Positions 1 through 64,000 of a stretch of 64,000 nt of DNA are shown one piece after another. Source of the stretch: Mustelus asterias (Eukaryota); the NCBI RefSeq assembly GCF_964213995.1, contig NC_135801.1:134354001-134418000 (forward strand). The letters run 5' to 3'. Positions within the stretch are counted from its first letter, which is position 1. Each line of letters starts with the position of its first letter. The position numbers and the translations under genes are program-made. A model generated the notes under the pieces. It was not told the origin of the DNA, ran no database searches, and saw only the letters and a list, made by a program, of their open reading frames with translations.

Positions 1-710
1 TTTTCTCTCAGGAGGACAGCAGGCATGTTCCACCCTTGCCGATCCACCAGTGTCCTTGGGCTGCAGCAGTCTGGATGTCCAGGCTGCTGCAGCCCAAGCT
101 GTAACAGCGCAATGTCAATTCAGCACTTTTAACCCACAGCTGCTCAAGGTCACCCTCCAAGGCCATCTACAGTCTTCTTAAGATGACACTCAGCAACTTT
201 CTACCAACCTTGCTGCAGCCACTGAGGTAGCACCTTGTAGCGGTACAAGAGGCAAATGCACGTGGAAGAGTTTCTATTGGAACACAGCAAGGATGATTAG
301 TTTATTTGTGTCTGCATTATATCATGATTTAATTTATAAATTTGGATTAGAATATGCATTTTGGTTTGGCTTTTATTTTTGTGGGAAAGAAAATAATGTG
401 ATGGAGAATGAAGGGGCACAGATTTAAAGTGCAAAATAAGTAAAAGTGGCATGAAGAAAAACGTTCTCACGCAATGAGTGTTAGGGTCTGGAATGTTGTT
501 TCTTGAGTGTGGTGTGGAGGCAGGTTCAATTGAAGCATTCCCTATGGTGGAAGAATCCAGAACTACCTACCTATATCGTGCAGGTAAACTTTTGCCCGTT
601 TTATGATTGGATGGGCTGACAGCCATTCAGGTGCACAGTGCACATGTGCAAAAAACAAAGACACAAGGGCATGGGGCAGGAGGAGACTCCACAGCTTTCT
701 CCCAGCTGAG

Positions 711-948
711 TAACAACTTTTTCACACAGAGAGTGGTACGTATGTGGAATGAGCTGTCAGAGGTGGTGGTAGAGGCGGGTACAATTAGAACAGTTAAAAG
801 ACATTTGGACAGGTACATGGGTAGGAAATGTTTAGAGGGATATGGGCCAAACAAAGCAAATGGGACTAGTTCAGTTTAGGAAACCTGGTTGGCATGGACG
901 AGTTGAGCTGAAGAGTTTGTTTCCATGCTGTCTATCTCTATGACACTA
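711..948 (+). mobile_element. CR1 LINE 3' fragment
   Basis: [13 protein letters not shown]-terminal ORF2 motif and a ctctatga-type tail. Confidence 0.85.
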
Positions 949-1000
949 TAACCTTTGCCCAAGAAATATGGGACAAATGGCATCCTGGGGATTGAACAAG

Positions 1001-2071
1001 ATTTTACCATTGTGCTGCGCCTGTTTTCGGGCGAAAACTTGGTAAAGTCGGGCATGAGGCGAGTAGCGCGATCCGCGCCTGCCTCTGCGCTGGTTCCCCC
1101 TTTACCAAGGCCCGAAAATGGCCACGATTGGGACCGCGCCCGAAACAGGCTTGACGTCCATTTAAATGCATTTGAATGCATTTAAATTGACTTAATGGGC
1201 TGCACATCCAACTTTACCAGCACTTCCCCTTTACACCGTGTTCGCCTATCCAGAATCGGCGCGCAACAGACATGCTCCATATAAGTTCAATTCGGGCACT
1301 CTAGTTAGTGAGGGGTAAGTGTCGAGCGTCCAATGGCTCTCTGCTTGAGATTGGTGGGGGGGAGGTGGTGGGGGAAGGTGGGTCCGCTGCCACTCTGCTT
1401 GAGGTCGGTGGGGGAGGGAGGAAGAGGGGCTCCACTGCCACTCTGCCTGAGATCAGTGGGGTGAAGGGGATCTGCTGACACTTTGCCTGAGATCAGTGGA
1501 GGGGAAGGGGGGTCCGCTGCCACTCTGCCTGAGATCAGTGGGGGGGAAGGGGGGTCCGCTGCCACTCTGCCTGAGATCAGTGGGGGGGAAGGGGGTCTGC
1601 TGCCGCATTGCCTGAGATTATTGGGGGGGGCGGGTAAGGGGGGGAAGGGGGGGGTCCGCTGCCACTCTGACTGTATCGGTGGGGGGGGGAAGGGGGAGAG
1701 GGGTTCGTGATCGGTCTGGGTGGTAGAGGGGATGGGGGGGATAAGAGGATAAGGGGTCGAGTAATGTTGTGGGGGTGGGGCAATGTCTGTGGGAGCCAGG
1801 GGGAGGCATTATCTGGTCCAGGAGGGATGTGGCAGGGGAACAGCTTTCTATCATTTTTTTTCTGTGCATGCCCAGTTGGAGGTGCTGATCGGAGCTGCAG
1901 GATTTCGGGCGCGTTAAGCCCCGCCCACAGGCTTGTGCAGTGTGATTCGGACGCGCTCGTATTTTTGCAGGCAGAGTGCATATGGGGGCGCCTCAGAATG
2001 GGTCTAAAAGTCGGGTCTGAAACACTCCCAGTTTCAAGTCTGTCCAGCACTGAAAATCAAAATGGTAAAAT
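1001..2071. mobile_element. Non-autonomous DNA transposon-like element with terminal inverted repeats and an internal G-rich minisatellite
   Basis: ATTTTACCATT (1001-1011) and its exact reverse complement AATGGTAAAAT (2061-2071); same layout and end sequence as 37880-38854. Confidence 0.7.
1335..1700 (+). repeat. G-rich minisatellite, about 40-42 bp unit (GGGGGTCCGCTGCCACTCTGCCTGAGATCAGTGGGGGGGGAA), about 8 copies
   Basis: GAGAT core recurs at 1449, 1489, 1531, 1573 and 1614. Confidence 0.9.
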
Positions 2072-4395
2072 ATGGCTCAAAAGGTGAAATTACAAGGCAG
2101 TCCCATAAAAGTCCAGATGGTTGGTCATCTTGTTGGGTCTATTGGTCCTGTAAGCAGTCCACCTTGTGTGTGGTCTCCTCAGAGACACTAAAGCTCCCTG
2201 AGGTTCCCCAATCTGCTGCTGCTTCTCCTCATTGGCTCCTCTTCCACTAACCAGAATAGAGAGACCTGAATGAATCCCATCTTCTGCAATGTACAATCCC
2301 CTCTCTCTGAGATTGTAACATATAATTTAAAACACAGAAACAGAACACTTGGTACAACAGTGGTGGTACTTAAGCTCCACATGAGACTTTGCTTACCATC
2401 CTTCATCTAACTCTTCCAGTATAACCTTCTGCCCCTTTCTCCCTTATTTACTTATCTATCTTCCCATTCAAGGTATCCATGCTTGTCACCTCAATTGCTG
2501 TTTGTCAAAACACATTTCAAATTTCAACAATTCTCTGTATAAAGATGTTTCTCCTGAATTCTTTATTGCATTAGCATTAATGACTATCGTATACTTATGG
2601 CCCCTAGTTTTGAAGTCAAAATATTTCCTGTATGTCACCTGACCAAATCTTTTAATTATTTGAAAGATTGTTCCCCTCAGCCTTCATTTTTGTTTTACAG
2701 AGAGCACCCCAGTTTATCAGTCCCTCATGATAGGTATTACCCATTTAGTTCTGGTTTCATCCTTGTAATTCTTTTTGCTATTACTGTTCTCCTCCCATTG
2801 GGCAGAATGAGTTGAAATGGCTTGATTCTTTTCTTCTTCCCAACTAATTTCAGAAACTGACTGAAATTTCTCACCAAGTTCCTTCAGAATTTATTAGCTA
2901 CAGCACACTGTGTGAAAATAAAAGGTCAACCAGAAATTATCATGGAAAAGCAAAAATATATTTGTTTTATCCAGATGCTATTAATATCGTGGTTGTAACT
3001 TTACAGGTCAGGCGTCTGTCCAATGTAAATTAAACGGTTGGAGAGGATGAATGTTTTAAGGAGATTTTCCAAATAGAATTTAAATTATGCATGGTTTTCT
3101 CTCTGCCAAGTACTTAACATGAAATGCCTTTTTCGGGTCATGTTGTCTGACTATTTTTTGAAAATCAAAGCTACAATGTTATTGTAATATGGTTAACCTT
3201 GCTTTTCTAACTTTGAGTTGTTTTCCCTCATCTTATTTACTGAAGTGCTAGCGATATAAAGACCAAAGTGAACTAAAAATAGAAGCTGATATAAAAAGCA
3301 GAAAATAATGGGATATACAGCAAGTTCATCGACAAATGAAAGGAAAAAGAAACAAATGTTTTCATGGTGATTCTGAGGCTTGCCTGTCTTGTCAGCTTGG
3401 ATCTGTAATGTCTCACTGGTTGAGACTTTGAATTGGACTTTGATTGGATTGGATTGGATATGGCTAAAAAAAATATGTATGCTCCTGATGCCAGAACTCT
3501 GGAGAGTTTGGGCAAGTATGTTTCCCATGATTTCCCATTCACATTCTACTCTTCTAATTCCTGACAAGTCAACATCTTTACATACAGTTTGCTAAAATAT
3601 TGGCTCTGTCTGCATCTCCTGTGATTGGCATACTACAGGAATATAGTAACCATCTTACAACTGAATACAATACTTCAGCTTCTCCTGTTCCCATAAAAAT
3701 AATTTAAAACTTACTATTCTTGGCCTTTGGTTGCATTGCCAGACAAGCTGGTCAGATCATAAACTGCACTCGTTCCAACCACTTGTCTCTGGTATATGTC
3801 ATTGCATAATTAAAGGGAATGGGATTGGCAGAGTCTCTGCAAATCTGGAATCACTGCTTTCCAACCTTCAGCTGAGGTCTGAATACTATTGGCAGAGTAT
3901 GTCTGAACCAACCACCTTACCATCCAGCTAGGTTCAGTATATTTGGCCTTCTTAACAACCCACAAAAGATCCACTCCTATGTCTATTGGATTTAAATACA
4001 GATAGTGACGAAGGCCTCAAACAGCCATTGGGATGAACCAGGTGAACCAGGGACTGGATTTAGAGATTTCGCTGTTTACCCTGAATAATGGGCATCTGGT
4101 GAGGTTTGACGGCTCATGTGACCGAAGTGAAAGCCAGCGCGTTCAGGAGGGGAGAGGAAAAAATGGTTTCCTGTGTAAAGTTTTATCAACAAGATCTAGG
4201 TTGCATGGAGCCTATCAATATAAATGCATTGATATATACCATGAAACTAACAATAATTACCTAACCAAACAGAGAGATTAGAAATATATGATTAACTTAT
4301 ATTCACAGATGAATGTTAAAGCATTTTCAATACACTAGCTATTGTAGCAGAACAAATGAATGAACTTTTGATGGAGACAAATGGAAAGTACTTAC

Positions 4396-4581
4396 CATTC
4401 TCAGAGATCGTATCATGGAAAGTTTAAGTGTCGGAATATTTATTGTGGAAAGTACCCATTCTAAGCAAGTCAGCAGAACAATAATAAAATCAAATGCATT
4501 CCATCCATTTCTCACATAGGGCATAGGATTTAGTGCAGTCACCTTCAAAATAGCTTCTATTATAAAAATAATTGATAAAAC
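4396..4581 (-). CDS. Nav2-like exon, DII-S2/S3/start of S4: [19 protein letters not shown]...[13 protein letters not shown]...LSMIRSLRM
   Basis: Acceptor ttaatacag, donor ATG|GTAAGT; 186 nt, phase 0-0; GWN.FDF motif. Confidence 0.95.
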
Positions 4582-7500
4582 CTGTATTAAACGAGAAACA
4601 ATTATTGAGAATGAGTAACAAATCTAAAAATAAGAGCTTTAATGGAGGATTAAACTTTTAATCAAGCTTTACTAAATAGAGACTCAGAATAAATGCTGTG
4701 TCTGATTTATGTTGATACCAAATTCCTGCCTCCACTAGTTTAGTAAAAGTTTGTTAAGATAGGTACATTGCTCCCAATTGTTTTCAGAAATTCTTATGCT
4801 CTTTATTATATTTCCAACTTATAATATTTCATTGAATTGTCCAATTATAATATCCTGGTGTATATGTAACTAAATATGTGGGCTAGAAATTGATCCAGGC
4901 TGTATTTTGACCAGAGGTTTTGTGTTTTCTGACCATCCTGTACCCGTTATGGTGGAGGTAGACGGCAGGCAGGTTTGGTGCAAGGCTGTAAATATTCCAC
5001 ATTTACTCAACTGCAGTGCTGGTCTGAGCAGGATTCAGGCTGCTGGCTTCCTGTTAACACATGGTGCAGCCTCTGTGCTCTAATTCTTTAAGACAGTCAG
5101 TCCCACTTATAGAGAAGGGCACGGCAGAGGGAGGGCTTTTAAACTAATAGAATCAATGCTGGGACCCTTATCTATGGAGGTAAAGAGGAGGAGCAATGTC
5201 ACGGTTTTGCAGGGGAGGAAGGCTCACAAGGACGATCCTCAGAAGGGATTGAGAGCAAATCACCAGGGAGATCAGTTCTCAGAGATTGGACCCAAGAAGC
5301 AGGCAGAGGTACCACAATTAGTTGAATGACCCCACTCCGGTGCTTCAGTCAGTGAATGCACCTTCCCTGACATTTCCTACTCACCACGTCACCAAACTCT
5401 CACATTGTTCAACACATCTCATCCCAGTGACTCACCCATTAGCAGTCTATGGCACTGAGGACTCACTCTTAACACCTAGAAACTCCATCTCACTCTCACA
5501 GCCACTCCAATGATACCAGCCTCATATTCAGCTCCGGTTGCCTCCACATACTCCAGCTGTGACAAGTACACCACCCAAACACACTGTAACATAATAACTG
5601 ACATTCTTCTCTCTATCTGTCAGGGCAAGGTGACACACAATAGAAGAGAGGTGAGCAGAAATGGTGAGGTCAAGGACACCTACATCTCCTGACTCCTATC
5701 GAGGAGATGGTTCATCTCAATGACAAAGCCCATGGTATCACTGACAACAATAAGGCTGACAGTATATTTCATATGTTTCTTCTCAACTTGCTGCTCATTG
5801 CTATCGTCATGCTTGATGTGCAAGCTGCAGATGGTGTGCTTTTGGACATCTTGCATTCCACCCCAGTCCCTCTCACTCGCATCAATAGTCTTCTTTCTGA
5901 ATTCCTACTTTCAGACACCCAAGATTTGCGCCACTTGCTCAGTCATAGCAACCCCAGGAGAAAGGGAGAGAGAGAGAGAAAGCAACATCATTATGCGAAT
6001 GCAGAGAACTCATCACTTCATCTGATACTCTGATAGGGGCTGCCTCACAGTGCCAGGGACCCAGGTTCAATTCCCGGCTTGGGCCACTGTCTGTGTGGAG
6101 TTTGCACATTCTCCCCGTATCTTCGTGGGTTTCCTCCGGGTGCTCTGGTTTCTTCCCATTGCCCAAAGATGTGCGAGTTAGGTGGATTGGCCATGCTAGA
6201 TTTCCCTGTAGTGTCAGGGGAACTAGCTAGGGACTGCATGGGGGTTATGGGGATAGGGCCTGAGTGAGATTGTGGTTGGTGCAGACTCGATGAGCTGAAT
6301 AGCCTCCTTCCACATTGTAGGATTCTATGATTCTACTCACAGCCACCACCTCAGATAGTGTCCCTGCAGGTATATTAGACATAACTATAGAATCGGGATC
6401 GGCATGTCATGTGGCACGAGTGATAACTGGGCTACAACCTGGCCAGAAGTAAAGGTAGTTTGTGTGCTAGCTCATCGGAGGGTGAGGTTGCAGACAAGTT
6501 CTGCATACAGGCGACTCAGCTGAGAACCTCATTGGGGAGGGACAGGAGAGAATTGATATTGATACCTACCAAGATGCTTAGTGCATTGGCTGGCCTGCAT
6601 TGTCATGGAGCAGGGAGGAATCCAGCTCCAACCTGGCTGAGGGCACTGTGCAGAGCTTCCCCCTACCACAGTTTCTGTTCAATCTTCCTGTTATGCCACT
6701 AACCTAGATATACTGCTACTACTGCCCCCATATTTGTTGCAACATTTGCGTGGACAGGTCACCCACTCCACTGTGAGGAGGCAGCAATAGTCTGCCGAAT
6801 CCAGCGTGACTCAAAACACCTTAAAAAGCACACCACTGTACTTTCAGAGACTTTGCAACAACACAAGTTGTTCTAGATGACCCTACCTGCAGTTTGCATG
6901 TCTATCCCTTTAAATAATGCGATAGCCAGGCCCCTCTTGCAGCTGAATGCATGTTCTTTGATGAGTGACAAGCGAGAACATTGAATGGGTCAACAGGGTT
7001 CAAGCTCGAAAATAATGTCAAATCAGCAGTGTTGAGTGACGTGGTGACAGCACCAATTCAAAGGTTTCAGTTAGAGGCGAATGCCCTTGCCAGTGTGGAG
7101 TACTGTCCGGGCCATGCTAGAAAGCAGCTAGAGGCACAGCACATCTCACCCAGAGGGCCTCCAGCTTCTTTTTTACCATCTGCAGTGGCACTACACATCC
7201 AAATTGAGCCCTGGGCATTTAAAAACTGAACTTGGAGTTTTTCCAGTGTAATTTCTCCCTGATAAAATACATTTGCACTACTTTAGTACTTGTTGACCTA
7301 AAATATTTTGTATTGTGAATCCTCATCCAAAATTAATTGGCTGGATCTTGTTGGACAAATAACAGTGTATTTTTTTTAAATAAGTGTGTTAAAGATGCTC
7401 TCATTAATGAACAAATTGGACAGCTAATTCATGGGATTAAGAAATATAATGTGATTTGCCAAAACCTGCCAATCAATTTACGATGTTTCACATGAATGGC

Positions 7501-10500
7501 ATCTTTTATTTGTCATTTATATTAATGATTTGGATGAGAATATAAGGGGCATGGTTAGTAAGTTTGCAGATGACACCAAGATTGGTGGCATGGTGGACAG
7601 TGAAGAAGGTTATCTCCAATTGCAGTGGGATCTTGATCAATTGGGCCAGTGGGCTGATGAATGGCAGATGGAGTTTAATTTAGACAAATGCGAGGTAATG
7701 CATTTTGGTAGATTGAACCAGGGCAGGACTTACTCAGTTAATGGTAGGACATTGGGAAGAGTTACAGAACAAAGAGATCTCGGGGCACATGTTCATAGCT
7801 CCTTGAAAGTGGAGTCACAGGTGGACAGAGTGGTGAAGAAGGCATTCGACATGCTTGGTTTCATCAGTCAGAACATTGAATACAGGAGTTGGGACGTCTT
7901 GTTGAAGTTGTACAAGACATTGGTAAGGCCACACTTGGAATACTGTGTGCACTTCTGGTCGCCCTATTATAGAAAGGATATTATTAAACTAGAAAGAGTG
8001 CAGAAAAGATTTACTAGGATGCTACCGGGACTTGATGGATTGAGTTATAAGGAGAGGCTGAATATACTGGGACTTTTTTCTCTGGAGCGTAGGAGGCTGA
8101 GGGGTGACCTTATAGAGGTCTATAAAATAATGAGGGCATAGACAATGTAGATAGTCAATATCTTTTCCCAAAGGTAGGGGAGTCTAAAACTAGAGGGCAT
8201 AGGTTTAAGGTGAGAGGGGAGAGATACAAAAGTGTCCAGAGGGGCAATTTTTTCACACAGAGGGTGGTGAGTGTCTGGAACAAGCTGCCAGAGATAGTAG
8301 TAGAGGCGGGTACAATTTTATCTTTTAAAAAGCATTTAGATAGTTCCATGGGTATGATGGGTATAGAGAGATATGGGCCAAATGCGGGCAATTGGGATTA
8401 GTTTAGGGGTTTTAAAAAAAAAGGGCGGCATGGATAAGTTGGGCCGATGGGCCTGCTTCCATGCTGTAAACCTCTATGACTCTATCTCACCTCTAGATTC
8501 CTAGTTATTTTTAACAACTTGCTGGAATCGCACGTTAACAGTCCATTAAACTCACCACAGAACATTAAGCCTGGTAATTAACAGTGAAAGTACCTTTTGA
8601 AGGAGGCAATGATGATTAATGCAGTGTCAATCAATCTCTGGTGAAGAAATTGAACAATCTTAACTGTGGAGTCTCATTCCTTCAGATGCTAGATTGTTCT
8701 TGGTGATTTTAACAATGCCAAATATTTAATCTTTTTCTTACTTTTCCTTTCAGTCTCTACTTAATCCAATCTTTCTTTCTTTCCATTTTTCCTTCTTTCT
8801 TTTTATTTCTCTTCTGAACTTGATTTGACTAATTCACCACCTCCTTCCCCCCTTCCTCTGTTTGTTTTTAAATCTTTAACTCTTATTTATAAAGGGGATA
8901 CAATGTCGGTCCATTACCCTCACTGCGCCATTTACAGTTCGTACTTCCGGAAAGTTTTGGAGTGAAAGATTTTTAAGCGAAGGATGCAGATAAAAGTCTC
9001 ATGCAGCTTGAAGCGAGTGCCCAACTCAACCAGATCCAGCCCATTAATGAATTTATAATTTTATATTTTCCTCAGACTATTAGCAGAAATATGACTTCAC
9101 ACCTGTTTTGAATTAAAAAGTCAGCCATATTCAACCCTCGAATTTGAACTGAAAGTGGTTGGTGTTGGAAATGTATGATTGGACTCATTTCACTGCAGGA
9201 TCAGCACTTAAAAAGATCTTTACCCCTTTTTTCACTCATTGGGGTTTCAGGTCCTAATCTTGGCCTAAAGTCCTAGTTTTTCTGTTCCTAGAGACGAGGT
9301 ATGATGGGTCTGACCAGGTGTATTGCCATAAACCACACACTGGATCTCAATGAGAGTGCTGGATTCAGGAACTCCTGAAGTAGAAAGACCCAACATCCAC
9401 ACGATTCCATGTTTGAAATGGGTAGAGACTTCACCTCAGTAACATTATATTCTGCACCCTCTCCTTTCCTTCTCCCCTGTGTACTCTACGAATGATGTGT
9501 TCTGTCTGTATAGAGCGCAAGAAACAAAACTTTTCACTGTATCCCAATACATGTGACAATAATAAATCAAATCAAATCAAATCAAACCATTGCAGATTCT
9601 GTTTATCTGGGTCCTCGCCTAGTTTTTGACCATTCTGGCAAACTCATGCTGAAACAGAAACATCCCAGAACTGTCATGGACTTTTGTGGCTATCAAGTTT
9701 TATTACATTGAATATTGCAGATAAATCACATACCTTTTGTTTATTATGTGCTTATCATGCACAATACTTACAGTGTTCCCACTTTCTAGGGCATGAGAGT
9801 AAGGTGCTTGATGGTAGTCTATTGATAGCAGAAGAGTATTTATTAGAATGCAGATTGTAATCACCCCTTCAAAAATTGGGTGTGAAACAAGCATCACTAA
9901 ATATTCCTGAAGTCTTAAAAATGTTGGACAACAGGTCCAAGAACAAAACTTTCGCTTCAATCTTTTTTTGAAGGCATAACATTTAGACTTTTTTTGATGA
10001 TCAGTTTCTTCATCGTCCTCTGCAGGTAAATCACAAAACATTCAATAGTGAAAACAGTGGCACTGGTCTAGCACTCAGATCAATATTAATATATAAACAA
10101 AAGCAAAGTACTGTGAATGCTGGAATTCTGAAATAAAAGCATAAAATACTGCTAATATTCAGCAGGCTTGGCAGCATTCACAGGGTGATAAAGCAGGACA
10201 GATGGTAGTGTAGTGATAATGTTCCTGACCTGATAATCCAGAGGCCCAGACTAATGTTCTGGGGACACGGATGGGGTCTGATCTGGATGGCAACTTGCCA
10301 GTGGTGGTGTGTTCCCAAGCATCTGCCGCCTTTGTCTTTCGAGTAGGTAGAGGTTGCGGGTTTGGAAGATGCTGCTGAAGGATGCTTGCTGAATTGCTGC
10401 AGTGCATCTTGCATATGGTACACACTGCTGCCACTATGTATCGGTGTTGGAGGGAGTGACTGTTCGAGCTGGTGAATGGGGCGCTAATCAAGCAGCTTTC

Positions 10501-13500
10501 TTTGTCCTGGATGGTGTCAAGCTTCTTCAGTGTTGTTGGAGCTACACTCACTTTTTTAAAAAAGTACTTTGATTTTAGTGCTTTTCATTTCCTGGTCAGC
10601 TGTCTGTGAGAATTCTTTAATACAATTTGTTGCATGGACAGCTTGATTACAACCCTATACTGGGAATTCCACTAAAGTTACAAACTATTGCTAGTCAAAT
10701 ATTGACTGTTGGCAACCATTGCCTCATTTTAAAAGCAAGTTCATTTAATTGTTGTCCTTGAAGTTGTGAAAAAGTTTAGCAGCTTGCTGTCAGCTTAACT
10801 TGATGATTAAACAACATTTAACAAGCTTGATTTTAGAATGAAATATCGACACAGTAAGAAACTGTTGCCAAAACCAATGCCAATACCTGTAATGTCTGTT
10901 CTCTACTCTGTCACATGAAATATATTTTCAAACTGAAATATGTTTCTATATTCCAACCAGTCTTAATGTGGAAAGTTTTCTCCAACTGTATGATCGGTAA
11001 TGAAGCCCTGGTTTCAAATTCCGAAACTCAACATTATTTAAATATTTGCAAACGAGAGGCCAAAGTAAGGATTGTCGGCTTGTGTGAAAAGGCCAAAAAG
11101 TACTAAGGTGCTCGATAGCACAAATGGGACGAATGCCAACACCAATAAAGACAACAGATTGACAGATATTCTACCAGGAACTCACCGAGCTGTGCCATTT
11201 CAGTTGCCCATGACATTACAGAATCCATTGAGAAACCTCGAGTCAGTTTTTTTCCACATTTCCGAAACCTTTCTTTTGGATTAAGATTATTCTCTCTTAC
11301 GCGCTAGAAAATAATTCGGCAAACATAATTATTTTTTAAAAGGACAGAAATATACTTGCTGGTAACCAATACTAGTAATAACATGGTGCATAATCAACAC
11401 CAAAATGTGTAACTTGTTCAAGTTCTCCTTTTCGGACTCTCAAGCCAGGAATACATAGCAGAACTTGGGCGCATAAAACATACACTCCCACTCCCAATCA
11501 AGCTGCTTGAGGTCATCCAGTAAGGCCACCAACTCACTTCCTCAGTGAAAGTCAGGGCCTTCCACCAGGCATGCTGCAGCCACTGGTGTAGCACTGCTTG
11601 GGAGAACTATGATAGGCAAAGTCAACTGGAAGACAGGCATTAATGGAATACACAATGGTAAATAGTACATTTTTGTACGAATGAATAATTGGATATGCTG
11701 TTGGACAAAGATGTTGTAAAAATGTTTCTGCTGGTGGCATTTATTGCAAGGTTTTGGTCAAAGTGGATGATACGATGCCACAGGTGGATGGGAAGGTGAG
11801 AATTGTGCAGCCATTGTGATGAAGAGATGTCTTCCGAAGGGAACCAGAGTTTGAGTATCTGCAGCAAAAGTATGCCTGCTACCCCTTTCCTCCATCCTCC
11901 TCTTCCTCCTCCCTCTTAAGTGACTTTGGGCAGTACCCGCATTACAGCGATGTTAGAGAGGATTCACCAGACCACTCCATGGGCTCTGTGGAAAGTGGGT
12001 AGAAGTGTGGCACAGCCTATTCCCTGACTTCAGGGCTTCCTGCAGAGCATGGTGTCTCATTTGCTTTTTTGTATATTTTTTTGAAATATGATACATCAAC
12101 TCAAGTGTGACTTCTGAAGCATGATGGACAGGAGAGCAAAGTTGTGATGGACAAGGCTAGGTAAACCATTTCTATTACACCAACAGATCACGTGGAAAAA
12201 TGGGGTGCTACATAAATGGTATTATCAAGGAGATTGACTTGCAAGCTTTGGCTAAGGCCCTTGAATCTTGGAACATGAGGATCAACACCACTTATTGCCA
12301 TCTCCACAACACCATCCATCTCAGCCTCTGTCTCAGTTTGCTGGCTGCTGAGATCCTTAATCCGTGCCTCTTTTAGCTCTAGATGTGCCTGCTCCAATGC
12401 TCTCCTGGCTGGCCTTCAATCTTGCATCCTTCATAAACTGGAGATCTTAGGGTCAAGCAGAGCACAGCTGCCCCATATCCTACTAACTTGTGCTAAGTCC
12501 TGTTCAGCCACCACCCAAATGTTTGCTGACCTCCATTAGCTCCCAGATCAGCATAAACTCAATTTGAGAAATTCTCAGCAGGAATACCCTGGGCAGGTAG
12601 CTTGAGTCAGCAAATTTCCAGGATGGGGGAAGTGTGGGGTGTGGCGGGGTGTGTGTGGGGTGGCGGGGGGGGGGGGGGGGGGGGGGTGGTGGAGTGCTGG
12701 CTGGAGGTGTGGTTGATGGAGGTGCGGGCTATGGGTTTATGCAGGATACAGTCAGGCCCACTGACCCTGAAAGCAGAGCACAAATGGCTACTATAGAAGG
12801 TTAGAAGGCTTGCCTCAGATCTGTGGGACTTTGCCCAATTAGCTCTTAGGCTATCTAATCATCACCCCTCACACCTTCTCTCATTCTTCCCCACCCAGTC
12901 CCCATGCCCCCTCCATGCCTTCCATGCCAACTCATGTCTATTACCCTTGCCATGGCCTTTTATAGCCCCCTGCCAGCTCATGCTCCCAGCCATCCCCAAT
13001 GCTACTTATAGACCCTTCCATACCTACTCACGTAGTATACACCATGTACAGAACCAATGGGCCATACAGTAACACTGTCATGTGTAGAACTATGAAAAAT
13101 AAAACACTCATTCACAAATCATCTTTTGAAATAATGCTGTTCCAACAATCCTTTAAGCTTTGTCAATCAGACATACCAGTAAATCACATCAATAGCAGAA
13201 GTTTCAAACATTTCTATGTTTCTATTTCATATCTCTTCATATTGTGTATCTAAACATTAAGACATTCACAAAAAAATCACAGAAAGAACAACTTATTCTA
13301 ACCACTTAAACATGTTAATTGAGCAAGTTCAATAGTTCTCCAATTGTCAAAACAAGTCCTACTGAGATAATTATTTTGTGAGTCTTTACATTCAGCCAAG
13401 CAGGTATAGTGAGGGCAGGTGTTGTTGGAAGATGTTGTGGGTAATTTGATGTGTCTTTTTAAAATCTTTGAAGTCATAGGTAGGACAACAGTAAGTATTT

Positions 13501-16500
13501 ATTAGCCAATATAAACTATCTACATAGGTAAAGTAAAAGTTCAAGCTAGTGCTGTCTTCATGCTTGCTTCTTTCTACACATGGCTCTGTCCAATACCACA
13601 CTGACTCCTAGGTGTTGTTCATCTGTTTCCTTACATCATTGTGAGCGCGATATTGTGCTTAGTCTCATGTTAACGCTTCATGTGCCGCACCCTTATACGA
13701 CAGGTGTAAGAACTCTTCTAATAGAACTGGATGACAGTAGTAACATGGATATGAAACTGGCTGAGTGACAGGAAATGAAGAGTGGCTGGTGAACGGTTGT
13801 TTTTCAGATGGAGGAAAGTTTATTGTGGAATTTGCATGGATTGATGTTAGGACGTCTGCTCTTCTTGGTATATATTAATGACCGAGGCATTGGTGTACAG
13901 GGAACATTTTCAAAATTTGCAGATGATACAAGACTTGGAAAAATTGTGAACTATGATAGGGATATTGTACAAATTCAAAAATACATAGACAGGTTGGTGA
14001 ATGAGTGGCCAAGTGGGAGATGAAATTGAATGCAGAAAGTGTGAGGTGATTAATTTTGTTCAGAAGAATGCAAAGAGACAATATAAAATAAGGGGTACAA
14101 TTCTAAAGCGGGTGCAGGAGAAGAGGGGTTTGGGTATTTATGTTCACAACTTATTACAGGTGGCAAGATAGGTTGAGAGCATGTTTGATAAAGCATACAG
14201 CATCCTAGGCTTTATCAATAGGGTCATAAGAGTACAAATACAAGGAAGCTTTGTTAAGCCTGTATAAAATGCTGGTTTGGGCTCAACTGGAGTATTGCGT
14301 TCAGTTTTGGATACCATACTGTATGTGAAGACATCATTAGAGAGGGGCAGAAAAGATTCAGGAGAATGGTTCCAGGAATGAGGAACTTCAGGTATTCAGG
14401 AAAGATTGAAGAAGAGAAGGTTGAGAGGAGATTTGCGAGTTATTCAAAATCATCAGGGGTCTAGGTGCAATCCAAAGTTTTCAGTGGTGGAAGGATTGAG
14501 AACCAGGGGGCACAAATTTAAGGGAATTGGCAAATGGAAGCAATGGAGACCTAAGGAAAAGCTTTTTCACGTAGAGAATGGTTAGGATCTGCAATGCACT
14601 ATCTGAGAGTGTGGTGGAGGGAGGGTGAATTGAGGTTTTCAAAGGGAAAATTGGATCATTATCTGAAGAGGTAAAATGTGCAGGGCTATCGGGAAAAGGT
14701 GCAGGAGTGACACTGGAGGAATTGCTCCCTCAGTGGGCCAGCAGAGACCCAATGGGCTGAATGGTCTTCTGTGTTGTAACCATTTTATAATTGCTGAAAA
14801 AAGAGACCTGTTGAAGCTTTTTGTCTTCCACTCATCAGGAATACCGACATAAGGGGAAAGCAACAATTTATACTGTATGAGAAGAACGTGCTGATTGGTT
14901 GGAAAATAGACTCTGATTAGTAGTGGCGTTGCCATGATGTCAACATTTTATTTGATAATCACTCATGAGGAGAGCCTGCGAGTGCTTTACAATCTTAAAG
15001 GTGCTATATGAATGCAAGGCATGTCATTAAATGAACTAAGTGAAAAATAATTGCTCATCTGCTGCCATCTTGTGGGCACAATTTACAGTCATTGGGATAC
15101 CAGTCATTTAGTGCATGAGAGTGGTTTTTGTTATTTTTTAAATTCCTCTCTCTGAGAAATTGACATTCTAAGCTCACCACTTTCTCTAAACAACTATATT
15201 TGAATCAAGGCCATACTTCGGCCAGCAGGAACAATGTACATTTTGCTGCTTTATCGATAATCAGTCGGGATTGTAGCAAGGAAAGTTGGCAAAATTGGGT
15301 CTAGCTTCACCTCATTAGAAATGCTGACCATCACCCCTTCGGACTCACTGCATGCAAATGGCAATGGATGGGAAGGGCCTGGGTCCACACACATTTCCTT
15401 GCATCCACCTGCTGCTTCCAGCGTTCGCCATATGAGAGGTGGCATCCCATCCGAGAAAGTGACAGTGATAGCTCCAAGGTTTTCCAATGGTTTTGCTGCC
15501 TCCTCATCTTTCAATGTGACCCCCACTAATCCCCCTTTGTGCATCTCTGTTGCGGGCTTCAAGGTAGCAATTTCCTGATCTTTAGGTAGGGCTCTTGTTC
15601 TTCTTTCTGGTGCTGCAGTTAGGGTCCCATTGCTGCACCACTACCATTTTGTGGCCATGCGGGTGATGAAGCCTAAAGGAAGAAACTTGCCTCGGGGCGT
15701 TTCACTATGTTAAAGTTTAAGTGTTGTTAAATGTAATTTCTGCTTTATTCCGAGACATACCAGCAGTGCTTTCTGTCGCCGCAATTCCAGAATGCGTTCC
15801 TCTTCTTCCTTTGCTTCTTGTTTCCTTTTGGCTTCCTTTTCATAGGAAGCTGCCACGACTGCCAGCACCAGGTTTACAATGTAGTGAGCACCAAACATGA
15901 CGACAACTATAAAGAATATAATGTAAAAGGCTCCACTAGCACGCAGTACCTGAAATGAGTTGGGGGAAAAATGAAATCTTCAATGTCAACGTAAAAAAAT
16001 GGAGAAAAGACACGTGGCATGAATAAAACTTTAGCACCGATGTTCGTACCACCACCACTGCACATTTGTTAGCAATTGCTACTTGGGATTTTCACGACTG
16101 TTGCACAGTCGCTCTACATAATGTGCAGTCCAATTAAATATTTACAACAAACAGTTTTTTAGTTGCAGTTGCTTGTTGATCAAGGTACTGGAGTAGGTTA
16201 CACTTGTGGTCTAGAGTGAATGATGTATAGTGTACATTGTGGTAGTAAATCAGCTTTCTTGTGTGGCATGGGGTGTGGATAAGCCTGGAGATTGATTCCA
16301 GAATGGCAGTGGTGTTATTATGTACTGTTGTGCTTGCCTGGTGTGTCAGTGCTGTTAGAGTTTTGATAGAAACCATTTAGCTGGTGCTGAGCATATTGCA
16401 AATGCCAGGTGTATGGTCCAGCGTTTTGCTGGCTGAACCAGCTGTGGGCTTCAAGGTTCAACCTGGCTTAACCTGAGGTACAGTGTGATTTTCTCAGATT

Positions 16501-19500
16501 GAACCAGAGTGGGCTGAATTTTAAATCTCGGTGGTTGATTGAACTAGTAAGCTAGCTGGCTGCCCAACAACCCAATTTGGTGCTCTGATCAATTAGAAAG
16601 GCCAAGCATCACTACTATTCCCTGCAGGCTCTGTGTAGAAAATGGGTTCTGAGGCCTGCACAATCTTGTGAGGCCTGAGGCTGGCCCTGTGCCCAAAAAA
16701 TGGTATTTTGTGGGTGGTGGGGTTGGGATTGGAATTTGGAGGGGTGGGGGGGGGGGGGGGGGCGGTGGTTGGTCAAACATAATTTGCATCATTTGCATCA
16801 TTTGACAGGGCGGAACCCAGTGAAGGCAATTGGCCTGGTGATTTCTGAACAACCCATTAGCTTCTCTTTGGCTGCAATGCCAACTGCAAAAAGGCAGGGT
16901 GTGCTTAGTGTACATTCGATTCAGTTCTGTCCTAATAAGGATCCTGATTAACATATTAAAGAGGCCCTCTTTCTGAAATAAGTAGGTGCTTCAATATCCA
17001 ACGTGTGTCCAGTTTGAAGATGGTAGCTGGAGCACCAACTCAAAGAGGGCAGTAAATTATTGTCAGCAACTGACTGCCCTGTTCACACTAGGCAGCCAAC
17101 AGCGAGGTAACATTCAATTCAATGCCAGGAAGGAAGTCTTTTTAACCACCACCCAATGGGGATAATCAGGTGGATTACAGTTAGGTGGATGCCCAACTTC
17201 TTGACTCTGTTAAAAGGCATCACTGCTGGGAGATGAAAGAGGCATTGTCTCAGATCTGTTTTGGTTGGAGGATTGCTGTATTATCTGATGCCAAGTTTCC
17301 CACTTACCAATAGCAGCAAACAACAACCAAAATGAATAAATGAATAAATGAATGAAGGAATGAACAAGGAAAAAAGAATGAAACAAGTAAAATATTTAGC
17401 TTAATAGGCAAATTAAACTTTCTTGAACAAGAATATCAAGTTCACACTTATTGTTCAACTAAATTACTTATATTCCAGATGCTAAGTAAGTCATGACTAT
17501 TCAGGAATTGTGAGACAAATGGATATAACGCTGCAAGGGGCAGTGGGAGAAAATATACAGAATTTATTGCAACTGATTAAGACCATAAGACCATAAGACA
17601 TAGGAGCAGAATTAGGCCACTCGGCCCATTGAGTCTGCTCCGCCATTCAATCATGGCTGACATTTTTCTCATTCCCATTCTCCTGCCTTTTCCCCATAAC
17701 CCCTGACCCCTTATTAATCAAGAACCTATCTATCTCTGTCTTAAAGACACTCAATGACCTGGCCTCCACAGCCTTCTGCAGCAAAGAGTTCCACAGATTC
17801 ATCACTCTCTGGCTGAAGAAATTCTTCCTCATCTCTGTTTAAAAGATCGTCCCTTTAGCCTGAGGTTGTGCCCTCTGGTTCTAGTTTTTCCTACGAATGG
17901 AAACATCCTCTCCACGTCCACTCTATCCAGGCCTCACAGTATCCTGTAGGTTTCAATAAGATCCCCCCTCATCCTCCTAAACTCCAATGAGTACAGACCC
18001 AGAGTCCTCAACTGCTCCTCATACGACAAGCTCTTAATTCCAGAGATCATTCTTGTGAACCTCCTCTGGACCCTTTCCAAGGCCAGCACATCCTTCCTTA
18101 GATATGGGGCCCAAAACTGCTCACAATACTCCAAATGGGGTCTGACCAGAGCCTTATACAGCCTCAGAAGTACATCCCTACTCTTGTATTCTAGCCCTCT
18201 CAGCATGAATGCTAACATTGCATTTGCCTTCCTAACTGCCGACTGAACCTGTATGTTAACCTTAAGAAAATCTTGAACAATGACTCCCAAGTCCCTTTGT
18301 GTTTCTGATTTCCTAAACATTTTCCCATTTAGAAAATAGTCTATGCCTTCATTGCTCCTTCCAAAGTGCATAACCTCACACTTTTCCGCATTGTATTCCA
18401 TCTGCCACTTCTTTGTCCACTCTCCTAACCTGTCCAAGTCCTTCTGCAGGCCCCCTGCTTCCTCAATACTACCTGTCCCTCTACCTATCTTTGTATCATC
18501 TGCAAACTTAGCAACAGTGCCTTCAGTTCCTTCCTCCAAATTGTTAATGTAAATTGTGAAAAGTTGTGGTCCCAGCACTGACCCCTGAGGCACACCACTA
18601 GTCACCGGCTGCCATCCTGAAAAAGACCTCTTTATCCCCACTCTCTGCCTTCTGCCAGTCAGCCAATCTTTATTCATGCCAGGATCTTACCCTTAACACC
18701 ATGGGCTCTTAACTTATTTAACACTCTCCTATGCGGCACCTTGTTAAAGGCCTTCTGGAAATCTAAATAAATCACGTCCATTTGTTCTCCTTTATCTAAC
18801 TTCCTTGTTACCTCCTCAAAGAACTCTAACAGATTTGTCAGACATGACCTCTCCTTGACAAAGCTGTGCTGACTCAGTCCTACTTTATCATGCACTTCCA
18901 AGTACTCTGCAATCTCATCTTTAATAATGGACTCTAAAATCTTGCCAATGACTGAAGTCAGGCTAACCTGCCTATAATTTCCCGTCTGCTGCCTCCCTCC
19001 CTTTTTAAATAGCGGTGTTACATTAGCTACTTTCCAGTCCTCTGGTACCCTCCCTGCCTCCAGTGATTCCTGATAGATCACCACCAATGCCTCCACAATT
19101 TCCTCAGCTATCTCTTTTAGAACCCTGGGGTGTAGTCCATCCGGTCCAGGTGATTTATCCACCTTCAGACCTTTCAGTTTCCCCAGTACCTTCTCCTTAG
19201 TGATGGCCACTACACTCACCTGTGCCCCCTGACTCTCCTGGAGCTCTGGCATCCCACTGGTGTCTTCCATCATGAAGACTGATGCAAAGTAACTATTCAG
19301 TTCCTCTACCATTGCTTTGTTTCCTATTATTACTTCTCCAGCCTCATTTTTCAGTGGTCCAATGGCTATTTTTGCCTCTCGCTTGTCTTTTATATATTGA
19401 AAAAATCTCTTTTTAAATACAACTGATCTGTTTCATCTATAAATTGCTGTCACTTTGTCACTAGAATACATACCAAGTTATAGGTGTTTTCCCAGTAATC

Positions 19501-22500
19501 AAGTGTGATGAGTTGAAAGGCTGTAATTAATGCCCATCCAATATTATCAAAATTTGTATATCCATTGTTTGGATTGAATCCTATGCCAGGGAGACATGTA
19601 AAGTTTGTGGGACATCTCCTGTAAAGTGGTAATAAGTAGATTCACTTTGATGTAATGCCTGTGCCAATTGAGTTAACAACTAATACAATCGGTGGTAGCC
19701 ATTGTGGTATTGTCAGTTAAGCTGGAAAAAGGTACTGTAAAGCTGCCATCCAGCCAAACAGCAATTTAGATTAATATTAATAATAGTCTTATATTGATGC
19801 ATCAGTTCAACTTTCATCCCAAGAAAGTATGAGTTTAAGAGTATGGTCAGCCTCTTCCAGAAAGATTGCATCTCCAATGATGTAGTGATTCCTCAGCACT
19901 GTACTGAGTCTTGATTACATACTCAAGTGGAATGTTACAGAAAGGAAGGAGGCTTATCTGATTAGTCCATTACAATATTCAGATCCACTCACAACTCCTC
20001 GGATAATGAAGCAGTTTGTGCCCGCATGCAGCAAGACCTGGACAACATTTAGCCTTGGGCTGACAAGTGGCAAGTAACATTCGTGCTTGCAAGTGCCAGG
20101 CAATGACCATCTCCAACAAGAAATACTCTAAAACTCTCCTTGTGACATTCAAAGCACCATCAGCGTAAGCCCCTACCAGTCAGGACTATGCTATCTATCA
20201 TAGGATTGGCTTGCAGTATTCTCTGAAGGTGAATGGGAAAATCACAGTTCATCTTGGGAAATTATCAACAAATGGCCTGGAATACTGTGGGCCTGTTTTG
20301 TCAGGTATCACCTTACAGAGTCTGCTGTGGAGGGGTGACTCAATTCTAATCATAGAATCCCTCTAGTCAGCAGGACGCCATTTGGCCCATCAAGCCTGCA
20401 CCGACAACAATCCCACCCAGACCCTATCCCCGTAACCCCAGGTATTTACCCTACTAATCCCCCTAACCTACACATCTTGGGATACTAAGGGGTAATTTAG
20501 CATGGCCAATCAACCTAACCCGCACATCTCTGGACTGTGGGAGGAAACCGGAACACCTGGAGGAAACCCACGCAGACATAGGGAGAATGTGCAAACTCCA
20601 TGCAGACAGTCACCCGAGGCCAGAATTGAACCCGGGTCCCTGGTGCTGTGAGGCAGCACTGATAACTACTGTGCCACCATGCTGCCAATCTTCCATCACC
20701 AGGCATTTCATTTTAGAAATGTAGAAACATAGAAAGTTTACAACACATAAGTAGTCTGTTCAGCCCATCATGTCTGTGCTGACTGAAAGAGAATTATCCG
20801 CTTTCATTCCACTTTTTAGCACTTAGCCGATCACCTTGTATGTTGTGGCATATTATCTGCATGGTCAAGTATTTTTTTAAAATGTGTTTATAGTTTTTGA
20901 CTGTACCACCCTTTCAGGCAGTGTGTTCCAGACCCCTTGATATTCTCCTCAACACCCTCCTAATCCTTTAATATCAATCACTTTAAATCTATACCCCCCC
21001 TCCCACCAGCATGACCCTCAGCTGGTAACATCCTCATGAATTTCCTCTGAACCATCTCTGTGATCACATCTTTTACATAACACAGTGGCTATACATGTAA
21101 ACAGTACTCCAGCTGCGGCCTAACTTGTATATTATCTTTTATAGGATAGCCTCTCTCCTATATTCCAAGCCTCAGCTAATAGAGGACTGTATCTTTTATG
21201 TCTTCTTAATCAGCCTTCCGGGATTGGTGACATGCACTCTTAGATCCCTTTCTCCTCTACTCTTATCAGTCTCCTCCCTTTTATTTAGGAACATTTATCA
21301 TTTCACGATCTTGTTAACAGGGCGAATGTGATTTTAAATTTTGTTCAGGGAAGGGAATTGCCAGGGTTACAGGTGACAACATGACCTACAACTGTCTCAT
21401 TGCAAAATTAAGATAAAGAGAACACATTGCCAGAGAAGACATTGCTAACATTAAGAAATGGAGAGGATGCTACCCATGTACAGAGTACGTGTGGACTTGT
21501 ACTTGCTGCAGTAGTCAGAGCTGAGACTATTTAATGTCCATTGATTATAGTTTACAACACCTTGCATTTATATAGTGCCTTGAATGCAGTAAAATGGCCC
21601 AAGACCTTTCACAGGAGAATTATCAAATACAATTTAACATCAGGCCACATATGCTGATGTTCGAGAAGGTGACCAAAAGCTTGGTGGTCAATTTTAAGGA
21701 GCATCTTAAAAGGGGAAAGAGGGATGGAGAGGTGAAGAAATTTAGCAAATGAATTCCAGAGATTAGGTCCTTGGCAGCTGAAGGCATGATTGCCAATGAT
21801 TGGGGACAAGCATAATGCCAGAATTGGAAGAAGTTACAGATAAAGGGGAGGAGTGAAGTCATGGAGGAATTTGAAAAAAAAAGAGAATTTTAGAGTTGAG
21901 ACATTGTTCAAACAGGGGCCAATTTTGATTCATGAGCATGTGGGTGAAGGGGACTTGGGATGAGTTCTGGCATGGACAGCCAAGTTTTGCATAACCTGAA
22001 GTTTATGGAGGGTGGAGGATGTGAGCCTGACCAGGAGTGTGGTGGAACAGTCAAGTCTAGAACTAACAGAGATATGAATGGTGGTTTCAGCAGTAGATCA
22101 GCTGAGGCAGTGGCAGAATTGGGCAGTTTTAGGTGATCTTAGTGATGGCATGGATGTATGATGATAAGGTCATCTTGGGTCAAACATGGCACCAGTGGTC
22201 TGCTTCAGCCTCTGCTGGTTGACAGGAATTGATGGGCCGTTTCTTTAGCAATAATTTCATTTCATTGTTAAATGTTAACAAAGTCAATGTAATAGTCTAG
22301 ATGTGCTTACCCAGTTCCTGTCCCATTTCCACAAACCATAGTGTCAACATCTTCGATCACAAGCCAGTTAGCTGTAAAAAAAAAAGTAGGATTCTATTTA
22401 AAATAGGAATATGGAGTGAAATGGATAATTATGAAGTTTGCTTTTGGGCAACATTTTGTTATGTGGAGCCATATTCTTCTCTTTTGTCTATACAAATATC

Positions 22501-25500
22501 TAGCATGTTAAAAATTAGTATGTAATTGAGGCAAACAGGCAAGAAGATGCCTTGTGCTATGTTAGCTGATCTTGGCATTCGACAGCAACTACAATTAGTT
22601 TCAGTATCGCTGAGCTGGGAAGAGGGGAAATAAAAATCAGTCAGGTCGAGGATTCTGTTTCTAGGCTAGCCTGATGGTTCATTTGGTTTAAGCAATGAGT
22701 AACCCAGCCACACAAATCAGGTTCAGTCGATGAAATGAGTTGGCTGTCAGCCGGGGAGTGACAGCTAGCCTCAACAATTTGGTTTTGAAACATTAGCTGG
22801 GGATTCAGCTCTTCATCACTACTCAATGGTCTTCATTGAAAGTCTTCACGGGTGGAACTTGGGTTTGGGTAGAATCAGGCTCAGCTCTGCTGTGGTGGAA
22901 TGCTTCTTTGATTAGGAATAAAGTACCAAAAGGTACACAAAAAATAAAGTTCCTCTCCATGTCACTCACCATCCTGACTTGGAAATATACCCCTGTTGCT
23001 TTGCTGTCACGAGGTCAAAATCCTGGAACTCCCTCCCTAACAGCACTGTGGGTATACCAATGTGACATGGACTGCAGCAGTTCAAGAAGGCAGCTCACCA
23101 CCACCTTCTCAAGGGCAATTAGGGATGGGCAATAAATGCTGACCTAGCCAGCAAAGCCCACAGCCCTTGAATGAGTAAAAATAAAATCACTATGCTCTCT
23201 TGCCCATAAAGGGTAATGACCATTACTAATGCAGCACAGGGAGCTTGGATACTGGGCATTGGTCAATGAATAATGATATTTGAAGGTATAAACAAAGAAC
23301 AAAGAAAATTACAGCACAGGAATAGGCCTTCTGCCCTCCAAGCCTGCACCGACCATGCTGCTCGACTTAACTAAAATCCCCTACCCTTTTGGGGATCATA
23401 TCTCTCTATTCCCATCCTATTCATGTATTTGTCAAGACGCCCCTTAAAGTCACTACCGTATCCACTTCCATTACCTCCCCTGGCAATGAGTTCCAGGCAC
23501 CCACTACTCTCTGTGTAAAAAATCTGCCTCATACATCTCCTTTAAACCTTGCCCCTCGCATCTTAAACCTGTGCTCCCTAGTAATTGACTCTTCCATCTG
23601 GGAAAAAGCTTCTGACTATCCATTCTGTCCATGTCTCTCATAATCTTGTAGACTTCTATCAGGTCGCCCCTCAACCTCCGTCGTTCCAGTGAGAACAATG
23701 GAACATTTGGTTGCAATGTTAAGCCACAAAACACACAAAAGGAGAAAACTCTTGTTCTCCGATGTTTGTTATAGAGTCACAGAGATACATATCACGGAAA
23801 AAGGCCCTTCGACTTATCGTATCTATGCTGGTCAAAGGCAAACCATCCAACTAATAAAAGCAAATTACTGCTGATGCTGGAATCTGAAACCACCTAACTA
23901 TTCTAATCCCACTTGGCCCATAGCCATGTGTGCCTTGGCATTGCAAGTGCATATCTAAATACTTCTTAAATATTACAAGGGTCTCTGCCTGTATCACCCC
24001 TTCAGGCAGTGAGTTGCAGACTCCCACCATCCTTTAGATGGAAAAGGTTTTTCTCACATCCCCTCAAAACCTCCTGCCGCTTGCCTTAACTCTATGCCCC
24101 CTGCTCATTGATCCCTCCACCAAGGGGAAACATTTCTTCCTTTCTACTCAATCTTGCCCCTCATAATTTTAAACATCTCAATCATGACCCCTTCAGTCTC
24201 CTCTGCTTCAAGGAAAACAACCCCAGTCTACCCAATCTCTCTTCATAACTAAAACTGTCCAGCCCAGGCACTGTCCTGGTAAATCTCCACTGCTCCCTTT
24301 CCAGTGCTGTCACATTCCTCTTATAAAGTGGATTCCAGAACTGCACACAATACAATGTTGTGGTATTGTTGAGTGCTGGTGGTGCTGACAGGGGGCTGGG
24401 GTGTTGGTTGCTGTTATGTTCACAACAATACACTGCTGCTTCAATTCTAGGCTGAACCATGCACAAAGTCTCAGAGGTGATTTCTTACAAGTGGGCAGAA
24501 TAAATAATGGATGCTACAACAATGTGAGGTCAAAAAGTAATCAACTGAAATATTAACTCTGAAATATTAGCTCCACAATTTTTAAAAAAATTATAAATAA
24601 TAACTGCTTGTTGATTTTGGGTTTGTAATCTGTTCGGTGAATCCTGGACCTAACATCAAGTGGATAAGAACCCTATATATACCATATAGTTTTACGGTTA
24701 ATTAAAAGCCAGGTATTATTTTCCACTTCAAAAGGATATATCAGCAGGATATTCAGATAGCAGTCATCTTAATGAGCAATAAAGAATTTATACATGTATG
24801 CTCCAACACTTACATTTGTTTTGAATATAATTCCCCCAATCGTTATGAGAAATGTTAATCCCAGGCGGCAGATTTTTTATGCACTTGTGTGTCAGAACGC
24901 CTTTGAAAATTTGAAGTCCAAACAATGCAATAATTAGGAGAACAAACATCATGAGAAGGAGGACCTCCATTAGCAGCCTGGCAGACTTGAATATAGCACC
25001 AATGATAGTCTTTAGTCCTGCAGAAACAGTTACGTTTTGCTTTAAATGAAACATCCTTAAAATTATATCACAGTTGTATAAAAGTTGGAGCTGTATTCAG
25101 ATTTAGGATTGTGTAAGCATTTCTGGTGGTTACTAGTTGCTGACATACAACTATGATTGTGCTGCTTGTATGCACTATTGCCCTTATATACTGACCAAAT
25201 TTTTCTGGCTGTTCTGGCTGGTCTGGTCCCGCCGACCCTTCATCATGGTTTCCTTAGCAATGGAGGATGCGAGCAATGGGAAAACCTGTTAACAGTGGTG
25301 GGTCACCGCTGGCCAATGGCAGACCGCCTCCACCACTGCAAAACATGCCACATGGGGATGGGGGGGGGGGGGGGGGGGGGGGTGAGGGGTATGGGCAGGT
25401 TGCAGAAAATCCTGCCCATTATTATTTCTTAATAAATTATCTATATTAGACTAAGCCAACCAGTGAGAAAAAAAATTCTACTCTTTAGGAAACCATGTCC

Positions 25501-28500
25501 CTAAATTACTATGCCTTGTGATATACTCTTGTGGTAACTTTGGTGGCAGTTTACTAAAATGCCCTGACTCTTGGCTCAGACTTGAATACACTGAATTGGG
25601 GCCTGGCATGGCATTCCAATTCAGGCTTGGAAGAGCAGAGTCATGCCACTGCTCACAAGGCCAATGGCACAAACAAGGTGAAGCAAGCAGCAGAGATTTC
25701 AAATGCCATAATTCCAATGTTTTTGACCTCCAGACCTGAAAGAATAAGGTTAGCATTTGTACATCATATCTGGCTAAAGAACAGCGAAAGCAGAGATCCA
25801 CTATGGATCCATCCCTTGCGCTCCCTAGCAGGCCACTCTGTAGCCCAAACATTCTGGCTCTCCAATATGGCAGGTGGTTTAGATGTACCCCTAGTGGTAG
25901 ATCTTGCAAAGATCTCTACTCTCCCTGACCATTAAAACTTTAGTGGGGTCAGGTGTGGAGGTTCTTGGCAGTTACACTCAGCACCAACAATTTGAGCTGA
26001 ATGTTCAAAAGTTTCCTTTGTTTAATTAGCCACACTGAACTTACAGCACCTTAGAAGGGGCTGGGGGCATGGTGGCACAATGGTTAGCACTGCTGCCTCA
26101 CAGCAGCAGAGTCCTGGGTTCGATTCCCAGCTGTCTGTGCAGAGCCTGCATGTTCTCCCCATGTCTGTGTAGGTTTCCTCCAGGTCTTTAGTTTCCTCCC
26201 ACAGGCTGAAAGACGTGCTGGTGAGGTGCATTGGCCATGCTAAATTCTCCCTCAGTGTACCCGAACAGGCCCCGGAGTATGGCAACTAGGGGATTTTCAC
26301 AGTAACTTCATTGCAGTGTTAATGTAAACCTACTTGTGACACTAATAAATAAACTTTAAATACAAAAAAAAACTTTGGTGTAAAGTCAAATGATTGGCGG
26401 GTTGAAGTACAGAGATGCCCAGCTTGGCACAGCACAGTTACAACAGCCTCCTCCAATGGTTCATTGGCATTTGCATCAGAGTCGAAATAGGAACACAACT
26501 GTGAGCAGGAATTTAAAAATTAAGCAAGTAAGTATGTGGATACAAGTTTTGACCAATTCTTAACGTACAGAAATGATCAACCTCAAAATAATTGGTGGGT
26601 AGAGGCGGGAGGTACAGGTAAGACCATGATTGGCCCATTGGCTTTTTTCATCATTGAGACACTTTGCTTCCCAAAAAGAGGGCGGAACTATGCACTGCTC
26701 AGGTGCCCTTGCTTGTGCCAGTGGCTGACCCAAGACATGAGAATGATCCAAATTCCAAGATTTGGGATATTGTCTTTGAACTGGGCAGGTGAAAGAGTGG
26801 ACCCAGGAACTTCAGGACCAATGGTTTTATCCTCTATGATAATAGAATAGTGAAGTTACATGTCCAACAGAAATGAAAGACACTTAAGAATGTGCAATTT
26901 ATTTACTGTTAGCAGGCATAGGTACGTTATCAAATTAATGTTCTGTTCTACAATGCAAAACTGTTCACATTTTCTCACCTGGTAAAATTGCAATCATCTT
27001 AAGTGCTCGGAAAGCCCTTAATGCTGATAATCCAGGAATTTTTGGAAATGCCAACGTCAAGTAACTGAAAATAAAGAAAGAATGTAATGCAACATTGGTA
27101 AATATAACAGAGCTGGTTTCTGGATTCAAACCTTTGAGTTTCACACACAGGCTGCACATTTTGGGAAATTATGGGCTTGCCGATTTCTGAGGCTGACAAG
27201 CAAGCCACTCACTTTTGGACATTGACCTCCTGGTTTTGCCAGTGAAGTTAGTATGGCTGACCAAAAATTTTATTTGCTTTTTGATTTAAGTGTTCACCAA
27301 CCTAAGTTCACCAATATCTGGCAAATTAATTTTCTACAACATGGCTGCCGCTTTCCTTTTCAGGAGGAAAGAATTTTAGGGAATGGTATGTGGTGCCTCG
27401 TATATAAAACATTGTTATAAAAGCAACAGAGTGCATGTAATGTGCCATTCCCACATCCTATGAAGTCCTAAGACCTGTGCCAGTTTCTTTTGACCAGGAT
27501 CCACATGTCGGAGGGGGGGTATCTAGGGTAAATAGATGGGGTTATGAGGATAGGGCCTGGGTGGAATTGTAGTCGGTGCAGACCCGATGGGCTGAATGGC
27601 CTCCTTCTACACTGTAGGGATTTTGTGATTCTATGCGTTACTTCTTCCATGTCAACACCATTAAAGGAGATGAAAAACTAAAAGTGATATTGTTGGCAGC
27701 CCTCTGATTTTCAACATGATGAAATGTATGACCTATCCGTGTGGCACAGTGGCACAGTGGTTAGCACTGCTGCCTCACAGCGCCAGGGACCCGGGTTCGA
27801 TTCCCGTCTTAGGTCACTGTCTGTGTGGAGTTTGCACATTTTCCCTGTGCCTGCGTGGGTTTCTTCCGGGTGCTCCAGTTTCCTCTCACAGTTCAAAGAT
27901 GTGCAGGGTAGGTGGATTGGCCATGCTAAATTGCCCCTTAGTGTCAGTGGTACTAGCATGAGGTTGTGGAGATAGGGTTTGGGTGGGATTGTGGTCGGTG
28001 CAGACTCGATGGGCTGAATGGCCTCCTTCTGCACTATAGAGATTCTATGATTCTATGATTGAAACTGAGACTGGACTAATTACAAGATTTATTAACTTTA
28101 GAAACCTACACATCTGAAAGTCTGGAGGACAGTAGAATGCGCTGGTAATGTGGCCACTGAGGATATGTGTTGTTTGAATAAAAATGTGAAGGAAGTATCA
28201 GCGGTGCTAATTCAGGAGGGAGATGCTCCGACACAAAAGGCTTGATGTCAACTGTCAGGATAGACCTGCTAAAGATATTATGATTTGTAGCTGCCAATTC
28301 TACACAGCAGTGCTCAGTGAACTGAGGAGGCTAAATTGCATATACTACAAGTGAGGATCTAGTTGAAAAATGCCAAGGAGAAAGTAATAAAATGTCACTT
28401 ATCCTGCCTCTCAAGCTTCTTTGCTGGGAAGATGGCAACACATTTGAATGCACTCTGCCTTCCATTTGGTGAGCTGCTGCTTAGCTGTTGAATCATAAGA

Positions 28501-31500
28501 AATTATTCAAAATGGGCGGCATGGTGGCACAGTGGTTAGCACTGCTGCCTCACAGCGCCAAGGATGCAGGTTCAATTCCGGCCTCGGTCACTTCTGTGCG
28601 GAGTCTGCACATTCTCCCCGTATCTGCATGGGTTTCCTTCAGGTGCTCTGGTTTCTTCCCACGGTCCAAAGAAGTGTAGGTTAGGTTGATTGGCCATGCT
28701 AACATGACCCTTGTGTCAGGGGGATTAGCAGGATAAATGAGTGGGGTTATGGGAATAGGGCCTGGGTGCGATTAGTGGTCGGTACAGACTCGATGGGTCG
28801 AATGGCCTCCTTCTGTACTGTATGGATTCTATAAATGAGCGCTTGTTGGGACTTTCAAAAATACTTTGTACGTGAGATGGTTCGATAGTCAAGTAAGAAA
28901 GAAAACAATGCTCCACTTCCATCTGTTGTAGCATGAGATAAAACAATAGGAATGATTTTTGGCCCAAATGAAACTGGTGAAGGAACAATCTGTCAGAATG
29001 CCAAGTCAAAAAGCTGATCAACAACAAGGGCTTATGGTTCACTAGCTCTGAGCCAAAACTAAAGCTAATGCCAGTATTCATTAAATAAAAAGCGGGGAGG
29101 TGATGGCCCAATGGTATTATCGCTAGACTATTAATCCAGAAATTCAGCTAATGTTCTGGGGACCCGGGTTCAAATCCCGCCACGGCAGATGGTGGAATTT
29201 GAATTCAATATAAAATATCTGGAATTAAGAATCTACTGATACCCATGAAACTATTGTCAATTGTCAGAAAAACCCTTCTGGTTCACGAATGCCCTTTAGG
29301 GAAGGAAATCTGCCTTCCTTACCTGGTCTGGCTTACATGTGACTCCAGAGCCCCTGCAAGGGGGACTAGGGATGGGCAATAAATGTTGGCCAGCCAGCGA
29401 TGCCCATGTCCCACGAATGATTAGAAAAAATACAGAAAGATTTACTGCAGCAGAGGAGACCATTCAGTCTAGTATGCCCATAGCTGCTATCCAGTTAAAT
29501 CCCACCTTCCAGCTCTTGGTCCATATGACACCTCAATAAATATCCAAGTGTTTCTTTATATGTGATAAAGGTTTCTGTCACTATCACCCTTTCAGGCAGT
29601 GTGTATCAGACTCCCAATACCATTTGTGTGAAAATATCTCTCCTCAATTCTCCTCTAATTCTTCCAGCAATTAATTTGAATCTATATATTCTTCCTGGGT
29701 ATAAATTCTTCCTGGGTATTGACCTCTCTGCTAAGGGAAATAGGTCTTTCTATCGAGGCTGCTCATAATTCTGTACAGCTCTGATCCAATGAAAATAACC
29801 CCAGTCTATCCAATCTTTCTTCTTAGCTAAAATTCTCCATTCCTGACAACATTCTGATAAATCTCTTTGTACCCAACATTATTAAAGACAAACTTACCTT
29901 AACATTGAGAGTGTGGACCTCAGAACTTTCGCACGTGCGCAGGCAATAAAATATACTCGACCTCAGCCTCACCAATCTACCAGTCACGGATGCATCTGTC
30001 CATGACAGTACTGGCAGGAGTGATCACTGCACAATCTTTCTGGAAATGAAGACTCATCTTCACACTCCCCATTGTGTGGCACTACCACCACGCTAAATAG
30101 GATAGATTTCGAACAGATCTTGCAACTCAAATGTGGGCATGCATTAAGTGCTGTAGGTCATCATCAGCAGCAGGACTGTGTTCAACCAAAATCTGTCAAT
30201 TTATGGCTCGATATATCTCCCACTTTACTATTACTACCAAGCTGGGAGATCAGCCCTGGTTTAATGAAGAGTGCAGGACAACAAACCAGGAGCAGCATCA
30301 GGCATACCTAAAAATGAGGTATCAACCCGGTGAAGTTACAATACAGGACTACATGTATTACAAACAGCATAAGCAGTATGCGATAGCTAAGAAATTCCAC
30401 AACCAACGGATCAACTCTAAATTCTGCAGCCCTGTCACATCCAGCTATGAATGTTGGTAGGCAATTACACAACTCACTGGAGGAGGACATTCTGCAAATA
30501 TCCCCATCCTCAATGACGGGGGAGCCCAGCACATCAGTGCAATATACAAGGATGAAGCATTGGCAATCACCTTTAGCCAGAAGTGTCGAGTGGATGATCC
30601 ATCTCAGCCTGCTCTAAAGGTCCCTAGCTTCACAGATGACACTATTCAGCCAATTCAGTTCAATCCACGAGGCATCAAGAAACGGTTGGAAGCATTGGAT
30701 ATTGCAAAGGCTATGGGCCCTGACAACATTCTGGCAAGAGTACGGAAGACTTGTGTTTCAGAACTTAGCCAAGCTGTTCCAGTACAGCTACAACACTGGC
30801 ATCTATGCAGCAATGTGGAAAATTGCCCAGTTATGTCCTGAATACAAAAAAAGGACAATCCAACCCAACCAAATATCACCCCATTAGCCTACTCTCGACC
30901 AACAGCAAAATGATGGAAAGTGTTTTGACGACAGTGCTATCAAGTGGCACCTACTCAGCAATAACCTGCTCACTGACGCTCAGTTTGGGTTCTGTCAGAG
31001 TCACTCAGTTCCTGACCTCATTACAACTTTGGTCAAAACCTGGTGGGCAATTACACAACTCACTGAATTGTCCAGACAAAAGAGATTAACTCAAGAGGTG
31101 AGGTAAGACTGCCTGCTCTTGACATCAAGATAGCATTTGACCGAGTGTGGCATTACATGAGCCCTAGCAAAACTTGGGTGAATGGGAATCAGGCGGAAAA
31201 ACCTCAACTGGTTGGAGTCATACCTGACACAGAGGAAGATGGTTGTAGTTGTTGGTGGTCTATCATCTCAGCAGGTGTCGCTCAGGGTCGTGTCTTAGGC
31301 CCAACCATTTCAGCTGCTTCATCAGTGACCTTCTCCATCATAAGGTCTGAAGTGGGGATATTCACTGATACCTGCACAATGTTTGTGACTCCTCAGATAC
31401 TGAGCAGTCCATGTCCAAATGTTGTAAGACCGGGACCATGTCGGTAAGGTAATTCATTTTGGAAGGTCTAATACAGATGGGAAATATATAATAAATGGCA

Positions 31501-34500
31501 GAACCCTCAAGAGTATTGATAGGCAGAGGGATCTGGGTGTACAGGTACACAGGTCACTGAAAGTGGTAAGGCGGGTGGAGAAGGTAGTCAAGAAGGCATA
31601 TGGCATGTTTGCCTTCATCGGCCGGGGCATTGAGTTTAATAATTGACAAGTCCTGTTGCAGCTTTATAGAACCTTAGTTAGGCCGCACTTGGAATATAAT
31701 GTTAATTCTGGTCGCCACACTACCAGAAGGATGTGGAGGCTTTGGAGAGGGTACAGAAAAGATTTACCAGGATGTTGCCTGGTATGGAGGGCATCAGCTA
31801 TGAGAAGAGATTGGAGAAACTTGGTTTGTCCTCACTGGAACGACGGAGGTTGAGGGGTGACCTAATAGAAGTCTACAAGATTATGAGGGGCACGGACAGA
31901 GTGGGTAGAGTCATAGAGGTTTACAGCATGGAAACAGGCCGTTTGGCCCAACTTGTCCATGCCACCCTTTTCTTTAAACCTCTAAACTAATCCCAATTGC
32001 CTGCATTTGGCCCATATCCCTCTATACTCATCTTACCCACGTAACTGTCTAAATGCTTTTTAAAAGACAAAATTGTACCCGCCTCTACTACTACCTCTGG
32101 CAGCTTGTTCCAGACACTCACCACCCTTTGTGTGAAAAAATTGCCCCTCTGGACATTTTTGTATCTCTCCCCTCTCACCTTAAATCTATGCCCTCTAGGT
32201 TTAGACTCCCCTACCTTTGGGAAAAGATATTACAAGTGTGGCCTTACCAATGTCTTGTATAACTTCAACAAAACGTCCCAACTCCTGTATTCAATGTTCT
32301 GACCAATGAAACCAAGCATGCTGAATGCCTTCTTCATCACTCTGTCCACCTGTGGCTCCACTTTCAAGGAGCCATAAACATGTACCCCTAGAGTAGTCAG
32401 AAGCTTTTTCCCAGGGTAGAAGAGTCAATTGCTGGGTCATAGGTTTAAGGTGCAAGGGGCAAAGTTTAAAGGAATGTATGAGGCAAGTTTTTTCTTTTAC
32501 ATAGAGGGTAGTGGGTGCCTGAAACTCGCTGCTGGGAGAAGTAGTAGAAGCAGATACGATAGTGACTTATAAGGGGTGTATAGACAACTACATGAATAGG
32601 AAGGGAATAGAGGGATATGGTCCCCGGAAGGGTAGGGGGTTTTAGTGCAGATAAGCAGCATGTTCGGTGCAGGCTTGGAGGGCCGAAGGGCCTGTTCCAG
32701 TGCTGTAATTTTCTTTGTTCTTTGTTCTTTGTATATCTAGGCTTGGACTGAGAAGTGGCAAGTTACAGATGTGCCTGCAAGTGACTGTCTCTAGCAAGAG
32801 AGAATCCAACCATCTACCCTTGACATTCATTGGCATTACCACCACTGAATCCCACACTATCAACATACCATTGACCAGAAACTGAACTGAACTAGCCAGA
32901 AAGGTACTGTGGTTACCAGCGCAGGTCAGGAATCCTGTGGGGAGTAACTCACCTCCTGACTCCCAAAAACCTGTCCGTCATCTACAAGGCACGTCAGGAT
33001 TTGTGATGGAAAACTCTCCACTTACATGGTTGAGTGCAGCTCCAGTAACACTTAAGAAGATCCACACCATCCAGAACAAAACAGCTGGCTTGATGGGTAC
33101 CCCATCTACACCTTGAACAGTCACTCCCTCCACCACTGATCACAGTGGTAGCAGTGCGTACCATCTACACGATGCTCTGCAGCAACTCACCGCTTTGACA
33201 GTATCTTCCAAACCCACAACCGCAACCACTTAGAAGCACAAAGGCAGCAGATGGAACACCACTCCAGCAATTTCCCCTCCAAGTCACACACCATCCTGAC
33301 TTGGAGATATATTGCATTTACTTCACTGTCGCTGGGTCCAAATCCTGGAACTCGCTCCCTAACAGCATTGTGGGTGTACCTACATCACAGGGAATTCAGC
33401 GGTTCAAGAAAGAAGCTCACCACCACCTCCTTCTCAAGGGCAGTTAATAACGGGCAATACCCGCTGGTATAGCCACTGAAGCCCACTTTTGTTAAAGAAT
33501 CAATTAAAAACCTACTACTGCAGCTAGAAATTTCTGTTTTAATGGTCAATACCATTTTACAGTCTTTCTGCCAATTTGATATTCTTTGGGTTTGCATTCC
33601 TGCACTCCTCGAGGTAAGAGAAAATGTTTCCTGGAGTCCTTGAGATCCTGGACTTGTTCACTGCCGGAGTGACCCAGAACATAAGATCATTGGAATCTAC
33701 AGAATTGGAAAATACTATTTTGATCCATCTGGTTTACACCAGTGTTCAAATATGAATGCATTAAATGCCTGTCCATATGATTTTGAACTGAATGGAGACC
33801 CTTAGTGCTCTTCTCCTTCAATATGTCTCAATGAAAGGAATGGTCCCAAGCATCTCCATTGGAAACATTAGGTTCCATGCTTGGTCTGAGAGCTGAGTTG
33901 ATGCTCAGTGGTCTCCAGAAACTGTACCACAGCCTGGACCACAGAACAGTTGACTAATTGTGTTGTCTCCCAGGTTCTACAGTTTTAGTGTTCCCTCTTC
34001 CATTATCTAAGGATCACATTGTCTCTTGTTGGCGACATGCAGAGAGGGAGAGCTAATCTGGCAGCTCTTTCTGTGTGATTTGAGACCTGACCCGGTAGCA
34101 TATTCTTTCTCCATATAATGGTCGAAATACATTTAAGAAAAAGATACTCCACTTAAACTTTTTCTTAGCATTACATGATTTGGAAATCTTGCTGCAACTC
34201 ACATCTCTTTCAGCTCGGAGGAAGATAAACTATATTGTGAGTCACTTCACATGGATCTCACACAACTCCCAGCGGTTAAATAATAGACATTGGCAGAATT
34301 GTAGGAGCAATTTTCTCTTAAAAGTCACTGAGATACGAACAGATTACATTATTTAGCTCAAACCAAAAACATGGACCCTATTATTTTCAATAGAAATGTT
34401 TGAGACTGTTACCCATCAGTGGGATACCAGAGGAAACATATAATTAAAATAATCAAAAATGTAAATAAATCAAATTTGGCAGAATAAATGTCATGTTGCT

Positions 34501-37500
34501 GATCTTGAATACTCCTCCAAATACTCAAAGTTAACAAATATTCTATTCATTTTTTTCTGGAAATAACACTGAAAGAAGTTGGCATTTTACTTTTTTATTC
34601 TTTAAGCTATTTTATGCTTCTACATACTTTTTAAGTTCATTCTGTTTTTCAAATAATTCTGAAGTTAATAGTGCAAACCTATTAAATGTCACTGAAGCAA
34701 AACATCCTTGCCAAAAATCAGCCCTCAGGAATCAGCCTCGGACAATTGCTTACAATTGTAAGCAAAATCTGCAGTTGCTAAAATCTGCAGTTGCAAAACA
34801 ACTTTGAAATGCTCTTGGAGAAAGAAAATATACTCATTATCTTTAGAACAATAACAACGTTTAACTTACGCCAACAAAACTACTGTAAAGTCCAACCAGT
34901 TCCAGGGATTCCGGAGGTACGAAAACGTATGTAGTGCAAAGCCTCGGGACAGGACCTTAATAATTACTTCTAATGTATATATTCCTGTAAAGATGAGACT
35001 AAACAGATAAATAAAGCGTTAAGACAATATAAACACAAGTCATTTTAATCTGATATAACTTACTCATTTAAGTAAATCTTATTTACTAACTTCTTTAAAG
35101 TTCTGGTTGCAATTAACTTCAGCTGTTTATGGGGGGGGGGAAGCATTCAACACTTAGCAATTGTTGGAAAGAACAACAAAAAGGCAACTTGATGCATAAC
35201 AAAGACTTAAGGCGCTAATAATTACTATCATAACACAAATGCATCGGGAAAAATGTACTCTCTTGTGGATGGAAATGTAATGTAAAAGGAGGGGCCAAAA
35301 AGGAAGACAATTTGAACTCAGAAAACTGCTATTGACAAAAATGCAACTTTTTGCTTAGAAGAATCTGATCTATAACTTTGTTGCTTATTTTGTTTAAGTG
35401 CAAACAAAACTTCAATGCTTATCCTTAAATAACTCATATTTCTAAAAAGGAAAACTTTCTGTATTAATACCAAAGCCATCACCGAATACTATTACCACGG
35501 GCGGCACGGTAGCACAGTGATTAGCACTGCTGCTTCACAACGCCAGGAACCTGGGTTCGATTCCTGGCTTGGGTCACTGTGTGGAGTTTGGTGGCTGAAC
35601 ATTCTCCCCGTGTCTGTGTGGGTTTCCTCCGCATGCTCCGGTTTCCTCCCACAGTCTGAAAGATATGCTGGTTAGGTGCATTGACCCGAACAGGCGCCGG
35701 ACTGTGGCGACTAGGGGAATTTCACAGTAACTTCATTGCAATGTTAATGTAAGCCTTACTTATGACGAATAAAAAAACTTTACATTACCAAAGGTGAGTA
35801 TTTTCTCAATTGTGGGACTAAACCATTCAGGTTATAGAATAGTCTAGTTCTGATGTTGCATCAGTAGTCTTAGCAACCTTGAAGTAGAGACAGGTAAACA
35901 AACTACCAGGGTTCCCATTCCTGATTGTGATAAGTGACTGGAATGTAGAAGTGTTTGGCTATTAGGTGAGTACAGAATGACCAAATAGGCTACTGACACA
36001 AGTGAGTACATACAATGGATTTAGATAACATTTTAATATTTTTTCTATGCCTTGTGCTTTTCTGATTCGCCCATGTGTTGTTCTGTCTCAATATCAGTCC
36101 CTCTGTTGCTTCTCTCTCCTGGTATTCCTCTGTCACCATTAACATTATCCCCTTCCTGGTTTCATCTCTTTTTCTAAAATAGTGTAAATTCATGGACTCT
36201 GTGGTTCCAGCAGAGAGCCAGATGTCAAGGAAACACAAAGTGATTAATCATTGTTACAGTTTTCTAGCCCTGTCTTTGGCCCATTCTCCTGTGTCTTCCT
36301 GCTGAAAGCACAGAGCTGGCCAATTAACTTCCCTGTCTCATGCTGCCTGAATTGTTTTCCTGCTTCACTCCATGAAAAAGGAAAATGTCCATAGAAATAC
36401 TAAATAGAGATGGACAGCTAGAGAGAGGGAGAGAGAGGAAACATTTTTTTAAAAACTACCCAAGCAAACTAAGTGATTCAGATGTTAATATAACCCAGAA
36501 GTGCCTTTTAACAATTATCTGAAGCTGGGACAAGGGAGTGCCATTAAATTGTTCTTAGGTGCTTATTATATTTTCCCCCTTTCAAACTATGGATAGAGAC
36601 AGGAAGTGCTAATCCTGCTTTCAGCAAGGGTCATTTCATACATCAGCAGCCAGATTGCCTCAGGCAGCTGATCAATGATCACCATTGATGACTGTTATCA
36701 CTACAAGTTTATTGAGTGATTAAAGTTTGCAGTTTATTAAAAGAAAATAACTATTATTTTCCGTGCTTTCAATGAGTACACAGCTTGACATGGAATGGAG
36801 ATGATATTCAACCTGGCAATGCCAATGCTTCAAAGTAAACTTTTATCTTTATCACTTGACAATGATATAATGGAATGGATTGCTTGCATATTATAAAATG
36901 CATCTGATTCTCATCCTATTGACTTCACTGGATTATGGACCATATAGAATTATGGAGAACTTTATAGAACAAAAAGAGGCCATTCAGCCTAGCTTGTCCC
37001 ATGTATGTGCTCCACATGAGCCTCCTCCCAATCTGACCTTATCATTGTATCTTTCTGTCCCCTCCGCCCCTCTGCACTTATCTTGCTTCATCTTAAATCT
37101 AACTGTGCTGATGCCTCAACCACTCCCTATGGTAGTGAGTTCCACATTCTCATCATTCTCTGAGTAGACATCACATAGTGAATAATGAGATTTACTTCCA
37201 TGTATCTTAATCTTTCAACGGGTTTCAGCATAAATAACTTTAATATCTCAATTCAGGGCTATTTACTAAAAGTATAATGCCCCACTAAATAAAGAACTAA
37301 ACAAATATGCTGTCAAAAATTTACCATTCCTTATAATAAAGGGTCATTTTGTCTGTAGTCTGCTTTCATAAGAGCATAAATCCCAGACAGGGCTGTAATA
37401 TTCTGATTGCATGACCTGTAATCCTATCTAATGCAACATCACATGAAGAACAGATACTACAATAAATTACCAGTAAGATACACAATAAAGAATCAGATAG

Positions 37501-40411
37501 AGGTAAACATCACATTAGATATATACTACACATGCTATATACCACACATACTCACTCAACAATGGCAAAATTCTTATTCATTGCCAGCAATAACATATTC
37601 ACAAATATTGTTCCAATGATTATTAAATTAAAAGATGTAATTACATGTTAAGGAAAAGTGATCAGAGTTCATTCAACAAATATACACATTTAAAAAACAA
37701 TTTAAAAATGTTGACAGCAATTCAGGACAATTAATCCATTGGTGAGTATGTCGCATAATTTTCCTGGACAAACATTTAATTATCAAAATTGAATGTTCCT
37801 GAGTTGTCTAATGATGGCAGAACACTTGGTCTAATGTGTTTTTAGTACAGTATCGATAGATAGGTATTATAACAACAATGGGCCAATCTTATGGTTTCGC
37901 CCGTCCATCGTTCGGCAAGGCGAGGTGGTAAGATTGGGTGAGGGGTAAAAATTTCAGTTCGTGCCTGGTTTCTCGCCTATTCCAATCATACGGCTCTGTT
38001 ATGGCAGCGAGATCAGCTTTGCACCCAGAAAAGGCGCAAAGTCAATTTCAATATTAATGAAATGCTTGGCATGTCATTAGTGAGTCCTGGATGCTATCGT
38101 ATGGGCTCATTTGAACTTACATACTCACTGGTCAAGTTTCTCACCGGCGAGAATTACAGCTCGTCTCCAGCAGCAGAGACCAGACATGATGGCCATGGCA
38201 GGGGAATCGGACGCAGGGCTAGGCAGTACCTATTGGGCTCCTTGGCACTGCCCACCAGGCACCATAACTATGCCAGGGGAAGTGCCAAGGGGATGGAGCT
38301 TGAGTGCGGGTGGGACCTGAATGGGGGTGGAGCTATGATGGGGGGGGGGGGAGGGAAGAGGGGAGCTCTGCAGGGATAGGAGGGAGGGAACTCTGCAAGG
38401 TAGTGATTGGGGGAGGAAGGGGAACTCTGCAGACAGGGATGATTGGGGAGGGAGGGAACTTTGCATACTGGGGTGATTGGTGGGGTGGTGTGGGTAGCTG
38501 ACACAGGGGGCGATCAGTGGGGGAGAGGGGTTCCCAATGTCTGTGGGTGGGTGGGGGAGGGTGTGGAGGGGGGGGTTGCTGGCAGGAGATCTCCCTGGCA
38601 GATTGGGGCACCTGTGCAATGGCGCCCCAAGAGCTCAGCAGCCAGCTTCTCTGGCGAGTGCCACCACCCCTCCTCCCCCCACCCCCCCGCCGCCCCCCCA
38701 CACCTGGCCTTGCTGCCGCGAATTGCATCCTGGCACTTCTTTTGCACTTAGTGCCATAAGATTGTGACTTGCAGCTTGCCGAATAAACTGGAACTATTCT
38801 TTCCCATTTTCTCACTCGTTCAGCACTTAGAATTATTTTGGTAAGATCATGCCCCATGTTTCTGTTATATATGGCATTGTTAAAGAACCAACAACAACAT
38901 CTCCAATTGGTAAAGTAAAAAAAAGTAACATTTCTGTGTCCAAAGATAATAACTTCCATGGACATTTCAAAAGGCAGTGCTGTCTGTAATGGCAGCTTGA
39001 GTATAAACAAGGTTCTTTAAGATGAAGAATAGTGATATTTTCTGGCCACTGGCTAAGTCAGATAATCTGTACTGTACAGGGAAACCATCTGTATTTGTTT
39101 GCCCATTAAGTACATTCTGGATCATTTGAAAAAATACAATGGCGTATAGTTAGGTCCTGAATCACATTTTTAAAACTGCCGATGTAGTAACTCATAACAC
39201 AAAGTTTATTTTTCTGATCTTGCTGCTGTGGAATGCAATATAAAGTGGCCTTTCCCACACCAGTGGAGTCCTGCGGCACTCTTGAAGAATCAGTTCTTAA
39301 ACATGTGTGTGCTATTAGAAGATAAAATCTTTGAAATTATTCATGCTGGCAGGCTAACACCATCATCGTTTCCAGCATGGGAACAGCTAAGCATATGGCA
39401 CGCTGGATGTTGGGACTTGGGCCTCGATTATATGAAGCCAGCGAACTCCTGGGCATCACTAGAAAACTCACCGGTGAAGTGGATTTCTATCTCAGTTGGT
39501 CCTGGGAGAGCATAGAAAGTGTTCAGGATTTCGAGGTGGGGCTGAGGTGATCAGAAGAAGTGAGGAATAATTGTGAGGGAAGAGAAAGGGGCTGAGCGGG
39601 GGAGGGTGTGTAGAACTAGTTTTCAGCACTGCAGTGAAGCAGGGAGGAGCACTCCTTCACTGCCACACTTTCAGGTAAATATATCACAGAAAACTTAACA
39701 TTTGGGTAATGACCTCCAAATTCAAGCACTCAAGGGCTCAATTTTGCAAAGGATGTCTGAAAATTGCATATGCAGAGGATTGAATGACTCTTTCAGGTGC
39801 AATATCCAGATGTCTATTTTGCTACCTTTATCAATATGATGCAGTTCTGGAATGCAACACTTACTCCACCTGCCATATTGGATGCTCAGATACATGTTTT
39901 GTACCTGAAAAGCATGGAAAAACCCATCTGGTTCACTAATGTCCTTTAGGGAAGGAAATCTGTCGTCCTTACCTGGTCGGCCTACTTGTGACTCCAGAGC
40001 CACAGCAATGTGGTTGACTCTCAACTGCCCTCTGAAATGGCCTAGCAAGCCTCCCAATTCAAGGCCAATTAGGGATGGGCAATAAATGCTGGCTGGCCAG
40101 TGACGCCCATGTCCCACGAATGAATAAAAAAAATAAAAAGAAAGAAAACTACCTTTGTTATAATGACGTTTTATTGTACAGTGGCAGTCTTTCTGTGAAC
40201 ATTTTGAAATTACATAACCTATTTGAATACAGAATGTCAATGTCAAGATAGTCCGAACAAACCACTTTAGGGTAAAAGGATATTGATGTGTCATTGCACG
40301 AACCGCCACTTTTCGCACTGGGTGATTGTGTGCAAACAGAAAGAGAGACTTCTGGCAGCTGAAGCGAAACAAGTACTGGGCATTGAATCTTGTGGCTAGC
40401 ACACAGAAGGT
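4396..40411 (-). CDS. Nav2: Voltage-gated sodium channel alpha subunit, Nav2 (NaCP60E/DSC1-like) class; partial, 11 exons covering the N-terminal region to DII-S4
   Basis: Manual splicing of 11 exons (128, 81, 129, 86, 204, 61, 145, 189, 118, 248, 186 nt = 1575 nt) gives an uninterrupted 525-codon frame with compatible phases and valid splice sites. Motifs include [53 protein letters not shown] and GWNAFDF. The first coding exon and everything 3' of DII-S4 were not found in the window. Confidence 0.9.
4880..7212 (+). mobile_element. Degenerate PIF/Harbinger-like DNA transposon (Myb/SANT NAIF1-like ORF remnant), interrupted by a V-SINE
   Basis: Imperfect TIRs GGGCTAGAAATTG ... CAAATTGAGCCC; remnant peptide [14 protein letters not shown] (about 5624-5665) resembles the K.AHNRRE..TGGG motif of Harbinger Myb/SANT proteins. 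Confidence 0.5.
6039..6335 (+). mobile_element. HE1-like V-SINE
   Basis: tRNA-like head, V-domain (gtggagtttgcacattctccccg...gggtttcctccgggtgctc) and CR1-like tail attctatg. Confidence 0.85.
7338..9042. mobile_element. TIR-bounded non-autonomous DNA element split by a CR1 insertion
   Basis: GGCTGGATCTTGTTG at 7339 and CAACCAGATCCAGCCC ending at 9042; ATTAAT on both flanks. Confidence 0.6.
7504..8486 (+). mobile_element. CR1 LINE, 5'-truncated (RT C-terminal part and 3' UTR)
   Basis: ORF 7530-8141 with SKFADDTK and LVRPHLEYC; ctctatga tail. Confidence 0.95.
9440..9586 (+). mobile_element. LINE 3' end with (AAATC)n tail
   Basis: cttttcactgtatcccaatacatgtgacaataataaatcaaatcaaatc, a typical fish LINE terminus. 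Confidence 0.6.
9772..10019 (-). CDS. Nav2-like exon, end of linker and DII-S1: [10 protein letters not shown]...[10 protein letters not shown]...[24 protein letters not shown]...ESGNT
   Basis: Acceptor tttacctgcag, donor ACT|GTAAGT; 248 nt, phase 1-0; WxCC and ITICI..NTL motifs. Confidence 0.95.
11186..11303 (-). CDS. Nav2-like exon, DI-DII linker: [39 protein letters not shown](E)
   Basis: Acceptor ttattttctag, donor G|GTGAGT; 118 nt open frame, phase 0-1, which exactly bridges the flanking exons. No conserved motif, so the call rests on splice sites and phase. Confidence 0.78.
13745..14785 (+). mobile_element. Old, degenerate CR1 LINE
   Basis: SKFADDT remnant with frameshifts and a CR1 3' UTR. 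Confidence 0.85.
15761..15949 (-). CDS. Nav2-like exon, DI-S6 and start of the DI-DII linker: [39 protein letters not shown]...RRQKALL
   Basis: Acceptor ctcatttcag, donor CTG|GTATGT; 189 nt, phase 0-0. Confidence 0.96.
17578..19405 (-). mobile_element. Young CR1 LINE, 5'-truncated, RT domain in two frames
   Basis: ORFs 18674-19312 and 17934-18677 ([31 protein letters not shown]); (TAAGACCA)n tail. Confidence 0.97.
19474..19618 (-). CDS. Nav2-like exon, DI pore loop: [48 protein letters not shown]
   Basis: Acceptor ctttacag, donor TTG|GTATGT; 145 nt, phase 2-0; selectivity-filter Asp codon at 19500-19498. Confidence 0.97.
20348..20686 (-). mobile_element. HE1-like V-SINE
   Basis: Reverse complement of the tRNA head, V-domain and tail. 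Confidence 0.85.
21555..22240 (-). mobile_element. L2-like LINE 3' fragment
   Basis: cttgcatttatatagtgcctt terminus followed by degenerate ORF2 C-terminal sequence ([12 protein letters not shown]). Confidence 0.6.
22311..22371 (-). CDS. Nav2-like exon, DI extracellular loop: [19 protein letters not shown](G)
   Basis: Acceptor poly-T-acag, donor GG|GTAAGC; 61 nt, phase 1-2; conserved CGN..G.G. Confidence 0.92.
23290..24350 (-). mobile_element. Two CR1 3' fragments
   Basis: [19 protein letters not shown] and LERxQxRFTR motifs; (AAGAACA)n tail. Confidence 0.85.
24814..25017 (-). CDS. Nav2-like exon, DI S4-S5 linker/S5/turret: [45 protein letters not shown]...YIQNK
   Basis: Acceptor tgtttctgcag, donor T|GTAAGT; 204 nt, phase 1-1. 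Confidence 0.96.
26066..26358 (+). mobile_element. V-SINE (HE1-related subfamily)
   Basis: ggcatggtggcacaatggttagcactgctgcctcacag head, V-domain, aataaa tail. Confidence 0.8.
26979..27064 (-). CDS. Nav2-like exon, DI-S3/S4: [28 protein letters not shown](G)
   Basis: Acceptor tttctttattttcag, donor G|GTGAGA; 86 nt, phase 2-1; S4 R/K repeat. Confidence 0.94.
27741..28059 (+). mobile_element. HE1-like V-SINE
   Basis: Full head, V-domain and (attctatg)n tail. Confidence 0.88.
28514..28832 (+). mobile_element. HE1-like V-SINE
   Basis: Full head, V-domain and tail. Confidence 0.85.
29094..29428 (+). mobile_element. tRNA-derived SINE, second family, with LINE-derived tail
   Basis: A/B-box-like tggcccaatgg and ggttcaaatcc; tail agggatgggcaataaatg shared with 39917-40137, 23110-23180 and 53300-53370. 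Confidence 0.75.
29945..33510 (+). mobile_element. Old CR1/L2-clade LINE carrying two nested CR1 insertions
   Basis: Degenerate EN/RT frames ([11 protein letters not shown]-like, KAMGPDNI) at 29945-31435 resume at about 32735; CR1 (+) at 31440-32730 is itself split by CR1 (-) at 31907-32390. Confidence 0.8.
34870..34998 (-). CDS. Nav2-like exon, DI-S2/S3: [42 protein letters not shown](A)
   Basis: Acceptor tttatctgtttag, donor GC|GTAAGT; 129 nt; hallmark [11 protein letters not shown]. Confidence 0.96.
35499..35781 (+). mobile_element. V-SINE (HE1-related subfamily)
   Basis: tRNA-like head and V-domain; same tail as 26066-26358. Confidence 0.8.
37556..37636 (-). CDS. Nav2-like exon, DI-S1: [26 protein letters not shown](D)
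   Basis: Follows the U12 branch site and AC; donor GA|GTGAGT; 81 nt, phase 2-2. Confidence 0.92.
37637..40283 (-). other. U12-type (minor spliceosome) AT-AC intron
   Basis: 5' end ATATCCTTTT (40283-40274); branch site TTTTCCTTAAC (37657-37647); terminal AC at 37638-37637. Removal restores the frame (CA|A = Gln). Confidence 0.95.
37880..38854. mobile_element. Non-autonomous TIR element with internal G-rich minisatellite, inside the U12 intron
   Basis: GGGCCAATCTTA ... TAAGATCATGCCC termini; terminal region homologous to 2025-2075. Confidence 0.7.
40284..40411 (-). CDS. Nav2-like channel exon (N-terminal region): [42 protein letters not shown](Q)
   Basis: Acceptor tttttatttttgcag; ends at the U12 donor ATATCCTTTT; phase 0-2; resembles the Nav2 TFCVVSKRF...RF...SLFLF motif. 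Confidence 0.93.
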
Positions 40412-40876
40412 CTGCAAAAATAAAAAGTAAAAAATGAGAAGAAACTTCAACAGCTGTCCAGCATTTGTAGTGGATTATTGAACAAAGGACTAAGCAAACA
40501 TTTCCGATATTATGTCAAGTTATCAGTAGAACACCCATTAGGGGCAATTCTCCTTCAACAAATGTTTGTAAATCTGGATCATTTGGAGTATATATAATTA
40601 AAACTCCTAACTCTACTGCATATTCAATGTGCACGCAAATATACACCTTATTTTATGTTGGGTGTAATTCAACTTAATTTACCTTTGCTGCTGGAATTCC
40701 TTTTGGCAGACAGCTGCTTGTACAGTTGAGAAGAACCAGATATCTTAACAATAACAAGTACGACTAGAGTTCTTTCCTTGGTATACTTTTCAAATGAATG
40801 TTCAGCTGCGTTTGTGGATTTGTTTAATATGATGACTAACGTGCAAAAATTGCATTTCAGGATTTTTATATACAGA

Positions 40877-41200
40877 TGTAGGAGGTCTTGTGTCACAGTG
40901 GGTAGCATCCCTGCCTTTGAACCAGAGGCTCCGGTTTTGAATCCCACGCCAGGACTTGATAGCCAAGGAAGGTGCGTCTATAACGTGGCCAACTGGTTGA
41001 GCATGAACCTGCAAAATCCTTCCAACACACCAATGGCAGGCGGTAAGAGCGGGAGAGACTTCTGATAACCATACTTGATGTAGAGTGGTGCCCCGCAAGC
41101 TATAAGCCTCTGGTGACTGACTAGCGACCTATTCCAGGAAAAGCCTCGTTATGGGAACAGATGAAAGTCTGCCTTGTGCAGCATTTGGTGCGGGAAGACC
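40877..41200 (+). mobile_element. tRNA-derived SINE, third family
   Basis: tgtgtcacagtgggtagc ... ggttttgaatccc A/B-box-like head. Confidence 0.55.
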
Positions 41201-42038
41201 AACAACCACAAATGTACAGATTTAAATAGCTGTGTAAATCGCTTTGGCAAAGGCAGAGGCAAGAATAAACAGGGTTACTTTTACCCTGAATACAATTTAT
41301 GAAGTGATAGGTATAAAGCATTATAAATATTATATCACCTTCTCATGGACAACCAGGGATGGGCAATAAATGCTGGCCAGCCAGTGACACCCATGTCCCA
41401 CGAATGAATTAAAAAATTATAGCCATCTTTCATACAAGCATCACAAATATAGCAATCTCTAGTATTTTTCATGATCAGTAAAATGTATGAAATTATTTTA
41501 TGTTACATTGAGGCAGCTGTAGGACTATAGCAAATATCCAGAATGGTGTGTGGGTGTATAATCCGTGGAATCATTTAAGAAATAATTAGATGTCACAAAG
41601 GGGGAACTGCAGAGTCTTTTTGCATCGATTATTCAGCCAAATGGTAATCATTAATAATTATCTGATGATCAAATTAATCACCAATGTGCTGGGGAAGATT
41701 TATTATCTTCAATAAAGATCTCACTATGCAGCAAGCATGGTTGTCTTGGCATAATGACGAGAGAATTACAATGTTTTTGGGATAATATACAACTAAACAT
41801 CAATGTTAACTTTGATGTAGCATCACCAATAACTTTGATAATAATGAAGCAATGAAGAAAGGTGTGTCTGTAATTTAATGCAGCAATTTCACTCAATGTG
41901 TGGATTTTCCAGAGACATTTTTGATCAGAGTGAGAACAAATTATAATTGTTCTTTAGAAACACCATCAGTCCTGAAAAATCAGGTATAAGGCCTTTGTTA
42001 AGTCTTTAAAATATATCTCCACATATTAATACTCATTC

Positions 42039-42968
42039 TGCAGACGACACAAAGATAAGTGGAAAAGTGAATCGTGTGGAGGACGGAGAAGATCTGCAGA
42101 GAGATTTGGACCGGCTGAGTGAGTGGGCGAGGATATGGCAAATGGAGTATAACGTTGATAAATGCGAGGTTATACACTTTGGAGGAAATAATAACAAATG
42201 GGATTACTATCTCAATGGAAACAAATTAAAACATGCTACCGTGCAAAGGGACCTGGGGGTCCTTGTGCATGAGACGCAAAAGCCCAGTCTGCAGGTACAA
42301 CACGTGATCAAGAAGGCAAATGGGATGTTGGCCTATATTGCGAGGGGGATAGAATATAAAAGCAGGGATGTCTTGATGCACCTGTACAGGGCATTGGTGA
42401 GGCCGCAGCTGGAATACTGTGTGCAGTATTGGTCCCCTTATATGAGGAAGGATATATTGGCATTGGAGGGAGTGCAGAGAAGGTTCACCAGGTTGATACC
42501 GGAGATGAGGGGTTTGGATTATGAGGAGACGCTGAGGAGATTGGGTTTGTACTCGTTGGAGTTTAGAAGGATGAGGGGGGATCTTATGGAGACTTATAAG
42601 ATAATGCGGGGGCTGGATAGGGTGGAGGCGGAGAGATTCTTTCCACTTAGTAAGGAAGTTAAAACTAGAGGACACAGCCTCAAAATAAAGGGGGGTCGGT
42701 TTAAGACAGAGTTGAGGAGGAACTTCTTCTCCCAGAGGGTGGTGAATCTCTGGAATTCTCTGCCCACTGAGGTGGTGGAGGCTACCTCGCTGAATATGTT
42801 TAAAGCGCGGATGGATGGATTCCTGATCGGTAAGGGAATTAAGGGTTATGGGGATCAGGCGGGTAAGTGGTACTGATCCACGTCAGATCAGCCATGATCT
42901 TATTGAATGGCGGGGCAGGCTCGAGGGGCTAGATGGCCTACTCCTGCTCCTATTTCTTATGTTCTTAT
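42039..42968 (+). mobile_element. Young 5'-truncated CR1 LINE with uninterrupted ORF2 C-terminus
   Basis: Begins at ADDTK; 269-aa ORF 42067-42876; (CTTATGTT)n tail. Confidence 0.97.
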
Positions 42969-43044
42969 GATATGCAAGGCCAGAGCTGAAAGAACAGGGA
43001 TGTCGATTCATTAACCATCCCTACGAAAACAAAAAGAAAGTAAG

Positions 43045-44385
43045 AAACAAAATACTGCGATGCTAGAAATCTGAAATGCTGACAGAAAATGCTGGAAAAA
43101 CTCAGCAGGTCTGGCAGCATCTGTGAAGAGATAAACAGAATTAACAGACAGAGTTGAATTCTCTGAACTGGGAGACAGGTCGCCGTAAAATGGGGCAGAA
43201 ACTTGCAGGGTGGAGATCCCATCACCTCCCCAACAGCCCCCCCTCCATTAAATCTGGGATGGAAAGGGTGTAGGACCATCTGCCCACCTTGAGGCCACTT
43301 AAGGACCTCATCCTGCTGCTACTGGTATTCTATAAGTGGTGGGTGAGGACTATGTCAAGCCTCCAGGTAAACTCTGGCAGGTGTGCCTGAGGCCTGGTGG
43401 AATTTCCCTCCGTCATGCATGAAAGAAGTGCAAGTGAATCACTGTTTCATCTGGAAAGAGTGTTTGCAGCATGGGCAGAGGAGAATGGTGGTGAATGGGG
43501 TCTGGTTGGATCTCTGTTCAAGCGGAGAGCTCGCAGAACATCCTGGTAGGTGATGAATGTTTGGAGGGATTGGATATTCGTGGTAAAGAGGAGACAGTTA
43601 AGGCAAGGAAACTGGAAACGCTAAAGTTAATGAGAGCATCAGAAGAGTCACTGATGTAAGTGGAAAGAGACTTGACAGGGGAAGAGTAAAAAGAGTCATG
43701 ATAGGAAAAATTCAGTTTAGTGGGTCAGTAGAAGGATGAAATGATGGGTCTACCGAGGTAGTCCTGATAGTTATTCATGGGAAGGTGATAGAAATAGGTG
43801 GGCTGGGGTTGCACCAATGAGGGCTAGAAGGTGTGAAGAGAAGATCTCTAGAGGATCTGAGGTCAGTAACAGTCTTGGGAATGATGGCTTGATGCTCAGT
43901 GGCAGGGCCATAGTGCAGGAGCAGGTCGGAACAAGTGTCAGAGATTCAGCATGGAGCCTCTGCTTGGTAGAGGCTGCCCAACAACACCAACACCACCTTT
44001 GTCAGCAGAGTTAATAACAATATTAAGGATGAATCTAAGAGAATAGAGGGCAATAATTTCAAAGTGAACAAGGGGAGCGGAAAAAAATGAGATGGCAGAA
44101 TGTCACTCTAGCAGTTTTCAGTAAAATGATCTGGAGAGGGAAAGATGCCAGAAAGGTTCAGCAAGAGGGAAGTTTTGAAGACATCTGAATCAATTCACTA
44201 TGGGTGGATGGGAAGACGCCACGCCAAAGAAGTGGGCGTGGTGATGAGGGCTATGGAAGAAGTCTCAGAATTCATTGATGAAAGTGAGGATGGACCTTTC
44301 AGAATTAGGGAGGACCAGGTCAGAGGGTGTCATGAACGTATGTTTAGCGATGAGATTGGAAGAATGGATTGGGACAGAGGAAAGT
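43045..44385. mobile_element. Degenerate Penelope-like retroelement remnants
   Basis: aaatgctggaaaaactcagcaggtctggcagcatctgtg block (also at about 10100, 23860 and 59100) and decayed RT/GIY-YIG-like sequence on the minus strand; recognised by pattern only. Confidence 0.45.
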
Positions 44386-45984
44386 GAAATGGAAGGAATA
44401 TAACATACATATAGTAAAGCCATCAAATTATATGTAGGTCTTTGGAATGAATGGGATTTCTGGAGTAAATAGTTATATCTAATACTACTCTTACCATAGC
44501 TACTTGAGATGTGCTTAAGGAGCTTTATAATAATGATGCCACTCAGGAGAGAATGTGGAGAATCTGCGAGGTGAGCAATGTCTCTGTCCCAGTGCTTTGT
44601 AATTTGTGTACAGTTGAGTATGCAAATGACGATTACTTTGAAAAACAATGTTTGTCCCTAGCCAGATCTCTTGTGAAGAGTGGGACACCCAACATCTTCC
44701 AAGATGACCCAACAATAGCAGAGGCTACTGATGTGAATATACTGGGAAAAGAAATAGGAAGGCCATAACTGATACTCATACCTGATTGGAAAGAGTGCAG
44801 AAGAAGTTTACAAGAATGGTTCCAGGGGTGAAAAACTTCAATTATGAGAATAGATTGGGGAGGGTGGGACTTTTCTTCTTGGACGAGAAGAAGGCGAAGA
44901 GATTTGATAGGGCTGTTCAAAATCATTAGATCGGGAGAAATTGTTCCCACTCATAAAAGGATCAACAATGACAGACTTAAAGTGATTTTCAAAAGAAGCA
45001 AATGTGATGTGAGAAAAACTTTTCCTATGTGGGGTTCGGGGGATGTGGCATGGGTGGGATTGTGATCGGTGCAGACTCGATGGGCTGAATGGCCTCCTTA
45101 TGTACTGTAGGGATTCTATGGATTCTACACAGGGAGTGGTTCTGGTCTGGAATGCACAGCCTGGGGGTGCGGTGGAAGCACATTCATTTGAAACATTCAA
45201 GAGGGCATTCAATGACTATTTGAATAGAAACATGGGGAAAAGGCAGGGGAATGGTACAAAGTCATGATGCTCATTTGAAGAGCTGGTGCAGACATGATGG
45301 GCCAAATGGCCTTTTTCTGCACCGTAACAATTCTGCGATTCCTCACAAGTAAGTGAGCAGCTCTTTTTGCAGACTCTTTGAAGAAAGATTAGCCAGATAT
45401 AGTTAAAACATGGTGACAGAATTGTGTTATATCAGGAGGACTGAATTAAATGCTTAAAAAGTTACAGATACTAGAGCATCTTGGGGATTTCTAATTTAAT
45501 CTTGCTCCAGCTAATGTAAGCAGTTAAGGATGACATGCTTCTGATGTCCTGAGGAGTTATAGGTATGTGATTTATATTGTTATAATTGGTACATAATCTC
45601 ATATACACTACATTTAAAGGGTTTGTTTCTTTGACTTGATTTAATAAAGAGTGTTACCCAAATGTTTCAATAAAATTATAAGTCCCCAAATTTGTATTAG
45701 AGGCAAAGAGTATGTAACAACACACAATAATATCGTCACATAAAGACAGTCGGGGTATTCTATATAAACCCAAAATCAACCAGAAATAAGTTGTATTTAT
45801 AATGTGTGTTCCACAACATCAAAATGTTCTAAAATACTTCACAGACAATGCATTTGTGCGCTGCTGAAGAACAACAACTACTTACCACTTAATGTGGTAA
45901 AATATGTTAAACTGAAACACAAGATGTTTTCAAACAAAATTTGACACAGCACCACATCAGGAAATGTAAAAGGAAAGGTTTGTA

Positions 45985-46543
45985 TTTATATAATGCCTTT
46001 CATGATGTCCCAGAGTTTTGAAGTGTAATTGCTGTGTAAAGTAGGAAAAGTGGCAGACAATTTGCACACACAAAGCTCCCAAAAACCGCAATGGGATAAT
46101 GGCCAGATAATGGCTGGAATTCTCTGGCCATTCTCGCTGGCGGGATTCTCCGGTCCTGCCTGCAATCCTCCTCCCCTGCGCGTTTCCCGCTGGCATGGGG
46201 TGATGTTAATGGGAATTCCCATTGACAGCAGCGGGACCAGAGAATCTCGCTGCTAGCAAACAACGCGCTACCTCCCGCCGTCGGAAAACACACGGCCAGG
46301 AGGCTGGAGAATCTCATCCAATATGTTTTAGTGATATTGATTGAGGGATAAATATTGACATCAGGGATAATTCCCTGTTCTTCTTCAAAAAGGTGACATG
46401 GGATGTTTTATCTCCACATGCAAGGCATCTCCGACAGTGCAGCACTCGCTCCCCTTGACTTTTGTGCTCAACTTCTGGAATGGAACTTGAACTTGGAACC
46501 TTGTCATTTAGAGGTGAGAGTGCTAACAACTGAGTCACAGCTG
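45985..46543 (-). mobile_element. Deu-domain SINE (SacSINE1/AmnSINE-like) interrupted by a short MITE at 46112-46319
   Basis: Minus-strand tRNA-like head, gtgtgcaaattgtctgcc core and aaggcattatataaat tail; MITE ends ggctggaattctc / gagaatctcatcc. Confidence 0.6.
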
Positions 46544-47242
46544 CTGCAGACGTTCAGATGACGAAAGATGTCAAAGAGAAAGATATTAATAGTGCCCTAA
46601 AGGAGGAATGGTAGGAAGCAAGGCAGAGAGGTTTAGCCAGTTAAATCCAGAGCTTGGGGCCTAAGCTGCCTAATGCCTGCCACCAACAGTGGTGTGATTA
46701 ATATTGCTTAGGAAGGGAGAATTAGAGAAGAGCAAAAGTCGAGTTATAGAGAAAGGTAGGGTATGAGGCCATGGAGGGACAATGACATGAACAATATAGA
46801 TTTTTTCATCTGTTTATTACACCAAAAACAATTTTAATTGCCACTTTGTTTTGAAAAGAAAATGTGTTTTCTTCTTCTAAGTTGTACCCACAGCTGTCAG
46901 TAGAAATATTCAAGAAATCAGCATTGGAAAAGTCAGTTATCTCAGAGAGTTGAGGTGTTGGAAAAAAATACGGAGATAAGAGGTCGAGTCCATGGAAGGA
47001 TTTGAAACAAGGGCCCAGATTTTCGCACCCAGGTTGGGTGCTCAGTGTTGGGAGAATTTGGGAGGCGGCAGAAATGGCTGCCTGCAGTTCTGATCTTCAT
47101 TTTAGGTGGTGGTGGTTGAGGGTGGTGGGATGGGGGGGTGGGCTGGAGGTAGTGTTGGTGGGGTAGTGGGAGGAGCTGGACGGACTGGATTAGAAGTAAG
47201 TCCATCACCCACAGAATGAATGCCGAGGCTGCTGGATGTGGA

Positions 47243-47344
47243 GGAAGGACTGCCTTTGTGGAAGGACTGCCTTTGTGGAAGGACTGCCTTTGTGGAAGGA
47301 CTGCCTTTGTGGAAGGACTGTCTAGGCGGAAGGTCTGCCTTTGT
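47243..47344 (+). repeat. 17-bp minisatellite (GGAAGGACTGCCTTTGT) x6
   Basis: Four perfect and two variant adjacent units, no spacers. Confidence 0.95.
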
Positions 47345-48123
47345 GCTCCACCACTTTGTTGAATTTAATTTCAAAAATGATTAAACTGAGAAACAATCCT
47401 CCAGCCATCACCCCCTGCATCTCCCTACACTACCCATACCACATCCATATGAACCTATGCTACCTCATGCCCCCACCTACCCCCATTGTCCCTCATATCC
47501 CATATGGCAACCCATGCTCCTTTACCGACCCCATGGCCCCTCATACCTAATATGCCAACTCATACCCCTCTCCACAACCTCAAGACCCACCTTTGTACAT
47601 CCCCATGACCATTTATAGTTCCTGTACCAACAGTGTCAAATTATGTCACCCCATGCCCCCATCCCACCGCCCATTACCCTTACCCTCGCCATGCCTAGTA
47701 CCCACCATGAGCAAATCTCAGGAGCCATGCTGACATGAAATAAAGTTGTGTCTATTGATGATATCACTATTTAAAAAAAATATTTATAAAAAAACATTCA
47801 ATACATAGAAATTCCTTCAACTAATTGCTGTTATAAGCAAATATTTCTGTCCTATAACCACTTGGAACTGTCAGTCAAACTCCTCATATAACAGGTACTA
47901 CGCTGTCATAATGTTAGTTTGTAAAATCAGTGTTTGTAACACAAGTCCTATAAAGATAGTCCGAAGGCTCATGTTAACAGACAAAATGAAATATCAAGCA
48001 TTGATTTATTTTGAACTCCAGATTGTTTTTTGTAAGCAGAGTTAAATCCATTGGCAACCTTCACATTTCCATTGAGTGTAAAAAGTTCCAATGAGTTTTG
48101 AAAGATTTTTGTTAGCTTTGACT

Positions 48124-48299
48124 GTTCTTTGACAGCTTGACAGTTGTTCGACAGCGCTGACTATTCTTTGACAGCTTGACAGTTATTTGAAGTTTTGCCA
48201 GTTCTTTGACAGCTTGACAGTTGTTCGACAGCGCTGACTATTCTTTGACAGCTTGACAGTTATTTGAAGTTTCGCCGGTTCTTTGACAGCTTTGACAGG
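48124..48299 (+). repeat. 77-bp tandem repeat (about 2.3 units) rich in TGACAG
   Basis: Units start at 48124, 48201 and 48278. Confidence 0.92.
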
Positions 48300-51200
48300 T
48301 CCAAAGCGTTTACACACTTTTTATGGACAATCATGGCTTTTTTTAACAATCACAAAGGGTGCCATACCATCCCAAAGGGTGCTTTACTGCTCCCAAACTT
48401 GCCTGGGACCATATCCAAAGATATGGTACCATACCTCCCCAAAGGGGTATCTTGACTCTCCAAGTGAATTCATCAAGCTCAGACCAGCTCTTACCTGATC
48501 CAATTTGTACATGTTGGGTTCATACTCCTGGCCGACAAAAATCCCACTTCAGCCGAGGTAGCTGATGATTTACATGGTTTGCTGCCTCTGTAAACAATGC
48601 ATGTATGAACTCTGTCGTGATTCTGATCCCGTCCCCGCGAAAATAGGAAATGTCATTTTTGGGGGACATGGCTTAGAATATCAGGGCTTATCTGTCATTT
48701 TCATTACAATAGAGAGGTTCATAGTCATGGCAAAAATCTGGACAAAGGATGGGTTTTAACTGGGAGCCAGTGTAAGTCAATAAGAACAGGGGTGATGGTG
48801 AATGGAATTTGGTGTGAGTTGGGACACAGACTGCTGTGAAGTCAAGTTTATAGAACGTTGAAAGTAGGAAACCATTCAGGAGAGTTACGATAGTTAAGTT
48901 TAGAGGCAGCAAAAAAAAAGAGTGAGAGTTTCAGCAGTAGGTGAGCCGATGTAGGGATAAAGACTGATAATGTTACAGAGGTGAAATGATTACTTTTCTA
49001 ATGTATCACAATTATAAATTTCTCACATTCGAAAAAAATAAAGTCATGCAGCCCAGCGGTTATTCATGTGTCTTTTCTAACAGTGCACAGAAACAGTGCA
49101 TTTAGCTTGACTGACCCATGTTGGTATTTATGCTGCACTTGAGCCTCCTCCCACTTCACCTCTTCTATCTCTCTCAGCACATTTCTCCCTCATCTGTTTA
49201 TCTAGCTTCACCTTAAATGTATCTATGCTGTATGCCTCAGTTACTTCTTGAGGTAGCAGCTTCAACATTCTAACCACTAGTTTCGTATTATCTTTGTTAT
49301 GAAACACAGTTTGAAGTTAATTCTGTTCCTAATGTTTATTCAAACTAATTCTTTATTTGTGGCTGTATATATTTTGTAAATCCATCACACCTCTTGCCTG
49401 GCTTTGGACTTGATCCAAACTTAGTGACCATACTTGCTCAATGTTGACTCCTCTGCACTGCCGACTGTTCTCCTTCATGGCAAGGGGCCAGGAAAGAATT
49501 GGCACTAGTACTTGAAGCTGTTGTGTGAGATGTCCCACACACTCAGATGACAAATTCTACTTCTGCGTTTTCCTGTGGATGTCAATGTAGCAAATACCAG
49601 GAAATAGATTCGCAATTCCTGGAAACTGTCTGACAATCTTGAAGGGTTGGCAGTCTTAATGTTCATATTGAACCCACATGGCTTCATAACTGGAGTTGTG
49701 GCAAGACACTGCAGAACCTTAAAGAAATTAAAATTGGACCTTGGGCCTCATTTAAATTATACTGTAAAGCTGAAGGTGTATGCTGGGTATTCTATCCCTC
49801 GCAAGACAAACAGGGTGCTTTGTTTGCTTTTTTTAAGAAAAAATCTTTATAATTGCATCACTATTTTTACTTTCCCCAGATCCCTCAATTCCTCTACCCT
49901 ATAGACACTATTTTCCATGAACCTCTTCTTCTACACGCTCACTAGTTTTCAATGATACTTAGACCCCTACATTTCATTGCTTCGCTTTGCTCATTCATTA
50001 TTACAAAATAGTCTAATCTACCCTTTTTAAGCATAAATTCAATGTTCTTACACTTTTCCATATTGAACTCCATCAAAAGGTTTTACCTGTTCAATTAATC
50101 TATCAGGGTCCTTTTGAAATTTACTGTTCTCATCTGCACTATTTACTGTGTCATCTGACTTGATGTTATACGCAGAAATAGATATATGTCTAATCCCGAC
50201 CATCTAAGTTATTTATAATTAGAGTAAAATGTTGAGGCTGTAGCATAGTTCATTGGGGATGTCACTAGTTACATTTGAGGATATACTCATTAGCCCTGTT
50301 CTCTATCTTCTAATTTCTAACCAATTCCCTATTTATGTAAATAGGTTGCATCCAAGTAATTGCACTTCCCTTTTTGTTAGCAGTCTGTTAGAGAAGGGAG
50401 TATCAGAGTAGTCAAGTCCATGGGTGATGGGTTCCATAGCAAATGAGCTGAGGCAGGTTTAGAGACCATGTTAAGGATAGCTTGTTGATGGAGAGTATTT
50501 GAAATCATAAGCTCAGTTCAGAGTCAAATAGGATGCCAAGCAAATTACCATTTCATATGCACTTCACAGTTTTGTTTATTCTACTTCTATCTAGTACTTT
50601 ACACTTATTAAAATTGAATTTCATTTACTCCCACCTTACCCATTTATATAGCCTGTCCAAATTGCTCAGCGCACAATTTATCATCCACACATGTACATAC
50701 TTTGCAGAACATACTGTGCTCAAAGTCATTTACAAAAATTATAAACAATAGCAGCCTGAACACTGGAACTCTGCCAGTTTCCAGTTGATCCTTTCCATGC
50801 ACCATTTCAGTCTATTCAACTGGCACACACATTGTGCATTAGTCTGTTATGTAGGACAATATCAAAAACCTTACTGAAATCTAGGTGGATAACAGGAAAC
50901 ATCTCACTCTAATTCTCCTTAAAAATTTCAGTAAACTAGTCAAAAATTATTTGCTCCTTCTGAATCACTGCTGACTTTCCCTGATCAACCTTACAACCTT
51001 CCAAGTGGTCTCTTGGTATCCTCACTAACGTCTCGAACACTTTCTTCATAATTGAGCTAAGTCTTTATATTCCTCCTTACAACATTAAAAGCAACAACTT
51101 TATGATTACTAGATCCTCAAATGTTTGTTTTTCAACTTAGCTTATTACTTCATCCTAATTAGACAGAAGAAATTCCTGTACAGCATTGGCTTTGTAGGTG

Positions 51201-54200
51201 CACTCCCTACTATTTAAGAAAATATATTTCAAATATTTAAATAAACTCTTACATAAAAGTGGATAAATTACCCCAAATGTAATTCCCAATATATGTCAGG
51301 AAAATTAAAGTTTCCCTGTGATTACAGCTGGAGCATTGACACTGTTTTAAAGACTTTCACAGCAGTAATACATAGAACATAGAAAAGCTACAGCACAAAC
51401 AGGCCCTTTGGCCCACAAGTTGCCGAACATGTCCCTACCTACTAGGCTTACCTATAACCCTCTATCTTACTAACTTCCATGAACTTATCCAAAAGTCTCT
51501 TAAAAGACCCTATCGAATCCACATGTTTGTTTTATTTACTACAATGTGTAACATTATTTTCTAGACACAAAGAGATTTTTTGCAAAGTCTCCATTTCCTT
51601 TTTCTCAGAAATGCATTAACCTTCCTTGAGAAACAGTAACACCCTTCCCCCTCCCCCCCGCCCCCTTCTTTATGCTCCATGTGGAAAATCTATTTCTATA
51701 TTTGCACATTATTTGTCCACATCCATTTGCGAGGCGGGAAGAAAGGATAGTCATAGACATGTTATAAGAATGATTATGATGATTGTAAGCTACTGTAAAG
51801 TCATGAGCAACAGACTATTGGCATCCTTTTTAATGTCATGTCCCAGTATATTCTGAACTTCAAACTAATTTTTATATTTTTAAACTGACCACAAAAAACT
51901 TGCAAAAGATGGCCACCTGATAGTCGTCTGACTTCTTTTGTGGAATGAAACCATTCCTCTGTCTCAAGTGAGAAGGAAAGGAACCTTCGAGACTGACATG
52001 GAATCAATGCCTTTTCCTGAAACTAATTCAAAGGATAATGTCAAATTGAATGGGTGATTCAAATGCAGACACTAGCTGTCTCAAACTCCCAAGGTGTCAA
52101 ATGACAACACAAAATATGTACTCAATGTTACCATGGTTACTAAAGAACAAAGAACAAAGAACAATACAGCACAGGAACAGGCCCTTCGGCCCTCCAAGCC
52201 CGCGCCGCTCCCCGGTCCAGGATTGAATCCTGAATCCAGGATCCCCGCCCAATTTTCCAGCCTATCTACATACCAATATCCTATCCACCGAGCTGTCCCT
52301 CACAGCTACGATGCTTTGTTCATTACAACCTATTAACTTACCCCCACCCCCCCATTCCAGACCATGTGATCTCCAGGGAGAGGCGAAAACCCAGAGTGAA
52401 AAACCCCAGGGCCAATATGGGGAAAAAAAATCTGGGAAATTCCTCTCCGACCCCCTGAGGCGATCGAAACGAGTCCAGGAGATCACAATGGCCCCGATCG
52501 GAAAATGCTTCCCAACCCTAGTCATTTCCACTTCCACGAACACTGTGCCTGATTGACCTCTTGTGATCCCTTGTGCTATCCCAACCAAAATCTCAAACAC
52601 TTTCTCCACAATTGAGCTAATTGTCGTTATTATTGGTTCATTCCTCCTTTCAAACTTAAAAATAACAATTTTATTACCACACCCTCAAATCTTTGCCTTT
52701 TCAACTCAGCTTACTACTTTGTCCTAATTAGAGAGAAGAAAATCCAATACAGCATTCAACATCCTGAGGGTTACCATTCACCAAAAACTGAACTGGACTA
52801 GCCATAAAAATACTGTAGCTACCAGAGTGGGTCAAAGGTTAGAAATCCTGCACTGGATAATTCACCTCCTGACCCCGCTGAAGCCTGTCCACAGTCTACA
52901 AGGCACTAGTCAGGGGCTCTAACAACACCCAATAGGCTTGACACCATCCAGGATAAAGCAGCCATGCTTGATTGCTACCCTTACACAAACATTCAATCCT
53001 TCCACCATCAGCCAACAATGGCAGCTGTGTGTACCATCTACAAGATGCATTGCAGGAACTCACCAAGATTCCTTAGGCAGCACCTGCCAATCTAGAAGCA
53101 CAAGAGCAGGAGATACCTGGGAACATCACCACCTGGAGGTTCCCCTCCAAGTCACTCACCATCCTGACTTGGAAATATACTACTGTTCCTTCACTGTCGT
53201 TGGGTCAAAATCCAGGAATTCTCTTCCTAACAGTACTGCGGGTGCACCTACACCTCGGGGATTGTAGTGGTTCAAGAAGGCAGCTCACCACCACCTTCTG
53301 AAGGGCAACTAGGGATGAGCAATAAATGCTGGCCTAGCCAGTGCCGCCCACATCCAATAAATGAATAATAAAAAGGTGCTTTTGGAAAGTATTTTGAACT
53401 GATAAAAGGTCACAAAGTTTTCATAAAGGAAAGATTCAAGCACAATTGTAGGTAAAACAAACAAATAAATGCAATTTTTCACCTGTCCTATTGTTAGCAA
53501 GAGAGGTTGCGTCCAACTGTTCTTTAGCTCAGCATTGTTTTCTACTTCTTTCCATTAGTAAGATATTTTTTCTCCTTTTGTGTAATGCACCATGTACTGA
53601 GTTGATTCTTGGGCCAATGAATTTGTTTTTCTCATTTCATTTATTTCCCTTTCACTGTCTCCTCCTCTTTTCTCTTTTCTGACTCATATTGTTGCATTTC
53701 TCAGCTACATTAAATAATTGATGGCCACTTTTCATATCCTAGATATTTTACAGGGCACGTTAAGTTTGAGCATCATATAATTTTGTATCTGTATCCAGGG
53801 CTGAAAGTGATGCTAAGGTATACAAGATAAGGGCACTCCTAACATTGGGCAACATAATATCAGGGTCAATTGGCTTGTTAACAAGTTCAATTGAATCTTG
53901 TTTATTTATTTAAATACGGTGGATATGTTGTTGATCTTGTGCCCACCCAATACCCCACCAATATTACAGGGGGAACTCAGAGGTGGATGGGAAGGTGGTA
54001 GAGTTGGCACCTGCCCTATTTAACATTCCCTTCCTGCCAAATCATACCTGGCTAGGGCACGTAATATCTAGCCCATTAATTCAATAGAAATAAATGTTGA
54101 AGTGATCTTGATTAGGATTAAAGTTAAGGTTGTGTGGGCTGTTGGACTGAATAGCTTGCCCTTTTTGCAATCTTGTGGAGTCCATGGACCATGTCTGCGC

Positions 54201-54239
54201 TGCACTCCCTTTTTAGTCATTGAAAAAATCTTTTATTAA

Positions 54240-54648
54240 TGTTTTGTTTGCACTTCAGCCCCGACTGCTCCTGATATATGGGCACCTGGTGTGGACGACC
54301 TCCTCGTGAACCTACTCCTGAGCCTAGCCAAAAGCGCTATTAACAGGTCCAGGTGGAGGGTGAGGGGGTCGTCTAACTCAACTTTCTTCACCTCTACCAC
54401 GGTTATATTCACGGCTCGGTGTCCCAGGAGAGGGAGCGTGCAGTGTCTGAGGGCTCTATCGAGGCCTTCTGTGCTCATTGCAGGGACTGGGGTGTATTAT
54501 CCATCCCTTTAATCACATTTTGGTTTAATGTTCTTAACTTTCCTTTCTGCTTTGTTATTCTTTTGGGCAGTCCCCTTATTTTGGGGGTACTGCCCTTCTT
54601 GTTTTGTCCCTTAGTTTGTTCACTTTAGTTCAATTGATTTATCCAAAA
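54240..54648 (+). mobile_element. Tx1/L1-clade LINE 3' fragment
   Basis: DLLVNLLLSLAKSAINRSR resembles the Tx1-like ORF2 C-terminus; T-rich 3' UTR and short A tail. Confidence 0.6.
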
Positions 54649-55439
54649 AAGTGCTGTTGGGCTGACTGGCATTTATCCCATGCGGGCTCAAGGAAATAGG
54701 AGAGGTAGTTCATGTATTTAGTTGCTCCTGAAGGGAGGGCCTATTTTCAAATGGACGGAGGTGGGAGGTGGGGGGTGGGGGTGGGGGGGGGGGGGGGGGT
54801 TGGTGGTGGGCAGCTCTCATGAATGCAATATTTAAGGGTCAGAAAAGAAAAGCAACCCCGAAGAATTATCGGACATTATTTAAAAAAAAAATTCATTCAT
54901 GGGATGTGAATGTCATTAACAAGGCCAATATTTATTGTTCATCCTCAATTGCCTTTGAGAAAGTGGCAGTGAACCACTTTCCAGAACAGTTGTTCATCTG
55001 TTGAAGATATACTTATAGTACTCTTAGGAAGGGAATTCCATATTTTTGATATTGAAGGAATAGCAATATGGTTCCATGTCACAATTGTATGTAGTCTGGA
55101 GGGGAACCTGCGTGTTTTGATCATCCAGAGTCTGCTGTTCTTATCTTTTTATGTGATGAAGGGTGTGGGTTTGTAAAGCTGTTGAGGGAGCCTCAGTTGC
55201 TGCAGTGCATCTTGCAGATGATAAACAACAAGTCTACTGCGTGCTTTTGGGGCTATGTGGTTTCTGGATGGGTTGGGCCTAATGGGGTAGAAGGTGTTTT
55301 TCTCCCATATGCTTCTCTAGTTCCTCCTTTGCTGTTTCTGTCTCTTCTACTTCATTTCTCATTCTCTTTTTAAAATAATTTTCCAAAGTTCTCCTTATTA
55401 GTCGGTTTCACTTCTAACTCGTATTTCTTTCCATAACAC

Positions 55440-56618
55440 TGGTAACTGGCTGTCTGATCGAAGACAGAGGGTGGTGGTGGATGGAAAATTTTCAGATTGG
55501 AGGCAGGTTGCTAGCGGAGTGCCGCAGGGATCAGTGCTTGGTCCTCTGCTCTTTGTGATTTTTATTAATGACTTAGAGGAGGGGGCTGAAGGGTGGATCA
55601 GTAAATTTGCTGATGACACCAAGATTGGTGGAGTAGTGGATGAGGTGGAGGGCTGTTGTAGGCTGCAAAGAGACATAGATAGGATGCAAAGCTGGGCTGA
55701 AAAATGGCAAATGGAGTTTAACCCTGATAAATGTGAGGTGATTCATTTTGGTAGGACAAATTTAAATGTGGATTACAGGGTCAAAGGTAGGGTTCTGAAG
55801 ACTGTGGAGGAACAGAGAGATCTTGGGGTTCATATCCACAGATCTCTAAAGGTTGCCACTCAAGTGGATAGAGCTGTGAAGAAGGCCTATAGTGTGTTAG
55901 CTTTTATTAACAGGGGGTTGGAGTTTAAGAGCCGTGGGGTTATGCTGCAACTGTACAGGACCTTGGTGAGACCACATTTGGAATATTGTGTGCAGTTCTG
56001 GTCACCTCACTATAAGAAGGATGTGGAAGCACTGGAAAGAGTGCAGAGGAGATTTACCAGGATGCTGCCTGGTTTGGAGGGTAGGTCTTATGAGGAAAGG
56101 TTGAGGGAGCTAGGGCTGTTCTCTCTGGAGCGGAGGAGGCTGAGGGGAGACTTAGAACATAGAACATAGAACAGTACAGCACAGAACAGGCCCTTCGGCC
56201 CACGATGTTGTGCCGAGCTTTATCTGAAACCAAGATCAAGCCATCCCACTCCCTATCATCACTTAATAGAGGTTTATAAAATGATGAAGGGGATAGATAG
56301 AGTGAACGTTCAAAGACTATTTCCTCGGGTGGATGGAGCTATTACAAGGGGGCATTACTATAGGGTTCGTGGTGGGAGATACAGGAAGGATATCAGAGGT
56401 AGATTCTTTACGCAGAGAGTGGTTGGGGTGTGGAATGGACTGCCTGCAGTGATAGTGGAGTCAGACACTTTAGGAACATTTAAGCGGTTATTGGATAGGC
56501 ACATGGAGCACACCAGGATGATAGGGAGTGGGATAGCTTGATCTTGGTTTCAGATAAAGCTCGGCACAACATCGTGGGCCGAAGGGCCTGTTCTGTGCTG
56601 TACTGTTCTATGTTCTAA
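55440..56618 (+). mobile_element. Young CR1 LINE containing an inverted copy of its own family's 3' tail
   Basis: 232-aa RT ORF 55471-56169; insert 56155-56260 flanked by an ACTTA duplication. Confidence 0.95.
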
Positions 56619-56941
56619 CACTCTTTCCCTTTAATTCCTCTAGCCACATTGGGGCACTGTGGTGGTGTTTAGGCATTCCAGTGCAACATAAGAAATCTGG
56701 CATGATGATCCCTTATGAGTGAGAATAGCTTCCTAGTCGTTGTTCATAATCAAACAAGAACATTTTCCACTCAAACATTGTACTAGGAGTTCAAGACATT
56801 CATGTACTTAAGATGAAAGCTGGAGTCTCCAGGTCTGTCCTCTCTGGTCCTTGCAACTGACCTAAAACATCTAGACCCTTATACTCATCCCATCTCCTAA
56901 TATACAATTTGCTCCCCTAATTGTATGCTGTGCCCACATTA

Positions 56942-59090
56942 ATAAGGTTTGATAAGGTTCCCCCTGGTAAGCTATTGTAGAAAATACGGACACATGGGAT
57001 TGAGGGTGATTTAGTGGTTTGGATCAGGAATTGGCTAGCTGTAAGAAGACAGGGGGAGGTAGTTGATGGGAAATATTCATCCTGGAGTTCAGTTACTAGT
57101 GGCGTACCGCAAGGATCTGTTTTGGGGCCACTGCTGTTTGTCATTTTTATTAATGACCTGGATGAGGGCGTAGAAGGATGGATTAGTAAATTTGCGGATG
57201 ACACTAGTCGGTGGAGTTGTAGACAGTGCGGAGGGAAGTGGCAGGTTACAGAGGGACATAGATAAACTGCAGAGCTGGGCTGAGAGGTGGCAAATGGAGT
57301 TTAATGCGGAAAAGTGCGGTTACAAGTGGTGTACCTCAGGGATCTGTTTTGGGGCCACTGCTGTTTGTAATATTTATTAATGATCTGGATGAGGGTATAG
57401 TTGGGTGGATTAGCAAATTTGCTGATGACACCAAAGTCGGTGGTGTGGTAGACAGTGAGGAAGGGTGTCGTAGTTTGCAGGAAGACTTAGACAGGTTGCA
57501 AAGTTGGGCCGAGAGGTGGCGGATGGAGTTTAATGCGGAGAAGTGTGAGGTAATTCACTTTGGTAGGAATAACAGATGTGTTGAGTATAGGGCTAACGGG
57601 AGGACTTTGAATAGTGTGGAGGAGCAGAGGGATCTAGGTGTATGTGTGCATAGATCCCTGAAAGTTGGGAATCAAGTAGATAAGGTTGTTAAGAAGGCAT
57701 ATGGTGTCTTGGCGTTTATTGGTAGGGGGATTGAATTTAGGAGTCGTAGCGTTATGTTGCAACTGTACACAACTCTGGTGCGGCCGCACTTGGAGTACTG
57801 TGTGCAGTTCTGGTCCCCACATTACAGGAAGGATGTGGAGGCTTTGGAGAGGGTGCAGAGGAGGTTTACCAGGATGTTGCCTGGTATGGAGGGGAGATCC
57901 TATGAGGAGAGGCTGAGGGATTTGGGATTGTTTTCGCTGGAAAGGCGGCGGCTAAGAGGGGATCTTATTGAAACATATAAGATGATTAGAGGTTTAGATA
58001 GGGTGGATAGTGATAGCCTTTTTCCTCTGATGGAGAAATCCAGCACGAGGGGGCATGGCTTTAAATTGAGGGGGGGTAGTTATAGAACCGATGTCAGGGG
58101 TAGGTTCTTTACCCAGAGGGTGGTGAGGGATTGGAATGCCCTGCCAGCATCAGTAGTAAATGCGCCTAGTTTGGGGGCGTTTAAGAGATCCGTAGATAGG
58201 TTCATGGACGAAAAGAAATTGGTTTAGGTTGGAGGGTCACAGTTTTTTTTTTAACTGGTCGGTGCAACATCGTGGGCCGAAGGGCCTGTTCTGCGCTGTA
58301 ATGTTCTATGTTCTATGTTCTAAGTGTGAGGTGATTCACTTTGGAAGGAGTAACAGGAATACAGAGTACTGGGCTAATGGAAAGATACTTGGTAGTGTGG
58401 ATGAACAGAGGGATCTGGGTGTCCATGTGCATAGATCCCTGAAAGTTGGCACCCAGGTTGATAGGGTTGTTAAGAAGGCATATGGTGTGTTAGCTTTTAT
58501 TGGTAGACGGATTGAGTTTCGGAGCCAGGAGGTCATGCTGCAACTGTACAAAACTCTGGTGCGGCCGCACTTGGGAGTATTGTGTACAGTTCTGGTCGCC
58601 GCATTATAGGAAAGATGTGGAAGCGTTGGAAAGGGTGCAGAGGAGATTTACCAGGATGTTGCCTGGTATGGTGGGAAGATCGTATGAGGAAAGGCTGAGG
58701 GACTTGAGGTTGTTTTCGTTAGAGAGAAGGTTAAGAGGTGACTTAATAGAGGCATACAAGATGATCAGAGGATTAGATAGGGTGGATACTGAGAGCCTTT
58801 TTCCTCGGATGGTGATGGCTAACACCAGGGGACATAGCTTTAAATTGAGGGGTGAGAGATATAGGACAGATGTTAGAGGTAGGTTCTTTACTCAGAGAGT
58901 AGTAAGGGCGTGGAATGCCCTGCCTGCAGCAGTAGTGGACTGGTCAACATTAAGAGCATTCAAATGGTTATTGGATAAACATATGGATGATATTGGAATC
59001 GTGTAGATTAGAGGGGCTTTAGATTGGTTTCACTGGTCGGCGCAGCATCGAGGGCCGAGGGGCCTGTACTGCGCTGTAATGTTCTATGTT
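56942..59090 (+). mobile_element. CR1 LINE with a second, younger CR1 nested at 57317-58321
   Basis: The outer element breaks at MEFNAEK|C and resumes KCEVIHFG; AAGTG duplicated at 57312-57316 and 58322-58326; inner 307-aa ORF uninterrupted. Confidence 0.95.
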
Positions 59091-59329
59091 AACTGTCTTT
59101 AAAGCAAAATACTGGAAATCTGAAATACAAACAGAAAATGCTGGAAATACTCAAGATCATCGACCTAAAATTTTAACTTTCTCCCCAACCTGCTGAGTAT
59201 TTCTAACATTTTCTGTGAGTTTTTAAAGAAAAATATTGTTAACTTTCTGTTGTTGATCTTTATGGACGGATTAACACAAAAAGGTAACAGAATTGGACTG
59301 TTTGTTGGGTCAATGAGCGATGACTTGTC

Positions 59330-59660
59330 CTCCTGCAGCCTCCCCGCGATTACACTCCCAGCACAGGAAGATGCAACCACCCGGACTCGAGTGTCTGTGA
59401 CACCGGTGCAGCCGCTTTACCGTCCGGCACGGCGCTGAGATGGTGGCCCAGGTACAGCTCCCTCCCCCCCAGCCTCCCTCCCCCAGCTTCCCCCTCTCCC
59501 TGGTTCGGACCCTGTCAAAGACACGGAGCAGCACCCTGGCTGCAGTGCCTGGCTGGCGGCTGCTGCTGTTGGCGTGCAGGGGCCAGTGGCTCTAACTCTC
59601 CGGGGCCTGAGTCCTGGGGAAGACAGCTCAGCCTCAACCTGCCACACCGTCTCCCCCCTG
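59330..59660. promoter_or_regulatory. GC/CpG-rich promoter and first-exon island of MOCS2, possibly bidirectional
   Basis: Non-repetitive GC- and CpG-rich patch in AT-rich surroundings that contains the MOCS2A ATG; imperfect ZNF143/SBS-like ATTACACTCCCAGCA at 59349-59363. Confidence 0.65.
59440..59451 (+). CDS. MOCS2: MOCS2 exon 1 coding part (MOCS2A start, MVAQ)
   Basis: gagATGg start in a GC-rich island; ATG GTG GCC CAG then donor GTACAG; phase 0 joins the downstream MOCS2A exon, like the short M...Q first exon known for vertebrate MOCS2A. Confidence 0.75.
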
Positions 59661-61455
59661 CTCATTATTTTATAAATTCAAATGTTTTCTGTAAAATCTT
59701 CACGGTGATCTCAGTGAATCTTTTGAAGAAAGAGGCTAGAGTGAGCTGATCGTCCATGCTGAGTGTTTGACTGAAGGAAGTTAAGAGGTGTTCTTCCTTG
59801 GTCTTAATGCTAACGTGTAAGAATAGCGTTAGGGTTGAGCTGGAATGTCAATTGCATTAATGAAAGAGATTAGCAAAAATGTTCAGGTGTTGTTGGAGTG
59901 CTGGGGCCAGTGGCTCTAACTTTTTAATCCTATCGTGAAGCAACAGGTTTTAGCTTGCTGTCGAATTTTATTTTCAATGTACTCACCAGTGATGGGGAAG
60001 GGTTTATTTTGTTAAGGTACTGTATTACTACAGATTGTTGTCTATTAGGGAATTGACCAATCAATAATTAATGTTTTCCTAGATTGGGAAATCAGATTTA
60101 GTCGGTTTTCAATGTGGACATACAAACTGTTGATGGAAGATCCAGTAATAATCCAGACTTTTGAATGGCAACAAATGCATCTTAAATAAGGGATGGATTG
60201 CACCTTGAATAATGTAGTCAGGCAGTTTCCCAACTTGGTGCTGAGACATTAACAATGTGGAACACTCTCACCCCATTATTGACCTGTCAAAAAGTGAAGA
60301 AGAAATCAAACTGTCAGCTTCATGGTACTGGGTACCGTGTAAGAAATATGCAGACATAATGTTTCCTTAACCAACATTAAACTTTGCATTTATACAGCAC
60401 CTTTTATCATAGTAAAACATCCCAAGGCATTTCACAGGAATGTTGTCAAACAAAATTGGATATTGAGCATGAGACATTTGGACAAATGACCAAATGCTTA
60501 ATTAGAAAGGTAGGTTTCGACAGCACCTTCCAAGCCCACAACCACTACCATCTAGAAGGACAAGAGTAGCAGATACATGGGAACAGCACCACCTAGAAGT
60601 AGCCTCCAAGCAAATTCACCATTCTGATTTGGAAGTATATCGCCCTTCCTTCGATGTTGCTGTGTCAAAATCTTGGAACCCGCTCCCTAATAGCACTGTG
60701 AGTCTACCTACGCCAGATGGACTGCAGCTGTTCAAGAAGACAGCCCAGCACCAGCTTCTCCAGGGCACTTGGTGATGGACAATAAATGCTGGCCAAGCCA
60801 GTGCACATTCCTGAATGAATACAAAAAAGAGCTTTTTCAAGGAGGGATAGAGGGAATAGTGTTCAGAGGGAAGGTTCCAGAGCTTTGTGCTCTGGACAGC
60901 TGAATTCATTGTCACCAATGATGAGTGATGTAGGGATAGTGGAGGTAGAAAGATAGGGAAGTCATTTTAATTATTTAGAAACCACTTGGACTTTATTTTC
61001 GATATTATCACAATTGTTAGTTGAATTCCAGCAAATATTCTTTACATAAAGCAAACTAGCATTTTGGTTATGAACCACTAACTCTCACTCAAATATTTGA
61101 TGCTTATATATGAATTAAGCATACAAATAGAGAATTTTCCTGGTTCAGCAAAAAATATAGTGATGTGTGGCCCCACACATGTGAGGAGTGTATTACAATC
61201 TACACATACCAGTAGATTAATAGTATTGTATAATAGAATCAGTAGCCTGGTAGGTATACTATAATGGAAACCTTGCATTAAAACATTTTGAACTGAAACT
61301 TTGACAATATGAAATATGGCTTGAGTTCACTGCTTATTTGGTAAATCCGTATTCATTCTTCACAGAATTCTTTTCACTAGAAAATAGGCAAAACAGTGTG
61401 GCACCATGAGCTATACATGCTTTTGCAACTTTTAATATTTCTCTCTTTTATATAG

Positions 61456-61577
61456 GTTTCAGTGCTGTATTTTGCCAGGAGCGCTGAATTGTCAGGGGTT
61501 CGTTCTGAGACAATTTCTATACCACAGCAACTAACTTCTTTGCAACTGTGGCAGGAAATTGTTAAGAGACATCCAAG
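61456..61577 (+). CDS. MOCS2: MOCS2 exon 2, molybdopterin synthase sulfur carrier subunit MOCS2A: VSVLYFARSAELSGVRSETISIPQQLTSLQLWQEIVKRHP
   Basis: Acceptor tttctctcttttatatag, donor AG|GTACAG; 122 nt; close match to human MOCS2A VEVLYFAKSAEITGVRSETISVPQ...LQLWKEIETRHP as recalled. Exon 3 was not found in the window. Confidence 0.93.
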
Positions 61578-63069
61578 GTACAGCATGATAGAAAAACTTC
61601 ATTTTTTTCAGCAATATTATTTATTTGATCTGGATGATTTTTTTTCTTCAGCATGCAGTGTGTATGTGCTGATTACTTTATGAAGATAACTGTAGCAATT
61701 AAGAAAATTAATATTTGTTGTACAGAGATGGCCTGCCAAATTAAAATAAAGATCTCAGCTGTTTTTGCATCTCTGATTCTTTAAAACTATTTACCAAGCT
61801 TTGCAATCTTCTGATATCACCTCCTTTGGCTCAGTGTCAATTTTTCTCTGAATATGCTCCTGTGAAACCCTGGGATTTTTTGTGATGAAGGCACTATATA
61901 AATCAAGTTATTGAATAAATTCTTTAGAAACTCCTTAAATGCGTGGAATTAATTCTATAAACTTCAGTACTCAAGACAATGGTGTTTCTTTATGAAAAGA
62001 AATGCTTCTCCTCTGTAGAATGTCCTAACAGTGATGTTTGACATTTGGGTGTTTTTTATTTCTCGACTTTATTTTCAGTACCATGTCATTGACTTCCATA
62101 GTTGAAGCTTTGTTTGCAAGCATAAAGGAAAATTTGTAGCATGCCATGGAATTGAACAGAGAAGCTAATTCACGTTGTTATGGTTTACTGGTTTTATCAT
62201 ATGCCCTCACCTGATTTTTCTTAACTTTGGAAGGTAGCATTTCTTACGTCACCTGACATTTCTTACGGTTTAATGGCCAAACACATTTATTAGATGGTAA
62301 AAGTACAAATGAACAGTAGCAATGACAATGTAGATTTTACAATAGTTATTAAAGTTGGTTATTGTTTCAAGTAAACAAAATACCCATTAGTGTATCTACT
62401 GTGCTAAATCGCAATTTCCTATGTGATGGTTCTTTGCTTTTTTTAAAATCATAAATTGCCTGGCTTGATTACCATTCAACAAAGGCTTCAGGCAGACTAA
62501 CAAATAATTTCACTAAACAACCAGGACTTAATATACTTAAACGTTTGTTTAAATTCACAAGAATTTCTAGTCAAATATACATTTGGAAAAGAACCCACAA
62601 ATTGTTTGTATCTGAACTGAATGACTACCTATATTTGCATTTGTATTTCGTGAAGCTGGTTTTAAAACCTTTGTGTACTATATCATGTCGATAATTAAGG
62701 ACAGGCATGAGAAAAGGGCAGTGTGCCTTTCTGATTTCACTCCATACATAGTCTGTGTGTTTATTCTCCCATGAGCTTTTCCCTTGTTCCCTTTTCTCAA
62801 TACTTAAGGATCCTTATGTTAAAGAACGCTGCAGTCCACTATCTTTCCTGGGGAAACGTGTGATATTACTATAATTTTCAATTCCTCATCTTGATACATT
62901 TTTTCTGAATTTGTATAAAGCTATCACATGACCCCAAAACAACTGTATTCATTGGGACTATGTTCCACTTGTGCATCTTTATGGTCTGAGAGTTTTTATT
63001 GTTCTCTCTCACCTGGTTTCCAGGTTGTAAATTTTTTACTTCTGTCCTTCAAACCTGTCCTAATTTACA

Positions 63070-63420
63070 GGTCTATGATAGAGTGGCAGGACAAGAAAGA
63101 AATTGTCAAACTTGGCTCTATATTCCCTCGAGTGTAGAAGAATTGGAGGTGATCTTAGTAAAACATATATTTCTTTGGGAACTTGTCAGGATGGATTCTG
63201 TAAGGATGTTGCCTCTGGCTTGAGAGTCTAGAATAAGGAATCACAGGCTCGGAATAAGGGGTTGGTCTGGATTGAGGTGAGGAGAAATTTCTTCACTCAA
63301 AGTCTCAATTTTTGGAATTCTCCACTCCAGAATGTGTTCAAAAGGGAGATTGATAAAATTTTTGGATATTGAAGAAATTAAGGGATAAAAAGATAGTGTG
63401 GGGAGGTGGAGTTGAGGAGA
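63070..63420 (+). mobile_element. Degenerate CR1 3' fragment in MOCS2 intron 2
   Basis: gaggagaaatttcttcactca and tggaattctc CR1 remnants. Confidence 0.7.
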
Positions 63421-64000
63421 ACATTAACCTTGTTCATTCTAGAAGATGAAGATGACCGTGTTCATCACTTGGATACACATGGTATGGTACTTCTGGATAC
63501 ATAAGTGACAGCTAAGGTTGATCTGAGCTTGAAAGGCTCTGCTGCAAGTAGGACTGGTTGCTGCAAATGATTGAGTTTTGGATGAGTTGCTGACTGCGAT
63601 TTCCTCTCCTTGCATTTTCTCTCTGCCTCAGAAATGCATTTGCTTTAGAAGGAGGCTACAGTGTTTTTTGGTTGTGTTAAGCGTAGTGATCCTGGGCAAG
63701 CTTCTTACAGGACGTAAAATCAAAACTCGCAAGCGACGCCTTGAATGTATCCTCCTTTGACTGCCATGAAAGTGCACCCCAGACTCAACCTCTCCACAAA
63801 AGTTTCACTTTGATAACTGCGTGTCAGGCATTCTGGTTATGTGACCAGCCTGACTGTCTCTATATGGTGTGGATGCTTGTCATGCTAGCTCTATCGAGCA
63901 CCTCAGTATTTTGTTCAGCCCTGATCTTATTGAGTAGGCTCAAAGGGTCAAATGTCCTACTCCTGCTTCATCATCTGTTTTTAATGTTCAAGGAGAGTGT

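What the first reader, a model, noticed from the sequence alone, without database searches (positions are those of the whole stretch)
4396..40411. An intact but divergent Nav2-class (NaCP60E/DSC1-like) voltage-gated channel gene in a shark-like genome
Seen: 11 exons splice into 525 stop-free codons. The DI pore reads [14 protein letters not shown] and the N-terminal exon begins TFCVLATRF. Established: vertebrate Nav1/SCN channels read FRLMTQD(F/Y/C)WE.LYQ and TFIVLNKGK, while invertebrate Nav2 channels read [14 protein letters not shown] and TFCVVSKRF and typically have a Ca2+-permeable DEEA filter. From memory, Nav2 retention has been reported in lampreys, elephant shark and coelacanth, with loss in ray-finned fish and tetrapods, so the family is not new. 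I know of no functional characterisation of a vertebrate Nav2. Inference: this is the elasmobranch Nav2, likely to be auto-annotated as 'SCN-like', and its preserved frame suggests it is functional.
Basis: partly seen in the sequence, partly recalled or inferred. Interest (0 to 1): 0.85.

Follow-up and report, generated by a model that had tools for sequence, protein, structure and literature searches.

The report
Shark Nav2 channel, possibly electrosensory
This shark carries an unbroken gene for Nav2, an old, probably calcium-passing cousin of the nerve sodium channel that also turns up in bichirs, sturgeons and (as partial gene models) salamanders, and it likely works in the skin organs that sense electric fields.

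Summary
Confirmed and extended. The 11 window exons splice to exactly 525 stop-free codons. With the flanks, the gene has 25 coding exons, 1,738 aa and no stop. The filter reads D-E-E-A; there is no IFM and no ankyrin motif. Trees put it with invertebrate Nav2 (100/100), and a Nav1 grouping is rejected (AU p=3e-5). The last exon is under purifying selection (16 synonymous, 5 replacement changes). Vertebrate Nav2 is published for lamprey, chimaera and coelacanth, so the family is known. Two reviews say ray-finned fish and tetrapods, or bony vertebrates, lack it, yet orthologues appear in bichirs, sturgeons, paddlefish and three salamanders (fragments). All 35 vertebrate species hit belong to lineages that kept ancestral electroreception; none is a gar, bowfin, teleost, frog or amniote. 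A published sturgeon table lists a 'NACP60E' transcript 12-fold up in ampullary organs, like the electroreceptor marker Kcna5. Against: no lungfish or caecilian hit, and nothing in the paddlefish list. The scan noted the range and the electrosensory idea before, on chimaera DNA. Added here: the sturgeon expression row, the missing first exon, and a lost domain I voltage-sensor charge.

The parts
40412..64000 (-). In-window part of intron 1 (24,926 nt, GT-AG). It leads to coding exon 1 (ATG + 110 codons), which lies just beyond the window's right end at L015:1338-1667 (G000:C1:134419338-134419667) and codes an N-terminal region seen only in vertebrate Nav2
   Evidence: tblastn of lamprey N-termini E 1e-14; ATG and phase-0 GT donor; intron; exon 1 is 57.5% identical to sturgeon P0473 over 106 aa, 28-32% to lampreys, no other match among 473 proteins held
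40284..40411 (-). Coding exon 2 (TFCVLATRF..., cytoplasmic N-terminus)
37637..40283 (-). Minor-class (U12) AT-AC intron with U12 donor and branch point 17 nt before the acceptor
   Evidence: the only non-GT-AG intron of 24
37556..37636 (-). Coding exon 3 (domain I S1)
34870..34998 (-). Coding exon 4 (domain I S2-S3)
26979..27064 (-). Coding exon 5 (domain I S4 with three basic residues, one fewer than Nav1 and invertebrate Nav2)
24814..25017 (-). Coding exon 6 (domain I S5 and turret)
22311..22371 (-). Coding exon 7 (domain I turret)
19474..19618 (-). Coding exon 8 (domain I pore loop, filter residue D380 in LITLDYWE)
15761..15949 (-). Coding exon 9 (domain I S6)
11186..11303 (-). Coding exon 10 (I-II linker)
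   Evidence: junction matched by P0307
9772..10019 (-). Coding exon 11 (I-II linker and domain II S1)
4396..4581 (-). Coding exon 12 (domain II S2-S4). The gene runs on left of the window through 13 more exons to the stop at G000:C1:134267016 (L014-L006), carrying filter residues E721, E1215, A1511 and the IQ motif

Best explanation
This is an unbroken, single-copy shark Nav2 gene with a D-E-E-A pore, predicted to make a slowly gating channel that passes calcium and sodium, and it likely works in the electroreceptor cells of the lateral-line ampullary organs. Shown here: the frame, the filter, the family, purifying selection and the vertebrate range. Inferred from characterised invertebrate Nav2 channels: calcium and sodium permeation and slow inactivation (the IFM latch is replaced by TVL). 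Inferred from the sequence: no ankyrin-binding motif, so probably not an axon-initial-segment or node channel; the domain I sensor has lost its outer charge in all vertebrate Nav2 rows that cover it, so its gating probably differs from insect Nav2. Proposed mechanism, untested: a small, sustained inward current near rest that helps Cav1.3 hold the receptor cell near threshold. Family call about 0.97; electroreceptor role about 0.5.
For: Frame: 25 exons, 5,217 nt, 1,738 aa, 0 internal stops; 23 GT-AG introns and 1 AT-AC. Filter DEEA. Trees on domain III to the IQ motif: vertebrate DEEA rows form one clade (100/100) on the same side as invertebrate DEEA rows, split 100/100 from six DEKA rows (22 rows; same). 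The AU test rejects joining them to vertebrate Nav1 (p 3.1e-5). One such last exon in G000 beside four Nav1-type last exons. Selection: contigs of two other organisms laid on the last exon differ at 21 sites, 16 synonymous and 5 replacement, pN/pS 0.09, binomial P 4e-7, all replacements in the cytoplasmic tail, no indel. Range: 35 named vertebrate species (11 sharks, 7 rays, chimaera, coelacanth, 2 bichirs, 5 sturgeons/paddlefish, 5 lampreys, 3 salamanders). None is from hagfish, gars, bowfin, teleosts, frogs or amniotes, the lineages that PMC5429088 names as lacking or having lost electroreceptors. Expression: PMC7720607 Table S1 lists TRINITY_DN91069_c5_g1 'NACP60E' at log2FC 3.57 in ampullary organs and 2.63 in neuromasts over skin epithelium. 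KCNA5 reads 3.66 and 3.03, CACNA1D 2.3-2.6 and 1.3-1.8, and Kcna5 is ampullary-only by in situ in paddlefish. It is the only voltage-gated sodium-family row in that file ('scn' 0 hits).
Against: No lungfish or caecilian protein was listed, although both are electroreceptive (recalled). The paddlefish lateral-line-enriched supplement holds no sodium-channel gene. The sturgeon row is one de novo transcript named by best database hit; I could not see its sequence. The row is in the list common to both organs (difference -0.94, FDR 0.027, below the authors' cut-off). 2,074 of 22,647 unigenes (9%) are on those lists, replicates are one pool split in two, and the ampullary-high list carries lens and olfactory genes, a sign of mixed tissue. 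Passages on skate physiology explain the inward current by Cav1.3. The catshark ampulla section, the skate preprint and a 2025 sturgeon paper name no sodium channel. Absences rest on protein annotations and word-limited searches: one search missed two known positives (P0041, P0320) and one search listed no lamprey. All three salamander models cover only domains III-IV or less, so a whole channel is not shown there. No current of any vertebrate Nav2 was found in the papers searched.
Confidence: 0.52

Rival explanations
1. It is a working Nav2 with a general role in sensory or neural cells (hair cells, ciliated epithelia, lateral-line afferents), kept in slowly evolving lineages like other 'cryptic' vertebrate genes; the match to electroreception is chance.
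For: The sturgeon transcript is up in neuromasts too (log2FC 2.63) and is filed as common to both organs. Only about four independent losses carry the match. No lungfish or caecilian hit. Insect Nav2 is tied to smell.
Against: Teleosts and aquatic frogs keep neuromasts yet gave no hit. Gar and bowfin, which usually keep such genes (recalled), gave no hit, where bichir and sturgeon models were found at 65-69%. The ampullary-only marker Kcna5 is also filed as common.
Confidence: 0.3
2. Its main job lies outside sense organs, for example calcium entry in sperm, gonad or a secretory epithelium; the lateral-line signal is incidental.
For: Tissue expression in this shark is unknown. 0 of 28 public chondrichthyan models include the first coding exon, which fits low or narrow expression in any rare tissue.
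Against: No positive data were found. The one expression row found points to lateral-line organs.
Confidence: 0.12
3. It is a divergent Nav1 (SCN) paralogue that swapped the filter lysine for glutamate.
For: The vertebrate clade has a long stem (0.81 changes per column), identity to invertebrate Nav2 (41%) is little above that to chicken SCN5A (38%), and the trees have no Cav or NALCN outgroup.
Against: AU test p 3.1e-5 against joining vertebrate Nav1. Mixture-model tree 100/100. Nav2-type pore motifs in domains I, III and IV. Four separate Nav1 last exons in the same genome.
Confidence: 0.02
4. It is a recently silenced gene whose frame has not yet decayed.
For: The public model of this locus that I saw is a 350-aa fragment ending in intron read-through, and no spliced transcript was seen here.
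Against: 25 exons over 152 kb without a stop; pN/pS 0.09 against close relatives; 84-94% identity to a ray and a catshark.
Confidence: 0.03

Closest known systems
Vertebrate Nav2 of lampreys, elephant shark and coelacanth (Zakon et al. 2017; paper not held, seen only as cited in PMC6259924, PMC8192821, PMC12021243)
   Same: Same clade, single copy, DEEA-type pore in chimaera and coelacanth rows; 75-79% identity to Callorhinchus, 62-66% to Latimeria, 46-52% to lamprey.
   Different: An elasmobranch copy with a complete 1,738-aa model. The clade also holds bichirs, sturgeons, paddlefish and salamanders, said to lack it. Lamprey domain IV reads NTAGGWN (DEEG by alignment). Chondrichthyans alone have Ala for the Gly after the domain IV filter residue (27 of 27 motif matches, against Gly in 337 of 337 others).
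Invertebrate Nav2: Drosophila NaCP60E/DSC1, cockroach BSC1, amphioxus, echinoderm and mollusc DEEA channels
   Same: DEEA filter, LITLD(Y/F)WE, ATFEGW and xGWN-type pore loops, four Ion_trans domains, IQ motif, no IFM.
   Different: About 41% identity over domains II-IV. Domain I S3-S4 is two residues shorter than in Nav1, with three basic residues, not four. III-IV motif TVL or MLL, not MFL/VFL. An N-terminal 110 aa with no match outside vertebrate Nav2. Ends in PLT, not the xxxxL motif the review gives for Nav2.
Vertebrate Nav1 / SCN1A-11A channels
   Same: Four-domain plan, charged S4 in domains II-IV, CGEW in domain II, IQ motif; an AT-AC intron early in domain I (its presence in SCN genes is recalled).
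   Different: E, not K, in domain III; no IFM; no ankyrin-binding motif (found in 3 of 3 full-length Nav1 controls); N, not D, in the domain IV outer ring; separate clade.

Membership tests
Nav2 (DSC1/BSC1/NaCP60E type) | Four 6-TM domains | tested here: met
   Four S4 segments and four pore loops in the model; 4 Ion_trans stretches in the 93.7% identical P0195
Nav2 (DSC1/BSC1/NaCP60E type) | DEEA filter, no lysine in domain II or III (PMC6259924) | tested here: met
   [32 protein letters not shown]
Nav2 (DSC1/BSC1/NaCP60E type) | No IFM motif in the III-IV linker | tested here: met
   VTVLTEDQ against DIFMTEEQ in Nav1 rows
Nav2 (DSC1/BSC1/NaCP60E type) | Groups with invertebrate Nav2, apart from Nav1 | tested here: met
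   AU p 3.1e-5; no Cav/NALCN outgroup, drawn on the DEKA rows
Nav2 (DSC1/BSC1/NaCP60E type) | Proximal C-terminal IQ motif | tested here: met
   LTIQKAFR at residue 1694 region
Nav2 (DSC1/BSC1/NaCP60E type) | C-terminal xxxxL PDZ-type motif described as usual for Nav2 | tested here: not met
   Ends SRPNSPLT, as in most elasmobranch rows; a tendency in the review, not a defining rule
Nav2 (DSC1/BSC1/NaCP60E type) | Twenty intron positions shared with Nav1 | not tested
   24 introns mapped but not compared position by position
Nav2 (DSC1/BSC1/NaCP60E type) | Slow, non-selective Ca2+/Na+ current | not testable with these tools
   Inferred from the filter and from expressed invertebrate Nav2
Nav1 (SCN) | DEKA filter | tested here: not met
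   E in domain III
Nav1 (SCN) | IFM fast-inactivation motif | tested here: not met
   TVL
Nav1 (SCN) | Ankyrin-binding motif in the II-III linker | tested here: not met
   Absent in the model and in 8 other vertebrate Nav2 rows (some lack the linker); present in P0102, P0095, P0068
Nav1 (SCN) | Nests among vertebrate Nav1 paralogues | tested here: not met

The most novel reading that the evidence does not exclude
Vertebrate Nav2 is an overlooked ion channel of the ancestral electric sense. It was remodelled on the vertebrate stem (long branch, own N-terminus, one charge lost from the domain I sensor), kept from lampreys to salamanders wherever lateral-line electroreceptors survive, and lost each time they were lost. 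It would supply a calcium-passing current in electroreceptor cells beside Cav1.3.
Probability: 0.45. Interest if true: 0.88.

Novelty: new member of a known kind. Interest (0 to 1): 0.66.

Why it matters
Vertebrate Nav2 has no known function and no recorded current in the papers searched. This work gives a complete reading frame that the 28 public chondrichthyan models I checked lack at the 5' end, so the channel can be cloned and recorded. It corrects the published range: ray-finned fish and tetrapods did not all lose the gene. It also ties the gene to a sense organ in animals (sterlet, axolotl, catshark) where in situ work and knockouts are feasible. If the link holds, it adds a component to the electroreceptor current set and a gene whose losses mark the losses of a sense.

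Tried and rejected
Sequencing runs: no RNA holder listed, so nothing is concluded on expression in this shark. Laid on L006, the two small runs of unrecorded kind (X3, X4) cover the last exon and the stretch downstream but not the unique intron bins or exon 24 of 25; the X4 contig stops 2 bases past the acceptor, the two runs stop at different places, and no contig joins exons. This is not used as evidence. The search for shorter split forms gave no lungfish, caecilian or salamander N-terminal half, but it missed known positives, so it is uninformative on absence. The 50%-cluster search added only Pleurodeles (P0320); close relatives are collapsed there. ESM Atlas gave only general channel clusters for the newt protein and no usable hit for the first exon. 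Zakon 2017 and two other papers were not held. The catshark atlas supplement could not be read, and bioRxiv supplements are closed; both may hold the decisive expression values. A recalled parallel between the domain IV Gly-to-Ala change and tetrodotoxin-resistant snake channels could not be confirmed (0 papers) and is not relied on. No structure or complex was predicted, because the S4 register is fixed by the conserved ALK-to-PGLKT stretch. Synteny with other species could not be tested. Rows left out of trees: most near-duplicate isoforms and bird SCN5A rows; 40 rows, 20, 22. Species not in a tree were assigned by identity and motifs. Pfam was run on 98 of 119 open frames of 110 codons or more.

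Full report
OBSERVATION. The two quoted motifs are on the minus strand at 40411 and 19518. The window is G000:C1:134354001-134418000, and a Pfam Ion_trans scan of the genome showed more exons of the same gene to the left. I fetched 140 kb left and 60 kb right. tblastn with shark homologues mapped 24 exons, 11 of them in the window. Borders computed from coordinates gave one open frame. The exon at 40411 starts at a splice acceptor. Lamprey N-termini found the true first coding exon 25 kb upstream (E 1e-14; ATG and donor). The full model has 25 coding exons, 1,738 aa and no internal stop over 152.6 kb. Of 24 introns, 23 are GT-AG and one (40283-37637) is AT-AC with a U12 donor and branch point.

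WHAT IT IS. The four pore loops read [24 protein letters not shown] and LTTAAAWN, so the filter is D-E-E-A. The III-IV linker has TVL where Nav1 has IFM, there is an IQ motif, and there is no ankyrin-binding motif. The review PMC6259924 (passages seen) gives DEEA and lack of IFM as the marks of Nav2 and says that all expressed Nav2 channels are slow and pass calcium and sodium. Three trees on domain III to the IQ motif agree. In the mixture-model tree of 22 rows, the ten vertebrate DEEA rows form a clade (100/100), and all DEEA rows are split from six DEKA rows, among them amphioxus and scorpion Nav1 (100/100). Forcing the vertebrate DEEA rows together with vertebrate Nav1 costs 56 log units (AU p 3.1e-5, LG+G4). 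There is no Cav outgroup, and the vertebrate stem is long (0.81). G000 holds one such last exon and four Nav1-type last exons. Contigs from two other organisms differ from the last exon at 21 sites, 16 silent and 5 replacement (pN/pS 0.09, P 4e-7). In run X5 the exon differs at 14 of 1,007 bases, while flanking pieces differ at about 6-7%.

SPECIAL FEATURES. (a) In lamprey, shark, ray, chimaera, reedfish and beluga rows the domain I S3-S4 reads [17 protein letters not shown] or [17 protein letters not shown]. It is two residues shorter than Nav1 and has three basic residues where Nav1 and the invertebrate Nav2 rows read show four. Counted back from the conserved ALK, the outermost arginine position holds serine (what the sequence shows; the effect on gating is untested). 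(b) The glycine after the domain IV filter residue is alanine in 27 of 27 chondrichthyan motif matches and glycine in 337 of 337 others among 473 proteins held. (c) The first 110 aa match only a sturgeon model (57.5%) and lamprey models (28-32%), no Pfam family and no Atlas cluster. None of 28 public chondrichthyan models covers this exon. The public model of this very locus that I saw, P0307, is a 350-aa piece named PaFPC1-like.

RANGE. The last exon as query gave 3,968 proteins, of which 120 were listed. The 42 rows at 52% identity or more are all sharks, rays, chimaera, coelacanth, bichirs, sturgeons, paddlefish, lampreys, axolotl or newt; all other rows are at 48% or less. The axolotl query (120 of 959 listed) returned the same jawed set and no new vertebrate. 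Cluster look-ups and further searches brought the count to 35 named species. PMC6259924 says Nav2 is lacking in ray-finned fishes and tetrapods, and PMC10120453 says lacking in bony vertebrates (passages). The bichir and sturgeon models carry D-E-E-A, so these statements are too wide. The three salamander models cover only domains III-IV or less. They carry the Nav2 domain IV loop (two also the domain III glutamate), sit in the clade at 100/100 and are 83-93% alike, but a whole channel is not shown.

HOW IT LIKELY WORKS. PMC5429088 (passages) says hagfishes lack electroreceptors, that gars, bowfin, teleosts and anurans lost the ancestral electrosensory organs, and that amniotes lost the lateral line. 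These are the lineages with no hit. I then looked for expression data. PMC7720607 (Results part 1, passages and supplement file 2 seen) compared dissected sturgeon ampullary organs, neuromasts and skin. Its Table S1 lists a transcript named NACP60E at log2FC 3.57 (ampullary) and 2.63 (neuromast), difference -0.94, FDR 0.027. A search of the main text found no mention of it. KCNA5, which is ampullary-only by in situ in paddlefish, has nearly the same profile (3.66, 3.03). No SCN-named gene is in the file. I infer that the row is sturgeon Nav2, because a Nav1 transcript would be expected to take a vertebrate SCN name. The best-supported reading is a slow, calcium- and sodium-passing channel in electroreceptor cells that adds a sustained inward current beside Cav1.3. 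The last step is a proposal.

AGAINST. Nine in 100 sturgeon unigenes are on those lists, the replicates are split pools, and the ampullary sample shows lens and olfactory transcripts. The paddlefish enriched list has no sodium channel (supplement searched). The catshark ampulla section (PMC11979771 section 10 and passages; supplements unreadable), the skate preprint 10.1101/274449 (term search) and PMC13069148 (term search) name none. Lungfish and caecilians gave no hit; their absence weighs as much as that of gar and bowfin, and my searches missed known positives. Expression in this shark is unknown.

NOVELTY. Vertebrate Nav2 is known from Zakon et al. 2017, which I saw only through citations (passages of PMC6259924, PMC8192821, PMC12021243). 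Ten paper searches turned up no paper reporting Nav2 in elasmobranchs, bichirs, sturgeons or salamanders, and none holds Nav2, electroreception and sodium channel together (0 papers); subscription journals are largely outside that library. Public annotation already names some orthologues 60E-like. Two earlier notes of this scan on chimaera DNA reached the same range and the same electrosensory idea (read after my own tests); they are not independent support. Verdict: a new member of a known kind, with a corrected range and a testable function. Interest 0.66.

Noticed in passing
L005:2212-2583 and L005:582-920, minus strand (about 10-12 kb downstream of the channel's stop): Two exons with Kazal_2 domains (E 6e-12, 3e-12): a neighbouring Kazal-domain gene on the same strand, a possible synteny marker for seeking Nav2 remnants in gar, frog or caecilian genomes.
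   Followed up: no
window:55402-58224 (+), 17937-19432 (-), 7455-8138 (+); also L001-L003, L019: Reverse-transcriptase (RVT_1) fragments of LINE-type retrotransposons inside the introns and flanks; an 821-aa endonuclease-RT frame at L001:1358-3820.
   Followed up: no
G000:C1:134294006 (donor after the III-IV linker exon): The GT-AG intron there has a donor one base off the U12 consensus but no U12 branch point; possibly a minor intron converted to the major class.
   Followed up: no
P0024-P0026, P0031, P0033 (bichir, reedfish, sturgeons): The aromatic residue after the domain I filter aspartate (Y or F in sharks and rays) is R in bichirs and H in sturgeons, a change at a pore-mouth site.
   Followed up: no
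P0040 (axolotl model): The model has about 270 unrelated residues with Myb/SANT-like Pfam hits inside the III-IV linker, probably a transposon-derived mis-prediction.
   Followed up: partly
P0188/P0189, P0033/P0190, P0032/P0034: Sterlet, beluga and paddlefish each show two models on different contigs, which would fit retention of both copies after their genome duplication.
   Followed up: no
G000:C2, C11, C14, C75 (L022-L025): Four Nav1-type last exons that fall near SCN5A-like, SCN4A-like and two other vertebrate Nav1 rows.
   Followed up: partly
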